Shown: positions 1-64,000 of the stretch, piece after piece | Layout: the number at the start of each line of letters is the position of its first letter | How positions within the stretch are numbered: position 1 is the stretch's first letter | IMG/VR virus record: IMGVR_UViG_3300042197_002147 | Coordinates: 1 to 64,000 of that record | Direction: 5' to 3' (one strand) | Origin: a virus | DNA: 64,000 bases | The notes under the pieces: model-generated | The model's database searches: none | The model's input: the letters and a program-made list of their open reading frames with translations, nothing else | Told to the model about the DNA's origin: nothing | Translations under genes and position numbers: made by a program

Positions 1-298
1 AGTTTACTATTTCTGCATCATTAATTGAAAATGTCATACCTTCAACTAAAAGATTCCAAAAATTTTGTAGCTCTTCCTTGCTGGTAGTATTTGATGCGTC
101 TGAAAAATCTATTATAACTTTTGTGTTATTATTGTAAAAAAGAAAATTAGGAGTAGAAACAATCCCTCTATTTGCGCTTATTTTTTCTTCTTTTTCTTTT
201 ACATAATTTAGACCATATAACAAACCAGTTCTAGCTAAAACTAAATTTTTATCTATTTTCTTTTTTAATTTGGAATTAGAATAATTAGAATTAGACAT
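1..298 (-). CDS. Hypothetical protein, partial (runs off window start)
   Basis: ATG at 298-296 immediately after the stop of the 300..1562 ORF; open frame MSNSNYSNSKLKKKIDKNLVLARTGLLYG... to the window edge. Confidence 0.75.
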   Translation of the reverse strand, partial: MSNSNYSNSKLKKKIDKNLVLARTGLLYGLNYVKEKEEKISANRGIVSTPNFLFYNNNTKVIIDFSDASNTTSKEELQNFWNLLVEGMTFSINDAEIVN

Positions 299-299
299 T

Positions 300-1562
300 T
301 TATGATGCTATGAAGTTTACTATTTGTGTTCCTCTGTCTGCTCTTACAAATATTTTACCAACAGCGTCACATTCGATAAATATTGATTCTCCTGCATCTA
401 GAGGATATCCATCGTTTTGTGCTGTTAGTAACGATCTTCCTCCAATAAAAACTGTTGCTGTATTGGTTGATGGGCATTTAATATGAACTCCAACTTTTGT
501 GTTTATTGTTACTGTTGTCAGTGCAACTGGAGTTGTTGTTGCTTCTTTTCTTCCACTAGTAACTGAAGTTGGTCTTGTTATCTCAGTTATTTTGGATTGT
601 ATTGTCCCGTTATTTAATTTATCATTGATTGTAGATATTACATTTGTATTTGTTTTTATAGTTGATAGATTTGAAACTATTGGTTTTGATGAAGACTCCA
701 GTGATTGTATTAAATCTGTGTCATCTATTGTTACTGTATTGTTTACTTGAACAGGTAGATTTGAGGAAGCTGAGACTTCTATTGCTCCACTTGCTAATGT
801 TCCCTGAACAATTACTGGATGGGATGCTGTATTACCAGTACCCCGTATCATTAAACCTACATTTCCATCATTAGTTACTCCAACGCTTGCTGCAATTGTT
901 ACACTAAATGTTACTCCAGAATTTGTAAGAGCAACCTTTAAAGCATCTCCAGAGTATCCTAAAGTTGTTCCATCAGAAGCATAAAGTCTTGTTAGAACTT
1001 TACCACCCAAATCAGAACCATAAACAGCTATACTGTCTGTAGCAGCGGCAAGTCCAATTCCTCCACTTATACCAACATCACCATAAACAGTAACAGAGTC
1101 TGTGGAATAATTCAATCTTCTTCCACCAGTTACACCTATTGCAGTTGCACCGGATATTCCAAATATACCTATTCCAGAATTTGCTATAGAAATTGTTCCA
1201 GTAACTCCTACTGGTTGACCACCGCTTATTCCTTGAATTGCTCCGCTGATTCCAACAAGTGTGGTCGAAAATGTTGTTCCTGCTATTTGCAAGAAACTGC
1301 CACTTGGATTTACTACATTAAAATTACCAGAACCAACCACAGAACCACTTATTGCAACGGTTGCTCCTGTTGCACCATGTATTGTTATTGGTAGAGGATT
1401 TGATGTGCTTACTCTTGTAGTTGTATTTTCATTGCCATAACCAATTTTAAATATTTGAACATGTGCGGCAGTAAAACCAGTTCCGCTTGTTCCATAATCT
1501 GTGGCAATTTCTGCGGTATTGTCGTGAGTTGTTATGAGAATATTGGATCCTGTATCTGGCAT
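300..1562 (-). CDS. Putative virion structural protein (Gly/Thr/Ser-rich, beta-rich)
   Basis: 420 aa ORF with AAGGA RBS; repeated GVTG/GISG/GATG motifs like those in the fibre genes; C-terminal GVHIKC...VFIGG...GYPLDAGESIFIE domain. Confidence 0.6.
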   Translation of the reverse strand: MPDTGSNILITTHDNTAEIATDYGTSGTGFTAAHVQIFKIGYGNENTTTRVSTSNPLPITIHGATGATVAISGSVVGSGNFNVVNPSGSFLQIAGTTFSTTLVGISGAIQGISGGQPVGVTGTISIANSGIGIFGISGATAIGVTGGRRLNYSTDSVTVYGDVGISGGIGLAAATDSIAVYGSDLGGKVLTRLYASDGTTLGYSGDALKVALTNSGVTFSVTIAASVGVTNDGNVGLMIRGTGNTASHPVIVQGTLASGAIEVSASSNLPVQVNNTVTIDDTDLIQSLESSSKPIVSNLSTIKTNTNVISTINDKLNNGTIQSKITEITRPTSVTSGRKEATTTPVALTTVTINTKVGVHIKCPSTNTATVFIGGRSLLTAQNDGYPLDAGESIFIECDAVGKIFVRADRGTQIVNFIAS

Positions 1563-1583
1563 AATTTTTCCTTCTAAACTATA

Positions 1584-1591
1584 TATAAATA
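1584..1591 (+). promoter_or_regulatory. T4-type late promoter motif TATAAATA
   Basis: Exact consensus in the divergent intergenic gap. Confidence 0.45.
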
Positions 1592-1593
1592 GC

Positions 1594-1621
1594 TTTACAA
1601 ACTTTTAAAACAAGGTATACT
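1594..1621 (+). promoter_or_regulatory. Sigma70-like promoter for gp33
   Basis: TTTACA (1594-1599), 16 bp spacer, TATACT (1616-1621); ATG at 1629. Confidence 0.55.
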
Positions 1622-1628
1622 TCGCTAG

Positions 1629-1859
1629 ATGATAACAGAAATAACAAAAGAAGAATTTTCCAAAAAAGTAGAAAATAAAATATCAAATAAAAAAAATGTT
1701 TCCTATATTGATGCTGTCATTTCGGTGTTAGAAGAATTATCACTAGACGCCTCTATAGCACAAAAACTACTTTCACAACCTCTTTTAGAAAAACTTAAAC
1801 AAGAGGGTCAAGAACTAAACATTTTACCAAAAAGTAAAAATGTTTTACCATTCTCTTGA
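1629..1859 (+). CDS. gp33: Late promoter transcription co-activator gp33
   Basis: 76 aa; F..KVE...SYIDAVI...KLLS.PL.EKLK.E..ELN.LP pattern; adjacent to gp32. Confidence 0.88.
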   Translation: MITEITKEEFSKKVENKISNKKNVSYIDAVISVLEELSLDASIAQKLLSQPLLEKLKQEGQELNILPKSKNVLPFS

Positions 1860-1884
1860 CTCTATATTTAGATCATGGTACAAT
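1856..1884 (+). promoter_or_regulatory. Sigma70-like promoter for gp32
   Basis: TTGACT (1856-1861), 17 bp spacer, extended -10 TGgTACAAT (TACAAT 1879-1884). Confidence 0.8.
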
Positions 1885-1889
1885 CTGCT

Positions 1890-1943
1890 GTAATGTGGTG
1901 GGGAGTTCCCACCGTTACTTTTAGTCCGAAGGAGATCTTCGGG
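1890..1943 (+). promoter_or_regulatory. Structured gp32 5' leader with two hairpins
   Basis: GGTGGG/CCCACC stem (1897-1913, extendable to 1890-1918) and CCGAAG/CTTCGG stem (1926-1942), both with GGAG at the loop. Confidence 0.6.
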
Positions 1944-1955
1944 GAAGGATAAGTT

Positions 1956-2855
1956 ATGGGTTCATTTAGCGATTTTAAGAAAAAGTCAAAATCTAGCATC
2001 GACCAGTTGGTTCAAAAGATGCAACAAGACAATACCAAGAACGATTACAAGGATGACCGTTTTTGGCGTCCAAAGCTAGATAATGCAAAAAACGGTTTTG
2101 CAGTAATTCGTTTTCTTCCTGCAATTGAGGGAGAGGACATTCCGTGGGTTAAGTTGTATTCTCATGCTTTTCAAGGACCCGGTGGTTGGTATATTGAAAA
2201 TTGCCTAACCACTCTTGGTCAAAAGGATCCAGTTTCGGAGATGAATACTCAACTCTGGAATAGCGGTCTTGATAGCGATAAGGATCTTGCTCGTCAGCGT
2301 AAGAGGAAACTGAACTACATCTCAAACATTTATGTTGTCAGTGATCCGGCAGAACCCTCGAATGAGGGAAGGGTGTTCCTGTTTAAGTATGGTCAAAAGA
2401 TCTTTGAAAAGATTCAAGAGGCAATGCAACCGGAGTTCAAGGACGAGGATCCACTTGATCCATTTAACTTTTGGAACGGTGCAAACTTCAAACTGAAGAT
2501 TCGTTCCGTTGGTGGTTATGTTAACTATGACAAATCTGAGTTTGATTCCCCCTCTGCTCTGTTGGGTGGAGAGGATGATAAACTAGAAAAGATTTGGAAG
2601 TCTCAGCATGCCCTTAAGAGTTTTGTTGATCCTTCAAACTTCAAGTCTTATGACGAACTGAAGCAGAAGCTTTTTGATGTCCTCAAGGGAGACATTCGTG
2701 GTGGCGGATCTGCACCAACACGAACCGCAGAGGATGTTGATGCAGAGGATCTGAAGGAAAAGAAGCCTTCTATTCGGTCAAAGCCCCCAGTTGAGGAGCA
2801 AGTTGACGAAGAAACAGATGCTCTTGATTACTTCAAGAAGCTTGCTGAAGAATAA
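1956..2855 (+). CDS. gp32: Single-stranded DNA-binding protein gp32
   Basis: DDRFWRP..D...NGFAVIRFLPA, HAFQGPGGWYIENCLTT, FWNGANFKLKIR, acidic tail ending LDYFKKLAEE. Confidence 0.97.
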   Translation: MGSFSDFKKKSKSSIDQLVQKMQQDNTKNDYKDDRFWRPKLDNAKNGFAVIRFLPAIEGEDIPWVKLYSHAFQGPGGWYIENCLTTLGQKDPVSEMNTQLWNSGLDSDKDLARQRKRKLNYISNIYVVSDPAEPSNEGRVFLFKYGQKIFEKIQEAMQPEFKDEDPLDPFNFWNGANFKLKIRSVGGYVNYDKSEFDSPSALLGGEDDKLEKIWKSQHALKSFVDPSNFKSYDELKQKLFDVLKGDIRGGGSAPTRTAEDVDAEDLKEKKPSIRSKPPVEEQVDEETDALDYFKKLAEE

Positions 2856-2872
2856 ATATTAATATTAACCCC

Positions 2873-2925
2873 ACCGGAGATAGCATCTCCGGTCCGACAA
2901 CCCCCGAAAGGGGGTTGTTTCTTTT
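2873..2925 (+). terminator. Intrinsic terminator preceded by a second hairpin, between convergent genes
   Basis: ACCGGAGAT-agc-ATCTCCGGT (2873-2893), then ACAACCCCC-GAAA-GGGGGTTGT (2897-2918) followed by TTCTTTT. Confidence 0.88.
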
Positions 2926-4309
2926 ATACGGTTTTTGATCTCCAATTTGGTAAACTATTAATTTTATTCGTTAATTGTTTTATTCCAATTGTATTTGTTG
3001 TTTTTGAAATTTTTTGCAAAGATTGTTCGACTTCGGAAACAGAACTAACAACACTTCTTGAATTGTTTCTATCAAATTTTGGAATCTCATTTGACATATT
3101 TGCAAATAGTGTTTCTTGGTCTAAATTGTCTTTCATTTTACCATTTTCATTAATTGAATTTATTACAGGTAGCATTGCAATATCGCCAGTTTTTACAAAT
3201 TCTTCAACAGATGATGATATTTTTTCTTTATTAACACTTGATTGAATATCTTTATTATTTTGATTAAAAATTTCTTTTAATTTACTTTGTGGTATTATAA
3301 CCTCTGGTTCCTTTTCACCTATGAGAGATAATGTTGGCTTTTTAACTATTCCACCCTTTTCGAACGCAGGAATAGTGTTTTCTTTATTTCTTATTATATT
3401 GTTTTCAGATCTATTGATTAGCATTGTTCTTATGCTAATATTTTCTGTGTTTAAATTATTTTGATTTACATTTTTAATGTCATCAAGTTTATAGTAAATT
3501 GGTTCTTCAAAGAAAGTAAATTGCGATGAACTTATATTTTCTGTTAAATTTACATTTTTATTTTGTTTTACTTCTGTGTTACTATTTACATTTTGTTTTA
3601 CTTCTGTGTTACTATTTTTGTTGTTTTCGTAAAAATTGTTAATTTCTTCTTTAGGAGATAAAATTTCTGTTTTATTTGTGTTTGTATTGAATGTTATATC
3701 TGTTGTGTTAGTTAAAAAATTATAAGGTTTTTCATAAAAAGTATTATTTAATTTAGTGGTATTGTTTATATTATTTGCTAGTGTTGATGATGAGTTTTTA
3801 TAATTTTCTAGTATTTTGACATATTCTTTTAGATATTCATTTTTTGTATTTTTTACTACATTTTCTTTTGTTATGTTATTTTGAACAATATCTTCTAGAT
3901 GTGGTGACATTACTGTTGTATTTGTATTTCTAAAAATATCATAGTTTATAACAGTCAAAGGTTTTACAAATTCAACTTTGTTCAGTATATCTTCAGAAGT
4001 GTTTAAGTAATTTACTAGGGGTATATTATTTTTTTTTATGTCTAAATTATATGTTTTACCGTTTCCAAGAGATTTTATTGTTTTCTTATAATTTGTTGTT
4101 TTTTTATCATCCGGTAAGACTATGGAAATATTGATATCTTCTGATTTTGGTTGCTTTAGACTAGAAGAACTTTCTTTTTCTTCCGTATTGTTTACGCTGG
4201 GCAAGCTAATAGAATTTGTGTTTATATTAATATTGGAATCCAAAGAAAGACTACTACCAAATAATTTCATTATTTCCTTTTTAAGTTTTGGTAAGTTTTT
4301 TTCTTTCAT
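2924..4309 (-). CDS. Asn-rich tape-measure/baseplate-hub-like protein (gp29 position)
   Basis: 461 aa low-complexity ORF containing PAFEKGGIVKKPTLSLIGEKEPEVIIP, a motif typical of tape-measure C-terminal regions; follows gp26/gp51. Confidence 0.55.
   Translation of the reverse strand: MKEKNLPKLKKEIMKLFGSSLSLDSNININTNSISLPSVNNTEEKESSSSLKQPKSEDINISIVLPDDKKTTNYKKTIKSLGNGKTYNLDIKKNNIPLVNYLNTSEDILNKVEFVKPLTVINYDIFRNTNTTVMSPHLEDIVQNNITKENVVKNTKNEYLKEYVKILENYKNSSSTLANNINNTTKLNNTFYEKPYNFLTNTTDITFNTNTNKTEILSPKEEINNFYENNKNSNTEVKQNVNSNTEVKQNKNVNLTENISSSQFTFFEEPIYYKLDDIKNVNQNNLNTENISIRTMLINRSENNIIRNKENTIPAFEKGGIVKKPTLSLIGEKEPEVIIPQSKLKEIFNQNNKDIQSSVNKEKISSSVEEFVKTGDIAMLPVINSINENGKMKDNLDQETLFANMSNEIPKFDRNNSRSVVSSVSEVEQSLQKISKTTNTIGIKQLTNKINSLPNWRSKTV
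3560..3617. repeat. Tandem 28 bp direct repeat, period 30, encoding NSNTEVKQN twice
   Basis: attttgttttacttctgtgttactattt at 3560-3587 and 3590-3617. Confidence 0.9.
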
Positions 4310-4503
4310 CTCATATTCTTTCTACTATTAATTGCTCTTAGCATATTTTGTTTATTCAGGAGTTTTAGATTCTCGTCTTGTATGTGTTGCCTCAGTGATT
4401 CCACATATATGTCTCTTTCCCACGGTAGTAATGATTCGATTTCAGTTAAACTATAGTGGTATATTTGCATCATTTTGAAATTTAAATCAAAATATGTAGA
4501 CAA
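4306..4503 (-). CDS. gp51: Baseplate hub assembly chaperone gp51, possibly made as a frameshift fusion with gp26
   Basis: LNF.MMQ.YHYSLTEIE.LLPWERDIYV motif; TTG start with no RBS; frame stays open upstream into the end of gp26. Confidence 0.88.
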   Translation of the reverse strand: MSTYFDLNFKMMQIYHYSLTEIESLLPWERDIYVESLRQHIQDENLKLLNKQNMLRAINSRKNMR

Positions 4504-4520
4504 ACTATTGTGGCTGAGGC

Positions 4521-5225
4521 TTATCCGAAAAAATCTCTAATTCCCCTGAGTATTACCTTTCTTTCTACTTTATCACTTGTTGTATATTCGATCTCTTGTT
4601 CTATTCTTGGTATTGTTGCAAAGAAATTAATAATTTTGTCAAATTGTTCTTTTGTCATGTTGTCAACAAATTCTTTTATTTCTTCTTTATCCTTATCTTT
4701 GCAATCTATTCTTTCTTCTGGTGTTTCGATATAGTCAACACAATTTACAGCAAGATCATAAAAGTCCATTAAACTCATATCTGATGTTTCATTTTCTATA
4801 AACATATTCAATGAAGGATATTTCATTGATATGAAAAGTTTGTCATTTAGTTTTATTTTATTTTCGTGATTTTTAAATGTTTTTACTTTTATTTCTTCCA
4901 AATTAATTTTTAATTTGATTCTTTCTTGTGTCTCTGGACATATTAAATAAGGTTCTACTATTTCACCAACAGACTTGGATCTCAATTTTAAGAATAGATA
5001 TTCCAAATCAAAAATAGGCATTTCTCCTGCGTCTTCTATTTCGAAGCAAGACTCTATTAATTCCTTTATGGCCATTAATATTTCTTTTTCTTTTCCCGTT
5101 TCTTGAACCATCAAAAGTATTTTTTCATCTTTTACTAAAAACGGTCTAAACCAAATTTTCTTTTTTGTTGATGGAACTGTTTCTGAATATTTTGGTGTCT
5201 TTGATAATAAATCAATCAATTTCAT
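4521..5225 (-). CDS. gp26: Baseplate hub subunit/chaperone gp26
   Basis: PKY...PST.KKI.FRPFLVKDEKILL, FDLEYLFLKLRSKSVGE, MKYPSL, C-terminal G..DFF. Confidence 0.93.
   Translation of the reverse strand: MKLIDLLSKTPKYSETVPSTKKKIWFRPFLVKDEKILLMVQETGKEKEILMAIKELIESCFEIEDAGEMPIFDLEYLFLKLRSKSVGEIVEPYLICPETQERIKLKINLEEIKVKTFKNHENKIKLNDKLFISMKYPSLNMFIENETSDMSLMDFYDLAVNCVDYIETPEERIDCKDKDKEEIKEFVDNMTKEQFDKIINFFATIPRIEQEIEYTTSDKVERKVILRGIRDFFG
4527..4533 (-). other. Candidate -1 ribosomal slippery site T_TTT_TTC
   Basis: gp26 ends AGA GAT TTT TTC GGA TAA; the -1 frame continues CGG ATA AGC CTC AGC CAC AAT AGT TTG... into gp51. Confidence 0.6.
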
Positions 5226-5242
5226 AATTTACTCCATTGTAA

Positions 5243-5866
5243 TTAAGGTTTTACAAACTCGTAGTCTTTAAATGCAAATATTGCAACAAATGTTGTGTAT
5301 CCTGTTGCTTCGGATGATAATTGCGTTGGTGTTATTGTTAGGGGAAATGCTTCATTTAAAATTATATTTGATGTTTCATCCCCCTTATCTGCGGGTCTTT
5401 CTACACTTTTATTTCCGCCAATTTTTATAGGATTTGTTGTTATTACGACTGTTCCTGTAGAACTATTGAATGCATTGGAATAATCGCTATATGTGTTAGA
5501 AGTTATGGTATTACCGGAACCAACAATCTGGGAAGAACTCTGAGAAGATGGAACTGGTATTATCCTATCCATCCAACTTTCTAAAAACTTTCTTTCTTGC
5601 CAGTCCTCATAAATTATAAAAGACATTGCACATTCGCCATATTCTCTTCTAACTGGTAATTGTAAAATTGGACCCCAAGGTGTATATGGTGCTGTGTTAA
5701 AAGATCTTTGGGGTAAAGTCACAGATTCTGGATAGCATGTCAATTGATTAGATGCATTGTCTTGAATTAAGACTTTGTATCTATTTGGCTGTTGAATTTT
5801 TCTAGCAGCAACGGCGCTTCTAAATTCAGATATTGTTTTTGCAGCTGCGTCTGGTGTTATTGTCAT
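5243..5866 (-). CDS. gp54: Baseplate tail-tube initiator gp54 (gp19-like fold)
   Basis: FR......QPNRY.V, ESVTLP.RS, R.F.E.W.D.I, L.EAFP.TI; position between gp4 and gp26. Confidence 0.72.
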   Translation of the reverse strand: MTITPDAAAKTISEFRSAVAARKIQQPNRYKVLIQDNASNQLTCYPESVTLPQRSFNTAPYTPWGPILQLPVRREYGECAMSFIIYEDWQERKFLESWMDRIIPVPSSQSSSQIVGSGNTITSNTYSDYSNAFNSSTGTVVITTNPIKIGGNKSVERPADKGDETSNIILNEAFPLTITPTQLSSEATGYTTFVAIFAFKDYEFVKP

Positions 5867-5867
5867 T

Positions 5868-6299
5868 TTAGAATAAGTCCTCTTCCGTCAAAATTTTGAA
5901 TACTATTCCGTTATCTTTACAATATTTATTTGCTGCTTCCCATTTTGCTAAATTTGTCACATATGTAATATTTTCCATCAAAATTGTCTTCTTTTGTTTT
6001 TTGTTTTTTTCTGGTTGTTTTGTTTGTTTTTTTGGTTTGATTTCTATCAGCATTGTCTCCACTAAACCATTCTGTGTTTTTGCTTCAATTAGAAAATCTG
6101 GTATATAAAAATGCATTTTGTTGTCTATTGGAGAAAGATAAGGTATTTTTACTGCTTCAAATGACCAACGAACTATATTTGTATTAGAATCTAAATATTT
6201 ACAAAACCTTCTTTCCCACAAGGAACGACATAAAATTGAATTAATATCACCTATATATTTTGTGGGGTTATTCGGTATATATTTAGTTTTATACGGCAT
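5868..6299 (-). CDS. gp4: Head completion nuclease gp4 (PD-(D/E)xK)
   Basis: MPYK.KY.P.NP.KY.GD, RSLWER.FC.YLD, YIPDF, IEIKP.KQT, N.AKWEAA, F.ILTE; start moved to ATG 6299 to avoid overlapping gp48. Confidence 0.93.
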   Translation of the reverse strand: MPYKTKYIPNNPTKYIGDINSILCRSLWERRFCKYLDSNTNIVRWSFEAVKIPYLSPIDNKMHFYIPDFLIEAKTQNGLVETMLIEIKPKKQTKQPEKNKKQKKTILMENITYVTNLAKWEAANKYCKDNGIVFKILTEEDLF

Positions 6300-6322
6300 A
6301 TGTAAATATATAGGGACAAAAA

Positions 6323-7201
6323 ATGGCAATAACAGAGAGTTTATTTTCCTCTAGCAAAAATCATATATTTCCTTCTAGTCAACAAGACAGAGCAAGCATA
6401 CCCCTCTGGTTGAAGTTTTTTTGCTATGAATACTCTGATAATTCTTTATATAGAGCGTTTGCCAATAGTGGCGCTGGTCTTATGCTTAAAAGCGTAATGC
6501 TACCCGCACCGAAGGAGTTCGTAACAAAAACAGACAATGTATATGATACTGGTTTGGTCAAGGATGATAAGTCCACACTGACAACGGCAGATCCCCAATC
6601 AGCAGATTCTTTGAGTGATTTTGCTTTTGCTGGAGGGGCCAGAGCAGTTGCTAGAGGTACAGAGTTTTTGAATTTTCCACAATGGATAGCAGAAACATTG
6701 GATGTTGGTGTCAAAATAGACATGGATATGTCTGATGCCAAATTTAGAGGTGTGAATAAAAGATTATATAATTTTAAAGTAATTCTTGCGGCAAGATCTG
6801 TACAGGATTCAAATCTGGCATCTACTATATGTGACGCATTTGAAGCATATTCTTTACCACAAGCAAGATTTGGTCTGTTTTCTAAGTTTGTTTCACATCC
6901 ACCTCTATGGAAATTTGGAATAGGACCGGCAGGAAATGAACAAATTGATCGCTCTTGGTCTGGTCAACCACAACTTTGTGTTCTAGATCAGATAACGGTA
7001 AGTAAAACTGGTTTTCAAGACAATTATGGTATATCGGATGAGAGTGGAAATATTAAACCAATATGTCAAACAATAAACATGACATTTGTTGAACTAGAAC
7101 CAGCGTTAAGAAAGTTTACTTTTGGTGGTTCTAGCGATATTATTAATCGTTCTTCTTCCTTTTATCAAGTTGGCGGTCTTGGTGCATCAGTAGTAAGGTA
7201 A
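6323..7201 (+). CDS. gp48: Baseplate tail-tube cap gp48
   Basis: FRGV..R.YNF...L.ARS..DS, HPP.W.F, CVL.QITV, INMTFVELEP; upstream of gp53. Confidence 0.8.
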   Translation: MAITESLFSSSKNHIFPSSQQDRASIPLWLKFFCYEYSDNSLYRAFANSGAGLMLKSVMLPAPKEFVTKTDNVYDTGLVKDDKSTLTTADPQSADSLSDFAFAGGARAVARGTEFLNFPQWIAETLDVGVKIDMDMSDAKFRGVNKRLYNFKVILAARSVQDSNLASTICDAFEAYSLPQARFGLFSKFVSHPPLWKFGIGPAGNEQIDRSWSGQPQLCVLDQITVSKTGFQDNYGISDESGNIKPICQTINMTFVELEPALRKFTFGGSSDIINRSSSFYQVGGLGASVVR

Positions 7202-7204
7202 AAT

Positions 7205-8269
7205 ATGGCATATTTTAACTTTTTCCCAACAATAGAATATACATTCAACAACGAAAAAACTTTAGAAATGGTTGATATTTTTAGAAAGGTGTCTTTTACA
7301 CAAAATACACTAAATAATGAATCTATTTTTGACAGTTATTATTTGTCAGACGGTGGATCACCAGAAAAAACATCATTTGATTTGTATGGTTCTAGTGAAT
7401 TTTCTTGGATGCTGTTTGCTTCTAACAGATTTGTAAATCCTCATAAAGAATGGGCAAGAGAATATACATCATTGATATCAGAATTGAATTCAAAATATAA
7501 TGGAAAAACAATATACATCAGCAGAATTCCAAATCTTTTACCCGGAGATGTAATTTTTAAAATAACAAGAGCTGGTTGTTCTGGAAATACATCGCAAGAA
7601 ATTTACACTGGATGTAATTTTAGTTTTGAAAATCCAATACAGACTTACAAAATAATAAAAGAGTGGAATCAAGAATTTCGTTATTTAATATGTGTTGGTG
7701 GTTCAAGTTCCTATGAATTTGCAGTAGGAGACACTTTTGCTGTTTTGAGAAAAAATAGTGCTGGAGAATATAAACCAGTTTTGTTTGGAGATGGTATTGC
7801 GGATACATCACCCGGTACAGATGGTTTTGTAGACATAACAATAAATTCTGAAACATTTTCTATTTTTAGAATAGCAAAAATAGAAGAAGAAAAAAATACA
7901 ATAGTAAAATTTTTGAAAAATAGCATTGTTGTTTCGCCATATAGAAAAGTAAGTACAATGGCTAGTTCTTCCTCTACATTAACTAATTACTACGCAAATA
8001 CCAGTTCAAACATAACAACATATCCGTCAGGAGTTCCATCAACAAGTGCAACAGATTTTGGTGGAACCGTATTAGACTCGTACATGAGGAATGTATTATC
8101 AACAGAAGTGACATATAAAACAAAAATGCAAATAGAAATAGAAAAAAATGAAAAAGCATATAGTATAAAGGCCCTAAAACCAAAATACTTAAGCTCAGTT
8201 ATAGGAATGTTTACAGAAACAATAAATACTAATCAAGGAAGAGTTCTATCTCTTGAACTCAATATATAA
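7205..8269 (+). CDS. gp53: Baseplate wedge subunit gp53 (enlarged)
   Basis: MAYF..FP.I.Y, DIFRKV, LysM-like PE..S.DLYG....W.L...N..VNP..EW, C-terminal E.E.NE....IK.LKP.Y. Confidence 0.88.
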   Translation: MAYFNFFPTIEYTFNNEKTLEMVDIFRKVSFTQNTLNNESIFDSYYLSDGGSPEKTSFDLYGSSEFSWMLFASNRFVNPHKEWAREYTSLISELNSKYNGKTIYISRIPNLLPGDVIFKITRAGCSGNTSQEIYTGCNFSFENPIQTYKIIKEWNQEFRYLICVGGSSSYEFAVGDTFAVLRKNSAGEYKPVLFGDGIADTSPGTDGFVDITINSETFSIFRIAKIEEEKNTIVKFLKNSIVVSPYRKVSTMASSSSTLTNYYANTSSNITTYPSGVPSTSATDFGGTVLDSYMRNVLSTEVTYKTKMQIEIEKNEKAYSIKALKPKYLSSVIGMFTETINTNQGRVLSLELNI

Positions 8270-11200
8270 TGCCTGAAAATTTTGAATCATTACAATCTAA
8301 TACTCCCACACCATCTTTCCTAGTAAATGTTAAAATTCAAAGAAAAGACGGAAAGGGTTCCTACGATATATTTAAAAACGACACAATGGGTCGTGGCAAC
8401 GACATTGTTGCCGAAATAAAAATATTACAAAATCTGTTTAATCCATTTATTTCTGGTTATATTGAACTGTATGACAAGGGAGACTGGACAGGTGAATTAA
8501 ATTTAACAACCTTTGAAGACATTATTTTTAAGTTTTCATTAGACGAGAACAAACTAGTAGATTTAAAGTGTAGAATTTATGAAGCAAAATTGGTCAATGA
8601 TATAACCTATGCACCAAGAATCAATAACATAGAAAAAGCAAATTTGTATAGATTGGAATTTATATCTGAGCCAATATTTAATTTTCAGTTTAAAGAAAAC
8701 TTTTTGAAGGATAAAGATTTCATTGGTTTGATTGCAAAAAAGGGTTCTGGACAAGGAAAATTAAAGGGTCTAATAAATGAAATATCTGAAAAATATGATT
8801 TAAAACCAATAGAAATAGAATCAACACAAAACGGTGTTTGGATCAAAAAGGATGAAATCTCTTTACCAACCGGCGTTGAGCAAGGTCAATTTGACATATT
8901 GCATTTGTTGAACTATATTAGTTCTTATGCCATAAGTAAAGACAATCAATATGCTCCTAATTTCTTTTTATGGCAAGACTTAGATGGTTGGCATTTTAAA
9001 TCAATAGAAAAAATACTAAAAGATCAAAAAAATAAATCTAGAAACAATTTAGAGTATTTTATTCTCAACACCGATGATGAAATCGACCCAAGAAAAGTTA
9101 GATCTTTAACTGTACTAAATCAGTACAATAGTATGAGTTTATTGAAAGATCGGACTTTAAAAAGTTATTACAAGAGAGTAGAACCAAATTTTCAAGATCC
9201 ATATTCTGACTTTTTAGATTCTAATAAAGGTTATACCTACAGCATAATAGATTACGATTACCATAGAGATTACAATAAAGTAAATAGAATTGAAAACAAT
9301 AAACTAGTACCAAAATCTATTAGCACTTCTCCTAAAGTAAATGGTCTTTATAATTCGGTAAATCGTGTTCAAGATGAAGTTCATTCATATTACACAAACG
9401 ACAAATATAATACACCTTTTCATCTTTTTTATGACAACAATGCTGACCGTGGTTTTGGTGATACACCAGATCATCATGCTATAGTATGGTGGGATTATTT
9501 AGGAAGAACTGCTGATTCTAGATGGTCAAATGTTGCATGGCAACCACAGTTTGATGTTTGTGATTTAGACATAGAAAAATTGCACACAATTGAAACAAAA
9601 ATAAGAGAGCCACTTAGAGAAAAAAGAAGAGAATTTGCGAGAAAGAAAAATATAAAAAGAGAATGGGAAGTATATAGATGTGCAGTTTGTTGTTTGTCAT
9701 CTGCAAATTTTGGTGGCACAGCAGATGTAAAAATGTTAGAATCTTTAGATCCTTCTGGAATAACCTATAATTTATTTTATGGTCCAACTGGATTGTTTTC
9801 CGATTTGCAGCAGGGATATAAAGTAGTTGCTGCTGGTTCTTTTACGGACACAATTAACTATGATCCTAGTATAGTGGGTAGTCAAAATGGATTGACTTTT
9901 TCATATGACTTTACAAAGGAACCATATAATCAAACTATAGGTCAGTTTTATAACATGAAGGAGGAAGTGCCAAACTTCATAAAATATTCATTAGAACAAA
10001 GTTTAGCACTTTATGATCAAACAATAGATTACTATAACAGAAGAATAGAAATAATGCAGTCTTTTATAAACAATGCTGATGGTTATATATCTTCTGCAAA
10101 TTCTTATATTGCTTCAAATACATTTCCAATACCAGAGGGCGCAGATCCATATAGTCCGGTTATTTATTATCCGCTTAGAGGTAACGAGGGTCCAAAATAT
10201 GTCACAACTTGGCATGGTCCACTAGTTGAACCAAATTTTTATCCATTTCCACCAAGTTGGTATAATGTTAATATGCCAGAAACGCCGATGCCTTATGTGC
10301 AAATACCAAAAGGTAAGTACTTAAGATATTACAATTATAGTGATGGATTGGAAACAAAATATGTAGAAGAAACAGGAAAAACAATACTAGTAAGTAAATC
10401 AACAAAACAAATTCCTGGATTCGTGAAACAATGTTCAAAAGAACAATACATGCCAGGATATTTAAGAGCTATTAGGAATTTTGACACCATACAACAATTC
10501 GCTGGAAGACTCTGGAATTCTAGTACTGGAGATGCTTCTGGAAATGAAATAGCATTTATTAATCCATATAGGTATAACATTTCTCTTCGTGGTTTACTGG
10601 AGGGTTTGTGGTATGAACCACAAACTTTAGATTTTTATTCTGTTCCAGATGGAATACGATCAAATTACGAAGAAGCATCAAGAAGTTTAAGAGAATGTGT
10701 CAATAATGGTGAGTGTTTTAATGAACTTTGTTTTGATCCTCTTTATGTGGAAATAACACAAAGAATAGCAGAAAAAGAAATACAAATAGTAAGATTTGAA
10801 AGAGATTTGTACATTTATCTGAGAGATATTGTAAGAAATACATTTATTCCAAAGTGGAAAGAGTTTTATAAAGAATGGTGGAATAGAAAAAGTTTCTTTG
10901 CTTCTAAGCAAATTGGAACTAGTATTTTTAAAGGAATTCCAGAAGGAAGAGGTAATACTTTAACACAACCTCTATCTTTGTATAATATCAAAAAAATTAC
11001 AAGGAAAGAAATAAAGGGAAGCAGATATGAAATACTAGCAAAGTCTAAATTGGGAGTTACCGGGGCATCTGCTGGTGTTTGGCTATATGACATATTTTTT
11101 GGAAATAATAATTCTTCAAATCCAAATGATTTTGTACCACAAAATGGAAAAACATGGTGGGAAGATAATAAAATTCACCCATATTATAGTCAAAGGTATG

Positions 11201-13350
11201 ATAGTAGATACGGAAAATCCGCATTTGTTACTAAAAGATCTTTGAACAATTGGTATGTTTATAAAGATGCAAATCCTATTAATAATGGACCATATAAGAC
11301 AGATAATGTATTGCCCCTAAGAGATGAAGAACTAACACAAACAGCATTTATAATTGGAACACCAAGTGAAGTAAGAGATCTTGATGTCACAATTGACAAT
11401 CTTGGTTATGCTTTATCACACTTAGAGTACATGGAACCAATTGATGAAGTTGATTTTATTAATGGTTTTAATTTATTCGATGAAAATATTTTTGATAAAA
11501 AACCACCAAATATTAAAAAGGAAGAAATAAGTTCTTATGTTAGAATTGAATTCCAGAGTCCAATTGGTTTAGATAGAATAGCGGATTTCCCAGATAGTTT
11601 TGTTCGTGATGCTGGTTCTGAATATTTCTTACCATATTTAGTTCAAGTAACTGCTGGTCCAAATGGAAGACAAACAATAAGAAATAATGTTGTTGTAATA
11701 GGCATGGATCCTTATGGTTTTGATGTTGCAATTAAAAAATCAAAGGTAGAAAATAGAAATGATGCAAGAAATTATTCTTGGTGGAAAAGTTATTCTCCAG
11801 TTAATATTGGAACAGATTTAAGTGATGCTGGCATGGATTTATGGCCAGAAAACGGTTTCAATGTAGAAGCCCCATATTACACAACTGATGTTTCTTCAAC
11901 AATTCCACAATTAAAAGATGGGTATGCTTTTGATTTTTATTATTGGGAAAGAACTGGTACAAATACTAAAAATCCAGGCCTAGCAGCAACCGATATTGAT
12001 CATGAATATAGACAGTCTGCGTTGGGTAGTGGTTATTTGCTTTCATCCCACAAGAAAACAAAACCACACAGATCTTGGTGGTCTTTCTATATTCCATCTA
12101 ATCTATATTTCAAACAAAAAATGCTGAGTCCCGCTCTTGGTGGAGCATATGGTGCAATCACTGATTATGGTTTTGGAAGCTATTGGTATGGTGTTGGAAG
12201 AGGAATGTGGACAGATTTTACTTCTTATAGAGGTCCTGTCTTGGATTATTCTGGCCACGCAAGTAAAAACCAATTTGGTTATTGGTGGTACGATGGTCAT
12301 ATGGGATCAAATGCAAGTTTGACTCAAATGAACAACAGAGGAGATGACCGTTGGATTGATTTAGCAAATTCTGCTGACACAATACAATTGCTGAATTCCT
12401 ACGATTTGAATTCAAAAATTATTAAACAAGATAATGTAAATAATCAATATGAATCAGTAAAGGTTCACACGGAAAACTCAATACAGGAACTGCATCCACA
12501 ACTTAGACAGTATTTTGAAAATGATGTTTTGCACTGGTTAAATTGTGATTATGCTCTATATCGTCCTGGCTTACTCGCAGAGGATCTTTGGAAATACGAT
12601 TTAAGTGGAGAAACAGATTATGGAATAATCACACCCCCAGTAGATGAGGCAAATTATGATGTATTTGATCAAAATTTTGCAGCACAATTTGTTGTCTTTG
12701 GAAGATCAACAAGTTTATGTGATAAGTTTACATGCGCCAATCCAAATGGAGTAACCGATTCATCTGGTTGTCCAGAGGACAATCCTTATTGCAATTGTCC
12801 GGCACAAGATAGAATGCCAGATGAACCAGAACCAACATATTTGGAACTTTATAGTCTCTATAATAGTATAAGGGAATGCGAATTAATTGAAAAGAATTTG
12901 GGAGAAGAATATCTTGGATGTATTTGGATTGATCCCAATAATCCATGCAGTTGCAATTGTCCAGAAGTTGGTGAAAAGTTCCACGAATATCTAAAATATT
13001 CAAGAACATACTCTACTTTCTGGTCAACCCCACCACATGTTCCTTTACATAGAATAGCTTATATGAATCAATTAAGTTCTCAGCAAATACAAATATCAGT
13101 TGCTCCCACAAAAAATGTAAAAATAGGAGATCTGATCTATTTGTATCACGAAAACCCAAAAACAAATCAAGGAAGTAGTAAACTTTTCAAGAATAAAGAT
13201 AAAAATTTGGCAGGAAAATGGTTAGTAACTGGAATAAATCATAGTTTCTTGAAGGAATCTTTACAAGTAACGGAACTTATACTTTCAAGAGATAGTTTAC
13301 CTGTTTCACCAGACTTTGGTTCAAGTCCAGAAACGGCATATCTGTTATAA
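8269..13350 (+). CDS. gp27-like baseplate hub with a very large internal insertion
   Basis: N-terminal I.QNLFNPFISG.I.L.D and PNFF.WQD.DGWHFKSIE; C-terminal I.V......KIGD.I...LAGKWLVTGINH.F....L.LSRDS; lies between gp53 and gp25; 1693 aa. Confidence 0.75.
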   Translation: MPENFESLQSNTPTPSFLVNVKIQRKDGKGSYDIFKNDTMGRGNDIVAEIKILQNLFNPFISGYIELYDKGDWTGELNLTTFEDIIFKFSLDENKLVDLKCRIYEAKLVNDITYAPRINNIEKANLYRLEFISEPIFNFQFKENFLKDKDFIGLIAKKGSGQGKLKGLINEISEKYDLKPIEIESTQNGVWIKKDEISLPTGVEQGQFDILHLLNYISSYAISKDNQYAPNFFLWQDLDGWHFKSIEKILKDQKNKSRNNLEYFILNTDDEIDPRKVRSLTVLNQYNSMSLLKDRTLKSYYKRVEPNFQDPYSDFLDSNKGYTYSIIDYDYHRDYNKVNRIENNKLVPKSISTSPKVNGLYNSVNRVQDEVHSYYTNDKYNTPFHLFYDNNADRGFGDTPDHHAIVWWDYLGRTADSRWSNVAWQPQFDVCDLDIEKLHTIETKIREPLREKRREFARKKNIKREWEVYRCAVCCLSSANFGGTADVKMLESLDPSGITYNLFYGPTGLFSDLQQGYKVVAAGSFTDTINYDPSIVGSQNGLTFSYDFTKEPYNQTIGQFYNMKEEVPNFIKYSLEQSLALYDQTIDYYNRRIEIMQSFINNADGYISSANSYIASNTFPIPEGADPYSPVIYYPLRGNEGPKYVTTWHGPLVEPNFYPFPPSWYNVNMPETPMPYVQIPKGKYLRYYNYSDGLETKYVEETGKTILVSKSTKQIPGFVKQCSKEQYMPGYLRAIRNFDTIQQFAGRLWNSSTGDASGNEIAFINPYRYNISLRGLLEGLWYEPQTLDFYSVPDGIRSNYEEASRSLRECVNNGECFNELCFDPLYVEITQRIAEKEIQIVRFERDLYIYLRDIVRNTFIPKWKEFYKEWWNRKSFFASKQIGTSIFKGIPEGRGNTLTQPLSLYNIKKITRKEIKGSRYEILAKSKLGVTGASAGVWLYDIFFGNNNSSNPNDFVPQNGKTWWEDNKIHPYYSQRYDSRYGKSAFVTKRSLNNWYVYKDANPINNGPYKTDNVLPLRDEELTQTAFIIGTPSEVRDLDVTIDNLGYALSHLEYMEPIDEVDFINGFNLFDENIFDKKPPNIKKEEISSYVRIEFQSPIGLDRIADFPDSFVRDAGSEYFLPYLVQVTAGPNGRQTIRNNVVVIGMDPYGFDVAIKKSKVENRNDARNYSWWKSYSPVNIGTDLSDAGMDLWPENGFNVEAPYYTTDVSSTIPQLKDGYAFDFYYWERTGTNTKNPGLAATDIDHEYRQSALGSGYLLSSHKKTKPHRSWWSFYIPSNLYFKQKMLSPALGGAYGAITDYGFGSYWYGVGRGMWTDFTSYRGPVLDYSGHASKNQFGYWWYDGHMGSNASLTQMNNRGDDRWIDLANSADTIQLLNSYDLNSKIIKQDNVNNQYESVKVHTENSIQELHPQLRQYFENDVLHWLNCDYALYRPGLLAEDLWKYDLSGETDYGIITPPVDEANYDVFDQNFAAQFVVFGRSTSLCDKFTCANPNGVTDSSGCPEDNPYCNCPAQDRMPDEPEPTYLELYSLYNSIRECELIEKNLGEEYLGCIWIDPNNPCSCNCPEVGEKFHEYLKYSRTYSTFWSTPPHVPLHRIAYMNQLSSQQIQISVAPTKNVKIGDLIYLYHENPKTNQGSSKLFKNKDKNLAGKWLVTGINHSFLKESLQVTELILSRDSLPVSPDFGSSPETAYLL

Positions 13351-13353
13351 ATA
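13346..13353 (+). promoter_or_regulatory. T4-type late promoter TATAAATA upstream of gp25
   Basis: Exact consensus, ending 8 nt before the ATG at 13362. Confidence 0.7.
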
Positions 13354-13361
13354 ATTAGCAA

Positions 13362-13748
13362 ATGAAGATAATAAGAAACAATTTTTCAGATTTACCGATG
13401 TTCTTAAGTAAAAACTTTTTTACTAATGATATAAATTTGAAAAAAGACTCAATTTCAATAAAAGAATCAATAAAAAATATAGTTTTGACTAGAGTTGGTG
13501 AACGACCTTTTGATTTAAATTTTAGTGGTTACATATATGATATGTTATTTGAAAATGTTTTAGACTCTGACATTGTTCACTATAAAGTTCATATATCAAA
13601 TATAGTAAATTTGTATGAGCCTAGAGTTCAAGTAAATGATGTTTTAATAGAAAACGAAAACAAAACTATAACTGTAGAAATTATTTACGAAATAATAAGT
13701 TTAGAAAAAGTAGATTCAGTAACAATAAACATCGAGAGGACTCGTTAA
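13362..13748 (+). CDS. gp25: Baseplate wedge subunit gp25
   Basis: FSDL, IK.SIKNIVLT..GERPF, LFEN, YEPRV, ERTR end. Confidence 0.95.
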   Translation: MKIIRNNFSDLPMFLSKNFFTNDINLKKDSISIKESIKNIVLTRVGERPFDLNFSGYIYDMLFENVLDSDIVHYKVHISNIVNLYEPRVQVNDVLIENENKTITVEIIYEIISLEKVDSVTINIERTR

Positions 13749-15496
13749 TGACTTATCCAAATAGCCAACCACAATTAGGTTCTTTAGATTTTGAAACTAT
13801 TAAATCAAATTTAACAAGCTACCTAAGACAACAATCTATTATTAAAGACTACGCATACGAGGGATCTGTTATGCAAACTCTCGTAAACTTACTGGCGTAT
13901 AATACATTTTACTACGCATATTATTCAAATATGATTGCAAGTGAAATGTTTTTAGATTCTGCACAAAGAATAGATTCTGTTGTTTCTTTAGTAAAACCTC
14001 TGGGATATACTGTTCCCGGACCAACTTCTTCTAGGGCAAAATTAAGACTAACAGGTGTCACTGACACAGTAATAGGAAAACATCAATCTTTTTCTGGAAC
14101 AACTATAGACGGTGTAAATTACATATTTTATACATTAAATGATTATAATGTAGATGCAGATGGTGCTGTAACCATAGATGTATATGAAGGAAAAGAGTTA
14201 GTTTATCTTGACAATTCAGGAAATGGTTTCGATGTCGATACTATTGTAAATTTAGATCAGCAAAAATATTTTATACTAGACAACACAATAGATCTTTCTA
14301 CTTTAGTTGTTGAGGTCAAGAGAGCAGGAGAAACCATATTTTATGAGTGGAAATTATCATCAAACATAGGATCTCCGTTTGATATAGATCAAAAAATATA
14401 TTTTGTTGAAAGATTGAGTGACGGATTTGCAATACAATTTGGAAAAGAAAATAAGTTAGGTCTTTCACTGCAAAGCGGTGACAAGATCAAAATAAGATAT
14501 TTGACATCAAGTGGTGCTTCTTCTAATACTATTAATATTTTTAATTTAGTACAACCAGCAAATTTTTCTTATGGTAATTTGGTAATAAATCTAATAGAAA
14601 CATCGTCTGGTGGTTTAAATGAACCTTCTCTTGATATGGTAAAGTTTCTTGCTCCGAAACTATTTTCAGCACAAGGAAGAGCAGTAACAAAAAATGACAT
14701 AAAGGCCATTTTACTTGAAGCGCAAAAAGTACAAAGTTTAGATGACTTCAATGTATTTGGTGGTGAAGAATTATTTCCACCAAGATTTGGTAGAGTTTTT
14801 GTTTCAATGAGGCCAGGAACAACACAGACTACAATACAAAATATATTAGATTTCTTAAAAGAAAGATGTGTTATAACAATTTTACCAGAATATGTTGAAC
14901 CAAAACAATCTAATGTTTTCATAAGATATACAGCAAATTATCAAAATCAATATTCAAATTCTAGAGAAAAAGAAAATAAACTAGAACAACTTAAAACATA
15001 TGTTGATACTAATTTTTTAAATAGAAATGTTTTTAATGCATCTGTTGATGCAGAACAAATTAAAAATTCAGTAGAATCTAATATTGACAATGTTCAAATA
15101 AATTTAAGTTCGTTTGAAATATTTTTTAGAGAAGTAAAAGTTCCAGAAGATGGTCAATATTCTTATAATTTTGGAAACGAAATACAAGTAAATTTAATTG
15201 ATAACTACGCAATAACAAATACATTTGTATTTAAAGATGGTTCAGTTGGAACACTTAGAATACAAGTTAATCAATCATCTCCCAGAAATACATTTATTCC
15301 ATTAAAAGCATATGATACAAATAATTTAGAATTATCTGGTGATTTTGGAAGAGTAAATATAAAAAATGGAACAATAGAAATAAATGATATAGCACAGACT
15401 GCATATGTTCTGACAATACCATTCAAAAACAAGTACTTTACAGCAAATTTAAACAATATCATTAATTTTTATCAAACTGAGGTTAGTTTTGTATGA
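13748..15496 (+). CDS. gp6: Baseplate wedge subunit gp6
   Basis: LDFE.IK.NL..YL, DY.YEGS, LLAYNT.Y, EMFLDSA, LGY.P, Q.RAVT..D, GGEE..PP.FG.VF.S. Confidence 0.95.
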   Translation: MTYPNSQPQLGSLDFETIKSNLTSYLRQQSIIKDYAYEGSVMQTLVNLLAYNTFYYAYYSNMIASEMFLDSAQRIDSVVSLVKPLGYTVPGPTSSRAKLRLTGVTDTVIGKHQSFSGTTIDGVNYIFYTLNDYNVDADGAVTIDVYEGKELVYLDNSGNGFDVDTIVNLDQQKYFILDNTIDLSTLVVEVKRAGETIFYEWKLSSNIGSPFDIDQKIYFVERLSDGFAIQFGKENKLGLSLQSGDKIKIRYLTSSGASSNTINIFNLVQPANFSYGNLVINLIETSSGGLNEPSLDMVKFLAPKLFSAQGRAVTKNDIKAILLEAQKVQSLDDFNVFGGEELFPPRFGRVFVSMRPGTTQTTIQNILDFLKERCVITILPEYVEPKQSNVFIRYTANYQNQYSNSREKENKLEQLKTYVDTNFLNRNVFNASVDAEQIKNSVESNIDNVQINLSSFEIFFREVKVPEDGQYSYNFGNEIQVNLIDNYAITNTFVFKDGSVGTLRIQVNQSSPRNTFIPLKAYDTNNLELSGDFGRVNIKNGTIEINDIAQTAYVLTIPFKNKYFTANLNNIINFYQTEVSFV

Positions 15497-17355
15497 TTAT
15501 TAATCCGAACCCACAAAATATAAATCATGCAATTCAGGCTTTAGGTATTTTACTTGAATCCGAATTTACTGATATTTTAAATACATCATCTACTTCCAAT
15601 TCTTTTGATTCTCCTGCGGAACCACCAACTTCTCCGGGCTTAGGTCTTCCTTTAAATTTAAATTCAAGTTACTGTGGTATAAACTTCGACATAACTCGTT
15701 ATATACCTCTTTGGGTTGTATATGAAAAAAATCAAAGAATAAGTGAAGGAGAAACACAACCAATTAGTATATTTGATTTTTTACAAAAATACTATAATTG
15801 GTTGTATTGTGACTTGAGTGGTGGCGGGGAGTACAATTTATCCTATGATTTGTTGGATTTAATTGATATAGAAAAAACAAAAACAGAATACTATAAGAAA
15901 TTTTTAAAAACTTTTGTAGATGGTGCTCCTGAAAGTATTTTAGATACTGTAACAACCACTGCTTTTGAAAGTTTTGTAAAAGACATAAGAAAAAATGTTT
16001 ATATCAGAAAAACAACAAAAGAAGCTGTAGTTTATTTTTTCAAGACATTATTTGAAATAAATGAAAATGATATCAAAATATATTTTCCAAAAGAAAATAT
16101 GTTAAGATTGAATGGTGGAAAATTTGATTCTGATAATTTCAATTTTACATACAAACCAAAGAAAAAATTAACTGACTTTTCGGATGTTCCTAATTTTTCT
16201 TCAACTACACAGACCAATATTGTAACTGCAAAAAATATATTTTTAGGTAATTATACATTAGATGGTGCTACATTTGGAAATTTTGAAACAAATTTGCAAA
16301 TTTCGCCAGTAAATTCTCAATATTGTATTTCTGTTAAATCCTCTACACCCCCTACACAAAATAGGCATAGATTTTATAGTAGGAGTATTAGCGGCATCAG
16401 GGAAAACTTATTAGAACCGGCAAAATGGTATAAAGCAAGCATTGTCGTTAAAAAATTAAGTGGTCAGTTAAATTGGATATTTTTTAGGGTTGCCAGAGCA
16501 GAACGATTTGGAGCTGGTGTATTTTTTGATATTCAAAATGGTGTTGTTGGAAAAGAAACCCCCTACAATCCTACCTTTAAGGGATCAATTGATAATTTAC
16601 AGAATGGTTGGTACAAATGTTCAATAACATTCAGAACAGACGAGATTGGCACTACAGTTCCAACTCTGCACTTTTTTGCTATTAGTTTTTCACTGAGCGA
16701 TGGACCATTTGTGACATCCATCAACACTGATCCAATTGGAACCTTATATACTCATGTTCCCGGATCAACGGATTGTGATATTTATATATCAAATAGTGAA
16801 ATAGTTTTAATAGATCAGTTAGATATTGGTGATTATTCGACAATAAATCATTTGGGTGGGTCTGCTTTAAATGTTGGTAGATTACAGGATAGCGATTGGA
16901 TACAAGATTATTCATATTTACTTAAAGTTGGTCAACCAGTAGAAAATTATGTAGAATCATATAAAGAAATATTACATCCAGCTGGACTAAGAGTTGTGTA
17001 TGAAAAGGAAATGACCGATTATGAAGGTCCAGGAGAAGGGGAAGATAGCAGTTTTATATGCGAATATCCCATTCTCAAAAACTATTCAGCTTATCAATTA
17101 GGCATAACTTATAACACAGTTGTTGGTTCTTTTGCTGGTGTTTCTTTGTATGGACTAACATGTTGTGATGGATATAGTTCTGGATTTACTTTAGGATTTA
17201 CTGGTCCTGCTTACTATTTTCCTAATTGGAATGGTAGTATAAATTCATTTAATTTTAATGATATAAATATCTTTGACTTTTTTACAATGTGTTTTATTTC
17301 TGGATTTACTAGTCCAAATGAAGGCATAACATGTGCTACGGCCCCATGTGAATAA
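15493..17355 (+). CDS. gp7: Baseplate wedge initiator gp7-like, with an inserted beta-sandwich domain
   Basis: FLQKYY.WL, DIE.T...Y, K.T.EA...FF.TLF, YFPKEN.LRL, LQDS...QDYSY, ILHPAG; position between gp6 and gp8. Confidence 0.75.
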   Translation: MIINPNPQNINHAIQALGILLESEFTDILNTSSTSNSFDSPAEPPTSPGLGLPLNLNSSYCGINFDITRYIPLWVVYEKNQRISEGETQPISIFDFLQKYYNWLYCDLSGGGEYNLSYDLLDLIDIEKTKTEYYKKFLKTFVDGAPESILDTVTTTAFESFVKDIRKNVYIRKTTKEAVVYFFKTLFEINENDIKIYFPKENMLRLNGGKFDSDNFNFTYKPKKKLTDFSDVPNFSSTTQTNIVTAKNIFLGNYTLDGATFGNFETNLQISPVNSQYCISVKSSTPPTQNRHRFYSRSISGIRENLLEPAKWYKASIVVKKLSGQLNWIFFRVARAERFGAGVFFDIQNGVVGKETPYNPTFKGSIDNLQNGWYKCSITFRTDEIGTTVPTLHFFAISFSLSDGPFVTSINTDPIGTLYTHVPGSTDCDIYISNSEIVLIDQLDIGDYSTINHLGGSALNVGRLQDSDWIQDYSYLLKVGQPVENYVESYKEILHPAGLRVVYEKEMTDYEGPGEGEDSSFICEYPILKNYSAYQLGITYNTVVGSFAGVSLYGLTCCDGYSSGFTLGFTGPAYYFPNWNGSINSFNFNDINIFDFFTMCFISGFTSPNEGITCATAPCE

Positions 17356-17370
17356 AACTAAGGATAAAAA

Positions 17371-19119
17371 ATGGCAGCAAAAAAATCAGATTTAGTTAAA
17401 ACATATTTAAATAGAGTCGGTACAAAAGATCAATACTATATGTTGCTTGGTAACACAAGTAACACATTAGAAGCAAATGATACAAATGATGCTGCTATTA
17501 CTATGTGGAAAGATTCTGAAATAGCTTATAAAATAAGCAGAGCAGATACTTCAGCAGTAGTACAAAATTATACATGGTCAAGAAGTAATGTTTATATTCC
17601 TTGGTCTTCTGTAAATACAAATGAGAGTAAGTACTACATTTACAACAAAACAAACGGAATAGTTTATTTGTGTTTATCTAACAATATTTTAAATAGAAAA
17701 GACCTAGAGACAAAAAATGCTTCAACCATAATACCAACACATGAATTTAATGTTGTCAGATATGAAGATGGTTATGAATGGTTACCACTATACAAGATAA
17801 CACCAAGTTTACTTAAATTTGTGTCAAATAATTGGATACCTGTAGTATCACTTGATGATTTTTTTGAAAACGAATCACTTAATAAGCACAATCAAATACT
17901 AGAATTTTGTGATGAAAATCAAGGTCAAACTGGAAATTGCGGAATATACTTTAAAAACAATACATCTTTGCCAGATTCAATAACTGGTATAGATTCTGCT
18001 TTTGAAAGTGGGTCTTTGTTTACAACACTAACAAATATCTCGTGCAGGCAATGTTTTCTTTTGTTTGAAGATGCTGAATCTGAATTTGTGGCGGAATTTT
18101 TTGGTATTGAAACACCAACTTCAACATTTGCAATACCCACAACAAAATCTAAAGTTAAAAAACTAATAGACAACAATACTTTATCTTCGGTTTCTCCATA
18201 TTATTGGTTATATTATGCAAACGAGTATGGGATAGAAGATGGTTGTATAATTTCTTGTTTTATTGATCTTTCTAATTTTACGGAATCACAACTTTATGTT
18301 ACTACAGCAAATCCAGATGTAAATATAATTTCCACTACTGGTTCTGGTGGTTCTATTAGATTAAAAACATATACTAATTCTTTAGGAGAGTATGTAATAG
18401 AAGGAATAGAAATCATTTCTAGAGGTTCAAATTATAAAGACATTAAAATAGAAGTTCCTTCTGGAATATTAAAAAATATTTCATCTGCTAGTTTAGTTTC
18501 TTCTATAGAAATTAATTTAGATTCAATAGATGGTCTTGGTATTGATCCGGTTAAAACACTTGATGCCAGACATGTTTCTACTAGTGCAAGAATATCTTTA
18601 ACAGAGTTACAGGACTCCGAAGTAACTATTCCAGATTCTATTAATTTTTATGGAATAGTAAAAAATCCAGAAAAAAGATTAACTGGAGAAACTATTACAG
18701 TTACCGCAGGGACAACTACAGGAAAGTACAAGTCAGAAGTTATTTCAACCGTTGTTTCTGTTATTATAGACTCACCACCAACTATACCAATAAAAAACGA
18801 TGTAATAGATTCAATTTACAATTCAAATGATACCAGTATACAAATAAATGATGTTATTGTTTCAGAAAATGCAGAATCTGGAGGTTTTGCGGGGGAAATA
18901 ACTACGATAAAAGTAAAATCTTTGGATGATCGGGGAGTTTTAAATGTAAATACCGTAACATTTGAAGGTGTGGACTATGACATAGTTGGTTATCAACTAC
19001 CAGATTTAGTTTTTTATAGCGGAAGCACAGAAACTGTAAAGAAAATAACATCTCTTTCTGTAGGAAGTGATCTTCAAAACACTAAATATTTTAACATAAC
19101 AACAATTACTGCACTATAA
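17371..19119 (+). CDS. gp8: Baseplate wedge subunit gp8
   Basis: W.D.....KI...D...VV..YTW, YY.YN....VY.CLSNN, S..PTH, DGY.W..LY.I. Confidence 0.85.
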   Translation: MAAKKSDLVKTYLNRVGTKDQYYMLLGNTSNTLEANDTNDAAITMWKDSEIAYKISRADTSAVVQNYTWSRSNVYIPWSSVNTNESKYYIYNKTNGIVYLCLSNNILNRKDLETKNASTIIPTHEFNVVRYEDGYEWLPLYKITPSLLKFVSNNWIPVVSLDDFFENESLNKHNQILEFCDENQGQTGNCGIYFKNNTSLPDSITGIDSAFESGSLFTTLTNISCRQCFLLFEDAESEFVAEFFGIETPTSTFAIPTTKSKVKKLIDNNTLSSVSPYYWLYYANEYGIEDGCIISCFIDLSNFTESQLYVTTANPDVNIISTTGSGGSIRLKTYTNSLGEYVIEGIEIISRGSNYKDIKIEVPSGILKNISSASLVSSIEINLDSIDGLGIDPVKTLDARHVSTSARISLTELQDSEVTIPDSINFYGIVKNPEKRLTGETITVTAGTTTGKYKSEVISTVVSVIIDSPPTIPIKNDVIDSIYNSNDTSIQINDVIVSENAESGGFAGEITTIKVKSLDDRGVLNVNTVTFEGVDYDIVGYQLPDLVFYSGSTETVKKITSLSVGSDLQNTKYFNITTITAL

Positions 19120-19127
19120 GGATTACT

Positions 19128-19772
19128 ATGCCAACACCATTTACAAATTTACCACTAAAAACCAGACCATATTATAGTAGAGTTTCTACTACAACATTTA
19201 ATTATCCATTAATTGCATATACTCCAGGCTATGCGCTACAGGCATCTGAGTTAAATGAAATTCAAGAAACTTTTTATTTGCAACAAACTCTTTCAAATGA
19301 ACTTTTACAAAATTGGCCATTAACCGGAACAACTGGTGTTGTTGGTGCTTCTTTGAGGTTTCCAATGTGGTCTGGTGCTGTTCCCCTTTTACCATCACAA
19401 GTAACTTATGTTTCTGGAACAGTTACAGTAAATTCTGGTTGGTATTTGGTGACACTCCCATCTAACAATTTAAAAATTTGGTTGTATAAACCTGATAATA
19501 ATACTGCAAATATATCCGCAGGAAGTTCCGTTGGTTTAGTAATAACTACTTCATTTATACCTTGTAGTCCAGTTTCTGGTACTGAGGGATATGCATTTAA
19601 CGATAACTCAAATGGATCAATAAATGATAATTCTTGTGGAGCCCATAGATACAAAATAGAAATAAGTAATACCTTACAAATAAGTACAAATCCAACATAC
19701 CCAATAGCAAGAGCAATAACTAGTGGTACTACAACTGTTGTAGAATACCTAAATAATCTTAAAATAGGATAA
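19128..19772 (+). CDS. Short VrlC/DUF4815-like baseplate-associated protein
   Basis: PYY...Y..I.YTPGYALQASELNEIQ, GWY.V, DN..G..N....GA.RYKI motifs of the VrlC N-terminal region; only 214 aa. Confidence 0.7.
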   Translation: MPTPFTNLPLKTRPYYSRVSTTTFNYPLIAYTPGYALQASELNEIQETFYLQQTLSNELLQNWPLTGTTGVVGASLRFPMWSGAVPLLPSQVTYVSGTVTVNSGWYLVTLPSNNLKIWLYKPDNNTANISAGSSVGLVITTSFIPCSPVSGTEGYAFNDNSNGSINDNSCGAHRYKIEISNTLQISTNPTYPIARAITSGTTTVVEYLNNLKIG

Positions 19773-19779
19773 TATCCAA

Positions 19780-22038
19780 ATGTCTGTATCAAATAACACA
19801 TACCAAATACCAACACTGCAAGCAAATACTACTTTTTATGATTGGTATATAAAAGAAAACAATGAAATTATTGCAAAACTAAATCTTTTGCAACTATATG
19901 GAGCAACTAGCGGTGATGGTATATTAGCATCCACTAATTCCAGTGGGTTATTAACTCTTTCTATTGGTGGCACATCTGGAATTGTTCAATCTGGTTTGAC
20001 ATTTAATGGTTCTGTAACATTTAATAATTTAGTAAATTTGCCAAACTTAAGTTACAAAATAACTGGATTAACTTCCGGTACTCCCGGTATAAGTTTTGGA
20101 ATGCCATTAAGAATTACTACAACTGGATACACAGCAGGAAAAGCAGATAGTCAAGTAAATGCAGAAACCATAGGAATAGTTTCTAACTTAGATTCTACTG
20201 GAATATATTTAACTGTTTTGGGTAAAGTTGATGGTGACTTTGGACCTGTTAATTCTGGAAGTACGCTTTCCGCTGGTTGTTTTTACTTTCTTTCGCCTAG
20301 TGTTACTGGTGGTATTTCTGTAACAGAACCAAATATTTCTGGTCAAGTTTCTAAACCAATTTTACTAGGGTTGGGTGCAACCTCTGCAATGGTTTTGCCG
20401 TATAGAGGTAATTTCTTGACAAGTTCTGGATCTTCTGGTGGAACAGCAGCAAACAGAATTTATGTTTTAATTCCCGGAGGTGTCGCCAGTGGTCAATTTA
20501 CTGTTGGAAACGCAATATCGTATAATACATTTATACAAGAATCGGTATTAGAAGATTCTAGTTCCAATAGAGATTGGGTAAATGGTTGGTTTTTGAGCAA
20601 ATCTTCTTCTTCTGGTGTTTTAGCAAATGAAGAAAATTTTGTAATTGGAGTCATATCAAGCGCAAGTTCTATTGGTGCTGACACATTAATTGAAATTGCA
20701 ACAGGAGGTGAAATACCTCTTTCGCAAGCACTTGGAACCTATTATTTGAAAAATGATTTTGATGCAGACACAGATACCAGCAATTTATACTTAAGCAGTT
20801 CGGATTATTCTGGCAAAATAATGGGATTCCAAGTTGCTCCAGATAAATTTGTTGTTGTAAATAATCCCAAAAAATCAACTGGTGGTTTTGGTTTTGCAAG
20901 TTTAATCGGTTCTACTGGAAGCTCCATTCAAAATGAAAATCTTTTAATAAATGGAGATTTTGCAATATGGCAAAGACCAGACACTGGAAGAGATACACAA
21001 AATACGGAAATAGGAGATTTGGTATTTGCTGATATGTGGAGAAGACATGACGGTGTTTCTGGAGCAACAGCAAATAAATCATATTATATTCAAAGACAGA
21101 CATTTGCAGATATACAATCTGAAGTTGAAGGTGATCCAAAATATTATATTGATGTAAAAGCGTTAGGACTCAGTGGTGGAACTGGTGCAACATATGGTTT
21201 TGGCACAGATTACCTAACAGTTGGGCATGTTGTTCCTGACGCAAAGAGTTTTGATTCACAACAAATAACATTTACCTTTTACGCCAAATCTTCTCTTGGT
21301 GGTTATGCAATATCATCTTACATTGCAAGATATAACGGAACAAATTTGATTGACTATAATGAAATAGAAGAACATGGTTTAAATACTTCTTGGACAAAAT
21401 ATTCAGTTCAATACACAGTTCCAACTTTACCAAATCCAGGATCACCAATTGAAAATGATTATTTTGAAATTGGATTTAATTTCAAACCACTAATAAATGA
21501 AGCAAATGAAAGTGCTTTGTCACTAGGAACATCTTTATATATTAGTATTGCATCTGTGTGTTTATATCTTGGTGCAATAAATCAACCATATCATTATCAT
21601 GGTTCTATACAAAGTAGAATAAATCATTGTAGAAAGTTCTACTATTCAACTTATGCCCTAAATCAAACTGAAGGTCAAGTAACAATGATTAATAGAGAAG
21701 AACCAACATATAATGTTCCTTCTCACATATTACTACCAAATGGTCTTTGTAATTTCATACAATGGCCTTTTGAATTAAGAACTACACCAACAGTTACAAT
21801 TTATTCTCCAAAAACAGGAACGGAAAATGATGCGTATAACAGATCCTCTGGAAGAGATTTAAGAAATAGTTCTGGAACTATAGGTTATGGCTCGCAAAAC
21901 AGAGTTGCAATTTTAGGTGTTGACACTGTATTGAAAGATGCAACAAAAGATGGTCTAAAACTTTGTATTTCCGGTGGAGCAGTAAATTATGACAATGTAT
22001 TTTATCACATAGTCGCAGATGCGGATTATCCAATATAA
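19780..22038 (+). CDS. Tail fibre/baseplate attachment protein with a C-terminal carbohydrate-binding-like domain
   Basis: N-terminal TTFYDW...N..I (fibre-anchor-like); NLLINGDFAIWQR...ADMW...C.KFY domain common in phage fibres. Confidence 0.65.
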   Translation: MSVSNNTYQIPTLQANTTFYDWYIKENNEIIAKLNLLQLYGATSGDGILASTNSSGLLTLSIGGTSGIVQSGLTFNGSVTFNNLVNLPNLSYKITGLTSGTPGISFGMPLRITTTGYTAGKADSQVNAETIGIVSNLDSTGIYLTVLGKVDGDFGPVNSGSTLSAGCFYFLSPSVTGGISVTEPNISGQVSKPILLGLGATSAMVLPYRGNFLTSSGSSGGTAANRIYVLIPGGVASGQFTVGNAISYNTFIQESVLEDSSSNRDWVNGWFLSKSSSSGVLANEENFVIGVISSASSIGADTLIEIATGGEIPLSQALGTYYLKNDFDADTDTSNLYLSSSDYSGKIMGFQVAPDKFVVVNNPKKSTGGFGFASLIGSTGSSIQNENLLINGDFAIWQRPDTGRDTQNTEIGDLVFADMWRRHDGVSGATANKSYYIQRQTFADIQSEVEGDPKYYIDVKALGLSGGTGATYGFGTDYLTVGHVVPDAKSFDSQQITFTFYAKSSLGGYAISSYIARYNGTNLIDYNEIEEHGLNTSWTKYSVQYTVPTLPNPGSPIENDYFEIGFNFKPLINEANESALSLGTSLYISIASVCLYLGAINQPYHYHGSIQSRINHCRKFYYSTYALNQTEGQVTMINREEPTYNVPSHILLPNGLCNFIQWPFELRTTPTVTIYSPKTGTENDAYNRSSGRDLRNSSGTIGYGSQNRVAILGVDTVLKDATKDGLKLCISGGAVNYDNVFYHIVADADYPI

Positions 22039-22048
22039 GAGGTAAACT

Positions 22049-23218
22049 ATGACTTGTTCAAGTAGCAGTAATATAAGATCAACACAAACACTAGTATCCA
22101 TCACGCAAGGTGGTTCTAGACTAACAGCTGTTATTCCAGATGGATCGTACAGTTCAGGTATAACTGGGGGGGATGTAATTTATTGGAATCCTCTTGGTGG
22201 GGGTGGTGGGTTGTATGAAAAGTCAAATGCCAGCACTTCTGCTAGTGCTGAAGTTTTTGGAGTAGTAGAAAATGTAACTCAAACTGGTGTAAGTTCATAT
22301 TCCTTAAATGTTGTTTTATACGGATCAATAATATTACCTTCGTCTGCAATTTATACAATAGCAGGAGCAACAGGTGGTGCTGGTGGTGCAGATGTATATT
22401 TCTTAAGCGGTATAAGCGCAGGAAAAATACAAGTAGAAGCACCATCAACAATTGGTCATGTAATAAAACCAGTTTATCAAGTTGCTCCACACGGATCATA
22501 TACTGGAACAGTTGTAAATTACATTGGCTATAGATTAGGCGGCGAAATAGAAGCATTTACAGATCCTGCCGAAAATTTGACTGGAACTGTTTCCTTTTTG
22601 GTAAACTTAGCAGATACAGTAAATCCAGTAATACCAGCAAATTATGTTGATGCAAGAATATCACATGAATTATTAGTCTCGATTCATCCAAGTTTCTATA
22701 ACAAGTATGGAAAGCAGTTTGGTTTTGTTGAAGAAATTACATTAAAACCGGGATATTTGGCAGATGCATCTAAAATAGGAAAAGTTACTGTTACAAGAAC
22801 ATCCGATTCAACTCTTTCTTCTGGAAGTATTTTAGCAACAGCAAACGATAACAAATATTACATCAGATGGCCAGGAACGGCATCAACAACAACAAGTTCG
22901 CAAAAACTTAAAATTTCTGACACATTTTTGGAAGTTCAATCTTCTAGCGTATATTCAGTGTTTACTCCAAAAATAAATACAATAGCAAACTTTAGTATTT
23001 TTGATGTCAATGGAAATAATATAAGTGCAGATTTAGTTCCAATAATGAAATTAAATCCAGAAGAATTATCAGTAAACATACCACAAAATGTAGTCATTTC
23101 AGAAGCAACAATACAAACTATAAAATTAGGAACTGAGTCTAGTAATGACAATGTTGGTACAGTATTGACTGATTTGGAAAACAGATTATCTGCCGTAGAA
23201 GCAAGATTGTTAATGTAA
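22049..23218 (+). CDS. Putative fibre/structural protein
   Basis: 389 aa; AEV.GVV...YFLS....G.I....P...G.V.KP segment paralogous to part of the preceding gene; C-terminal coiled coil LTDLENRLSAVEARL. Confidence 0.6.
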   Translation: MTCSSSSNIRSTQTLVSITQGGSRLTAVIPDGSYSSGITGGDVIYWNPLGGGGGLYEKSNASTSASAEVFGVVENVTQTGVSSYSLNVVLYGSIILPSSAIYTIAGATGGAGGADVYFLSGISAGKIQVEAPSTIGHVIKPVYQVAPHGSYTGTVVNYIGYRLGGEIEAFTDPAENLTGTVSFLVNLADTVNPVIPANYVDARISHELLVSIHPSFYNKYGKQFGFVEEITLKPGYLADASKIGKVTVTRTSDSTLSSGSILATANDNKYYIRWPGTASTTTSSQKLKISDTFLEVQSSSVYSVFTPKINTIANFSIFDVNGNNISADLVPIMKLNPEELSVNIPQNVVISEATIQTIKLGTESSNDNVGTVLTDLENRLSAVEARLLM

Positions 23219-23219
23219 A

Positions 23220-26084
23220 ATGGCAAAATTTATATACGGAAGTAGCAATATACCGATAAACAATGTACCTACAACGATAGGTATAACTGGTCCTACTGGA
23301 CCTGCTGGTATAACTGGCCCAGAGGGTCCGGTTGGACCAGTCAGACCCGGTCCAACCGGAGACACTGGTCCTTCTCTCGTAAATATAGTAAAAAATTCTC
23401 AAAACTTTTTTGAACATTATTTTGATAATGGACAAATAGTAAATAGTCCTTCTAAAATAGTAGGACCCAATGGACCTTCCTATCTCAATATTCAGGGTGT
23501 AAGTTTAGATACATTCAATGTATTGACAGCAGATCTTGATAATTATTCATATAAAAAATTAACAGAAACATTTACAATTGATGCAGTCGGTTTTAGAAAC
23601 ATAACAACAAATAGTTCACCATATATCACAATAACAAGTGAAGATGATGAAACAATAGAAATTAATTATAATTTAATAGGTCTATCTTTTCTCGGAATAA
23701 GTGGTGGTTCCGATGGTCAATTGTTAAAAAATACAATAGGAAACTTTCAATCTGGTGAAACAGGAACAAATTACAACGAACAATTAAGAACTATCGACGC
23801 CAGAACTAGTAATATAGTTCAAAGATTTTTAAAGGTCAATTTCTTGCAGGCTGCATCTGGTGCTGTTCGATATTGGAATATAGACCCATCATTAGGTAAT
23901 TCTTTTTACTTAAGTCCCGTTGATTTGTCAACTGGTACAATATACTTTTTAGTCCTTAAAAAACCAGATAATGTTAATAGTTCAAAATCTATTACTGTTA
24001 TAGTTCCATCGGCCGGAATGACTCCAACAAAACAAATTCAATATGTCACTGTAAATGAACTCGGAGAAATAACAGATTGGTCTTTGAGGAATGTAAGTCC
24101 TATTTCTTGGTCATTGAATCAAGCACCATGTATTCCAAAAACTGGTTTTACTATTTTAAATTTTACTTCTATTGGTGGTGTTTGGTATGGAAATGTAATT
24201 GGTCATGCACAAACTAGTGTTTCTTCTGTTGCAACTTCTTTTGATAATTCAAATAGTACAGATAGATCAAACATATACCACTGTAATCCTACATCAATAT
24301 ATCAACAAGGTTCTTCAGATGAACCTGCACTGTTATTCGGAACAAATACAGGAATAACTGCTGGCCTTTGCTGCGATTCAACATGCACACCATCTGAAAA
24401 TTTGAATATTTTCTGTAATGGTTATTTTATACCAGGCGTTACATCTGGAGGTTCTACATTTTGTGATGCATTGGGTGCTTGTTGCTTGAAAAGTTCAAAT
24501 GGAAAAGTTTTACCTTGTCAGAAGTTAAAATACTGTGAGTGTGCTTCGATAGCAGAAAACACAAATTTAGAATTTTCTTGGAATAAATTTAAAAATGCAA
24601 AAGAATCTTGCTTAGATTTTGATTGTGCAAACGCATTTGAAGACATTGGTGCATGTTGCGATGGTTCTGGAAATTGTTCAGAAATAACATATACAGATTG
24701 TGTTGCAAGACATGGATTTTTTCAAGGATATGGTATCAAATGTGTTACTTCTAAAAATATTCAAATATGCTATGGTGGTACGGGTGGATGCTGTGATTCT
24801 GGCATAACTTGCGAAAACAATGTTTATGGACCAAATTGCATATCATCAAAGAAAACATTCTTGGGAGATGGAACAAATTGCATTGATTATGATTGTCAAA
24901 TAAAAAGCATTCCTTGTTATGATATTATACCAAACGAAATTTTAAAATTTGGTGATTTGTATAGCAATGCCATGGTTTGTGGTATATTCAATCCAAATAA
25001 AGCAGAGTGTTTTGGTAATACAATTTTTGGTTCAAATCAATCACTAACATTTGATGATTTAGTAGAATCTGAAGCAGAAGTAAACTGTATGGATTATGCT
25101 TCAGTTTATGATTATGTTGGATATGGTTTTACTGGTCAAAATGCCTGCGATAATAACTCGGATTCTTATATTATACTTCTTTCTTTACATCCAGTCACTG
25201 TGGATGAAAACAATAATATAGTTTCTTATAGTGGAAATAGCAAAAATTATACAGACTTTACATGGAGTCACGGTGGAAATTACTGGGGTCCTTTGTTGAA
25301 TCCATTTAGTGGTGTTATTTCAGAGATGTCTGATGATAAATTAGTTTATAAAGAGGGTTATATTTACGATTACACCAACGAAAATACAAAAATTAATTTA
25401 ACTATAAACTCATTTATTGATTGTGGATTTGTAAGAAAATCTGATAATCCACAAAGTTGGTTACAAAGCAATCCAAATAGTTCGTTCAATGGAAAATGGT
25501 TTAGAAATTATGGTTTAATTAACTCTATTAGAATGGTCAATGCCGAATATGCATATTACTTAGGACTCACCGGAGAGAATTTTACAACATCGACTTATAC
25601 ACCAACTCAAAGTAGTTCTCAAATGACTGCTGGGCGTGCAATTTCCCTGTTCAATAAAAATTATGAAGAAAATAATGATTTTATTTCTGATTGGTATTTA
25701 CCAAGTTATGATGAATTGGCATATTTAGCAAAAAATTGCTTAATGGATGCGGAAAATAATATTAATTCAAAACTTCTACAAAATGGCGGCACACCTTTAG
25801 ATGGATGGCATTGGTCTTCAACTGGAACATTTAATTCACAAGAAAATGAATATATTTTAAATCATCCAAGTGGTTTAACACATGGAACAATGGCATGGGC
25901 AATACAATTTGATTCGGATGGAAATTCAGAAAAATTCAAGACGAAAAAAGCAAATAGAACAGAAAATAAATATAAAGTAAGGCCAATTAAATTGATAAGA
26001 TGTGATAAAAAATATCATGCAAACAATTCATCCAATAATAAATATTGGAGATTGATAAACTTGAACGAGAACGCAATAACATGA
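23220..26084 (+). CDS. Collagen-like, cysteine-repeat fibre protein with a DUF1566/Lcl-like C-terminus
   Basis: Gly-X-Y N-terminus; GLCC, GACC, GACC, GGCC repeats; DWYLPSYDEL...WHWSST...AWAIQF...VRPIK. Confidence 0.7.
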   Translation: MAKFIYGSSNIPINNVPTTIGITGPTGPAGITGPEGPVGPVRPGPTGDTGPSLVNIVKNSQNFFEHYFDNGQIVNSPSKIVGPNGPSYLNIQGVSLDTFNVLTADLDNYSYKKLTETFTIDAVGFRNITTNSSPYITITSEDDETIEINYNLIGLSFLGISGGSDGQLLKNTIGNFQSGETGTNYNEQLRTIDARTSNIVQRFLKVNFLQAASGAVRYWNIDPSLGNSFYLSPVDLSTGTIYFLVLKKPDNVNSSKSITVIVPSAGMTPTKQIQYVTVNELGEITDWSLRNVSPISWSLNQAPCIPKTGFTILNFTSIGGVWYGNVIGHAQTSVSSVATSFDNSNSTDRSNIYHCNPTSIYQQGSSDEPALLFGTNTGITAGLCCDSTCTPSENLNIFCNGYFIPGVTSGGSTFCDALGACCLKSSNGKVLPCQKLKYCECASIAENTNLEFSWNKFKNAKESCLDFDCANAFEDIGACCDGSGNCSEITYTDCVARHGFFQGYGIKCVTSKNIQICYGGTGGCCDSGITCENNVYGPNCISSKKTFLGDGTNCIDYDCQIKSIPCYDIIPNEILKFGDLYSNAMVCGIFNPNKAECFGNTIFGSNQSLTFDDLVESEAEVNCMDYASVYDYVGYGFTGQNACDNNSDSYIILLSLHPVTVDENNNIVSYSGNSKNYTDFTWSHGGNYWGPLLNPFSGVISEMSDDKLVYKEGYIYDYTNENTKINLTINSFIDCGFVRKSDNPQSWLQSNPNSSFNGKWFRNYGLINSIRMVNAEYAYYLGLTGENFTTSTYTPTQSSSQMTAGRAISLFNKNYEENNDFISDWYLPSYDELAYLAKNCLMDAENNINSKLLQNGGTPLDGWHWSSTGTFNSQENEYILNHPSGLTHGTMAWAIQFDSDGNSEKFKTKKANRTENKYKVRPIKLIRCDKKYHANNSSNNKYWRLINLNENAIT

Positions 26085-29000
26085 TTCAAAATTACGGTAG
26101 TTCAAATATTATTTTAGGTTACTCTGGCGTTACTGGATTTACTGGTCCAACAGGTCCTACTGGGCCCACCGGACCTACTGGTGCGACTGGAGCAACCGGA
26201 TATGGTATTACTGGATCTACCGGATTTGGCATTACTGGCGGAACATATTCCTCGCCAGGATCTGTTATTTTTTATATCGGAAATACTGGTAGCGTTACAA
26301 TAGGAATTACTGGTCCAGTTGGTTCTAATTTTAACGATACATTTGTTGTTTTGATAGGACCGACTCTTTCTTCTTCCGGTTCTACTCTGTTTTCTCCATT
26401 CTACACAACAGATCCGTTAGAAAAAATTACAAACAAAATAGAAATTGGTTATGGAGAAGATTTAAATGTAAAAAGTTTAGATTTTGTTTCTCTAAATGGT
26501 GAAATATTATCAGTAACAGAAAATACAAATCAAATAATTGTAGCTGGTAAAACATTTAGTACATTTCCAATGGGAAACACTGGTGAACTTCTTTATATCA
26601 AAAATGGAGTCGCAGTTGGTGCAAGAGAAACTAAATGGGATAATGCCACAAATCAATTAATTGTTTCCTTTGATACTTTTAGACAATCAATAGAAGGAAA
26701 CACCGGAAACATTTGGACTCCAATTTCTGGTGTTTGCTTTAATACTACTTCACTATTTACACAATTAGTGACATCTGGTGGGTTTACTTATGGTAAATCA
26801 CAGATAATAGAAAATTGGGATGATAGTAATTCTTTCAAATCAAATAATGGAATTTATAATATTACAAATTCCACATTCAATATACAGCAAAAGTATTTCT
26901 TCGGGCAAAGCGGAGGAACAGATTTACAATTATTGCCCAGAACAATTACATTTACAAAAGGATCAAACCAATTTCTTCCCCAAATTTTTACTGAAGACAA
27001 ACTAGGATCTTGTTGTTTTTGCAGAAGTGGTTCTTCGGATAAAGAATGCTTAGATTATGTTTCCAGAGATTATTGCATAAGCATCGGTGGTCAGTTTGGA
27101 GTAAAGGCATGCGTCGAGCGTCTTGGAACATCCGACTGTTTTCCAGAAGGTGCTTGTTGTGTAAACGGAAAGTGCGTAAATTCAGATGTAGATGCATGTG
27201 TAAAATATGGTGGAGTATTTTTTCCGGGAGAAATTTGTTCTACAACAATTATTGAAGGAGAACCAGCATTTGTATGTCCGAATGCTTGTTCTTTTGGAAT
27301 AGGTTCATGTTGCTATAAAGGAAACTGTTTAGATTTAAACGAATCAGAGTGCAAAGCAATACCAAATACTGTCTTTGTTCGTGGAAAAAGATGTAACGAA
27401 TTGCCAAAAGTTACGGGAGAACCACCAGATACAACAGAATATGATTATTGTTGCAGAGTTTCTAGTTTTTATGGTCCTTGCTGCACATATACTTCTGGAA
27501 ATGGTGATTCAAATTCAACATGCATTCCAAACCTGTCTCCGAAAGATTGCATAGACAGAGATGGAATTTTTATGGGTTTCGGGAAATCGTGTGATGAAAT
27601 CAATTGCTGCGGAGTTTCATATTCTCCAGAATATTATAGAGAATCTTCTACTTGCAGAAAAACATCAAACGATCCTTGCAGTCCTACCGGAACTAGAATT
27701 GGTGGTGGTTATTTAGTTGCAATAATTGGTTCTCCAAATTCATGCACAACTTTCTCACAACCACAATTTGGAAAAGGAGAACCGCTTGAGTGTCTTTGTA
27801 ATCCTAGAGGTGAGGTGTTCGGGGAAGGAAGAGAAACATGGAAGTTTAAAAATTGCCTAGATTATTCTGCAAATACTGCATATATCGACTACTATGATCG
27901 ACCTTTGTTTGTAAGAACTCACCCAAGAATTCCAACAATAAAAATGTATGCAAATAAGTGCTTACTGAAGGCAGGAGCACCATACATAACCCAACTAAAT
28001 GACGGAGCATATAGTCTTCAGGATGGAAGTCAAAAAAATACAAATGGTGGAAGTCTTCCAGAATTTACTTGGCCAGACGCAAAATTCTTTGAGGGTTCTG
28101 AAACTTATGATCAAACAATTTTTCCATCATTTGATAATCAAACTTGCAATATAATGGTAGAAGCAATTGGTTTGGGTACACCACCATCAACTCTTTACAA
28201 ATATCTTGCAGAAAAATTCTATGGCGCAAATGCAATTCATATAGTATGGGCTCTTATAATGGCGCCAAGAGATTTGACTGTAAATTATACTGGCGTTACT
28301 TATGATTATATGAAATGGTCGAACATGGTTGAATCTAGAGTTGGACCTGGTTCAGAATCAAATTCTCCTAATTTCTTCTTAGAACCAATAGCAACATCAC
28401 CAGTAGATGGATTGTTAAATACTAGACTTCACGATGCCCATTCAAAATCAAAACCAGAATTCTGGTTTAGGGATTATGACAATGATGGAATAGATTCTAG
28501 AGCATATGACAGATTTGTTACCCAAAATATAAATCAATGGGATTTGGTCGAAAACGCAGATGAACAAAAAATAAAAACAGATAAACAAGAATTTGAATAT
28601 TATTATTCCCAACTATGGGAAAAATTAAACCCAGAAAATACTGCAATAAGACAGATATCAAAGGCAAATGAAACTAATTTTTATGGATATGATGATTGGT
28701 ATATTCCAAGTGCTCTAGAGATGTATTATATTTCAAACTATGTTGATGAATTAAACACATCTATTTTGACAAATGGTGATGATGATCATCAGATTTTACA
28801 ATATACAACTTATCCAAACACTTCAGGACCAACCCCAGGCGCGCCCGGACAAACTCGTAGCGTATACTGGACATCAACTAGTGTTTGTAGAATAAATGCA
28901 TGGAATAAAAATAACCACACAATAAAAGATTTTTATCAAATAGAATCAACAAATACATCTTTAAATGTTAAATCTAGATATAAATCTGGTGAATTTGGTC

Positions 29001-29308
29001 TAAGCGATTCTGATGCTTTTGATTTGTCACACCAGATATGCAATGGTCAAAAAATGTTAGGTGTAGATTTATCTAGAACTGGAATGGGAAGATGGGGGTT
29101 CACCCGCGCCTACGACAGACAAACACAATGTAGAGTAAGACCTGTTAGAAGAATACCAATTGTAGTAGGTTGCTCTAATTTGGAAATAATAAATGCCTAT
29201 GAAGATTATGATTTTAAGGAATGTCCTTCTTGTTTTGATTATGATAATTGTAATTCCGATATAAATAACAACGGTAACAACGGACCAACTCCGGGTACTA
29301 TGAGTTAA
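26081..29308 (+). CDS. Collagen-like, cysteine-repeat fibre protein with a DUF1566/Lcl-like C-terminus
   Basis: Start at ATG 26081 (ATGA overlap with previous stop); GPTGPTGATG; GSCC, GACC, GSCC, GPCC; GYDDWYIPSALE...YWTSTS...VRPVRR. Confidence 0.7.
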   Translation: MIQNYGSSNIILGYSGVTGFTGPTGPTGPTGPTGATGATGYGITGSTGFGITGGTYSSPGSVIFYIGNTGSVTIGITGPVGSNFNDTFVVLIGPTLSSSGSTLFSPFYTTDPLEKITNKIEIGYGEDLNVKSLDFVSLNGEILSVTENTNQIIVAGKTFSTFPMGNTGELLYIKNGVAVGARETKWDNATNQLIVSFDTFRQSIEGNTGNIWTPISGVCFNTTSLFTQLVTSGGFTYGKSQIIENWDDSNSFKSNNGIYNITNSTFNIQQKYFFGQSGGTDLQLLPRTITFTKGSNQFLPQIFTEDKLGSCCFCRSGSSDKECLDYVSRDYCISIGGQFGVKACVERLGTSDCFPEGACCVNGKCVNSDVDACVKYGGVFFPGEICSTTIIEGEPAFVCPNACSFGIGSCCYKGNCLDLNESECKAIPNTVFVRGKRCNELPKVTGEPPDTTEYDYCCRVSSFYGPCCTYTSGNGDSNSTCIPNLSPKDCIDRDGIFMGFGKSCDEINCCGVSYSPEYYRESSTCRKTSNDPCSPTGTRIGGGYLVAIIGSPNSCTTFSQPQFGKGEPLECLCNPRGEVFGEGRETWKFKNCLDYSANTAYIDYYDRPLFVRTHPRIPTIKMYANKCLLKAGAPYITQLNDGAYSLQDGSQKNTNGGSLPEFTWPDAKFFEGSETYDQTIFPSFDNQTCNIMVEAIGLGTPPSTLYKYLAEKFYGANAIHIVWALIMAPRDLTVNYTGVTYDYMKWSNMVESRVGPGSESNSPNFFLEPIATSPVDGLLNTRLHDAHSKSKPEFWFRDYDNDGIDSRAYDRFVTQNINQWDLVENADEQKIKTDKQEFEYYYSQLWEKLNPENTAIRQISKANETNFYGYDDWYIPSALEMYYISNYVDELNTSILTNGDDDHQILQYTTYPNTSGPTPGAPGQTRSVYWTSTSVCRINAWNKNNHTIKDFYQIESTNTSLNVKSRYKSGEFGLSDSDAFDLSHQICNGQKMLGVDLSRTGMGRWGFTRAYDRQTQCRVRPVRRIPIVVGCSNLEIINAYEDYDFKECPSCFDYDNCNSDINNNGNNGPTPGTMS

Positions 29309-29309
29309 A

Positions 29310-32300
29310 ATGTATAATAGTGTAATTAATAATAAAATTATATCTGGACCTATTGGACCAACTGGCGCTACAGGAGCAACTGGTTCTACAGGTCCAACAG
29401 GTCCAACAGGTTCTACTGGTGCAACTGGATCCGTTGGTCCTTACATCATTTCCGTAGATGCAACAACAAGTAGAGCAATATTTACACTCTCAAATGGTTT
29501 AACATTTGGTATTACTGGTTCTTTTTCGGGTAATACTGGATATGCATCTACTGAGCAAGCAACTAGCATTGGTTCCGGGACATCTATATTAGGAACAGCA
29601 ACGCCAGGTCAACTTAATATAAAAGGTATAAGTGCAATTGGATCTTTAGTTGTTACAACTACTACTAATAATCTGTCAATTGATACAATCTATAAAAGCA
29701 CTGTCGGAAATTTAGATGCTCTTGGTTTGTCTGCCGATACTTTAATGTATTTAAAAAGTCCAGAACTGGCATCTAGCACAAGAATAAAATTAGATGGAAC
29801 TGGTGATTTAGATTTTCAAAATCAATTTTACTTAAATGATTCGGCATATATTCGTGAAGTTGGTCCTGTTAAAAAAAATCAATATGTCGGCATAACAGGT
29901 GCAATTGAAAATATAACAAACGGAACAACTGGTGGAATTTATGTCGATCTTGAAAATGGTGGATTTTATTTACTAAGAACACCAATTGGAATTGCTGGTT
30001 TTACTGGAACTTTCCGAAGAAACGAAATCGTATCATCCACTTTAGTTTTTGAGTCCGATGACATCTGGAAATTCCCAGAAAATGTCTACTTCGAATCTGG
30101 TGAAAATTATTTTACATGTGGTAAAAGTATAGTAAACATTTCTACTTTCGACGGTGGAGAAAATTGGTATGCTGTTGTTTCACAACGCGGTCTAGATATC
30201 GAAAAAATAACTGCTTGTAAACCGTCAATAGGTAAAGGTTCCTGTTGCTATACAAAATATCCAGAAAATACAAAGCGTTGTTTGGAATATGTTTCCAAGG
30301 AACAATGTGACAGACTTTCCGGTGAGTTTAACTCACTGTTGTCTTGCTCACAGACATGTAATACCGGAATAGGAATATGTTGTTCCAACGGAAATTGCAT
30401 AGAGAATGTCTCCGTAGAAGAATGTGCTTTTTTTGGTGGAAATTATTATAGTGGCATAGACTGTAATACATATCCAAATAATCCAAACGGTAAAAATTAC
30501 GATGAACCCATACAAAATGGTAGACTGTGTTTTGATCCATGTCAGACAGAACAAATTGCATGTTGCAAAGACGGAGTGTGCTTAGGTAGTAATTACTCAA
30601 GAATACAATGTGAAAGTATTTTAGGAGGAAAAGCATACACTGGAGGAAATTGCTCTACAATAAATTGTTGCGAAAATAATGTAGGAGTTGGTGCTTGCTG
30701 TATATGTGCTCCTGCATATATTGACCCAAAGACATTACAATGCTTTGATGGTTTGACTAAAAAACAATGTGAACAAAAAGCAAAATCAATAAGTTCAGTC
30801 TATACTGGCGTTTTTATGGGAGAGGGAGAACAATGTGGTGATGTAAATTGCGGATGTGCTTGTGTTAATGCTCCACCTCCACCACCACCCCCTCCACCAC
30901 CCGGTCCACCGCCAGGTCCTCCGCCAGGTCCTCCGCCAGGTCCTCCGCCGGGACCACCGCCAGGTCCGCCGCCGGGGCCACCTCCCGGTCCACCACCACC
31001 ACCACCACCAGATGGTCCACCACCACCACCACCAGATGGTCCACCACCTAGCGGTCCACCACCAAGTGGCCCACCACCTAGTGGTCCACCACCAAGTGGT
31101 CCACCACCTAGTGGTCCACCAAGTGGTCCACCAAGTGGTCCACCACCAACACCACCACCAACACCACCACCGACACCACCACCAACGCCACCACCACCAA
31201 CGCCACCGAGCGGCGGCGGTTGTAAAAAGTGTAATACCACCGGATGGGGAGGACCCATTGATGGTAGCGGTAATGCACAAGATACAAGTCCGCCACCAAC
31301 TGACGGTAAAACAGATGTAGCCGATCCTGCTAATTATACAAATAATTGTTGCACAAGACATAATAATCCCTACAAAGACGATAATGGTAATTGGGGAGAT
31401 AATTGTGGTGGCGGTGTTTTGCCTCAATGGAAACAAGGTGAGCCAATTGATCCGAAAGATAAACCAGATGGTCCTTATGGAGCACAATTCCATGTTCAAC
31501 CAAATTGTGGTGGTCAGCAAGGTTGTCCTTCATTTCCTGTTTGTAGATTAGATTGTCTAAGTAAAGCACTTGAACTTGCAGCTTGTTGTAAGATGAAAAA
31601 GGCAGTAGATGATGCTGGTAGCGGCGGACGAGTTAATACCAAATCTTTCTGTGGTGGCAGTGGAATTGATTGTCCTCCGGGATCATTTACCCCACCAGAC
31701 TGCAAAAAAATGGCACAAGAAATACAAGGAGGCACTTTGGGTTGTCCTCTGGGGGATAATGTTTGTGATTGGGCAAATAAAATTAATGGAGGTGGCGGTG
31801 TTTGGCAAACAACGCAATATATCTACAAATGTCTTTGTCCACAAGTTCCTGCTAAATGTGGAATTGCATTGTGTGGAATTTATGGAGACATAAACGATGG
31901 TAGACCATGCTTAGGTAAAAATAGTCCTAACGATACTGTTCCGGGTGTTCCACCATCTTCACCACCATTTACACCGGGTCAGGGCGGTGGTAAACATGGA
32001 AAAGACTGGGAAATTGGGCCAGATGGACCACAGTGCAAGGGAGGAAATAAAAATGGAGTTGGTGGAGGTAAGGGAGGAGCCGGAGGTGGTGTAGGACATG
32101 GAAAATGTTGTGGAAATCCAGGATCAAGTTCTGTTCCTGGTCCACCACCGCCAGGTGGAGCAAACGGTGGATATTGTGTTACTGGAGGAGGTTGTGGACC
32201 TTTCTGTCAAGGTGATTCTGTTTGCACAGTAATGAAAGATCCATGTTTAGAACAATGGGTAAAGGATTGGGACGAAACGGATTCTAGCGGCGGCCACGAT

Positions 32301-32618
32301 CCCGGAGGAGGAACACAGGGAGGAACTGGTGGTAACGGAGGTCCAATATGGCATGTAACTGGATGTCCTGCTTGTGCCCCCGGTGGTATAATGCCCGGTC
32401 CTGGTGGTAAAACTATACAAACCGCAACATGTAACGGGGAATGGGGTCATGGTGGAGGAACTGGTGGCGGGGGTCCGGTTCCATTTACTGCCCCAAATCA
32501 ACCAGTAGATGTTCAAATACAATATGTTAAAATTTATAATAATGATAAAACAGAATTTGAATGTATACCAATTGTATTAGATGAGACAACAGAATACGAA
32601 CTATGTTCAGAAACATAG
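29310..32618 (+). CDS. Collagen-like, cysteine-repeat fibre protein with a polyproline linker and Gly/Cys-rich tip
   Basis: GPTGATG repeats; DLENG...WKFPENV...TFDGGENWY fibre domain; four CC repeats; about 110 aa Pro-rich run; Gly/Cys-rich C-terminal half. Confidence 0.72.
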   Translation: MYNSVINNKIISGPIGPTGATGATGSTGPTGPTGSTGATGSVGPYIISVDATTSRAIFTLSNGLTFGITGSFSGNTGYASTEQATSIGSGTSILGTATPGQLNIKGISAIGSLVVTTTTNNLSIDTIYKSTVGNLDALGLSADTLMYLKSPELASSTRIKLDGTGDLDFQNQFYLNDSAYIREVGPVKKNQYVGITGAIENITNGTTGGIYVDLENGGFYLLRTPIGIAGFTGTFRRNEIVSSTLVFESDDIWKFPENVYFESGENYFTCGKSIVNISTFDGGENWYAVVSQRGLDIEKITACKPSIGKGSCCYTKYPENTKRCLEYVSKEQCDRLSGEFNSLLSCSQTCNTGIGICCSNGNCIENVSVEECAFFGGNYYSGIDCNTYPNNPNGKNYDEPIQNGRLCFDPCQTEQIACCKDGVCLGSNYSRIQCESILGGKAYTGGNCSTINCCENNVGVGACCICAPAYIDPKTLQCFDGLTKKQCEQKAKSISSVYTGVFMGEGEQCGDVNCGCACVNAPPPPPPPPPPGPPPGPPPGPPPGPPPGPPPGPPPGPPPGPPPPPPPDGPPPPPPDGPPPSGPPPSGPPPSGPPPSGPPPSGPPSGPPSGPPPTPPPTPPPTPPPTPPPPTPPSGGGCKKCNTTGWGGPIDGSGNAQDTSPPPTDGKTDVADPANYTNNCCTRHNNPYKDDNGNWGDNCGGGVLPQWKQGEPIDPKDKPDGPYGAQFHVQPNCGGQQGCPSFPVCRLDCLSKALELAACCKMKKAVDDAGSGGRVNTKSFCGGSGIDCPPGSFTPPDCKKMAQEIQGGTLGCPLGDNVCDWANKINGGGGVWQTTQYIYKCLCPQVPAKCGIALCGIYGDINDGRPCLGKNSPNDTVPGVPPSSPPFTPGQGGGKHGKDWEIGPDGPQCKGGNKNGVGGGKGGAGGGVGHGKCCGNPGSSSVPGPPPPGGANGGYCVTGGGCGPFCQGDSVCTVMKDPCLEQWVKDWDETDSSGGHDPGGGTQGGTGGNGGPIWHVTGCPACAPGGIMPGPGGKTIQTATCNGEWGHGGGTGGGGPVPFTAPNQPVDVQIQYVKIYNNDKTEFECIPIVLDETTEYELCSET
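29345..30700 (+). repeat. Duplicated fibre N-terminal cassette, copy 1
   Basis: Colinear at offset 3322 with copy 2; long identical runs such as tttccgtagatgcaacaacaagtagagcaatatttacactctcaaatggtttaacatttggtattac. Confidence 0.92.
30871..31210 (+). repeat. Nested GC-rich tandem repeats encoding polyproline (PPPG, PPPPPDG, PPPSG, PPSG, PPPT)
   Basis: Successive arrays of 12, 21, 15 and 12 nt units built on CCA/CCG/CCT. Confidence 0.95.
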
Positions 32619-32631
32619 ATAATTTTATAAC

Positions 32632-35600
32632 ATGTATAGTAGTAGCATCAATACTTTAAAAATGATGGGTCCTGATGGCCCCACTGGTTCGGTGGGTCCA
32701 ACCGGATCTACCGGACCAACAGGACCCACTGGCGCAACTGGATCCACAGGAGCAGTTGGTCCTTACATCGTTTCCGTAGATGCAACAACAAGTAGAGCAA
32801 TATTTACACTCTCAAATGGTTTAACATTTGGTATTACAGGTTCTTTCTCCGGTAATACTGCATATTCTTCAACCGAACAAGCGACTAGCATTGGTTCTGG
32901 AACATCTATACTTGGAACAGCAACTCCAGGCCAACTTAATATAAAAGGTATAAGTGCAATTGGATCTTTGGTCGTAAGTACCACAAGTAATAATCTGTCA
33001 ATTGATACAATTTATAAAAGTGTTGTTGGAAATTTAGATGCTCTTGGTTTGTCTGCTGACACTTTAATGTATTTAAAAAGTCCAGAACTTGCAAGCAGCA
33101 CACGAATAAAATTAGACGGAACTGGTGATTTAGATTTTCAAAATCAATTTTACTTAAATGATGCCGCTTTTATAAAATATGTTGGCCCCATAAAAAAGAA
33201 TCAATATGTTGGCATAACAGGTGCAATTGAAAATATAACAAACGGAACAACTGGTGGAATTTATATTGATTTAGAAAATGGTGGGTTTTATCAATTAAAT
33301 ACACCAATCGGAATTGCTGGTTTTACTGGAACCTTTAACAAAAACGAAATTATTAGTGCAACACTAGTGTTTACTTCAGATGATATCTGGAAATTCCCAG
33401 AAAATGTCTATTTTGAATCTGGTGAAAATTATTTTACATGCGGTAAAAGTATAGTAAACATTTCTACTTTCGACGGTGGAGAAAATTGGTATGCTGTTGT
33501 TTCGCAGCGTGGTTTAGATATAGAATCATTTGCTTCTTGTAAACCATCAATAGGTAAAGGTTCCTGTTGTTATGTAAAATACCCGCAAAACACAGTAAAT
33601 TGCATAGATTATGTTTCTCGTGACGAATGTGATTTACTGGGTGGTTCTTTTAATCCACTTTTGTCTTGTTCACAGTCCTGTGGTTTGACTTTTGGTTTGT
33701 GTTGTTCCAATGGAAATTGCATAGAAAATGTTTCACCAGACGAATGTGCTTTTTTTGGTGGTGTTTTTTATTCTGCTTTAAGTTGTAATACTTATACAAA
33801 TAATCCAAATGGTAAAAATTATGATGAACCTATAGAAAATGGTAGACTTTGCTACAATCCATGCGAAACTGAAAAATTAGTTTGTTGCAAAAACGGAACA
33901 TGTTTGGGTAGTAATTACTCAAGAATACAATGTGAACTTATTCTTGGTGGAAAATCTGTAACTGGCGGAGATTGCTCTACTGTAAATTGCTGTGAAAACA
34001 ACATTGGTGTTGGTGCTTGTTGTGCTTGCAAGGCAAAAGGATTGTTGTGCTATGATAATCTAACACCACAAGAATGTTTAAGTGCAGAGTATGATGGTGT
34101 TTTCATGGGACAAAATGAATTGTGTGATAATGTAAATTGCACATGCGTTGGTGGTTCAAATGAACAGGTTGGTGAAACTTTTCCGACATTTGATTTGATT
34201 GTTGTACAAAATCCTGTAGCACCAAATCAAAGAGGTCATGTACGAATAGTTAATGTGGAAGATGCAGAAGGCGGACCATTTCAATATAAAGTAACTTTAA
34301 ATAGAATAATTGATCTTTTACCGGAAACAATTTATACTACTGAATATTTTGATATAACAAATCCTATAAACACAGATTATTTTACCGAACCATTGGAACA
34401 TCTCACTGACGAAGGAATTCCAACAATTTATGAAGTTGTTATATCGGTAAGAGATACTGATAATAATATATCAACAAAATCCAAATTTATTTCAGTAAAT
34501 GATGTAATTCCAGAAATTGTTTCAATATCTGTAGTACCAAGTTCTCCAATAATTTATGAAGAACCAGAAACATATCCAATAAATGTTGGATCCACAGTTT
34601 TAGTAACTGCAAGAGATCCTGATGGTGGATCAGTTTTCTATGAATTTAGCATAGAACCTTCAGAAAATGAAGTTTCTTTTATTGAAATGCAATCCAACAT
34701 GATTGCAGTTACTCTTGTGGTAAAGGAAACTACCAATAACAATACAACAGTAACCGTTAAATGTGTCGTAACAGACGAAGAATCTCAAAGCGTAACTGTT
34801 ATGGTTCCTATAGTTTTTCAAAAAGATGTAGCACCAGAATATGATATTGTTATAGATCCTCCCGGAGAGGGAACCGATTTACCAGATTGGGTATACAATG
34901 GTTGCTTAAATGCTTCAACTTATCCTGCTGCTGGAAGAATAGGAACAACATTAAGACCTCGTATTAAAATTCCAGCAAATCAAGGAAATATTAAATTATA
35001 TTATGGAATGGCTATGTACAGAGAAGAAGGACCTGGTCAGTACTATTGCTGCATGAATTGTCAGCAAATTGTAATGCCAAACGGGGAACAAGATATTATC
35101 TCTGGAATAAATGATATAACTATAGATTTACCTGAAGTAGCAGGAAATACAGCAGGACTTTATATTCTTAGCACCATACTACGGCAACAACCATACAATG
35201 AGTTCAATACAATATCTAGAGCAAAAGCAGTTAGAATAACAAATGAAGGTCCTCAAATAATTGAAATAACTCCTGATATTGTAATCAATATGGATCCTTC
35301 TGAACCGCAATTACAAGTTCCAACTGCTTTTATTCCAAATGGTATTTTCAAGGAAGTTCAATTTGGTGTAACTGCCGCCGATATAAACAATAATCTAGTT
35401 GGTGCATTGTTTTTTCCAAGGTTAATAGCCAATGGAAATGTATTAAGTTACAATTATACTTACACATCTGGATATGTTCGACCTGTCTCAAATGTAACAA
35501 AAATTGGCAATTATTTTACCCAAAGATGGAGATTTTTTTACGAGTCAAATTATCAAATAGATCATCAAGTTAACGATGAAGTTTTATATACTGATATTGA

Positions 35601-38600
35601 TTCTAGTAATTTGTCAATTATAAGAGTCAGTAACACTTCCCCTTCTATTTTTTCTATAACATCAAATATAGTAATACCACCAGAAACCGCATTTTCTGTA
35701 ACAGGAAGTGGTATAACAGATCCAGATCCTGCTGATGTATTACAATTTAAATGGGTTTTATCTAAATCGGATTCTTCTATTATAGAGGATACTGGTTGGC
35801 AAACACTATCTGGTTCTAGTGTGACATATACAAAATCTACTGGATTACCCGGAGCACAGACGAATCAAGTTTATTTTGTAGATCTTTTTGTAAAAGATCC
35901 AAACGAAAATGTAGCAACAAAAAGATGTACTGTAACCGTACAGAATAGTTTACCTATAATTGGTGTAACTTATGATACAGACATAAGTTCTCCTTTTGTT
36001 AAATTTATAAATGGAACTGATGCCAATCTTGGTCTTTTAGAAAAATTAATTTTAGACACCACAATTACTGCTTCTGATCCAGATGGTGGTTCTTTGACAT
36101 ACAATACAACAGTTTCTGGTGGTCCATTTTCGATAAATGGTCAAACTACTTCAAAACCAAAAATAGAACTATTGCAAAAGGGAAATTATTTAATATTCCA
36201 CACAGTAACTGATAATGAAGGTGGAACCGACTTCATTCAAAGTAATGTAGAAATTTTAGAAAATGAAAGACCTTCTATAAATTTTGATTCAACACAATCT
36301 TCTATTTTGTTTCCTTGCTCTGGTCAAAATTTAGTTGATGTAATTGCAACAGTTTCTGATACAGAAACGCCATTTTCTAATCTCACAAATGCTACAATTG
36401 TTCCGATTAGTTATCCATCAACACCACCAGAATTGATAGGTACTGTTCTAACAGACAATGGTTCAAGTGGTGACATAACAACTAGATTTAAAGTATTCAA
36501 CACAGGAACATATACATTTAAAGCATCTATAACCGAACCGGGAATAGATGACACTATTTCTCAAACAGTAGAAGCATCAACTACTATAACAGTATCTGCT
36601 GATCCTAACTTCAATCCTTCAATTCCACCCATATCCCCGATTACTGTTTCGAATCCAATTTCAAATTTCTTATTTACAATCAACGCTTTCGATGTCAACG
36701 GAATAAATCCATTATTATCCAATGTCAGACTTGAAACTGGTGCTGATCCGTATTTTAGAATTAATTCAACCACCACAACACAGCAGGGCGACAATACTAG
36801 TATACAATTTGTATTAGATATATCTGTTCTTTCCACCACTGTACCTAATGGTTTATATTCTCTTATTATAAAAATTATAGACAATTGTGGAAGATCTTTC
36901 GAACAAACATCTGGATTTGTTAATGTGCAAAATACAGCACCATCCGTAACCATAACAAACCCAACTCAGACCGTTGTTTCTTCAACACTTCCAGTAACAT
37001 TAAATTTGAGTGCAAGTGGTTATGATCCAGATGGTTCAACACTAATTTATAATTGGACATTGACTGGCCCAAGTACAACATACAATTTTTCAGCAAATAA
37101 TTCATCATCATCAAATAACACAATTTTAACTGGATTGAATAAAGGTGGCCAGCATCAAGTTTCTGTTACGGTAACAGATAGTTCTGGTTCTACATCTGTT
37201 CCGGCAGCAGTTACATTGAATGTGACGGATCCAAATCCTACAGCAAATGCAGGAAACGATTTATCAATAACATATCCAGATTTAACAACATTTCCTAAAA
37301 CTTTTTCATTAGATGGAACAGGAAGCACGGATCAATCTGGCGGTTCTATAAGTTTATATCAGTGGAGTATTATTTCCCAAAGCGGTTCTACAATTGAATT
37401 TGTTGGGTCAAATCAAATTTCTACACCAACGGTTAAGGTTAATGGTTTTGGAACATATACTTTATCTTTAGTAGTTACTGATAATAATTCAAATGTTTCC
37501 AGTCCAGATACTGTTACTTTAACTTTGTTAAGAGACATTGCACCAACAGTAAATTTGACCGCATCATCAACAAACATTACACTTCCAACAAATTCTATTA
37601 ATTTACAAATTAATACATCAACAGATGTAACTTCGGCAACAATAACAGAGGTGACTTCTTTTGGTGCTACAATAGTTTCACCCGTAAAACTAAATTCAAC
37701 AACTTGGCAAGCAACTATTAATAATTTGACAACAAATAGTAATGGTTCTTCTAGAAACTATACATTCAAGGCAACTGTAGATGATGGTGTAAATCCACCA
37801 GTTGATTCAAATCCACAAACAATAACAATAAACAATCAAATACCAACTGCCGAAATATTTATTCCATCTAGTACTTCTGGTGTTAATATGACAAGTAACT
37901 ACACATTTGGTATTACGGCATTTGCCGTTGACCCAGATGGTGGTTCTCTGGTAAATCCTGAATTTCTTATAACTACGGTTCCTCCAACATATACTGGAAG
38001 TGTTTTATTTGGTGCAATTTCCCAAAATGTAAGTACAAGCGGAACAACATATTCGGCACAATGCACGATAGCTGCACCAATAAAAATTGGAAATTATGGT
38101 TTTGCATTCATGATAACTGACAATGAAGGACAAACAGTTCAGTCTAATCCAAAAGAATTAATATTCACAAATCAAAGTCCTACAATAACAGCATCAAAAC
38201 TGGCACACATTATACCATTTCCAACAGTTACACAGTTCAATACATCTGTATATGGAATTTCGGTCACGGATCAAGATAATAATATAACATCAAGTAGATG
38301 GAGAATGAAAAGTGTTCCTTCTGGTGCAAATTCTGGATACTCCAATCCCTTATCATCGACTTCTTCATATTCTGATATTTTAATTCCATTTATTGATTCG
38401 CCGGCTCCGGTGGGTGGTACATATACTCTTGAATTACAAATTCAAGATTTGGGAGGAAGTGTAGTTAGTCAAGATTTTACTGTTAAAAGAAATCAAGCCC
38501 CAAATGTTAGTATTACAAATCCAGATCCAAACAATTCTGTAAATATAACATTACCTTCTACTCTTAATTTAACCGCAGTTGCAAATGATCCTGATGGATT

Positions 38601-41600
38601 TATTTCTAGTTATATCTGGACCGCATCTGATCCAAGCAGAGTAACTTTTAGTAATGCCTCTTCTTTAAACACAACAGCAACATTTACTCCAATTGGTTCT
38701 ACATATTCGATTTCAATTGGATTTTCAGCAACAGACAATAATGGAAGACCTACATCAGCAAGTCCAAGTTTAACAGTAAATGTTTCCCCAAATCCAGCAC
38801 CAGTAATAACATCATTTTCTGCTTCTCCAACTAATCCACTTATTTCCGGTGCTAATCAAAGTGCATCCACCACACTTACAGTAAATGCAACAGATAACGA
38901 AGGAATTACATACTTCTTTAAACAAGTACCAGAAGCAGGAACACCAACAGTAAGTATAACACAAAATCCATTACAAAATCAAGCAGTTGTTTCTGGTATG
39001 ACACTTCCATTTTCGAATAGCACAATAGCTTCTTCTAAAGTTTATAAATTTCAAGCAGAAGTCACTGACGCCTCTGGAAACAAAATAACTAGTAACACAT
39101 TAAATGTTACAGCAGAAAGCAGTCAACCAACAATATCTAATGTAAATAGTAATTTGGGTTCGATTACATTTACAGGGTCATCACAATCAATAAACATAAA
39201 TCCTACACCTGGCGCAACAGCAATAGATCCAGATGGTGGAATTTTAAATTATTTATGGACAAACCCAACTAAACCCGCCGGAGCAGGAATCGTCACAATA
39301 AATAATAGCAATACATTCACACCAACTGCAACAAACTTTACTCAGCCAGGATCTTATGGTTTTAATTTACTTGTAACAGATAACGAGGGAACACAAAATA
39401 ATCAAACAGTATCCTTAACTTTAACTAATGCAGCGGCTCCAACATTTGGTACTCTTCCTGTGAGCGGCGTAGTACAAAACCCTGTTTTAAGTGTTTCAAG
39501 AACTTGCACAATTTCAAATGCAAGTGCAACTCCATCTTCAACAAATGCCGGACCCGTTAATGTAACAGCAGGGGTTACGCAAATTTCAGGTCAAACTGCA
39601 CCAACAGTATCAGTAAGTAATGGAACGAATATACAGTCTAGTGCTACTGTCTCTATAAACATTAATACAGCAACGATGACTCCCGGTATTGATTTTACTA
39701 TTTCAGTAACGGCAACTTCTACAACAAATGCATCGCTTTCAGCAACAACAGCATTTACTATAAGAAAAAATGCATTACCTATTTTACCACCACTCTCTGG
39801 AAGCGGTGGTAATGTAAATACTAAATTAAATTTTACAATATCTGGTGTTGGATTTGCATCTGATCCCGATGTAGGTGGATCAATTACAAGATATGATTGG
39901 ACAACAAATCCTCCGACCAGTTCAATTTTTCCAAATAATAATGCTGGTGCGACATTTGTTGGTATAACATTTAATGCAACAGGAACATATACCGTTTCTT
40001 GCCGAGCTGTTGACATTTTGAGTGAAGGTACTACTGCTAATTTAACTGGTATTGCTATAGCTGCACCACCAGCAGATCCTTGTACATTAAAGAATTATGC
40101 ACGAAGTAGTGGATATTTGTATAATATTATCGTGCCAAATGAAGCAATACGAGGCGCATCAAAAGGACCAGGAGCTCCTCCAGCTCCACCCAATACATGT
40201 CCGCCGCCCCCTTCTAGTCCTATTCAAAGTTTGTTTAATTCGGGAAGTGCATTTGCTTCGAACTGGGATTATTTGGGCGCTTTTAGTGCTGGTGAGTTAG
40301 GATGGAAAATAAATCCAGCAAAACCAACGGGCGATGATAATACAGGAACAAAATATCCTTATTCTAATTTTATTTTAAGAAATGGAAATTATTTTGATCA
40401 TTCTGCTACTGCTTTTAGTTTGGATTATTTTGACAGTTGGAAATCAGCATCAACTGCACTGATTCCAGTTGCTGCCATTAGAAGAGTTACTAGACCATTT
40501 GATTTGTCTTTTGCATATTTAAGCGGTATTTATCCAAATTTACAAAATAGAACTCAATATGAAAATAGATTTATACAATTTATAAATTCAAATGAATTCG
40601 ATTTCACATCAAATGCAGAACAAGACAAAACTGTAAGACTTGGTGATGGAATTCCATTTATTTTCAAATGCTCCTGTTGGGACGCAAATGAGGAATTGTC
40701 CTATACAAATTGGTATGATTATACTTCACAAACTGGTTCACAAGAATTTAATTTAACATGTCCATCAGGAACTACAAGAAAACCAAGATCTTTGATTGTT
40801 GTTAGATTTAAACAAGCAACAGCGATGTCAGCAGTAACAAATGGTCCTTCAGGAAATGCAACAAAATGTCATAATTTTACTAATGTTGGTGGCGGCGAAG
40901 GCGCACAAGTAGTCACAACTGATATAACTGCATATTATGTTTCAAGAAATGAAGCACAATCGGCTACAACGGACACATGTAAAATAGGTGTAGGTAAATA
41001 TGCACTTATAAGATATGAAATAAATTACCCAAAAGACTCAACAGGTGATGGTTCGTTAACAAAAACAATTTGTAGCGATTCATCGACAAATGTGGGTACA
41101 TGCTCTGGTGCTAGTAATTTGTTTATTCCGGTTAGCACTCTTTCTTTCACAACTTATCAAAGTGATCCAGATATTGCAAATCAGCTTGGAAATTTTCCAA
41201 AAGTAGTTAATATTCCAGAAATTTGCACTCCGTGTACGACATCAGGTCCAGCGCAAACAGATGCGAATAGAACAGCTAAAAGAAAATACTCAGATATAAC
41301 TTGGACAACTTCTAGCATGGCATGGGCAACAACTTCAGCTCCTTTAAGTGTAACATCAAATCGTGCGTTTGTTCCACCCGAATTTATATGTGTTGCGGAT
41401 TGTGAAAATTCATCGTATTTATCTGGAGGAACATGTATAACTACCATGACCGGTCCTTGTGCAGCAGCTGCATTTACTGGAGAAGAAACACCAATAAATG
41501 ATTCAAATGGTAATGAAAATCTCATTTGGATTAAAATATATAGTAGTGAGGATCCAACACTATATGAATGTGTTCCTGTTCTATATGATTTAGAAATTTT

Positions 41601-41628
41601 AAAACAATACGAACTTTGCGAGGAATAA
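32632..41628 (+). CDS. Giant 2998 aa fibre/adhesin: collagen, cysteine repeats and a long Ig/PKD (cadherin-like) repeat chain
   Basis: N-terminal about 500 aa paralogous to 29310..32618; recurring N..P.....A.DPDGG...Y.W...G.Y...L.VTD..G units; PTANAGND PKD signature. Confidence 0.8.
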   Translation: MYSSSINTLKMMGPDGPTGSVGPTGSTGPTGPTGATGSTGAVGPYIVSVDATTSRAIFTLSNGLTFGITGSFSGNTAYSSTEQATSIGSGTSILGTATPGQLNIKGISAIGSLVVSTTSNNLSIDTIYKSVVGNLDALGLSADTLMYLKSPELASSTRIKLDGTGDLDFQNQFYLNDAAFIKYVGPIKKNQYVGITGAIENITNGTTGGIYIDLENGGFYQLNTPIGIAGFTGTFNKNEIISATLVFTSDDIWKFPENVYFESGENYFTCGKSIVNISTFDGGENWYAVVSQRGLDIESFASCKPSIGKGSCCYVKYPQNTVNCIDYVSRDECDLLGGSFNPLLSCSQSCGLTFGLCCSNGNCIENVSPDECAFFGGVFYSALSCNTYTNNPNGKNYDEPIENGRLCYNPCETEKLVCCKNGTCLGSNYSRIQCELILGGKSVTGGDCSTVNCCENNIGVGACCACKAKGLLCYDNLTPQECLSAEYDGVFMGQNELCDNVNCTCVGGSNEQVGETFPTFDLIVVQNPVAPNQRGHVRIVNVEDAEGGPFQYKVTLNRIIDLLPETIYTTEYFDITNPINTDYFTEPLEHLTDEGIPTIYEVVISVRDTDNNISTKSKFISVNDVIPEIVSISVVPSSPIIYEEPETYPINVGSTVLVTARDPDGGSVFYEFSIEPSENEVSFIEMQSNMIAVTLVVKETTNNNTTVTVKCVVTDEESQSVTVMVPIVFQKDVAPEYDIVIDPPGEGTDLPDWVYNGCLNASTYPAAGRIGTTLRPRIKIPANQGNIKLYYGMAMYREEGPGQYYCCMNCQQIVMPNGEQDIISGINDITIDLPEVAGNTAGLYILSTILRQQPYNEFNTISRAKAVRITNEGPQIIEITPDIVINMDPSEPQLQVPTAFIPNGIFKEVQFGVTAADINNNLVGALFFPRLIANGNVLSYNYTYTSGYVRPVSNVTKIGNYFTQRWRFFYESNYQIDHQVNDEVLYTDIDSSNLSIIRVSNTSPSIFSITSNIVIPPETAFSVTGSGITDPDPADVLQFKWVLSKSDSSIIEDTGWQTLSGSSVTYTKSTGLPGAQTNQVYFVDLFVKDPNENVATKRCTVTVQNSLPIIGVTYDTDISSPFVKFINGTDANLGLLEKLILDTTITASDPDGGSLTYNTTVSGGPFSINGQTTSKPKIELLQKGNYLIFHTVTDNEGGTDFIQSNVEILENERPSINFDSTQSSILFPCSGQNLVDVIATVSDTETPFSNLTNATIVPISYPSTPPELIGTVLTDNGSSGDITTRFKVFNTGTYTFKASITEPGIDDTISQTVEASTTITVSADPNFNPSIPPISPITVSNPISNFLFTINAFDVNGINPLLSNVRLETGADPYFRINSTTTTQQGDNTSIQFVLDISVLSTTVPNGLYSLIIKIIDNCGRSFEQTSGFVNVQNTAPSVTITNPTQTVVSSTLPVTLNLSASGYDPDGSTLIYNWTLTGPSTTYNFSANNSSSSNNTILTGLNKGGQHQVSVTVTDSSGSTSVPAAVTLNVTDPNPTANAGNDLSITYPDLTTFPKTFSLDGTGSTDQSGGSISLYQWSIISQSGSTIEFVGSNQISTPTVKVNGFGTYTLSLVVTDNNSNVSSPDTVTLTLLRDIAPTVNLTASSTNITLPTNSINLQINTSTDVTSATITEVTSFGATIVSPVKLNSTTWQATINNLTTNSNGSSRNYTFKATVDDGVNPPVDSNPQTITINNQIPTAEIFIPSSTSGVNMTSNYTFGITAFAVDPDGGSLVNPEFLITTVPPTYTGSVLFGAISQNVSTSGTTYSAQCTIAAPIKIGNYGFAFMITDNEGQTVQSNPKELIFTNQSPTITASKLAHIIPFPTVTQFNTSVYGISVTDQDNNITSSRWRMKSVPSGANSGYSNPLSSTSSYSDILIPFIDSPAPVGGTYTLELQIQDLGGSVVSQDFTVKRNQAPNVSITNPDPNNSVNITLPSTLNLTAVANDPDGFISSYIWTASDPSRVTFSNASSLNTTATFTPIGSTYSISIGFSATDNNGRPTSASPSLTVNVSPNPAPVITSFSASPTNPLISGANQSASTTLTVNATDNEGITYFFKQVPEAGTPTVSITQNPLQNQAVVSGMTLPFSNSTIASSKVYKFQAEVTDASGNKITSNTLNVTAESSQPTISNVNSNLGSITFTGSSQSININPTPGATAIDPDGGILNYLWTNPTKPAGAGIVTINNSNTFTPTATNFTQPGSYGFNLLVTDNEGTQNNQTVSLTLTNAAAPTFGTLPVSGVVQNPVLSVSRTCTISNASATPSSTNAGPVNVTAGVTQISGQTAPTVSVSNGTNIQSSATVSININTATMTPGIDFTISVTATSTTNASLSATTAFTIRKNALPILPPLSGSGGNVNTKLNFTISGVGFASDPDVGGSITRYDWTTNPPTSSIFPNNNAGATFVGITFNATGTYTVSCRAVDILSEGTTANLTGIAIAAPPADPCTLKNYARSSGYLYNIIVPNEAIRGASKGPGAPPAPPNTCPPPPSSPIQSLFNSGSAFASNWDYLGAFSAGELGWKINPAKPTGDDNTGTKYPYSNFILRNGNYFDHSATAFSLDYFDSWKSASTALIPVAAIRRVTRPFDLSFAYLSGIYPNLQNRTQYENRFIQFINSNEFDFTSNAEQDKTVRLGDGIPFIFKCSCWDANEELSYTNWYDYTSQTGSQEFNLTCPSGTTRKPRSLIVVRFKQATAMSAVTNGPSGNATKCHNFTNVGGGEGAQVVTTDITAYYVSRNEAQSATTDTCKIGVGKYALIRYEINYPKDSTGDGSLTKTICSDSSTNVGTCSGASNLFIPVSTLSFTTYQSDPDIANQLGNFPKVVNIPEICTPCTTSGPAQTDANRTAKRKYSDITWTTSSMAWATTSAPLSVTSNRAFVPPEFICVADCENSSYLSGGTCITTMTGPCAAAAFTGEETPINDSNGNENLIWIKIYSSEDPTLYECVPVLYDLEILKQYELCEE
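32667..34022 (+). repeat. Duplicated fibre N-terminal cassette, copy 2
   Basis: Near-identical to 29345-30700 with many synonymous differences. Confidence 0.92.
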
Positions 41629-43206
41629 ATGGCAATACAGTTTAGAACAAGAACAAAAAGTGCAATAAACTATTCCACGGAACTGAAATCTATTGGAGTG
41701 TGTTGTGGTATAGATGGATCAAAAACATCTAAAACATTTTTAGAATGTTTTCAGTCTGGTGGAAACTTTCAATACGGAAACATAAATGAAGTTGATTGTA
41801 TAAGTCCGGGTGCAACTGGTTGTTGTTGCTCATGTTCAAATGAAACATTAGAAGGTAGTTTATTTAATGGTGTTATTTATCCAGATTTATTAACGCAATG
41901 TGGAGGAATAATAAACAATAATAGATTAGGTTTAGTGAATGGAACTTCAAAGTGTGAATGTGAAAGATTGGGTGGCGTTTGGAATCAGGGACCCTGTCCA
42001 ACAAATGGTCAAAGTGCGACATTAGATCCAGCCTACGACCCAAATAGTATTTTAATTGGTAATTCAACAGCAGACAAATATTGTGGAAAATTATTTCCAG
42101 TTGGTGATTTATTATCAAATGAAGCATGTCTATTTGATGTAAGAGTTCCAAGATCTTGTTGCTATATGGATAGAGATGATAACAATGTTCCCACTAAAGT
42201 TATTTGTGAAAATGTTTGCAAGAGTTCAGATTGCATGGGTTATACTGCATCAAATCAACCAGCAATATTTTCCAAGAAAAAATTATGCAATGCTGATTTA
42301 TTAGGTAATGGCACGGCAGATTGCACATCTTCTAGTTTTTTGAGTTATTATTCTACTGGAACTGCTTTATTTGATGATTTTTCACATGGACCTTGTTTCA
42401 GATTAAAGAAAACAAATAACACATATTCATATGATTGTGAATTGACATCAAAAGAATTATGTGAAGAGTACTGGACTGAATTATTAGATGATTCGAAGGT
42501 ATGCAACCACAATTATGCACCACAAGTTCCAACTAAAACTGGAAGTAGAATTATAGAACCAGAAACAATGTCAGAATATTCTTTTAATTTGCTTGGTCTT
42601 AATATTGGTGCAACTTATAAAGGTGGAATTTATATGGGAATCTATGAACCGGGTTCTCCGATTACACCAACTGCTTCTGATATTTTTGGTGCAGAACAAT
42701 TAACACAAAAAACAGGAACACTGTTAAAATCAAATGCTTCCGGACCTGGAGAAAAGAAAAATAAAAAATGGGCAATAATAGTAGAACCCTCAATTTATTT
42801 TACAACATTTTTAGATGTGGGGGAACAACTACAAACAAGTCAAAGAAATTTATCAAAATATGATGGATTTTATAATTTTTATGGGGACAATAGAACATTT
42901 AACGGAATAAAAACAAAATTAACAAATACAATATGCGGTAAAAATAGAAAAGGATTTGCAGATTTTTATGTTCCCTCTTTGAAAGAGTTGCAATTTTTTG
43001 CAAAACAATATCAGGTTTATGTTTCTGGTGTCACTAATTATATAATACCAAGAGGCGCATTTATGACATCATCAATGTATAACGAAAAATTATTATATAG
43101 TCAGTATTTGACTCTATCTGATTCGTATAACTATGGTAGAGTAATTTTGTCTGCTCCGACTACAAATCTTTCTATATTGTTTTTTAGAAGAATTTTATTG
43201 ACATAA
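41629..43206 (+). CDS. Cysteine-repeat protein with a DUF1566/Lcl-like C-terminus and no collagen
   Basis: GVCC, GCCC, RSCC repeats, CERLGGVW; IGATYKGGIYMG...DG..N...GFADFYVPSLKEL...MTSS...FRRI. Confidence 0.62.
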   Translation: MAIQFRTRTKSAINYSTELKSIGVCCGIDGSKTSKTFLECFQSGGNFQYGNINEVDCISPGATGCCCSCSNETLEGSLFNGVIYPDLLTQCGGIINNNRLGLVNGTSKCECERLGGVWNQGPCPTNGQSATLDPAYDPNSILIGNSTADKYCGKLFPVGDLLSNEACLFDVRVPRSCCYMDRDDNNVPTKVICENVCKSSDCMGYTASNQPAIFSKKKLCNADLLGNGTADCTSSSFLSYYSTGTALFDDFSHGPCFRLKKTNNTYSYDCELTSKELCEEYWTELLDDSKVCNHNYAPQVPTKTGSRIIEPETMSEYSFNLLGLNIGATYKGGIYMGIYEPGSPITPTASDIFGAEQLTQKTGTLLKSNASGPGEKKNKKWAIIVEPSIYFTTFLDVGEQLQTSQRNLSKYDGFYNFYGDNRTFNGIKTKLTNTICGKNRKGFADFYVPSLKELQFFAKQYQVYVSGVTNYIIPRGAFMTSSMYNEKLLYSQYLTLSDSYNYGRVILSAPTTNLSILFFRRILLT

Positions 43207-43209
43207 ATA
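43202..43209 (+). promoter_or_regulatory. Late promoter variant CATAAATA
   Basis: One mismatch to TATAAATA; upstream of the GGAG RBS and ATG 43226. Confidence 0.55.
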
Positions 43210-43225
43210 GAAATGGAGATATATT

Positions 43226-43753
43226 ATGGGGTGCAATTGTAGGAAAAATAATATGAATAATGAAACTGAATTTCGTAAAGATGAAATAAAAGAACAAAAC
43301 ATAGTAAGTAAAAAGATCAGTATGATTCAAAGTTTTGCAACTGCTTTGACATCTAGAGGTCTGAGTAACGAAAAGGTTAATAAACCAACAAAACAACTTA
43401 GAGTTCTTAGTTGCTTTGGAAATAAACAAGAGGGTGGAGAACTTCCTCCTTGCGAATATCTAAAGCAGAGCACAACCCCCGGAAAACATTTTTGCGGTGG
43501 ATGCGGTTGTGGTGATCGCAAAGGAACATGGTTGGTCGCAGAAGGCGATGAGTATAGTAAGTTGGATTATCCTAAGTTGAACTGTCCTTTACAGATGCCA
43601 GGATTCACCAATTACAAAGCCTCTTCTCAGGAAGAGTCAGTTGCACCTATAACACGAAGATATTACATAGAAAACATATCTTATAAAGATTTAGAAAAGA
43701 TAAAGGTTTCTACACACGAACCTCCTGTAACTGAAGAAAAAACAAAAGATTAA
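43226..43753 (+). CDS. Small cysteine-rich, putative metal-binding protein
   Basis: MGCNCRK N-terminus; R...C...PCEYL...CGGCGCG...KL...CP; GGAG RBS. Confidence 0.65.
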   Translation: MGCNCRKNNMNNETEFRKDEIKEQNIVSKKISMIQSFATALTSRGLSNEKVNKPTKQLRVLSCFGNKQEGGELPPCEYLKQSTTPGKHFCGGCGCGDRKGTWLVAEGDEYSKLDYPKLNCPLQMPGFTNYKASSQEESVAPITRRYYIENISYKDLEKIKVSTHEPPVTEEKTKD

Positions 43754-43759
43754 TAAAAT

Positions 43760-43791
43760 AAAATCTCCTTATAAATAAGTAAGGAGATTTT
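43760..43791 (+). promoter_or_regulatory. Late promoter TATAAATA within a 12 bp hairpin that sequesters the gp13 RBS
   Basis: AAAATCTCCTTA (43760-43771) pairs perfectly with TAAGGAGATTTT (43780-43791); TATAAATA at 43770-43777. Confidence 0.82.
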
Positions 43792-43794
43792 TAA

Positions 43795-44595
43795 ATGGCA
43801 ATTAATTCCAGAGAAGCAATAATAGACTACGCACTCAGAAATCTGGGTCATCCTGTAATTCAAATAAATGTCGATTATAAGCAATGTGAAGACAGATTAG
43901 ATGAGGCCCTTGAGTATTTTGCCGAAAGACACTTTGATGGTGTCGAGCGTGCATTTTTTAAATACCAATTAACACAAACAGATATAAACAATGGATATAT
44001 TGAAACATCTAGTCTAGGTCCAACTAATGGACCTGGTGGGGATGGACCAACAGGAAACGACATATTAAGCGTAGTTAAAATTTTTCAATTTGGAAATTTA
44101 ACAACAGTTGATATGTTTGATATTCGCTATCAATTAGCTTTAACAGATTATTTTGGTATAAATCGCGGACTTGCTGGTTCGCCGGCAATGGGTCTTGCTT
44201 CTTACGATTCCGCAAAAAGATATATCAAACTAATTCAAGATTTTTTCCAACCAGAAAAAAGAATTGAATTTAGCAAAGTTACAAACAGAATTCATATAAC
44301 CGGAAGAAAAGCAGATCTGATCGCTGGACAGTATGTTATTTTGGAAACATTTGTGCTATTGAATCCAGAAAAATATACAGAAATCTATAACGACCGTCTA
44401 TTAAAAAAGTACCTAACGGCCCTCATAAAAAGACAATGGGGCGCAAACATGGCTAAATATGACGGCGTTCAGCTCCCTGGCGGAATAACCCTTAAGGGAG
44501 CTGCGATATATCAAGAAGCACAGGCCGAAATACAAGCAATTGAGGTCGAACTTCTAACCGCGTATGAGTTACCTATAGATTTTATGGTAGGATAA
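43795..44595 (+). CDS. gp13: Neck protein gp13
   Basis: DYALR.LG.PVI.INVD..Q.EDR.DEAL.YF.E.H.DG, YND..LKKY.TALIKRQWG.N..K..G.QLPGG. Confidence 0.96.
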   Translation: MAINSREAIIDYALRNLGHPVIQINVDYKQCEDRLDEALEYFAERHFDGVERAFFKYQLTQTDINNGYIETSSLGPTNGPGGDGPTGNDILSVVKIFQFGNLTTVDMFDIRYQLALTDYFGINRGLAGSPAMGLASYDSAKRYIKLIQDFFQPEKRIEFSKVTNRIHITGRKADLIAGQYVILETFVLLNPEKYTEIYNDRLLKKYLTALIKRQWGANMAKYDGVQLPGGITLKGAAIYQEAQAEIQAIEVELLTAYELPIDFMVG

Positions 44596-44598
44596 TAA

Positions 44599-45537
44599 AT
44601 GGCAGTTAATCCATTCTTTCGTGACAGCACAGCAGAGCAAAGACTACTCAACGATTTGACTATAGAGACAATTCGTGCAATGGGTAGAGATATGGTTTAT
44701 ATACCAAGAAATTATGTAAACCTAGATGAATTATTTGGTGAAGATATACAAAACAAATTTACTGACGCATACACAATTGAAATGTACATTAAAAATGTCA
44801 TGCAATTTGATGGTCAGGGTGATGTTATCAGTAAATTTGGAATAAACATAACAGATAGAGTTTCTTTAGTTTTGTCAAAAACAAGATTTGAACAGGAAAT
44901 TACAACTAAAGATGCAGAAATAAAATATCCAAGAGTAGGTGATCTTGTTTACTTTCCATTGAGCAATTCTTTGTTTGAGATTAATCATGTAAATAAAAGA
45001 GATCCATTTTATCAATTTGGTACACTAACAACATATACATTGGAGTGCGAACTCTTCTCATATAGCAATGAAGAAATCACCACTGGTATTAGCGACATTG
45101 ATACAATAGAAGATGATCGAAAAGAGTATGCACTAAAAATGTTTATTGGTGCAACTGCCGTTGATCCTGTTTTTGGTTCATACTATTCTGGAGAAAAGGT
45201 ATATCAAGTTCTTGGTTTAAGTGGAGCTGGTGCTACATTGTCCTCAGCAACAGCAACAGCAACAATTGTAGAACAAATAGACGGAACAACTTACGATATT
45301 CTGTATCTTGCCAATGTCGTTGGAACATTTGCTACGGGTGGTCAAACAATCAAAGGAGCAAATTCTGGTGCAGAATTTACAGTACAAAACAGTTTCACAA
45401 CAAATATTCTTATACAGAAAGATCCACAGAATACAATATCTGCAAACAAGGATAATGACATATTGCAATTTAAGAGCACAAGTACAGGAATCTTTGACTT
45501 CACCGAAACAGATCCATTCTCGGAAGGTAAATATTAA
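44599..45537 (+). CDS. gp14: Neck protein gp14
   Basis: NPFF...EQ.L..DL..E.I...G.D..YIPR, SKFG, P..GDLVYFP, PFYQ.G, DF.E.DPFSE. Confidence 0.95.
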   Translation: MAVNPFFRDSTAEQRLLNDLTIETIRAMGRDMVYIPRNYVNLDELFGEDIQNKFTDAYTIEMYIKNVMQFDGQGDVISKFGINITDRVSLVLSKTRFEQEITTKDAEIKYPRVGDLVYFPLSNSLFEINHVNKRDPFYQFGTLTTYTLECELFSYSNEEITTGISDIDTIEDDRKEYALKMFIGATAVDPVFGSYYSGEKVYQVLGLSGAGATLSSATATATIVEQIDGTTYDILYLANVVGTFATGGQTIKGANSGAEFTVQNSFTTNILIQKDPQNTISANKDNDILQFKSTSTGIFDFTETDPFSEGKY

Positions 45538-46298
45538 TGTTTGGAATAGAATCAAGTTATTATAACGAAACAATTAGAAAGCTAGTAATAGCATTTGGTT
45601 CTCTATTTAATGAAATTTATTTGTCAAAATACGATGCAAATGACAATGTAACGGAAAAAGTAAGAGTTCCTATAACATACGGACCGAAGGAAAAGTTTGT
45701 TCGTAAGCTCAGAGAAGATAGCACAATAACAGACAATGCTCATGTTCAAATAACTTTACCAAGATTTGGTTTTGATATTACTACTTACTTGTATGACCCG
45801 ACAAGAAAAGTAAATAAAATGAAAAAGATTTCTATGGAATCGAATAATGTAGAAAGTTCAATGTGGGCCGAGGTTCCATACAATATAAATTTTGGTTTGT
45901 ATCTTTTTACTAGAAATGTAACAGATAATTTGCAAATTGTAGAACAAATTCTTCCAAATTTTTCTCCAGACTTTACTGTGACATTAAAAATGAACAAACT
46001 GGCAACTAAGGTAGATGTTCCAGTAATTCTAAACTCTGTTGCAACGAATGAAGATTATGAGGGAGATTTTGGTAATCGAAGACTCATAACAACAGTTTTT
46101 GATTTTACAGCAAAAGCGTATTTGTATGGGCAAATTAAAGATAGATCACCGCTTTCAATTGAGACATCCGAAGTTAACTTCTTCAACATGTCTCTTGGTT
46201 CTACAGCAAGTGCTTATAACTTTATAACTGATTTTGGTTGGACTGGCGATTCTGCAACTGGAAATACGACAAGCACAAATGGATCGAATATAATATGA
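45537..46298 (+). CDS. gp15: Tail sheath stabiliser/terminator gp15
   Basis: YY.ETIRK..IAFG.LFN, VP..YGPKEKF, LPR.GF, QI.EQILP.F.P, F.AK.YLYG. Confidence 0.96.
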   Translation: MFGIESSYYNETIRKLVIAFGSLFNEIYLSKYDANDNVTEKVRVPITYGPKEKFVRKLREDSTITDNAHVQITLPRFGFDITTYLYDPTRKVNKMKKISMESNNVESSMWAEVPYNINFGLYLFTRNVTDNLQIVEQILPNFSPDFTVTLKMNKLATKVDVPVILNSVATNEDYEGDFGNRRLITTVFDFTAKAYLYGQIKDRSPLSIETSEVNFFNMSLGSTASAYNFITDFGWTGDSATGNTTSTNGSNII

Positions 46299-46308
46299 GG
46301 TTTAAATT

Positions 46309-46791
46309 ATGTCTGAAGAAAAAATATCAAAAGCTTTGGAAATAAAGTATGAAGCTTCTGAAAAACCAAAAGAAGTTATTGTAGATAAAAAACAACTCTC
46401 TCAGATGAAAAGAGAGAGAAGAGAACAATTACTAAATACTGATTTTGATTCTGCCAGAGATGGTATAAAGGATTTGATCAATACCGGGATGGATGCTGTT
46501 GATGGAATAATGAAAGTAGCAACAGCAGGGGATTCCCCCCGCGCTTATGAGGTTGCAGCGACTCTTTTGAAAACAATAAGCGATATGAACAAAGACTTAT
46601 TGGAGATTCATAAACAGGCAAATGAAGCGGAAAAAGATAAAATATCTGTAAAAAACACAACAAATAATTCAATATATGTTGGATCTACCACAGATTTACA
46701 AAATTTGTTAAACAAATCAAGAAGTCAATTTAAATCAGAAGCAAACGATGATAGTATTATAGATGTGGAGGGTGAAGAAGATGCCAATTAA
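46309..46791 (+). CDS. gp16: Terminase small subunit gp16
   Basis: D...AR, PRAYEVAA.L.K, TNNSIYVGST.DLQ.LL. Confidence 0.93.
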   Translation: MSEEKISKALEIKYEASEKPKEVIVDKKQLSQMKRERREQLLNTDFDSARDGIKDLINTGMDAVDGIMKVATAGDSPRAYEVAATLLKTISDMNKDLLEIHKQANEAEKDKISVKNTTNNSIYVGSTTDLQNLLNKSRSQFKSEANDDSIIDVEGEEDAN

Positions 46792-48511
46792 GTACAATAA
46801 AAAAGGTTATTTAGGTAATAAAAATCTAAAACCAGTCGGCGTAAAGATAGATTTCACAAAAGAACAAGTAGAAGAGTACTTAAAGTGTGCAAATGACCCT
46901 TTGTATTTTGCAAAAAATTATATCAAAGTTGTATCTCTTGACTCTGGTGTAGTTCCTTTTAATTTATACGATTATCAAGAAAAAATTGTACAAACATTAG
47001 CAAATAACAGACATGTAATTTGCAAATTACCCAGACAGTCTGGAAAAACTACAACAGTTGGTCCTGGATATCTGTTAGGAAAAGCATTATTTAATCAGAA
47101 CATGAATATAGCAATTCTTGCAAACAAACAATCTGCTGCAAGAGAAGTTTTAGCAAGAATTAAAATGGCATATGAATATCTTCCTTTGTGGATGCAGCAA
47201 GGTATAGTTGAATGGAACAAGCACTCAATTCAATTAGAAAATGGTTCAAGAATAATTGCTGCCGCCACCAGTTCGAGTGCTGTTCGTGGTGGATCTTTTA
47301 ATATTATTTTATTAGATGAGTTCGGACATGTACCTACGAATGTATCTGAAGAATTTTTTAGTTCGGTGTATCCAACAGTAACATCTGGTCAAACTACTCA
47401 AGTTATCATAATTTCCACTCCAAATGGGTTGAATATGTTTTATCAGTTTTGGAAGGGTGCTGTAAATCAAAAAAATGAATACATTCCAATAGAAGTACAC
47501 TGGAGTCAAGTTCCTGCATATCCTGGCGGTCCTCTTAGAGATGAAGAATGGAAAAAGAAAACAATACAAAATACATCAGAAAGACAGTTTCAACAAGAGT
47601 TTGAATGCGACTTTGTTGGATCTAGTAACACATTAATATCTTCAACCAAATTAAATAGTTTATATTGGAAACAACCACTAGTACGAAATAAAGATGGTTA
47701 TTGGGTTTACGAGGAACCAATAAAACACCAAAAAGACGAAGACAATGTAGAAAAAGATCATGTATATTTCATGACTGTCGATACATCTAGAGGACAAGGA
47801 AAAGATTATAGTGCAATTGTTGTTTTAGATGTAACCCAAACTCCATATAAAGTTGTGGCAAAATACAGAAATAATATTATATCCCCTTTGGTGCTACCTT
47901 CTATAGTTAGATCAATAGGCAAAAAATATAATAATGCTTATTGTTTAGTCGAAGTAAATGATATAGGAGGACAGGTTGCTGATATTTTGCATAATGATCT
48001 AGAATATGAAAATTTAATAAAGGTAAATGTTTTAGGAAGAAAAGGTCAAATAATTAGCGAATTTGGCAGATCTCAGCAAATGGGTGTAAGAACTACAACC
48101 ATAGTGAAAAAATTAGGCTGTTCTGTTTTAAAAAATTTAATAGAACAGGATAAATTGGTTATTGAGGATATAGACATAATTGATGAGTTGACTACCTTTA
48201 TTGCAAAAAGAAATAGTTTTGAGGCAGATGATGGTCATAATGATGATTTAGTGATGTGTTTGGTGTTTTTTGCTTGGGCCACAAGACAAGAATTTTTTAA
48301 AAATTTGACAGATTTAGATGTTCGTTTAGAAATGTATAAAAATGAAATAGAAAAAATAGAATCAGAAATAATGCCTTTTGGTTTTTTTGATGATGGAACA
48401 CCTGAAACTGAAAAAACAGAAAAAATTGGTGAAGATTATTGGATTCTGAGTGATAAACCTATTAAAAAAGTCGATTTTGACACTCCAATTGATATGAAAA
48501 TGTGGTTTTAG
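46781..48511 (+). CDS. gp17: Terminase large subunit gp17
   Basis: YLGN.NLK, Walker A PRQSGKTT, Walker B LLDEF, STPNG.N.FY, F.QEFEC, HNDDLVMCL; start at ATG 46781 after GGAGG. Confidence 0.97.
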   Translation: MPIKYNKKGYLGNKNLKPVGVKIDFTKEQVEEYLKCANDPLYFAKNYIKVVSLDSGVVPFNLYDYQEKIVQTLANNRHVICKLPRQSGKTTTVGPGYLLGKALFNQNMNIAILANKQSAAREVLARIKMAYEYLPLWMQQGIVEWNKHSIQLENGSRIIAAATSSSAVRGGSFNIILLDEFGHVPTNVSEEFFSSVYPTVTSGQTTQVIIISTPNGLNMFYQFWKGAVNQKNEYIPIEVHWSQVPAYPGGPLRDEEWKKKTIQNTSERQFQQEFECDFVGSSNTLISSTKLNSLYWKQPLVRNKDGYWVYEEPIKHQKDEDNVEKDHVYFMTVDTSRGQGKDYSAIVVLDVTQTPYKVVAKYRNNIISPLVLPSIVRSIGKKYNNAYCLVEVNDIGGQVADILHNDLEYENLIKVNVLGRKGQIISEFGRSQQMGVRTTTIVKKLGCSVLKNLIEQDKLVIEDIDIIDELTTFIAKRNSFEADDGHNDDLVMCLVFFAWATRQEFFKNLTDLDVRLEMYKNEIEKIESEIMPFGFFDDGTPETEKTEKIGEDYWILSDKPIKKVDFDTPIDMKMWF

Positions 48512-48574
48512 TGAAAACGATAAAAAGGATATATATTTTAGACATATTCTAATAATCATCAAGGAGAAGATAAA

Positions 48575-49783
48575 ATGGCAAGACCAAATGTTACAATAAG
48601 AATAGTTGATGAATCTCTTTCGCCACCAGCTGGCGAAACTTTAGGTCCAGTAAGAGGCGGAATGGTTTCTCGTAATGGTCTTTTACTAAGAATGGGATAT
48701 ACTTCAGACAAAGAACAAGGTTATCTTTTTACAGAAAATGTAAATGATTGGTTTGCTCGTTTGAGAGACTATACATATAGAACAAATTTAGCAGCAGGAT
48801 TTGCTGGTGCAACATTGACTGCATCTATAGGTCCATCTGCTGCTGCATTTATAGCGGCAACCAATGCCAATAACGGTTCAAATTGGGCATCAGAATGGTG
48901 GGCTGTTCATAATTTCTTGCAATATGGTGCAGGATGCTATGTTGGTGGAACTGGTTCTGTTTCAAATACAGTAAATGTTTATACTGCATTGCAACCATCA
49001 GAGGTTGATTTGGATGTAATGTTTATGGGTGGAACCGCCGCGGCAGATGTTACAAATATGCAAGCAGTTGTTGATGCAAAATCTTCGACAGATTTTGCAA
49101 TAATTGGCGTTCAAACATCAGTTGGTAGCACATATCCAAGTACAGCACCTACATCTGGTACTAGCGAATTCTATGTTCATACATGGGGTCACAAATTACA
49201 CTTTGATACTGCTGGCGATCTAATCAGAACAAATCTAACTCCAGATGTAGCCGGTTGTATAGCAAGAACAGATAGAGATTATTATCCATGGTATTCTCCA
49301 GCAGGAAGAATTCGTGGAAGAGTTTTAAATGTAGTTCGTTTGGAAAACAACCCAACTGCATCAGAACAAGATACTATGTTTGATGCTGGTTATAATCCAG
49401 TAGTTACTTTCCCAGGCGAAGGAACTATTTTGTTTGGTGATAAAACTGGAGCATCAGATACTTCTACCTTGAGCAGAATAAATGTTTCTAGATTGTTCAT
49501 TCATCTTAGAAAGACACTTTCACCAATTGCTAGAGCAATATTGTTTGAGCAAAATGATGAAACAACAAGATCTAGATTCCGTCTTGCTGCTGATACTGTG
49601 TTGAGTCAAGTACAAGGTCAAAGAGGCATAAGTGACTATAGAATAATTTGTGATTCTACTAACAATACACCAGATTTAATTCAACAAAGAATATTTGTTG
49701 CCGATGTATTGGTTAAACCAGTCACTGCAATAAATTATGTAAGATTGACATTCACAAATAAGAATCTAAGTGATCCCTTATAA
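48575..49783 (+). CDS. gp18: Tail sheath protein gp18 (compact, 402 aa)
   Basis: NFLQYG, DVAG..ARTD...PW.SPAG..RG, NPV.TFPG.G..LFGDKT, RINV.RLF, LFEQND..TR. Confidence 0.95.
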   Translation: MARPNVTIRIVDESLSPPAGETLGPVRGGMVSRNGLLLRMGYTSDKEQGYLFTENVNDWFARLRDYTYRTNLAAGFAGATLTASIGPSAAAFIAATNANNGSNWASEWWAVHNFLQYGAGCYVGGTGSVSNTVNVYTALQPSEVDLDVMFMGGTAAADVTNMQAVVDAKSSTDFAIIGVQTSVGSTYPSTAPTSGTSEFYVHTWGHKLHFDTAGDLIRTNLTPDVAGCIARTDRDYYPWYSPAGRIRGRVLNVVRLENNPTASEQDTMFDAGYNPVVTFPGEGTILFGDKTGASDTSTLSRINVSRLFIHLRKTLSPIARAILFEQNDETTRSRFRLAADTVLSQVQGQRGISDYRIICDSTNNTPDLIQQRIFVADVLVKPVTAINYVRLTFTNKNLSDPL

Positions 49784-49784
49784 A

Positions 49785-49796
49785 CATAAATAAATA
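49785..49796 (+). promoter_or_regulatory. Late promoter variants (CATAAATA/AATAAATA) upstream of gp19
   Basis: Tandem ATAAATA cores before the GGGAG RBS. Confidence 0.6.
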
Positions 49797-49815
49797 GAAA
49801 GCAAGGGAGAAAAAT

Positions 49816-50406
49816 ATGGCAACAGGTATAAATGATTTTAGACAGAGATTTAATGGTCATAGACCAAATAGATTTTTAATTAATGGTTCCTTTCCAAATG
49901 CGGTGACACAAGGAAACACTTCAAGTTCTGCTGGAGCAGCATCTGGTGTTCATTTTGATGTCTATTGCAAAGCAACTCAAGTTCCTGGTTCTAGTATTGG
50001 AGTAATTCCAGTTGCTTGGCAGGGAAGAACTGTTAAGTTTTCTGGTGAAAGAACATACGCCGATTGGTCAATACAAATATATGATTCAAGCGATAGTTCT
50101 CAAAATCTAAGACAAATGTTTGAAACATGGATCAATTTGATGGATCATAGAACATTACACACAATGGACTATAGTTTAACATCAAACTGGACTGTTTCCT
50201 TCAATGATGCAACAAGTTCTGTTATTTCTAATCCACAAAGTGGACACAATGAGACTTATACGCTCAGAAATTGTTTCCCATTGGATATATCTCCAATAGA
50301 TTTGTCTTATGAAATGACTGATACTTTTGCAGAATTCACGGTTACATTGGCATATGATTTCTGGGAACCCAATGGTAGTTCTATACCACCACTCATTGCG
50401 CTTTAA
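49816..50406 (+). CDS. gp19: Tail tube protein gp19
   Basis: RPNRF, CKA...PGS.IG.IPV...GR..K..G.RTY.DW, FE.W, P.DIS.IDL, EFTVT..YD.W. Confidence 0.95.
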   Translation: MATGINDFRQRFNGHRPNRFLINGSFPNAVTQGNTSSSAGAASGVHFDVYCKATQVPGSSIGVIPVAWQGRTVKFSGERTYADWSIQIYDSSDSSQNLRQMFETWINLMDHRTLHTMDYSLTSNWTVSFNDATSSVISNPQSGHNETYTLRNCFPLDISPIDLSYEMTDTFAEFTVTLAYDFWEPNGSSIPPLIAL

Positions 50407-50452
50407 TAGTACAGTTTAAATTGTTTTGAACTAAAAAGGAGATTTTTATATT

Positions 50453-52030
50453 ATGGGTTTAATAGATAGAGTATTTGGTTTTTCTTTCAAGAAAGATGAT
50501 TTTCCAAAAGAGAACGACTTAGGAGGGTTGGAACAACCAAAGTCCCAGCCCTCTTTTGTTGCTCAAGAAGACTACGATGGAACCTATGTCATAGAAGGTG
50601 GCGGGTTCTTTAGTAGTTACTTTGACTTTGGTGGAGCTCTTGTTCAAGAAAATACACAAATACAACAATATCGTTCAATGGCAATGTATCCAGAAGTTGA
50701 TCGTGCTATTCAAGATATTGTAAATGATTCAATTGTTTTTGATGGTGAATATGAATGCGTAAAATTAGATTTGGATAATGTAAGCACAATCTCCGATAAC
50801 ATCAAACAAAAAGTTCATCAAGAATTTAAAAATATTAAAAAACTTTTAGACTTTTCAAATAAAGCAGATGATATCTTTAGAAGATGGTATATAGATTCTA
50901 AAGTATTTTATCATATTATTATTGATGTTGAACATCCAGAAAAAGGTATTCAACAACTTCGTTCTATTGATCCTACAAAAATTCAAAAAGTAAGAAAAGT
51001 AGAAAAAGAAAATAAAAATATAAATGGTATGAATCTCTCTATTGTCAAAAAAGTAGATGAATTTTATGTTTATACAGATTTAGACAAAGATTCATTAACA
51101 CCAACTACGACAGCAGGACTCAAAATATCAGTGGATTCTATTTGCTATGTCCATTCTGGAGTAGTAGATAGCGGTTCTAAGCGTGTTATAGGTTATCTAC
51201 AAAAAGCAATTCGACCAGTAAATATGTTGCGTCAAATAGAAGATGCTGTAGTAATCTACAGAATTTCTAGAGCACCTGAAAGAAGAGTTTTTTACATTGA
51301 TGTAGGAAATCTACCAAAGCAAAAAGCAGAACAATATATTTCAAGTTTGATGAATAAGTATCGCAATAAAATAACATACGATACTAAATCTGGTGAAATA
51401 AAAGATGAAAGAAACCACATGTCTATGTTGGAGGATTTCTGGATTCCTAGAAGAGAAGGAAATCGTGGAACAGAAATTTCTTTGTTAGATGGGGGTCAAA
51501 ATCTTGGTCAAATGGACGATGTTGATTATCTATTAAAGAAAGTCTATAGAGCATTAAATGTTCCAATAAGTAGACTTGAAACCACAACTGGATTCAACAT
51601 GGGTAGATCAACCGAAATATCCAGAGATGAAGTCCAATTTTTCAAATTTATAGAAAAATTAAGAAAGAAATTCTCATTTTTATTCTTAGATCTTTTAAGA
51701 AAACAGTGTCTATTAAAAGGTATAATGACTGAAGAAGATTGGGACAATATAGTTCAGGATATAAGATTTGACTGGAATAAAGATTCGTACTTTACCGAAC
51801 TCAAAGAAAACGAAATAATGAGAGAAAAAGTTGATATGTTAAATATTATGGCAAATTATACAAATCAATTCTTCTCTGCAAAGTGGGTTCGTAAGAATAT
51901 CTTGAAGCAAACTGATGAAGAAATTGCAGAAATGAACGCCGAAATAGAAGAAGAACAGGCAAAAATAATGCAACAACAGATGCTTCAACAACAAATGAAC
52001 CCAGAAGGCGAACAAACAGAACAAATTTAA
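50453..52030 (+). CDS. gp20: Portal protein gp20
   Basis: YR.MA..PEVD.AI.DIVN, EDAVVIYRISRAPERRVFYIDVGNLPK.KAEQY, EDFW.PRREG.RGTEI. Confidence 0.98.
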   Translation: MGLIDRVFGFSFKKDDFPKENDLGGLEQPKSQPSFVAQEDYDGTYVIEGGGFFSSYFDFGGALVQENTQIQQYRSMAMYPEVDRAIQDIVNDSIVFDGEYECVKLDLDNVSTISDNIKQKVHQEFKNIKKLLDFSNKADDIFRRWYIDSKVFYHIIIDVEHPEKGIQQLRSIDPTKIQKVRKVEKENKNINGMNLSIVKKVDEFYVYTDLDKDSLTPTTTAGLKISVDSICYVHSGVVDSGSKRVIGYLQKAIRPVNMLRQIEDAVVIYRISRAPERRVFYIDVGNLPKQKAEQYISSLMNKYRNKITYDTKSGEIKDERNHMSMLEDFWIPRREGNRGTEISLLDGGQNLGQMDDVDYLLKKVYRALNVPISRLETTTGFNMGRSTEISRDEVQFFKFIEKLRKKFSFLFLDLLRKQCLLKGIMTEEDWDNIVQDIRFDWNKDSYFTELKENEIMREKVDMLNIMANYTNQFFSAKWVRKNILKQTDEEIAEMNAEIEEEQAKIMQQQMLQQQMNPEGEQTEQI

Positions 52031-52059
52031 AATAATATATACAAATAGGAGAAAATAAC

Positions 52060-52554
52060 ATGACAAACTTAGAAAAAGCAGTAGTCAGCATACTCAACAA
52101 TAATTTGGTTGAAGGAAAAAAATTAATAGAATCTAGTCTTTATCAAAAAATGGGCGAACATTTGGAGAAAAAACTTATGGAATTTGCACCATCTGTATTT
52201 AACGAAAAAATGGATCCAGTTGGCGATGAAGATGAAGATGTTGATAATGATGGTGATTCTGATGAGTCTGATGATTATTTAAAAAATCGTAGAGAAAAGA
52301 TTTCTGCTGCAATGAAGGAAGAGAAAGAAGAAGAGGAAGAAGAGGAAGAGGAAGAAGAGGAAGAAGAGGAAGAGGAAGAAGAGGACGAAGAGGACGAGGA
52401 AGAGGAAGAGGAAATGAAAGAGTCTCTTTCTGATCAAGAATTACAAGAAATGCTTTCAGAATTAATTGAACAAATTGAAAAAGAATCTGGTTATGAGTTA
52501 ACCGAAGAGGAAATTCAACAAGTAGTTGAAGCATTTTTAAACGAAAACAAATAA
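52060..52554 (+). CDS. Acidic prohead core protein (gp67-like) with a poly-Glu tract
   Basis: Between portal and protease; very acidic; L/F-x-E protease-site-like motifs; DPVG.ED.D.DNDGD motif. Confidence 0.7.
   Translation: MTNLEKAVVSILNNNLVEGKKLIESSLYQKMGEHLEKKLMEFAPSVFNEKMDPVGDEDEDVDNDGDSDESDDYLKNRREKISAAMKEEKEEEEEEEEEEEEEEEEEEEDEEDEEEEEEMKESLSDQELQEMLSELIEQIEKESGYELTEEEIQQVVEAFLNENK
52315..52411 (+). repeat. GAA/GAG purine tract encoding poly-Glu
   Basis: Repeated gaagaggaa-type units. Confidence 0.9.
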
Positions 52555-52566
52555 TAGGAATTAAAA

Positions 52567-53214
52567 ATGAAGCTAATAACTGAGACTATAGAATCTGTAA
52601 AACCAATAGTTGAATCTCGTGAGGATGGAAAAAAGAACTACTTCCTCGAAGGTATTATGCTTCAGGCAGAAACTGTAAATCGAAACGGAAGAAGATATCC
52701 TCTTAACATTTTAGAAAATGAAATAGGAAGATATAATCAAAATTTTGTTGCTAAAAAAAGAGCACTTGGTGAATTAAACCATCCACAGGGGCCTACAGTT
52801 AATTTAGATCGTGTTTCACACATGATCACAGAACTTCGTAGAAATGGTAATGATTTTATAGGTCGAGCAAAAATTCTTGCAGAAACTCCAATGGGTAATA
52901 TTGTGAAGAATTTGATTGATGAAGGTGCTTTACTGGGTGTCTCTTCTAGAGGTATGGGTTCTCTCAAGAAAGTAAACGAAGTGAATGAGGTTCAACCAGA
53001 TTTTTCTTTATCTGCAATAGACATTGTTGCTGATCCATCTGCACCAAATGCATTTGTGAATGGAATCATGGAAGGAAAAGAATGGGTTTGGGATAATGGA
53101 ATATTAAAAGAAAAAGTAATTCATGGTTATAAAACAGAACTTTCAAAAACATCAAGAAGAAATCTTGAGAAAAAAGCAATTCAATTATTTGAAGACTTTT
53201 TGAGAAGACTTTAA
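52567..53214 (+). CDS. gp21: Prohead protease gp21
   Basis: MKLITE, NRNGR.YP, ALGELNHP.GPTVNLDRVSH, GVSSRGMGSL, DIVADPSAP.AFV.GIME. Confidence 0.98.
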   Translation: MKLITETIESVKPIVESREDGKKNYFLEGIMLQAETVNRNGRRYPLNILENEIGRYNQNFVAKKRALGELNHPQGPTVNLDRVSHMITELRRNGNDFIGRAKILAETPMGNIVKNLIDEGALLGVSSRGMGSLKKVNEVNEVQPDFSLSAIDIVADPSAPNAFVNGIMEGKEWVWDNGILKEKVIHGYKTELSKTSRRNLEKKAIQLFEDFLRRL

Positions 53215-53221
53215 ATTGCAC

Positions 53222-53908
53222 ATGAATAGAAATCCAAAAAATCTTCAAGAAATTAATAAATTTGAAGCCTGGAAGCGGCAACAAATTATAAATGAGATTT
53301 TTAGAGCATCTTTCCCCAGAATTGCTGCAGCCGGTCTTGGTAGAGCAGCAAAAAGACTAGGATCTGGTTTAATTGGTGCTGTTTCTGTTGCACCAAAATA
53401 TGTAACTAAAACTGCAAAAGCAATGGGTGATGTTCAGCAAAAAACAAAAGTTTTAGGTACTCAAATTACACCAAGATATACCGCATGGATAAAAGCAGGA
53501 AAACCAGATAGCGGTAGACCTTTTGGAAGAGGAGAAATAAGACAATTTAAAAGAACTCAAAGAGATATAAGAAATCAAAGTTTTAAAGTAGATTCAGTTT
53601 CCAAGAAACAAATCATTAAAGCAAAAAGTTCAATAGGTTTAGGAATTCAAGGTGCAAAAAGTGCAATTAGTGCAGTCGATAGAGCATTTGATATAAAAAT
53701 GCCTAAACCAGTGGTCGCTGCTAAAAATATATTAACTACAATACCAAGAATAGTAACAGGGGCAGCAATAGAAAATATTAAACAAAATATCTTAAGTTAT
53801 GATCCAGATTTAACTTCCGCCCAAAATAAAAGATTGCCACATAGAAGTTCTTTGGGTGGAGAATTGATTGGTCAGACCAGAAAAACAATAAAAAGATTAA
53901 ATAAGTAA
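53222..53908 (+). CDS. Basic hypothetical protein, candidate internal head protein
   Basis: Lys/Arg/Ala-rich; N-terminal LQE..KFEAW..QQIINE; inserted between gp21 and gp22; ATG at 53222. Confidence 0.55.
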   Translation: MNRNPKNLQEINKFEAWKRQQIINEIFRASFPRIAAAGLGRAAKRLGSGLIGAVSVAPKYVTKTAKAMGDVQQKTKVLGTQITPRYTAWIKAGKPDSGRPFGRGEIRQFKRTQRDIRNQSFKVDSVSKKQIIKAKSSIGLGIQGAKSAISAVDRAFDIKMPKPVVAAKNILTTIPRIVTGAAIENIKQNILSYDPDLTSAQNKRLPHRSSLGGELIGQTRKTIKRLNK

Positions 53909-53969
53909 TTTAATATCGTCAAAAATTAAATTATTCTAAATATAAATGATAAAAGTGGAGGAACAAATC

Positions 53970-54953
53970 GTGCAAGATAACACACAACAAGTAACAGATA
54001 TGGGATACTCTTCACCGGGTTTATACAGTGATGTAAACGGAAGAGGAGCAGTAATAGGAACACTTCAAACACAAGATAACTCATTGAGAAATAAGTCATC
54101 TCTTCGTCCAGGCGGTTCTGTAAATCAACCAGCACAATTGGGCGAACTAGAAAGAGATGAGGAAATGACACAATCAGAAAGTATTGCTACAGATATAGAA
54201 AACACACTGAATTCTTTGTTTGAAAATTCTGGTGCTTCTGAAGAATTTGTACAAAAAATCAAGACAGTGTTTACTGCTGCGCTAAATGAAAAAGTTTCTT
54301 TAATTGAACAAGCAATTCTAGAAGCATCTAAAGAAATAATTGAGCAAAAAATTCAAGAAAACATAGGTCAAGTAGTTGAACATGTTGACCAATACCTCAG
54401 CTATGTTGTAGAGGAATGGTCAAAGGAAAATCAACTTGCAATAGAAAATGGTTTCCGCACCGAAATTGCAGAAAACTTTATTCTTGGTCTAAAGGAACTT
54501 TTTGAAAATAGTTTCATTGATGTGCCACAAGAAAAGTATGACATTCTTGACGATCTGTTCTCAGCAAACGCTGAACTAGAAAAAGCAGCAAACACTGCTC
54601 TTTCCGAGAACATGCAACTCAGAAATGAAATTCTTGCTCATCAATGTGCAGAATCTTTCATTGAAATAAGCGAGGGTTTAGCAGATACAGAAATAGAAAA
54701 ACTTGCAAAACTTTCTGAATCTTTAGAATTTGACAGTGTAGATCAGTATGCACAAAAAGTTCAAATTTTGAAGGAATCTTATTTCGGTCAAAGACCACAA
54801 CAATCACAACAGCAAATTGCACCAAATTATGGTTCAATCACTGAAGAAACAACAAATACAAACACAAAACCAGTTGGTTCTGATCCTTTAATGGAACAAT
54901 ATGTCAGAAGCATCAGTAATCAACTAAAGTTAACAAACAAACCAAAAAAGTAA
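53970..54953 (+). CDS. gp22: Prohead core scaffold gp22
   Basis: EEF..K..TVF.AAL, VD.YL.YVVEEW..EN.LAIE.G.R.EIAE.F..GLK.LF, LKESYF, DP.M..Y; GTG at 53970 follows GGAGG (ORF track start 53946). Confidence 0.93.
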   Translation: MQDNTQQVTDMGYSSPGLYSDVNGRGAVIGTLQTQDNSLRNKSSLRPGGSVNQPAQLGELERDEEMTQSESIATDIENTLNSLFENSGASEEFVQKIKTVFTAALNEKVSLIEQAILEASKEIIEQKIQENIGQVVEHVDQYLSYVVEEWSKENQLAIENGFRTEIAENFILGLKELFENSFIDVPQEKYDILDDLFSANAELEKAANTALSENMQLRNEILAHQCAESFIEISEGLADTEIEKLAKLSESLEFDSVDQYAQKVQILKESYFGQRPQQSQQQIAPNYGSITEETTNTNTKPVGSDPLMEQYVRSISNQLKLTNKPKK

Positions 54954-54998
54954 GTTGAAAAATTTAAATCTACTACATATTTAAACAAGGAGAAAAAG

Positions 54999-56414
54999 AT
55001 GGACTTTAATTCAACAACACCGTATGACACATTGGTAGAAAAATGGGAACCAGTAATCAATCACTCGGAACTCCCAGATATAGCAGATGTACACAAGCGC
55101 AGAGTTACTGCCGTTCTCTTAGAGAACCAAAAGAGAGCTCTTGCTGAAGGAATGCTTACAGAAGCACCAGCCAATGCAATTGGTGGTGGTTTCCAGACAG
55201 GACAAATTGGTACACCAAATACAAGTCTTGCTGGTTATGACCCAATTCTAATTTCATTGGTTCGTCGTGCAATGCCAAATGTTGTTGCTTACGACATTGC
55301 TGGCGTTCAACCAATGACCGCACCAACAGGCTTGATCTTTGCAATGAGATCTAAGTACCAACAACAAGGTTTAGTTGGCGACAACAACGAAGCAATGTTT
55401 GATGAACCATGGGCCCAGTTCTCTGGTGCATCTGGTGCATCTGGTGCATTTAGTTTTGCAAACATGCTTGCTGGTCACACACTCGGTGTTGAACCAATTA
55501 CAAGCAGCGGCACAAAGAACGATGTGTTTAGCAAGTTCCGTGGCATTATAACAAATAACGCAGAAGGTCTTGGTGGATCTTCTGATACCTACCAATTCCG
55601 CGAGATGGCATTCAGCATTGAGCGCGTCGCTGTAGAAGCAAGAACACGCGCCCTCAAGGCAGAATACACCACAGAGTTGGCACAAGACCTCAAGGCCGTT
55701 CACGGACTTGATGCTGAATCTGAATTGGCCAACATTCTCAGCACAGAAATTCTCAATGAAATCAACCGCGAGATCATCCGTGCAGTCTACACCATCTCCA
55801 AGAAGGGTGCTCAAAACAGCGACCTCAATGGTGCTGGTAACGGCGTCTACGATGTAGTTGCTGACTCTGACGGTCGTTGGAGCGCAGAACGCTACCGTGG
55901 TTTGATGTTCCAAATCGAACGCGAAGCAAACACCATTGCCAAGCAAACTCGTAGAGGAAAGGGTAACTTCATCCTTTGCAGCGCAGATGTCGCTTCTGCT
56001 CTCGCAATGGGTGGATTCCTCAACCTCTCACCAGCACTCAATGTCAACATGAATGTTGACGACACAGGAAATGTCTTCGCTGGTGTTCTTAACGGTAAGT
56101 TTAAGGTCTTCATCGACCCATTCGTTAAGGAAGGCGTTGATTTCTGCATGGTCGGATATAAGGGAGTTTCCCCATATGACGCCGGTATGTTCTACTGCCC
56201 ATATGTTCCTCTCCAAATGGTTCGTGCAGTATCTCAAGATACCTTCCAACCAAAGATTGGTTTCAAGACCCGTTATGGAATGGTTGCAAATCCATTCGCA
56301 AAGGGAAGAACAGCAATCTCTCTGAACAGTGATGGTCTTGACGCAGACAGCAATGTTTACTACAGACTCTTTGCAGTCAAAAACCTCCACGGTCAAACTG
56401 GTGGAATCGTCTGA
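54999..56414 (+). CDS. gp23: Major capsid protein gp23
   Basis: L.EKW.PV, DPILISLVRRAMP, VQPM.APTGLIFAMR, RALKAEYT.ELAQDLKAVHGLDAE.ELANILSTEI, FYCPYVPLQM, FQPKIGFKTRYG. Confidence 0.99.
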   Translation: MDFNSTTPYDTLVEKWEPVINHSELPDIADVHKRRVTAVLLENQKRALAEGMLTEAPANAIGGGFQTGQIGTPNTSLAGYDPILISLVRRAMPNVVAYDIAGVQPMTAPTGLIFAMRSKYQQQGLVGDNNEAMFDEPWAQFSGASGASGAFSFANMLAGHTLGVEPITSSGTKNDVFSKFRGIITNNAEGLGGSSDTYQFREMAFSIERVAVEARTRALKAEYTTELAQDLKAVHGLDAESELANILSTEILNEINREIIRAVYTISKKGAQNSDLNGAGNGVYDVVADSDGRWSAERYRGLMFQIEREANTIAKQTRRGKGNFILCSADVASALAMGGFLNLSPALNVNMNVDDTGNVFAGVLNGKFKVFIDPFVKEGVDFCMVGYKGVSPYDAGMFYCPYVPLQMVRAVSQDTFQPKIGFKTRYGMVANPFAKGRTAISLNSDGLDADSNVYYRLFAVKNLHGQTGGIV

Positions 56415-56437
56415 GTAACTGAATAATTCAGTAACCC

Positions 56438-56472
56438 GAAACCGGGAGCAGAAATGCTCCCGGTTTTCTTTT
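56438..56472 (+). terminator. Intrinsic terminator after gp23
   Basis: AAACCGGGAGCA-GAAA-TGCTCCCGGTTT followed by TCTTTT; a small ACTGAA/TTCAGT hairpin lies just upstream. Confidence 0.92.
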
Positions 56473-56479
56473 ATAAATA
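56472..56479 (+). promoter_or_regulatory. T4-type late promoter TATAAATA for gp3
   Basis: Exact consensus directly after the terminator, ending 5 nt before ATG 56485. Confidence 0.78.
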
Positions 56480-56484
56480 GTTGT

Positions 56485-57060
56485 ATGAGTTTTGTAGACT
56501 ACTTAAATCAATTACCAAATTCCTTTAAAAGCAAATTGCCTGGCGATTTGCTAATGGAAAACGACTGGAAACCAGAGAATAGAAATTTCTTAACTGGCAA
56601 TAAGTTTATATTTGTTTTAAATCGTGTTCCTACTGTTTCTTTCTTTTGTCAAAGAGTAAACATACCATCTATTGGATTTGGTCAAACTCCTCAGGCAAAT
56701 CCAAGATCTGTAAATATAGTTCGGCCAGGAACACAATTATTGTATGAAGATTTACAAGTTGGTTTTAGTGTTGACGAAGAAATGAAAAACTGGTTAGAAA
56801 TTCATAATTGGTTAGTAAACCTAAGTACATTTACTGGTAATAACGAAAGATTACCAGAAGATCAGAAAATTTCCACGGCAGGAATATATGTATTATCAAG
56901 TTCCTACAAACCAATTTTGACTGTAAAATTTAGCAATGTTTATCCAATTTCGTTGAGTGGTTTAGATTTTGATGTTTCAATACAAGATGTTGATGTCTTA
57001 CAAGCAACCGCAACATTTTCATACACACATTACGAAATAATACAAGGTGCTAATTTTTAA
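56485..57060 (+). CDS. gp3: Tail tube terminator gp3
   Basis: NRNFL....F.F...R.P.V.FFCQ..NIP.I, L.Y.DL...F.VDE.M.NW.EIHNW, P.SLSGL.FD, ATF.Y..Y. Confidence 0.92.
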   Translation: MSFVDYLNQLPNSFKSKLPGDLLMENDWKPENRNFLTGNKFIFVLNRVPTVSFFCQRVNIPSIGFGQTPQANPRSVNIVRPGTQLLYEDLQVGFSVDEEMKNWLEIHNWLVNLSTFTGNNERLPEDQKISTAGIYVLSSSYKPILTVKFSNVYPISLSGLDFDVSIQDVDVLQATATFSYTHYEIIQGANF

Positions 57061-57065
57061 ATTTG

Positions 57066-57074
57066 TGTTATACT
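57066..57074 (+). promoter_or_regulatory. Extended -10 promoter (TGtTATACT) for uvsY
   Basis: TG at 57066-57067, TATACT at 57069-57074; ATG at 57082; no RBS. Confidence 0.55.
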
Positions 57075-57081
57075 ATACATT

Positions 57082-57519
57082 ATGCTAAAAATTTCAGATA
57101 TTAGACAAATGATTGAAACTGATATGAAGATTGACCCGACTAATCTAGATCGGGAAAGTTTGCTCATACCACAACTGCATAACAAATATTTGTGCATAAT
57201 GATGGATGAGAAATTAATTCTTAAAAAATATGAATCAGATTTGGCAGTTTTAAAAAAGAATAAGTGGTTATATTACTTGGGAAAAATGTCAGAAGAACAA
57301 TTGCTTTCTCTCGGATGGGAAGCATTTGAACTGGCGATAACCAGACAAGATGTTGACCGATTTATGGAATCTGATTCGGATTACATAACACTTTTTAATA
57401 AAGTAGAATTACAAAAAGAAAAAATAACATATCTAGAAAATATTATTAAATCTATTAGTAATAGAATTTGGAATATCAGAGCCGCTATAGATTGGCATAA
57501 GTTTACTCAGGGACAATGA
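57082..57519 (+). CDS. uvsY: Recombination mediator UvsY
   Basis: D..ID...L..ESL.IPQLH.KY, W.YY.GK, I.NR.W.I..AI.W.KF..G. Confidence 0.93.
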   Translation: MLKISDIRQMIETDMKIDPTNLDRESLLIPQLHNKYLCIMMDEKLILKKYESDLAVLKKNKWLYYLGKMSEEQLLSLGWEAFELAITRQDVDRFMESDSDYITLFNKVELQKEKITYLENIIKSISNRIWNIRAAIDWHKFTQGQ

Positions 57520-59012
57520 TTACGATAAATGAATTAGATTCCGTCAATATAAAAATTGATTGCGATAGATCTATCGCAAAGGAAATTAGTTCGTTTTTTA
57601 CATTTACTGTTCCAAATTTTAAATTCACTCCTGCATATAGAAATAAAATATGGGATGGAAAAATAAGACTTTTCAACAGTTTAAGTCACACTTTATATGC
57701 GGGTCTACTTGATTATGTTTTTAAATTTGCAGAAGAAAGAAACTATAAAGTAGAATATAAACCAAAACCAAAACAAACAATATCAATAGAAAAATTGAAT
57801 GAATTTTTAAATTCATTTAAGTGCTATTCTGGCGGGAAAGAAATAACACCCCACGAACATCAAATAGAAGCAGTTAAACACGCTATAAACAAATCTAGAG
57901 CACTTCTAATATCACCAACAGGTAGTGGTAAATCACTGATAATTTATCTATTGATTAGATTCTTAGAATCACAAATACCTGATGATAGTCAAATACTTAT
58001 TGTTGTGCCAACAACTGGATTAGTTACGCAGATGTTTAATGACTTTAAAGATTATGCAAACAAAGACGGTTTTATTAAAAAATGTCACATTGTTTACTCT
58101 GGTCAAGAAAAACAAACAAATAAAAAAGTAATAATTTCAACTTGGCAAAGTATTTACAAACAAAAAGAAGATTTCTTTAAAAACATATATTGTGTGTTTG
58201 GTGATGAATGTCACTTATTTAAAGCAAAATCTTTGACTACCCTGATGTCAAAAATGAAAAATTGTCCATTTAGAATAGGAACAACTGGAACTCTTGATGG
58301 TACTCATGTACATAAACTTGTAGTAGAAGGTCTTTTTGGTCCTGTATACAGCGTGACATCAACTAAAACACTGATTGATAAAAATTTATTGTCAAATTTA
58401 AAAATAAAATGTTTACTACTTCAATATACAGATCAAGAAGTTCAAGAAATAAAAAGAGCAAAATATATTGACGAGGTACAGTGGCTTGTTCAAAATAAAA
58501 AAAGAAACAAATTTATAGTAAATCTATGTTGTCATCTAAAAGGGAATACCTTAGTTCTTTTCAATTATGTTGAAAAGCATGGATTACCTCTTTTTAAAGA
58601 CATGAAAGCAAATTGCAATAAATCTTGTTTTTTAATTTATGGAGGAACAGAAGCAAGTGAACGAGAAGATATTCGTCAAATAGTAAATAATCAAACAGAT
58701 AGCATACTTGTTGCTTCATATGGTACTTGTTCGACTGGTATAAATATAAAGAACATACACAACATTGTATTTACATCTCCATCTAAATCTGTAGTAAGAG
58801 TACTACAATCCATTGGAAGAGGATTAAGAAAAAGTGAATCTAAAGATAAAGTAGTTGTATATGATATAGGAGATGATTTGCGTCACAAAGCACATAGAAA
58901 CCACGCACTAAGACACATGGATGACCGTATTAACATATATAATAGTGAGAAGTTCTTATATAACTTAACTAGTATACGCCTGGAGGAATTAAATGATTTA
59001 CAAGATTCTTAA
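57516..59012 (+). CDS. uvsW: RNA-DNA/DNA helicase UvsW
   Basis: WDGKIRLF, SPTGSGKSLIIY, STWQS, GDECHLFK, GTTGTL, LQSIGRGLR. Confidence 0.97.
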   Translation: MITINELDSVNIKIDCDRSIAKEISSFFTFTVPNFKFTPAYRNKIWDGKIRLFNSLSHTLYAGLLDYVFKFAEERNYKVEYKPKPKQTISIEKLNEFLNSFKCYSGGKEITPHEHQIEAVKHAINKSRALLISPTGSGKSLIIYLLIRFLESQIPDDSQILIVVPTTGLVTQMFNDFKDYANKDGFIKKCHIVYSGQEKQTNKKVIISTWQSIYKQKEDFFKNIYCVFGDECHLFKAKSLTTLMSKMKNCPFRIGTTGTLDGTHVHKLVVEGLFGPVYSVTSTKTLIDKNLLSNLKIKCLLLQYTDQEVQEIKRAKYIDEVQWLVQNKKRNKFIVNLCCHLKGNTLVLFNYVEKHGLPLFKDMKANCNKSCFLIYGGTEASEREDIRQIVNNQTDSILVASYGTCSTGINIKNIHNIVFTSPSKSVVRVLQSIGRGLRKSESKDKVVVYDIGDDLRHKAHRNHALRHMDDRINIYNSEKFLYNLTSIRLEELNDLQDS

Positions 59013-59730
59013 ACTAAAAAGTGGCGAAGAACTAATTGCTGAAATAACAGATAAAAATAGAAGAACTATGACATTGACTAGACCAATGGTTTTTCGAACA
59101 ACAACCATGATGGATCCTATTGGTCGTCCTTATGACATGACAATACTAAAAGATTGGTTGATTCATAGTCAATCAAAGGAAGTTGAAATTCCTAAAAATC
59201 ATGTTGCTTCAATTATAGATCCAAATCCAGAAACAACTAAACTATACAATTTAGAAGTAACTCGTTTGGACAACATAATTCAAGAAACAAAACAAATAAC
59301 AGATGAGGACATAGTAAATAAATTAAAAGAAAAGAAAAAATTACTTACTGATGAACAAGTAATTAATGAAATCTTTGGTAATTTGTTTAAAGAAATGGAA
59401 GAAATGGGACAAGATGCATACAATAAAATAGCAGATTTGCCAGAACTTCCACCAGAAAATAATGTAATAGATCAAGACAATTCAGAAAATTCTGATTTTA
59501 TTGAGCGTCCTATGATTTATATTTCAATGATGCTTCCTCCAGAAGCAATAATGGATTTAATGAACGCAGGAATATTAAATCCAAAGCAATTATCAAAAAT
59601 TGCAAAAAAGATTAAAAAAGATAATAAATTTACAGGTGATGAAAAAGATCACCCAAATTATGGTAATCGTTGGACTGATTGGAGTCCCGATCCAAACTCA
59701 GATGATTATGATGGCCCCAAGAGTACTTAA
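58993..59730 (+). CDS. Conserved T4-like hypothetical protein with an Sm-like N-terminus
   Basis: KILKLKSGEELIAE N-terminus; usual position between uvsW and gp55; GGAGG RBS. Confidence 0.7.
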   Translation: MIYKILKLKSGEELIAEITDKNRRTMTLTRPMVFRTTTMMDPIGRPYDMTILKDWLIHSQSKEVEIPKNHVASIIDPNPETTKLYNLEVTRLDNIIQETKQITDEDIVNKLKEKKKLLTDEQVINEIFGNLFKEMEEMGQDAYNKIADLPELPPENNVIDQDNSENSDFIERPMIYISMMLPPEAIMDLMNAGILNPKQLSKIAKKIKKDNKFTGDEKDHPNYGNRWTDWSPDPNSDDYDGPKST

Positions 59731-59778
59731 AGCTTCTTTATTAAAGCTCTATACTTCTTCTTCATACCAGACACAGGA

Positions 59779-59807
59779 ATTGTAATAATGGTGTCAAGTG
59801 TTGTCAA
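59779..59807 (-). promoter_or_regulatory. Near-consensus sigma70 promoter pointing antisense (leftward)
   Basis: Minus strand TTGACA (59807-59802), 17 bp spacer, TACAAT (59784-59779); a second TTGACA at 59797-59792. Confidence 0.7.
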
Positions 59808-59826
59808 GAGATTTTTTACAAATTTC

Positions 59827-59854
59827 TTGATTTTTGAATTTTAGTCGTTATAAT
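59827..59854 (+). promoter_or_regulatory. Sigma70-like promoter for the gp55-gp47-SET-gp46 operon
   Basis: TTGATT (59827-59832), 16 bp spacer, TATAAT (59849-59854). Confidence 0.68.
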
Positions 59855-59871
59855 CTGTGCATGGGTAAATT

Positions 59872-60477
59872 ATGAAAAAGAAAAAGAAAAAAGAAGAATC
59901 AGTAGAAGAAATAATTCAGTCAGAAGAAAAGCAAATTAAAAATTTAAAACATTATATTGATAATGATAAGTTTTGTGATGCTATGATTGAATGGAAAAAG
60001 CAAGTAAGGGCAGCAGAAGCCTGCGACGATCCTAGACCACCAGTAACCGATTATATTGCTGAGTGCTTTTTAAAGATAGCAGAACATTTATCTTATAGAC
60101 CAAATTTTATTAATTATCCTTTTAGAGAGGATATGGTTGGTGATGGTATAGAAAACTGCCTATTATATGCCCATAATTTTGATCCTAAAAAATCAAGCAA
60201 TCCGTTTTCATATTTTACTCAAATAATTTACTATGCCTTTTTACGAAGAATAGAAAAAGAAAAGAAACAAGCTTTTGTTAAATATAAAGCTTTACAAATG
60301 ACTGATATGGATGGTAGATTCACAGAGTGGTTGAGAGAAAATCAAGGTTCTCATACATACAGTGAATTTTTACAGAAAACTTTTTTCTTGACAGAACAAG
60401 ACATCGACAAGATGGAACCAAAAGAAAAGAAAAGAAAAAAGAAGAAAAGAAAAAAGAAATCTAATTACTTTGATTAA
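59872..60477 (+). CDS. gp55: Late transcription sigma factor gp55
   Basis: HYIDN..F, YIAECFLKIA.HLSYRPNF.NY.FREDM..DGIENC..Y..NFDP.KS.NPF.YFTQIIYYAFLRRI.KEKKQ. Confidence 0.98.
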   Translation: MKKKKKKEESVEEIIQSEEKQIKNLKHYIDNDKFCDAMIEWKKQVRAAEACDDPRPPVTDYIAECFLKIAEHLSYRPNFINYPFREDMVGDGIENCLLYAHNFDPKKSSNPFSYFTQIIYYAFLRRIEKEKKQAFVKYKALQMTDMDGRFTEWLRENQGSHTYSEFLQKTFFLTEQDIDKMEPKEKKRKKKKRKKKSNYFD

Positions 60478-60480
60478 ATT

Positions 60481-61533
60481 ATGAAAATTGCAATAATAAA
60501 TGACACTCATTTTGGTGCAAGAAACGACTCACCGTTTTTTCTTGAGCAGTCTTTAGATTTTTTTGAAAAGACATTTTTTCCTTATTTAAAGGAACATAAA
60601 ATACAAAATGTACTTCATTTGGGGGATCTTTTAGATCGAAGGAAGTTTATTAACTTCAATACTTTAGCTCAAGTAAAGAAAAGATTTTTTAATCCATTAA
60701 TCGAAAACAATGTAAATATCCATATAACGGTTGGAAATCACGATACTTATTATAAAAATACAAATTCTTTAAATTCTTTAAGAGAACTTTTTTACAAAGA
60801 AAGTTCTTTTATTCACATTCACGAAAATCCTGTAGAGTTAAATTTTGACGGTTTATGCATTGGAATGATTCCGTGGATTGCAAAGGATAATGAACAAGAA
60901 TGTTTAACTTTTATAAAAAATTGTAAATGTCCAATAGTTGTTGGTCATTTTGAAATAAAAGGATTTCAAGTAATAAATGGAGTTGTTCATCCACACGGAA
61001 TTACTGAAAAAGAATTCAATCGTTTTGAGATGGTATTGTCTGGTCATTTCCATATGAAACAAAGTGGAAAAAACATTCACTATTTGGGAACACAATATCA
61101 ACTTAATTTTGGAGATGCAAATACTATAAAAGGATTTCATGTTCTGGATACAGTTACGAGAGAATTAGAATTTATAAAAAATCCGATAGAAATATTTCAT
61201 ACAATAAAATATGATGATGAGAAAGAAACAACCAAGAAGTTATTGATTTCTGATATTTCAAAATATAAAAATTGTTTTGTAAAAATAATTGTCTCGAATA
61301 AAACAAGAGCATATGATTTTGACAAATTTATAGATTCCTTGTATGCTGTCCCGGCACAAGAAGTTTCTATAATAGAGGATTATCAGGAAAAACAAACAGA
61401 AACAGATATTGATATTGCCGAGGATACACTTAGCATTATAAATAAAGAGATAGATAGTTTAGAGAGTATAGAAAACAAGACAAAGTTAAAGGTTCTTGTG
61501 AAAGATTTATATATGGAGAGTTTGACTTTATGA
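60481..61533 (+). CDS. gp47: Recombination endonuclease gp47 (Mre11/SbcD-like)
   Basis: MKIAII.DTHFGAR, HLGD..DRRK, GNHD.YYKNTN, GHFE..GF, SGHFH. Confidence 0.97.
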   Translation: MKIAIINDTHFGARNDSPFFLEQSLDFFEKTFFPYLKEHKIQNVLHLGDLLDRRKFINFNTLAQVKKRFFNPLIENNVNIHITVGNHDTYYKNTNSLNSLRELFYKESSFIHIHENPVELNFDGLCIGMIPWIAKDNEQECLTFIKNCKCPIVVGHFEIKGFQVINGVVHPHGITEKEFNRFEMVLSGHFHMKQSGKNIHYLGTQYQLNFGDANTIKGFHVLDTVTRELEFIKNPIEIFHTIKYDDEKETTKKLLISDISKYKNCFVKIIVSNKTRAYDFDKFIDSLYAVPAQEVSIIEDYQEKQTETDIDIAEDTLSIINKEIDSLESIENKTKLKVLVKDLYMESLTL

Positions 61534-62345
61534 ACACAAATGAAATGCCAACAAAAGAAAATCGTCCAGATGTTTTTGATCCAAGTGTTTACCGGCCGGG
61601 AGAAAACGACATGGCTCCCATTTATGATGAATATGGATATCCGGCAAGACACTCACATAGTTACTATGTTTCTGCCTATATAAGAAAAGAAAATAAATTT
61701 GCAGTCAAAAACAAATTTATACAACCAAAGGTATATGTTGGTAAATCAAAAATAAGTGGGTTGGGTGTATTTGCTTCAGAGGATATTCCCGCAGGAGAAA
61801 TAATTGAACAATGTCCGGTTGTTTTGTTGGATACAACATTTCAACAAAATAAAGACTGGGTATTAAACAGGTACGCATTTACATGGGGATGTGGATGTCA
61901 GATATGTCAAAAACACGGTCATACAATGGCATTAGTTTTGGGAAATGGAATGATTTATAATCATTCGGAAGAACCAAACTCATATTGGACACAGGATACA
62001 GCATTAAAATATTTTACTTTACATTCTATTGTTGATATAAAGAAAGATGAAGAAATTGTTTGGTACTATGGTGCTGGATACTCTATGAGATTAAAGATGG
62101 AAGCAGCGATGACATTTGAAAGAGGAACGCCTGAGGGATGGCCCGGCGACGGTGCAAATCTACCAGCAAAGGGTTGCACATCTTGCGGGAACAATAACAA
62201 GCAACCAGAAACAGAACCAATTGAACTATTAAAAGAAGAAAATAATGAAACTGAAAATAAAAGTAATGCAGATCAACTACTTTTTAGGTCAATGGTTGTC
62301 CCGGAGAAAATTTTAAATGATAAAGTTCAAGAAGGTACGGTTTAA
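61530..62345 (+). CDS. SET-domain protein, putative lysine methyltransferase
   Basis: SKISGLGVFA.EDI.AGEIIE.CP (motif I), G.G.IYNHSEEPN (NHS..PN), DIKKDEEI.W.YG; extra CGCQIC and downstream CTSC. Confidence 0.88.
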   Translation: MNTNEMPTKENRPDVFDPSVYRPGENDMAPIYDEYGYPARHSHSYYVSAYIRKENKFAVKNKFIQPKVYVGKSKISGLGVFASEDIPAGEIIEQCPVVLLDTTFQQNKDWVLNRYAFTWGCGCQICQKHGHTMALVLGNGMIYNHSEEPNSYWTQDTALKYFTLHSIVDIKKDEEIVWYYGAGYSMRLKMEAAMTFERGTPEGWPGDGANLPAKGCTSCGNNNKQPETEPIELLKEENNETENKSNADQLLFRSMVVPEKILNDKVQEGTV

Positions 62346-64000
62346 AAATTTTGGATCTTTTGGTAACAATTTTACTGAACTAATTCTTGATAAAAATCCA
62401 ACAACACTAATATGTGGAAACAATGGAAGCGGAAAATCCTTCGCTTTCCTTGATTCCATTACTTTTGCGTTGTTTGGAAAACCTTTTAGAAAAATAAACA
62501 TACCACAACTTGTAAATTCTGTAAATGATAAGAATTGTCTAGTTGAAATAGAGTTTACTAAAGGAAATGATGAGTATTTAGTTCGTCGTGGGTTGAATCC
62601 AAAAGTATTTGAAATTCACAGAAATAATGTTTTAGTTAATCAAGATGCAAAAAGTCTTGATTATCAAGAGGTTCTTGAGGATCAAATCCTAAAGATGAAT
62701 TATAAAACATTTACTCAAGTTGTAATTCTTGGCAGTTCTTCATTTGTTCCTTTTATGCAATTGGCTGCTGCTGATCGTAGAGCAGTTATTGAGAATATTT
62801 TGGATATTAATGTTTTCAGTACCATGAATGTTTTGCTTAAGGGTAAAATGATGCAACTTAAGGAAATAATAAAAGAAATAACTAATAAAATAGAAATTGA
62901 AAACCAAAAAATATTATTACAATCTCAGTTTATTAGTACTCTTGAGAACAAAAGTAAAGAGGATAAAAAGGGTTTAAATGAAAAAACCAATTCTTTATCT
63001 CTAGAGATTCAGAATTTACAAATAGAAATTGACTCTCTAGACTTAGAAGTAAAAAATATATTAACTTCAGTTGAAGATGAAACTAAGACAAATAAATCAT
63101 TTTCTGATTTAGAAAAACTTAGAACAAAAATATACATTAATTTTAAGAATTTAGAAAAAGATATAGAATTTTTTGAAACAAATACATCTTGTCCTTCTTG
63201 CAATCAAAAAATAGATGAAACAATAAAAGTAGAGGAAGTAAAAAAGAAGGAAGAAAAAAGAAAAGAATACGAAAAAGCATTGAATGATCTTGATAATAAT
63301 ATTGAAAAAATTTCTGATAAAATAAAAGAAATTAAGGAAACCAATAAAAAAATTCAAGATTTAAATTTACAAATAGTTCAAAAGAAGACATCAATAAAAA
63401 ATGCAGAAAAATATCGTGAATCTCTCGTTAAAGAATTAAACGATATGGGTACATCGACAGAGCAAATAAAAGAAGAAATTAAAAAACTGGAAAATTTAAA
63501 ACAATTTATTGCTGGTCTTGAAAAAGAAAAAAATGAGCATAAAGAAGAATTATTGTATCACGAACATGCTCATATACTTTTGAAAGATTCGGGAGTTAAA
63601 GCAAAAATTATTAAGTATTATCTTCCTTATATGAACAAATATATTAATAAGTTTTTATCTTCTATGGATTTCTTTGCACAGTTTACACTTGACGAAGATT
63701 TCAATGAAAAAATTAAAAGCAGACACCGAGATGAATTTAGTTATATGAATTTCAGTGAAGGTGAAAAAATGCGTATAGATTTGGCCTTGTTATTGGCTTG
63801 GAGAGAAATAGCAAGAACAAAAAATAGTGTAAACTGCAATTTATTAATATTGGATGAGGTTTTTGATTCATCTTTAGATTCTCTTGGCATGGATGAACTT
63901 ATGAAATTACTGAATACAGTAAGTGATAAATCAAATATATTTGTTATAAGTCATAAGTCCGATCAATTAGTTGATAAATTTCAAAACTTAATTGGATTTG
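62317..64000 (+). CDS. gp46: Recombination ATPase gp46 (Rad50/SbcC-like), partial at window end
   Basis: ATG 62317 after GGAG; MIKFKKVRFKNFGSFGN, Walker A GNNGSGKS, zinc hook CPSC, signature FSEGEK.RIDL, Walker B LILDE.FDSSLD; absent from the ORF track because no stop falls within the window. Confidence 0.96.
   Translation, partial: MIKFKKVRFKNFGSFGNNFTELILDKNPTTLICGNNGSGKSFAFLDSITFALFGKPFRKINIPQLVNSVNDKNCLVEIEFTKGNDEYLVRRGLNPKVFEIHRNNVLVNQDAKSLDYQEVLEDQILKMNYKTFTQVVILGSSSFVPFMQLAAADRRAVIENILDINVFSTMNVLLKGKMMQLKEIIKEITNKIEIENQKILLQSQFISTLENKSKEDKKGLNEKTNSLSLEIQNLQIEIDSLDLEVKNILTSVEDETKTNKSFSDLEKLRTKIYINFKNLEKDIEFFETNTSCPSCNQKIDETIKVEEVKKKEEKRKEYEKALNDLDNNIEKISDKIKEIKETNKKIQDLNLQIVQKKTSIKNAEKYRESLVKELNDMGTSTEQIKEEIKKLENLKQFIAGLEKEKNEHKEELLYHEHAHILLKDSGVKAKIIKYYLPYMNKYINKFLSSMDFFAQFTLDEDFNEKIKSRHRDEFSYMNFSEGEKMRIDLALLLAWREIARTKNSVNCNLLILDEVFDSSLDSLGMDELMKLLNTVSDKSNIFVISHKSDQLVDKFQNLIGF

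Follow-up and report, generated by a model that had tools for sequence, protein, structure and literature searches.

In an uncultured, marine, T4-like phage, a gene for a gp26-like protein ends just past a run of six T residues, and a short open reading frame, labelled gp51 in related genomes, continues from the same run in the -1 frame. Are these two genes with two separate products, or one gene from which a short protein and a C-terminally extended form are both made? We addressed this in a stretch of 64,000 nucleotides (the window) corresponding to positions 1 to 64,000 of the IMG/VR record IMGVR_UViG_3300042197_002147, a 156.7-kb record that is estimated to be 70% complete. The window is AT-rich, at ~30-34% G+C. 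The features of the locus are listed in the table, and the evidence set out below makes it very likely that the fused long form is made at the TTTTTTC site by some kind of recoding.

Features of the gp26-like locus and its neighbours in the window (coordinates of the window; all on the minus strand)
Feature	Coordinates	Strand	Remarks
gp4-like head completion nuclease	6329..5868	-	upstream of the tube-family gene
Tube-family protein (gp54-like), 207 aa	5243..5866	-	phrog_45 'tail tube', E 6.4e-18
gp26-like short chaperone form (TAC-N), 234 aa	4521..5225	-	PF12322 T4_baseplate, phrog_150; TAA 4523..4521
Shine-Dalgarno-like AGGGGA, purine-rich	4542..4547	-	8 nt upstream of the heptamer; possible 5' stimulator
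Slippery heptamer T_TTT_TTC	4527..4533	-	read from the sequence; X_XXY_YYZ phase with gp26
-1 extension ('gp51'-like C-domain of the predicted long form)	4306..4533	-	75 codons including the two slip-site Phe; TGA 4308..4306
Tape-measure-like gene, 461 aa	2924..4309	-	weak tape-measure PHROG matches, E ~1e-3

The gp26-like frame closes with GAT TTT TTC GGA TAA, so that the heptamer proposed in the initial annotation is present, at the position and in the phase claimed. At the junction the -1 frame reads AAT TAG AGA TTT TTT CGG; the TAG said to close the gp51 frame near the heptamer lies one codon before the run, after which this frame stays open up to a TGA that overlaps the ATG of the tape-measure-like gene (ATGA). 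The arithmetic of the proposed fusion also holds, as 233 and 73 residues add up to 306. Start-like codons in the window extension are limited to a TTG (codon 11) and two ATGs (codons 21 and 22), none of them preceded by a purine-rich Shine-Dalgarno motif, which bears out the claim that these codons lack a ribosome-binding site. An extension peptide such as ISLSHNSLSTYFDLNFK lies upstream of every start codon. A scan of the region for promoters and terminators returned sites no more numerous than in shuffled sequence.

The two parts of the locus belong to recognisable protein families. The short form matches PF12322 (T4_baseplate; E 1.8e-58, residues 11-233) and phrog_150, 'baseplate hub' (E 6.9e-60, profile positions 11-232 of 282), and the extension matches phrog_634, 'baseplate hub assembly catalyst' (E 2.1e-19), from residue 2 of its 72 post-slip residues. 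Both PF12322 and the extension are matched once in the 156.7-kb record. A tblastn search with the extension recovered 478 phage records at E <=1e-3 and 501 at E 1e-2; most matches begin at query residue 1, which makes them overlap the end annotated for gp26. No close in-frame fused form of the extension was found among longer proteins, an absence that counts as weak evidence.

The gene order along the minus strand (gp4-like nuclease, tube-family protein, gp26-like protein, short -1 reading frame, tape-measure-like gene) had been noted from the tube-like gene onwards, and it is kept across distant T4-superfamily phages. In HTVC008M and ValKK3 the syntenic counterpart of the tube-family gene carries the annotation tail tube or baseplate-tail tube initiator. 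Tape-measure PHROGs are matched, at E 1e-5 to 1e-12, by the genes of HTVC008M, ValKK3, Bellamy and phiN3 that are syntenic with the tape-measure-like gene. BLASTP detected no similarity of the 461-aa protein to either T4 gp29 or the tape measure of HTVC008M, and likewise none between ValKK3 ORF318 and T4 gp29. The gp26-like gene and its extension thus sit between a tail tube gene and a tape-measure-like gene, which is the layout of the lambda G/GT type.

Alignment of gp26/gp51 junctions, the check originally suggested for this locus, covered 92 loci: the window, 85 IMG/VR contigs and six isolate phages, namely P-SSM2, HTVC008M and Bellamy (Kyanoviridae), ValKK3 (Schizotequatrovirus), Astolliot (Otagovirus) and phiN3 (Emdodecavirus). 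An in-phase T_TTT_TTN is found in 92/92 (TTTTTTC in 86, TTTTTTT in four and TTTTTTA in two), with a constant -1 relation between the two frames; in 86 loci the frame-0 stop follows one codon later, and the length of the -1 reading frame is 59-76 codons. The codon before the run is always NNT (AGT 46, TCT 26, GAT 14, GCT 5, AAT 1). The residue it encodes varies between S, D, A and N, and Ser is specified by both AGT and TCT, yet the terminal T is invariant. Similarly, the first Phe codon of the slip site is TTT in all 92 loci, and another conserved Phe-Phe pair within gp26 is mostly TTC TTT. Synonymous sites flanking the heptamer are saturated, and the joint probability calculated from gene-body codon usage is ~1e-18 (53 clusters of <80% nucleotide identity, independence assumed). 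The conservation of the heptamer is far beyond chance, and the NNT and TTT constraints are explained by a signal at the nucleotide level and not by the protein sequence.

The relationship to T4 provides a further line of evidence. T4 gp26 (208 aa) and gp51 (249 aa) are paralogues (BLASTP E 2e-6), and the short form of the window carries PF12322 as both T4 proteins do. The window gp26 aligns with residues 16-172 of T4 gp51 (BLASTP E 5e-5) and the extension with residues 204-237 (BLASTP E 0.003), so that the C-terminal ~50 residues of T4 gp51 are homologous to the extension and the predicted 306-aa fusion keeps the same domain order. In a multiple alignment, T4 gp51 stays in frame beyond x-Phe-Phe and reads on into the extension-homologous domain; PF12322 covers its residues 1-201 and phrog_634 its residues 147-246 (E 1.2e-23). 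It matches positions 13-280 of phrog_150, whereas the match of T4 gp26, which has no gp51-type C-terminal part, ends at position 235. On this homology, T4 gp51 is the in-frame equivalent of the predicted long form, made up of a gp26-like domain and the homologous C-terminal domain. T4 differs from the window phage in having two divergently transcribed paralogous genes in place of one gene with a slip site: there are two PF12322 genes in T4 and one each in P-SSM2, HTVC008M, ValKK3, phiN3 and the window genome. The 3' end of T4 gene 26 (GAG TTC TTT GAG TTA CTA TAA) is non-slippery. The in-frame gp51 type occurs in ~1200 Straboviridae records, and the two-gene arrangement was not found in the window record, at its estimated completeness of 70%.

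Public records annotate gp51 separately, as the initial annotation had stated. In cyanophages, pelagiphages, KVP40-like, phiM12-like and Otagovirus phages it is entered as a stand-alone gene of ~55 aa, and it is missing from many records. This practice favours a reading in which the small frame is translated alone, through re-initiation past the gp26 stop or an internal start, to yield a free gp51-like peptide, the heptamer being a by-product of a conserved x-Phe-Phe C-terminus. An early ATG near the gp26 stop is indeed present in 67/92 loci, at extension codon 6 in 50 and codon 9 in 17, and separate initiation is possible in those 67 loci because of it. On the codon evidence, separate initiation would nevertheless explain neither the window locus, where the first ATG is codon 21 and the Leu specified by TTG codon 11 is invariant across homologues, nor the synonymous constraints at NNT and TTT. 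The protein sequence upstream of these starts is itself conserved: the extension alignment contains seven invariant and ten nearly invariant columns, and the N-terminal motif ascribed to gp51 homologues in the initial annotation is recognisable there, with H8 nearly invariant and L11 invariant. At extension codons 3-20, entropy is 0.94, 0.69 and 1.37 at codon positions 1, 2 and 3 of the -1 frame (90 loci), and the same pattern (1.01, 0.82 and 1.33) holds in the 23 loci, window included, in which the first ATG comes no earlier than codon 12, so residues 3-20 are under -1 coding constraint even where no start precedes them. Because the last 18 codons of gp26 show coding periodicity in frame 0 and the extension shows it in frame -1, the selected reading frame switches exactly at the heptamer. 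Together with the in-frame fusion of the extension domain in T4 gp51, this makes two separately translated proteins an improbable reading. That the -1 frame overlaps gp26 by chance or is a remnant in decay, with neither recoding nor function, is hardly credible and is already contradicted by the conservation data, as the frame is kept with protein-level conservation in the 478 records found at E <=1e-3, has the invariant columns described above and yields a confident fold prediction.

How the frame would be changed is a separate question. We favour a ribosomal slip as the probable mechanism at TTTTTTC. Most ribosomes would read GAT TTT TTC GGA and stop at TAA, releasing the 234-aa short form. 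A minority would slip by -1 with UUU in the P site and UUC in the A site, both tRNA-Phe re-pairing with UUU UUU, and would then read CGG AUA AGC onward, adding a 73-residue, three-helix domain to give the 306-aa long form, the counterpart of gp51. The AGGGGA upstream of the heptamer may promote the slip by pairing with the anti-Shine-Dalgarno of 16S rRNA, in the manner of E. coli dnaX (tau/gamma), where a heptamer is combined with a Shine-Dalgarno-like element ~10 nt upstream and a strong downstream hairpin is also needed. GGAGG, GAGGG, AGGG or a similar motif lies 8-10 nt upstream of the heptamer in 84/92 loci, and the Glu codon at the motif is GAG in 63/77 loci, against 31% GAG elsewhere in these genes; the motif also coincides with a conserved Leu-Glu-Gly protein motif, which counts against a role as stimulator. 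Unlike dnaX, the window has no strong downstream hairpin. The RNAalifold consensus for downstream structure is 0.0 over 90 ungapped junctions, the downstream fold of the window is no better than that of shuffles (z-score -0.64), and a palindromic 5-bp hairpin 10 nt downstream is confined to one subclade (32/90 loci) and is absent from the window. The locus would therefore resemble dnaX in its heptamer and its candidate upstream element and differ from it in the lack of a downstream hairpin or pseudoknot, and also in outcome, since the dnaX shift truncates the protein and the shift proposed here would extend it.

The same 306-aa fusion could arise by transcriptional slippage, in which RNA polymerase adds one U on the T6 run in some transcripts. 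Since the two routes yield the same protein, sequence does not separate a ribosomal slip from a one-U insertion, and the comparative data are compatible with either. The invariant NNT codon adds to a signal that is a homopolymer run, and a conserved downstream RNA stimulator was not found, both of which are in keeping with a slipping polymerase. On the other hand, efficient slippage of bacterial RNA polymerase generally needs a run of ~9 or more; the run here is exactly six T in 88/92 loci and 7-8 in the other four, never extended on its 5' side, which is short by that standard, though a low-level product is conceivable. The run is also always in exact X_XXY_YYZ phase, and transcription would have no use for a Shine-Dalgarno-like motif spaced much as in dnaX. 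A summary of Vladimirov et al. 2022 given with PRFect suggests that the 'other mechanism' mentioned there is a two-gene solution. We regard transcriptional slippage as unlikely, though the strongest of the competing explanations.

Given these observations, we tentatively propose a model, which we hold somewhat short of even confidence, in which a ribosomal -1 slip with a conserved dnaX-like 5' element and without 3' structure is ancestral in the T4 superfamily, and genes 26 and 51 of T4 represent a later duplication that hard-wired the two products. Neither the 5' stimulator nor this direction of evolution was found described in the literature examined.

The genetic layout invites comparison with other tailed phages, in which a -1 frameshift in the genes for tail assembly chaperones in long-tailed phages is reportedly conserved. 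The locus resembles lambda gpG/gpGT in its position between tube and tape measure, in its predicted short and C-terminally extended forms sharing an N-terminus, and in an X_XXY_YYZ heptamer placed a few codons ahead of the short-form stop. It differs in showing no detectable sequence similarity, in a gp26 of roughly double the length with an additional beta-rich domain, in its heptamer (U_UUU_UUC, compared with G_GGA_AAG in lambda), and in that the T4 role has been described as baseplate-hub assembly. The contractile-tailed phage P2 is said to make the long form of its E/E+E' chaperone by a -1 shift on a six-T run, but its chaperone is unrelated in sequence and much smaller. By analogy with gpG/gpGT, the product of the next gene, the tape-measure-like protein, would be coated by both forms, with a tube or hub partner recruited through the additional domain of the long form.

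We conclude that the gp26-like gene is very probably a tail (hub) assembly chaperone gene yielding two proteins of 234 and 306 residues. The proposal of a frameshifted tail assembly chaperone pair draws support from the conservation of the junction and from the domain fusion in T4 gp51, with suggestive fold matches of moderate Z. The concept itself has been published. Vladimirov, Gautam and Davidson 2022 (Virology 566:9-15) assigned the tail assembly chaperone role in T4-like phages to the gp26/gp51 genes, and the PRFect summary of that work describes some T4-like phages with one short gene and one longer fusion gene. A 2025 article (PMC12846349) treats the TAC-N poly-T of T4-like phages as a known -1 signal and reuses the terms TAC-N and TAC-NC. 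The window locus is an instance of this published phenomenon, real and strongly conserved, and because the concept was already in print in 2022 its value is that of a clean example free of start codons. The data indicate that the true product of what is annotated as gp51 is a gp26-gp51 fusion. This puts right the annotation in hundreds of genomes of marine phages, and it connects the long-puzzling gp26 and gp51 of T4 with the universal tail-chaperone frameshift.

Structure prediction is consistent with a chaperone role. Confident AlphaFold2 models were obtained for gp26 (pLDDT 89.5) and for the extension, which is predicted to form three helices (pLDDT 84.8). Foldseek returned no match of the gp26 model to the PDB at E <=1e-3. 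In a structural comparison of model residues 1-96 with 48,161 chains, the top three were 3fgx_B (Z 7.4), 2ob9_B (Z 6.8) and 3klu_A (Z 6.5), values in a range that the tool calls common. All three are structures of tail-assembly-chaperone type: 2ob9_B, the chaperone of HK97, aligns over 81 residues at rmsd 3.7, and 3klu_A is YqbN; phage p2 ORF12 stands further down the list at Z 3.0. As the Z values are moderate, the likeness is suggestive only, and the modelled N-domain of gp26 may be described as chaperone-like in that sense. Both gp26 and gp51 have been listed as hub assembly chaperones (Leiman et al. 2010, PMC3004832). A gp26 alignment profile gave only weak matches among PDB sequences, to poxvirus A41/OPG170 (E ~2e-3), and the gp26 fold is widespread among large myoviruses in BFVD.

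Among the related IMG/VR loci, both the slip site close to the gp26-like gene's 3' end and the frame-0 stop that follows it vary. In a single relative (L029) the stop has been lost and gp26 extends 8 codons beyond the heptamer. Both the heptamer and the gp51-like -1 ORF are intact there, so where the stop lies is not essential. The window's T_TTT_TTC is replaced by T_TTT_TTA in two relatives, L013 and L014 (about 2187), and by T_TTT_TTT in four loci (L002, L012, L044, and L053), where it alters the first residue after the slip and, in three of the four (L002, L044, and L053), is directly followed by a stop. In 32 of 90 related loci, all within one subclade, there is a small hairpin of palindromic sequence, such as GGTCC ATAT GGACC, 11-24 nt 3' of the heptamer. 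It overlaps the codons for x-His-Met-Asp, and G-C to A-T changes occur on both of its sides.

The neighbouring tape-measure-like gene encodes a protein rich in Asn, Thr, and Lys, and the tandem duplication within the gene encodes NSNTEVKQN twice and could have altered how long the ruler protein is. Between this gene (2924-4309, minus) and the convergent gp32 (1956-2855, plus), the hairpin and T run likely form a bidirectional terminator.

Coordinates of features around the junction and in the structural region
Feature	Location	Strand	Detail
Direct tandem duplication, ~30 nt	window 3560-3625	minus	inside tape-measure-like gene
G+C-rich hairpin, then T run	window 2896-2919		GACAACCCCC GAAA GGGGGTTGTT
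L029 junction	L029:1934-1965		frame-0 stop lost, TCA in place of TAA/TAG
gp4-like head completion protein	window 5868-6329	minus	PF08722 and phrog_218 matches
Very large ORF, 1693 aa	window 8269-13350	plus	structural region
Very large ORF, 2998 aa	window 32632-41628	plus	structural region

For the gp4-like protein, the Pfam match is to the TnsA-like endonuclease N-terminal domain (E 5e-21) and the phrog_218 match is annotated as 'head closure'. When the profile built from the gp26 alignment (A1) was compared with PDB sequences, weak matches to the poxvirus chemokine-binding proteins A41 and OPG170 were obtained (E 0.002-0.004), which cover ~160 residues and probably arose by chance.

What the first reader, a model, noticed from the sequence alone, without database searches (positions are those of the whole stretch)
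22049..43206. Modular collagen/cysteine-repeat fibre system with a shared N-terminal motif and different tips
Seen in sequence: six consecutive, tightly coupled genes between the baseplate and neck modules. Five start with a related motif (CSSSSNI, YGSSNI, YGSSNI, YNSVIN, YSSSIN). Four continue with a short Gly-X-Y collagen segment (GPTGATG) and carry four repeats each of the type GxCC...C...C...GG.F.G...C. The tips differ: DUF1566/Lcl-like lectin fold (23220, 26081, 41629), polyproline plus Gly/Cys-rich (29310), or a long Ig/PKD chain (32632). Established knowledge: T4 long tail fibres (gp34-37) have none of this architecture. Inference: this is a combinatorial, probably branched adhesin apparatus whose subunits dock through the common N-terminus, trimerise through collagen, and are stiffened by disulfide- or metal-locked repeats. 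It is the best candidate here for an undescribed system.
Basis: partly seen in the sequence, partly recalled or inferred. Interest (0 to 1): 0.85.

Follow-up and report, generated by a model that had tools for sequence, protein, structure and literature searches.

The report
Collagen-headed, cysteine-repeat phage fibre gene module
A widespread group of uncultured T4-like water phages carries a conserved block of fibre genes whose proteins share a short start motif, a short collagen neck and a disulfide-type cysteine repeat found in no domain catalogue; this is a new variant of the familiar modular phage adhesin, not a new kind of machine.

Summary
Six tightly packed genes (22049-43206) lie between the baseplate-wedge genes and gp13/14/15 of a T4-like myovirus. 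This is where T4 has gp9-12 and wac, not its long tail fibres.

In 53 related viral contigs the same ordered module recurs: F0, F1, COL-A, COL-B, COL-C, F6, an 8-Cys protein, then gp13.

- **Start motif.** An N-terminal [IY]GSSx[IFV] or CSxSSNI motif is found in 112 of 131 fibre genes, against 12 of 354 other genes.
- **Collagen.** The run is 5-12 Gly-X-Y triplets.
- **Cys repeat.** Four repeats are significant in P0003, P0004 and P0005. P0002 has one significant repeat; P0006 has none.
- **Repeat family.** It is absent from Pfam, NCBIfam and PDB. It matches 1,603 protein clusters, many of them secreted Planctomycetota-type proteins with up to 21 tandem copies.
- **Disulfides.** Even Cys counts and paired gain and loss of Cys favour disulfides over metal sites.
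- **Tips.** They are Lcl_C-like (weak for P0006), polyproline plus Gly/Cys-rich, or a PKD chain.
- **Cultured phages.** No homologue was found.

Docking through the N-terminus and branching remain untested. Other first-stage notes on this same DNA had already flagged the shared ends, the cysteine repeat and the Planctomycetota link.

Verdict: a new variant of a known kind, of moderate interest.

The parts
19780..22038 (+). F0: 752-aa conserved gene that always precedes the array (N-terminal TFYDWY.KEN motif); weak tail-fibre-like C-terminal half
   Evidence: phrog_4492 tail fiber, E 8e-18. tblastn finds 23% identity to tail fibre proteins of Stenotrophomonas and Ralstonia myoviruses. Present in 25+ related loci.
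22049..23218 (+). F1 (P0001): 389 aa. It starts with M-T-C-S-S-S-S-N-I and has two beta domains and a C-terminal helix (369-386). It has no collagen and only one Cys.
   Evidence: Alignment A4 has C3, S6, S7, N8 and I9 invariant. AF2 pLDDT is 74, with residues 1-22 disordered. Residues 20-165 resemble beta-tulip capsid cement proteins, VIA Z 8.7 and 8.5, which is borderline. No Pfam, PHROG, PDB or cultured-phage match.
23220..26084 (+). COL-A (P0002): 954 aa. FIYGSSNI motif at nt 23232-23252, 7 GXY triplets at nt 23280-23342, degenerate CC-repeat block at nt 24357-24899, Lcl_C-like region at nt 25623-25916.
   Evidence: In more distant relatives the tip is replaced and lacks the DWYxPS motif.
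26081..29308 (+). COL-B (P0003): 1075 aa from Met13. YGSSNI motif, 10 GXY triplets at nt 26117-26206, about 250 aa of beta-rich shoulder, four CC repeats at nt 27005-27601, Lcl_C-like domain at nt 28637-28918.
   Evidence: About 80 full-length metagenomic orthologues at 31-72% identity. Alignment A1. Four HMM-significant repeats. Lcl_C found in 31 of 31 orthologues.
29310..32618 (+). COL-C copy 1 (P0004): 1102 aa. MYNSVIN start, 11 GXY triplets at nt 29346-29444, four CC repeats at nt 30240-30845, polyproline array at nt 30870-31211, Gly/Cys/Pro-rich region at nt 31212-32504, conserved about 37-aa C-terminal tail at nt 32505-32615.
32632..41628 (+). COL-C copy 2 (P0005): 2998 aa. MYSSSIN start, 11 GXY triplets at nt 32668-32766, four CC repeats at nt 33565-34140, Ig/PKD-like chain at about nt 34189-40041, Cys-bearing C-terminal region, conserved tail at nt 41515-41625.
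   Evidence: 79% identity to P0004 over the first 516 aa. PF22352 105.5 bits in 5 stretches, plus PF00801. Tail alignment A6.
41629..43206 (+). F6 (P0006): 525 aa. Conserved M.IQFRSR start, with neither the GSSxI motif nor collagen. Cys-rich N-terminal half with three divergent CC-like units, and a probable DUF1566/Lcl_C-like C-terminal third.
   Evidence: Alignment A3 of 25 orthologues. hhalign match of 92% over 28 columns to the Lcl_C core of COL-B. Pfam matches 1 of 25 members. ESM-Atlas look-alikes mostly carry Lcl_C.
43226..43753 (+). C8: 175-aa, 8-Cys protein (MGCNC..., FCGGCGCGD), always between F6 and gp13. Probably belongs to the module.
   Evidence: 62% mean identity across 13 diverged loci. 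No family found.

Best explanation
This is the conserved host-recognition fibre module of a large, uncultured clade of T4-like aquatic myoviruses. It sits in the genome slot where T4 has gp9-12 and wac.

Three paralogous families of collagen-headed proteins make up its core: COL-A, COL-B and COL-C. COL-C is duplicated in this phage. They most likely form homotrimeric fibres built on one plan:
1. A short N-terminal peptide ([IY]GSSxI), inferred to fix the fibre to a common type of socket on the virion.
2. A 5-12 triplet collagen triple helix that acts as a short trimeric neck.
3. A beta-rich shoulder of about 250 aa.
4. Four small beta-hairpin/helix/strand units, each locked by about three disulfides, forming a rigid rod.
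5. An exchangeable distal part that binds the host surface.

The distal part differs by family.
- In COL-B it is an Lcl_C (C-type-lectin-like) head. In COL-A it is the same head in close relatives only.
- In COL-C it is a hypervariable cassette. Here that is polyproline plus a Gly/Cys-rich domain in one copy and a PKD chain in the other. Both are closed by a conserved, disulfide-stapled tail of about 30 aa.

F1 (beta-tulip-like with a coiled coil), F6 (Cys-rich with a DUF1566-like end) and the 8-Cys protein are conserved accessory parts.

Shown: gene order, conservation, motif, repeat family, predicted unit fold and Cys covariation. Inferred: trimer state, disulfide formation after lysis, docking role of the N-terminus, site of attachment and the receptor.
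For: - Context: gp6 and gp25 wedge genes lie upstream; gp13, gp14, gp15, terminase, sheath, tube, portal and MCP lie downstream.
- The same ordered module occurs in 53 IMG/VR loci and in JGI/NCBI contigs with independent gene calls.
- N-terminal motif: 112 of 131 fibre genes against 12 of 354 others. It is kept across paralogue families that share 26% identity or less.
- The collagen Gly positions are invariant. The only PDB sequence hit is the BclA collagen region.
- CC block: AF2 pLDDT 79.8 from 79 sequences; each unit is a hairpin, a short helix and a strand.
- 28 Cys per block in 62 of 79 sequences, and an even count in 89%. C182 and C205 are both present in 73 sequences, both absent in 6, and never single.
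- An extra Cys pair in the COL-C tail is gained and lost together: 13 both, 9 neither, 2 single.
- Cellular homologues carry signal peptides and tandem arrays, so they are extracytoplasmic.
- Lcl_C is found in all 31 COL-B orthologues. Legionella Lcl is a trimeric lollipop adhesin, with a collagen stalk and a DUF1566 head that binds sulfated glycans (PMC11162425).
- PKD domains are present in P0005.
- The COL-C middle varies from about 350 to about 2500 aa between fixed ends.
Against: - There is no virion proteomics or imaging, and no cultured relative carries any of these genes.
- Lcl_C scores are below the Pfam gathering threshold in the window's own proteins.
- Collagen runs this short are unlikely to be stable alone.
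- The fibres would fold in a reducing cytoplasm, and no thiol oxidase, DsbA or thioredoxin was found in the record. The record is about 70% complete, and the Erv1 control was uninformative.
- Sequences within a family are related, so the motif and Cys-covariation counts are not independent events.
- The attachment site is unknown. F1 resembles capsid cement proteins, and the array abuts the neck genes.
Confidence: 0.7

Rival explanations
1. Some or all of these proteins are not baseplate fibres. They would be neck/collar whiskers or capsid fibres, a fibritin-like or head-fibre-like 'hairy' decoration that still serves adsorption or sensing.
For: The array ends directly at gp13/gp14, the position of wac in T4 (T4 gene order is from established knowledge). 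F1 residues 20-165 resemble beta-tulip capsid cement proteins and, more weakly, the phi29 head-fibre base (VIA Z 8.7, 8.5 and 5.0). A separate fibre-like cluster at 82-91 kb could supply the true tail fibres.
Against: The array begins directly after the wedge genes and the tail-fibre-like F0. The Z values are borderline by the tool's own calibration. Lectin-like and PKD tips fit receptor binding at either site, so they do not discriminate.
Confidence: 0.2
2. The cysteine repeats are metal-binding modules (Zn or Fe), not disulfide knots. That would let them fold in the reducing cytoplasm.
For: The fibres are made in the cytoplasm, and no phage-encoded oxidase was found. T4 fibre tips do bind Zn and Fe (established knowledge). 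The neighbouring 8-Cys protein has a zinc-ribbon-like CGGCGC motif.
Against: Cys counts are even, and Cys pairs are gained and lost strictly together. No His or Asp ligands are conserved in the unit consensus. The bacterial homologues are signal-peptide proteins in tandem arrays. The nearest, weak structural match is the disulfide-rich membrane-proximal region of ADAM17 (Z 4.5, rmsd 2.0 over 43 residues).
Confidence: 0.12
3. The shared N-terminal motif is only inherited from the common ancestor of the COL paralogues, or serves something other than docking. Examples would be recognition by a chaperone or modifying enzyme, or a signal at translation initiation.
For: COL-A, COL-B and COL-C are paralogues, so sharing by descent is expected. 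The motif is short and Ser-rich. In the F1 model it is disordered.
Against: It is far better conserved than the flanking sequence across lineages that have diverged to about 30% identity. It also occurs, invariant, in F1, which is not detectably related to the COL proteins. Conserved N-terminal anchors with variable tips are the rule in phage receptor-binding proteins (established knowledge).
Confidence: 0.2
4. The cysteine repeat was taken from the host, so the phages infect Planctomycetota (Phycisphaerae).
For: In cellular genomes the repeat is concentrated in Phycisphaerae and other Planctomycetota, with some Eisenbacteria and Zixibacteria.
Against: The phage genome is 36% GC. Its MCP is closest (57%) to Pelagibacter and cyanobacterial myophages. 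The DNA pattern searched was derived from the bacterial consensus, so the taxon list is biased. The phage repeats are diverged, and sharing a domain does not identify a host.
Confidence: 0.1

Closest known systems
Legionella Lcl and the wider 'collagen-like repeat + DUF1566/Lcl_C' adhesin family (PMC11162425)
   Same: An N-terminal anchor element, a collagen-like trimeric stalk and a C-terminal Lcl_C domain, as in COL-B and in close-relative COL-A. Lcl is an extracellular glycan-binding lollipop.
   Different: The phage proteins have only 5-12 triplets. They insert a 250-aa shoulder and four Cys repeats between stalk and head. They use a GSSxI peptide instead of an amphipathic helix. They score below the Pfam threshold, and their profile did not hit the Lcl-CTD chain in PDB.
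Collagen-like phage and spore fibres (Bacillus BclA; collagen-like tail fibre PHROGs 6320/8745/5073; PRD1 P5 spike, from memory)
   Same: GPT-type Gly-X-Y runs next to a short N-terminal targeting sequence and a globular C-terminal domain.
   Different: The matches are confined to the collagen run. Nothing else in these proteins is shared.
Multi-RBP and branched receptor-binding systems with conserved N-terminal anchor peptides (CBA120, G7C, Klebsiella phiK64-1 types; established knowledge, not tested here)
   Same: Several adjacent RBP genes share a short conserved N-terminus and have divergent distal domains.
   Different: No T4gp10-like adaptor domain was detected in any gene of the module. 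The stalks are collagen and Cys repeats, not beta-helix tailspikes. Branching is not shown.
Host recognition cluster of pelagimyophages and cyanomyophages (PMC7029224)
   Same: A hypervariable fibre island in the structural region just before the neck genes of marine T4-like phages. Collagen triple repeats are noted among its proteins.
   Different: That island is non-syntenic, about 34-45 kb long and full of glycosyltransferases. This one is a compact, strictly ordered 7-8 gene module. Its proteins have no tblastn match in 50,697 cultured phage records.
T4 gp9-gp12, wac and gp34-37
   Same: The genome position matches the gp9-12/wac slot. Both are presumed to be trimeric fibres with N-terminal attachment.
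   Different: No sequence or family similarity was found.

Membership tests
Collagen triple-helix repeat proteins (PF01391) | Uninterrupted Gly-X-Y repeats long enough to score as collagen | tested here: inconclusive
   There are 7-11 perfect triplets with invariant Gly in orthologues. Pfam Collagen scores only 18 bits against a cut-off of 27.2 in P0005. The BclA collagen region is hit at 2e-8 by the profile.
Lcl family (collagen + Lcl_C/DUF1566, PF07603) | Lcl_C domain above the Pfam gathering score | tested here: not met
   21.8 and 24 bits against a cut-off of 34.9 for P0002 and P0003. Yet 31 of 31 COL-B orthologues match at E <= 1e-3, the best at 1.4e-7. They are distant relatives of the domain, not certified members.
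Lcl family (collagen + Lcl_C/DUF1566, PF07603) | Collagen-like region N-terminal to the Lcl_C domain, in a trimeric lollipop | tested here: inconclusive
   The order collagen ... Lcl_C is present. The trimer state and shape cannot be tested with these tools.
Lcl_C in F6 (P0006) | Recognisable Lcl_C domain | tested here: inconclusive
   Pfam matches 1 of 25 members at E 0.0046. hhalign gives 92% over 28 columns. The Atlas structure and feature look-alikes mostly carry Lcl_C.
PKD / K319L-like PKD domains | Pfam match above threshold | tested here: met
   PF22352 at 105.5 bits (cut-off 27) in 5 stretches, and PF00801 at 38 bits, both in P0005.
T4 tail fibre and baseplate fibre families (gp9-12, gp34-37, wac) | Sequence-family match to any of them | tested here: not met
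   No Pfam or PHROG hit of that kind for the six proteins.
Branched RBP systems with T4gp10-like adaptors | Several RBPs with a shared short N-terminal anchor | tested here: met
   Motif statistics.
Branched RBP systems with T4gp10-like adaptors | A T4gp10-like docking domain in one of the proteins, and physical branching | tested here: inconclusive
   No such domain was found by Pfam or PHROGs in F0, F1 or the neighbours. A distant fold was not searched for, and branching is not testable here.
GxCC cysteine repeat (no catalogued family) | A ~35-45 aa unit G-x-C-C-x(2-10)-C-x(5-8)-C-x(3-5)-G-G-x-[FY]-x-G-x(2-4)-C, in tandem | tested here: met
   Four significant units each in P0003, P0004 and P0005, one in P0002 and none in P0006. 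The profile hits 1,603 clusters at E <= 1e-3. No Pfam or NCBIfam family covers it.
Beta-tulip capsid decoration/cement proteins (for F1) | Fold match clearly above background | tested here: inconclusive
   VIA Z 8.7 (rmsd 3.4 over 117 residues) and 8.5, with about 20 of the top 23 rows being cement or triplex proteins. The tool's own typical best Z is 7-8. Foldseek finds nothing at E <= 1e-3.

The most novel reading that the evidence does not exclude
Two linked readings are not excluded.

(1) The GxCC unit is an uncatalogued extracellular disulfide-knot domain family shared by Planctomycetota secretomes and phage fibres. On this reading the fibres carry 26-30 Cys per chain in the repeat block alone and gain rigidity or infectivity only after oxidation outside the cell, which would be a redox maturation step.

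(2) COL-C is a cassette fibre. Its fixed ~30-aa disulfide-stapled tail docks F6, so any middle segment can be swapped in while the same lectin-like tip protein is retained.

The complex test of the COL-C tail against F6 gave weak support. The score was 0.34 against a best control of 0.00. That mark was reached by 58 of 80 solved complexes and by 2 of 110 mismatched pairs. At a score of 0.60 or under, only 7 of those solved complexes and both of those mismatches reached it. The runs agree in at least 27% of contacts, and the partner's pLDDT is at least 53. The tool rates such a weak pass as more often wrong than right.
Probability: 0.25. Interest if true: 0.7.

Novelty: new variant of a known kind. 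Interest (0 to 1): 0.55.

Why it matters
The module is the likely host-recognition apparatus of a large clade of T4-like phages known only from metagenomes. COL-B alone has about 80 orthologue clusters, and 53 viral contigs carry the module.

- It gives a clear, alignable template for reading host-range determinants in these phages: fixed anchor, neck and rod, with a swappable tip.
- It defines a cysteine-repeat domain with more than 1,600 sequence clusters that no domain database or solved structure covers.
- It raises a concrete biochemical question: how does a cytoplasmically assembled virion part with dozens of cysteines fold, and when does it oxidise?
- The COL-C design, with two fixed ends and a hypervariable middle, is a natural scaffold for studying how fibre cassettes are exchanged.

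Tried and rejected
- **Cultured phages.** tblastn of P0003, P0006 and P0001, and megablast of 19100-44000, found no match in 50,697 cultured phage records.
- **PDB by sequence.** Only the BclA collagen region matched. P0001 and P0006 matched nothing.
- **Foldseek against PDB.** Neither the CC block nor P0001 had a match at E <= 1e-3.
- **VIA wide search, CC block.** The best match was the ADAM17 membrane-proximal region, at only Z 4.5. That is too weak to name a fold.
- **NCBIfam.** Nothing matched the six proteins or the bacterial tandem-repeat proteins.
- **Disulfide enzymes.** Erv1/ALR, DsbA and thioredoxin families were not found in the phage record. The record is about 70% complete, and the Erv1 search also rang in no control genome, so it is uninformative.
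- **Taxon survey.** A DNA pattern replaced it, and that pattern is biased towards the bacterial consensus.
- **Late promoter.** TATAAATA occurs 9 times against 9.25 expected by chance, so no promoter claim is made.
- **ESM Atlas.** The feature search of the P0004 Gly/Cys tip gave no usable hit.
- **Literature.** Searches for the repeat and for this fibre type found nothing specific.
- **Rejected reading.** That the array is T4-long-tail-fibre-like was rejected: there is no family similarity and the genome slot is the wrong one.
Full report
**Where the finding sits**

The window is the first 64 kb of a 156.7-kb linear IMG/VR virus record, estimated about 70% complete, with 36% GC and 11 tRNA genes. 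PHROG scans identify a T4-type structural region.
- Upstream lie tube-cap and wedge genes, a 1693-aa hub-like protein, gp25-like and gp6-like genes.
- Downstream lie gp13, gp14, gp15, small and large terminase, sheath, tube, portal and MCP.
- The MCP is at most 57% identical to that of any cultured phage. The nearest are Pelagibacter phage Mosig and cyanomyophages.

The six genes therefore occupy the slot where T4 has gp9-12 and wac.

A separate fibre-like cluster lies at 82-91 kb of the same genome. It includes a 581-aa collagen-rich protein and a 927-aa tail-fibre-like protein.

**The observation**

Six + strand ORFs lie at 22049, 23220, 26081 (the longest ORF starts at a TTG at 26045), 29310, 32632 and 41629. 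The gaps between them run from -4 to +19 nt.

Five of them begin with a Ser-rich motif: CSSSSNI, YGSSNI, YGSSNI, YNSVIN and YSSSIN. Four continue with 7-11 Gly-X-Y triplets.

P0004 and P0005 are 79% identical over their first 516 residues. P0003 is about 26% identical to both over the same span, and P0002 is more distant. These four proteins are therefore paralogues.

**Conservation elsewhere**

P0003 has about 80 full-length orthologue clusters at 31-72% identity. All are metagenomic and all are unnamed.

A profile-guided scan of IMG/VR returned 53 loci. In them the same order recurs:
1. F0, about 760 aa.
2. F1, about 380 aa.
3. COL-A, 900-1600 aa.
4. COL-B, about 1025 aa.
5. COL-C, 845-1770 aa in most; two copies in this phage and in its close relative L006.
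6. F6, about 500 aa.
7. An 8-Cys protein of about 185 aa.
8. gp13, gp14, gp15 and the terminase genes.

Independent JGI/NCBI gene calls show the same layout.

**The N-terminal motif**

Nearly all COL-A and COL-B proteins start with [IY]GSSx[IFVY]. COL-C starts with that motif or with the variant M-[SYA]-[SNK]-S-x-I.

F1 has no collagen and no detectable similarity to the COL proteins, yet it has C3, S6, S7, N8 and I9 invariant.

A loose pattern is found in the first 16 residues of 112 of 131 non-redundant fibre genes, against 12 of 354 other ORFs. Most of those 12 are unclassified F1 or F0 homologues.

These sequences are related to one another, so the counts are not independent. Even so, the motif is much better kept than the sequence around it.

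**The collagen neck**

The Gly positions are invariant in 31 orthologues. Length is 5-12 triplets, and most COL-C proteins (27 of 43 non-redundant ones) have 11 triplets, usually at residues 13-45.

The only PDB sequence hit of the family profile is the collagen region of BclA. Runs this short probably need the neighbouring domains to stay trimeric. That is an inference.

**The cysteine repeat**

A unit HMM built from COL-B orthologues has the consensus KEGACCVNGKCIDNVTPEECASIGGVFSGGGSCSE.
- It finds four significant units each in P0003, P0004 and P0005.
- It finds one in P0002.
- It finds none in P0006. The CC-like units of P0006 are visible by eye only.

AlphaFold2 on a 79-sequence alignment of the four-unit block gives pLDDT 79.8. 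Each unit is a beta-hairpin, a short helix and a strand. Inter-unit geometry is uncertain, with pTM 0.43.

No solved structure matches by Foldseek. An exhaustive VIA search gives only Z 4.5, to the disulfide-rich membrane-proximal region of ADAM17.

An exhaustive HMMER search of 1.84 billion cluster representatives finds 1,603 clusters at E <= 1e-3 and 513 at E <= 1e-10.
- Some have the phage architecture, with one four-unit block near residues 280-520.
- Others are proteins with signal peptides and up to 21 tandem units of the form GACCLPDGSC...C...GG.F.G.G..C.
- Neither Pfam nor NCBIfam covers these proteins; only occasional dockerin domains are found.
- Structural neighbours in the ESM Atlas are almost all Planctomycetota proteins.
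- A back-translated GACCLPDG[ST]C pattern hits 120 or more genome loci. Most are Phycisphaerae or other Planctomycetota, with some Eisenbacteria and Zixibacteria. That pattern is biased towards the bacterial consensus.

**Disulfide or metal?**

Several lines favour disulfides.
- The block has 28 Cys in 62 of 79 sequences, and an even number in 89%.
- The one variable Cys pair (positions 182 and 205 of the block) is present together in 73 sequences, absent together in 6 and never single.
- In the COL-C tail an extra Cys pair is likewise gained and lost together: 13 both, 9 neither, 2 single.
- The cellular homologues are exported proteins.

The open problem is that phage fibres fold in a reducing cytoplasm. 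No DsbA or thioredoxin was found in the incomplete record, and the Erv1 search was uninformative. Oxidation after lysis is the simplest inference, but it is untested.

**The tips**

- **COL-B.** Lcl_C matches all 31 orthologues at E <= 1e-3, although below the Pfam threshold.
- **COL-A.** It has the Lcl_C core motif only in the closer relatives. In other lineages the tip is longer and different.
- **Legionella Lcl.** It is a trimeric lollipop with a collagen stalk and a C-type-lectin-like DUF1566 head that binds sulfated glycans (PMC11162425). It is the nearest characterised analogue.
- **P0004.** It carries about 114 residues of PPPG, PPPSG and PPPT arrays, which are tandem DNA repeats at 30893-31207. 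A Gly/Cys/Pro-rich region with no detectable relatives follows.
- **P0005.** It carries a long PKD/Ig chain.
- **COL-C family.** Across about 40 members the first ~500 and last ~30 residues are conserved, while the middle is unrelated and runs from about 350 to about 2500 aa.
- **F6.** A DUF1566-like C-terminus is supported only weakly.

**Accessory proteins**

The F1 model (pLDDT 74) has a disordered N-terminal motif, two beta domains and a C-terminal helix. Its first domain resembles beta-tulip capsid cement proteins at a borderline Z of 8.7. This keeps a neck or head location open.

The 8-Cys protein is the best conserved gene of the module, at 62% mean identity, and has a CGGCGC motif.

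**A test of one specific idea**

The idea was that the conserved COL-C tail docks F6. The complex predictor gave weak support.
- The score was 0.34 against a best control of 0.00.
- That mark was reached by 58 of 80 solved complexes and by 2 of 110 mismatched pairs.
- At a score of 0.60 or under, only 7 of those solved complexes and both of those mismatches reached it.
- The runs agree in at least 27% of contacts, and the partner's pLDDT is at least 53.

The tool rates such a pass as more often wrong than right, so this is a lead only.

**Comparison and verdict**

The general design is established for phage receptor-binding proteins and for bacterial collagen-like adhesins: a conserved N-terminal anchor, a trimeric stalk, exchangeable tips and a collagen-plus-lectin lollipop. 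Pelagimyophages and cyanomyophages are already known to have a hypervariable host-recognition cluster before the neck genes (PMC7029224).

Four things are new here:
- This particular strictly ordered module.
- Its lack of any homologue in cultured phages.
- The uncatalogued cysteine-repeat domain that it shares with Planctomycetota-type secreted proteins.
- The fixed-ends, variable-middle design of COL-C.

Docking through the N-terminus, branching, presence in virions and the host all remain untested. I rate it a new variant of a known kind, with moderate interest.

Other first-stage notes on this same stretch had already flagged the shared ends of P0004 and P0005, the GACC repeat with its Planctomycetota link, the polyproline rod and the PKD giant. 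I checked the first two directly.

Noticed in passing
window 43226-43753: A 175-aa protein that starts MGCNC and has 8 Cys, with the invariant motifs SCFGN, FCGGCGCGD and CPLxMPGF. It always lies between F6 and gp13 and is far better conserved (62% mean identity) than the fibres. No family matched. It could be a zinc-ribbon-like chaperone or a neck component.
   Followed up: partly
G000 82066-90894 (L180), outside the window: A second fibre-like cluster: a 581-aa protein with long collagen runs (phrog_6320, E 8.5e-38), an 816-aa ORF, a 927-aa tail-fibre-like protein (phrog_16641) and a 570-aa protein. These may be the long-tail-fibre equivalents.
   Followed up: partly
window 32505-32615 and 41515-41625: P0004 and P0005 share a ~37-aa C-terminal tail (VKIY.N....EC[IV]P....[YF]ELC). 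It is conserved in most of about 40 COL-C relatives, whatever the middle of the protein is. An extra Cys pair in the tail is gained and lost together.
   Followed up: yes
L058-L137 (genome contigs): Tandem GACCLPDG[ST]C repeats are common in MAGs of Phycisphaerae and other Planctomycetota, and also occur in Eisenbacteria and Zixibacteria. The domain has no Pfam or NCBIfam entry.
   Followed up: partly
window 29260-29267 and 43770-43777: T4-late-promoter-like TATAAATA lies just upstream of the P0004 and gp13 starts. The motif count in the window equals the chance expectation (9 against 9.25).
   Followed up: partly
window 22049-23218: The first domain of F1 looks like the beta-tulip fold of capsid cement or decoration proteins (borderline Z 8.7). 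This is odd for a gene placed right after the baseplate genes.
   Followed up: partly
window 30870-31211: A GC-rich patch (44.5% GC against about 33%) encodes stepwise-changing PPPG, PPPSG and PPPT arrays made of 12-, 15- and 48-nt tandem repeats. The length of this spacer may vary by slippage.
   Followed up: no
L010 17292-23255: In one relative the F6 homologue is a 1987-aa protein with 215 Cys, so F6 can be greatly extended with cysteine-rich sequence.
   Followed up: no
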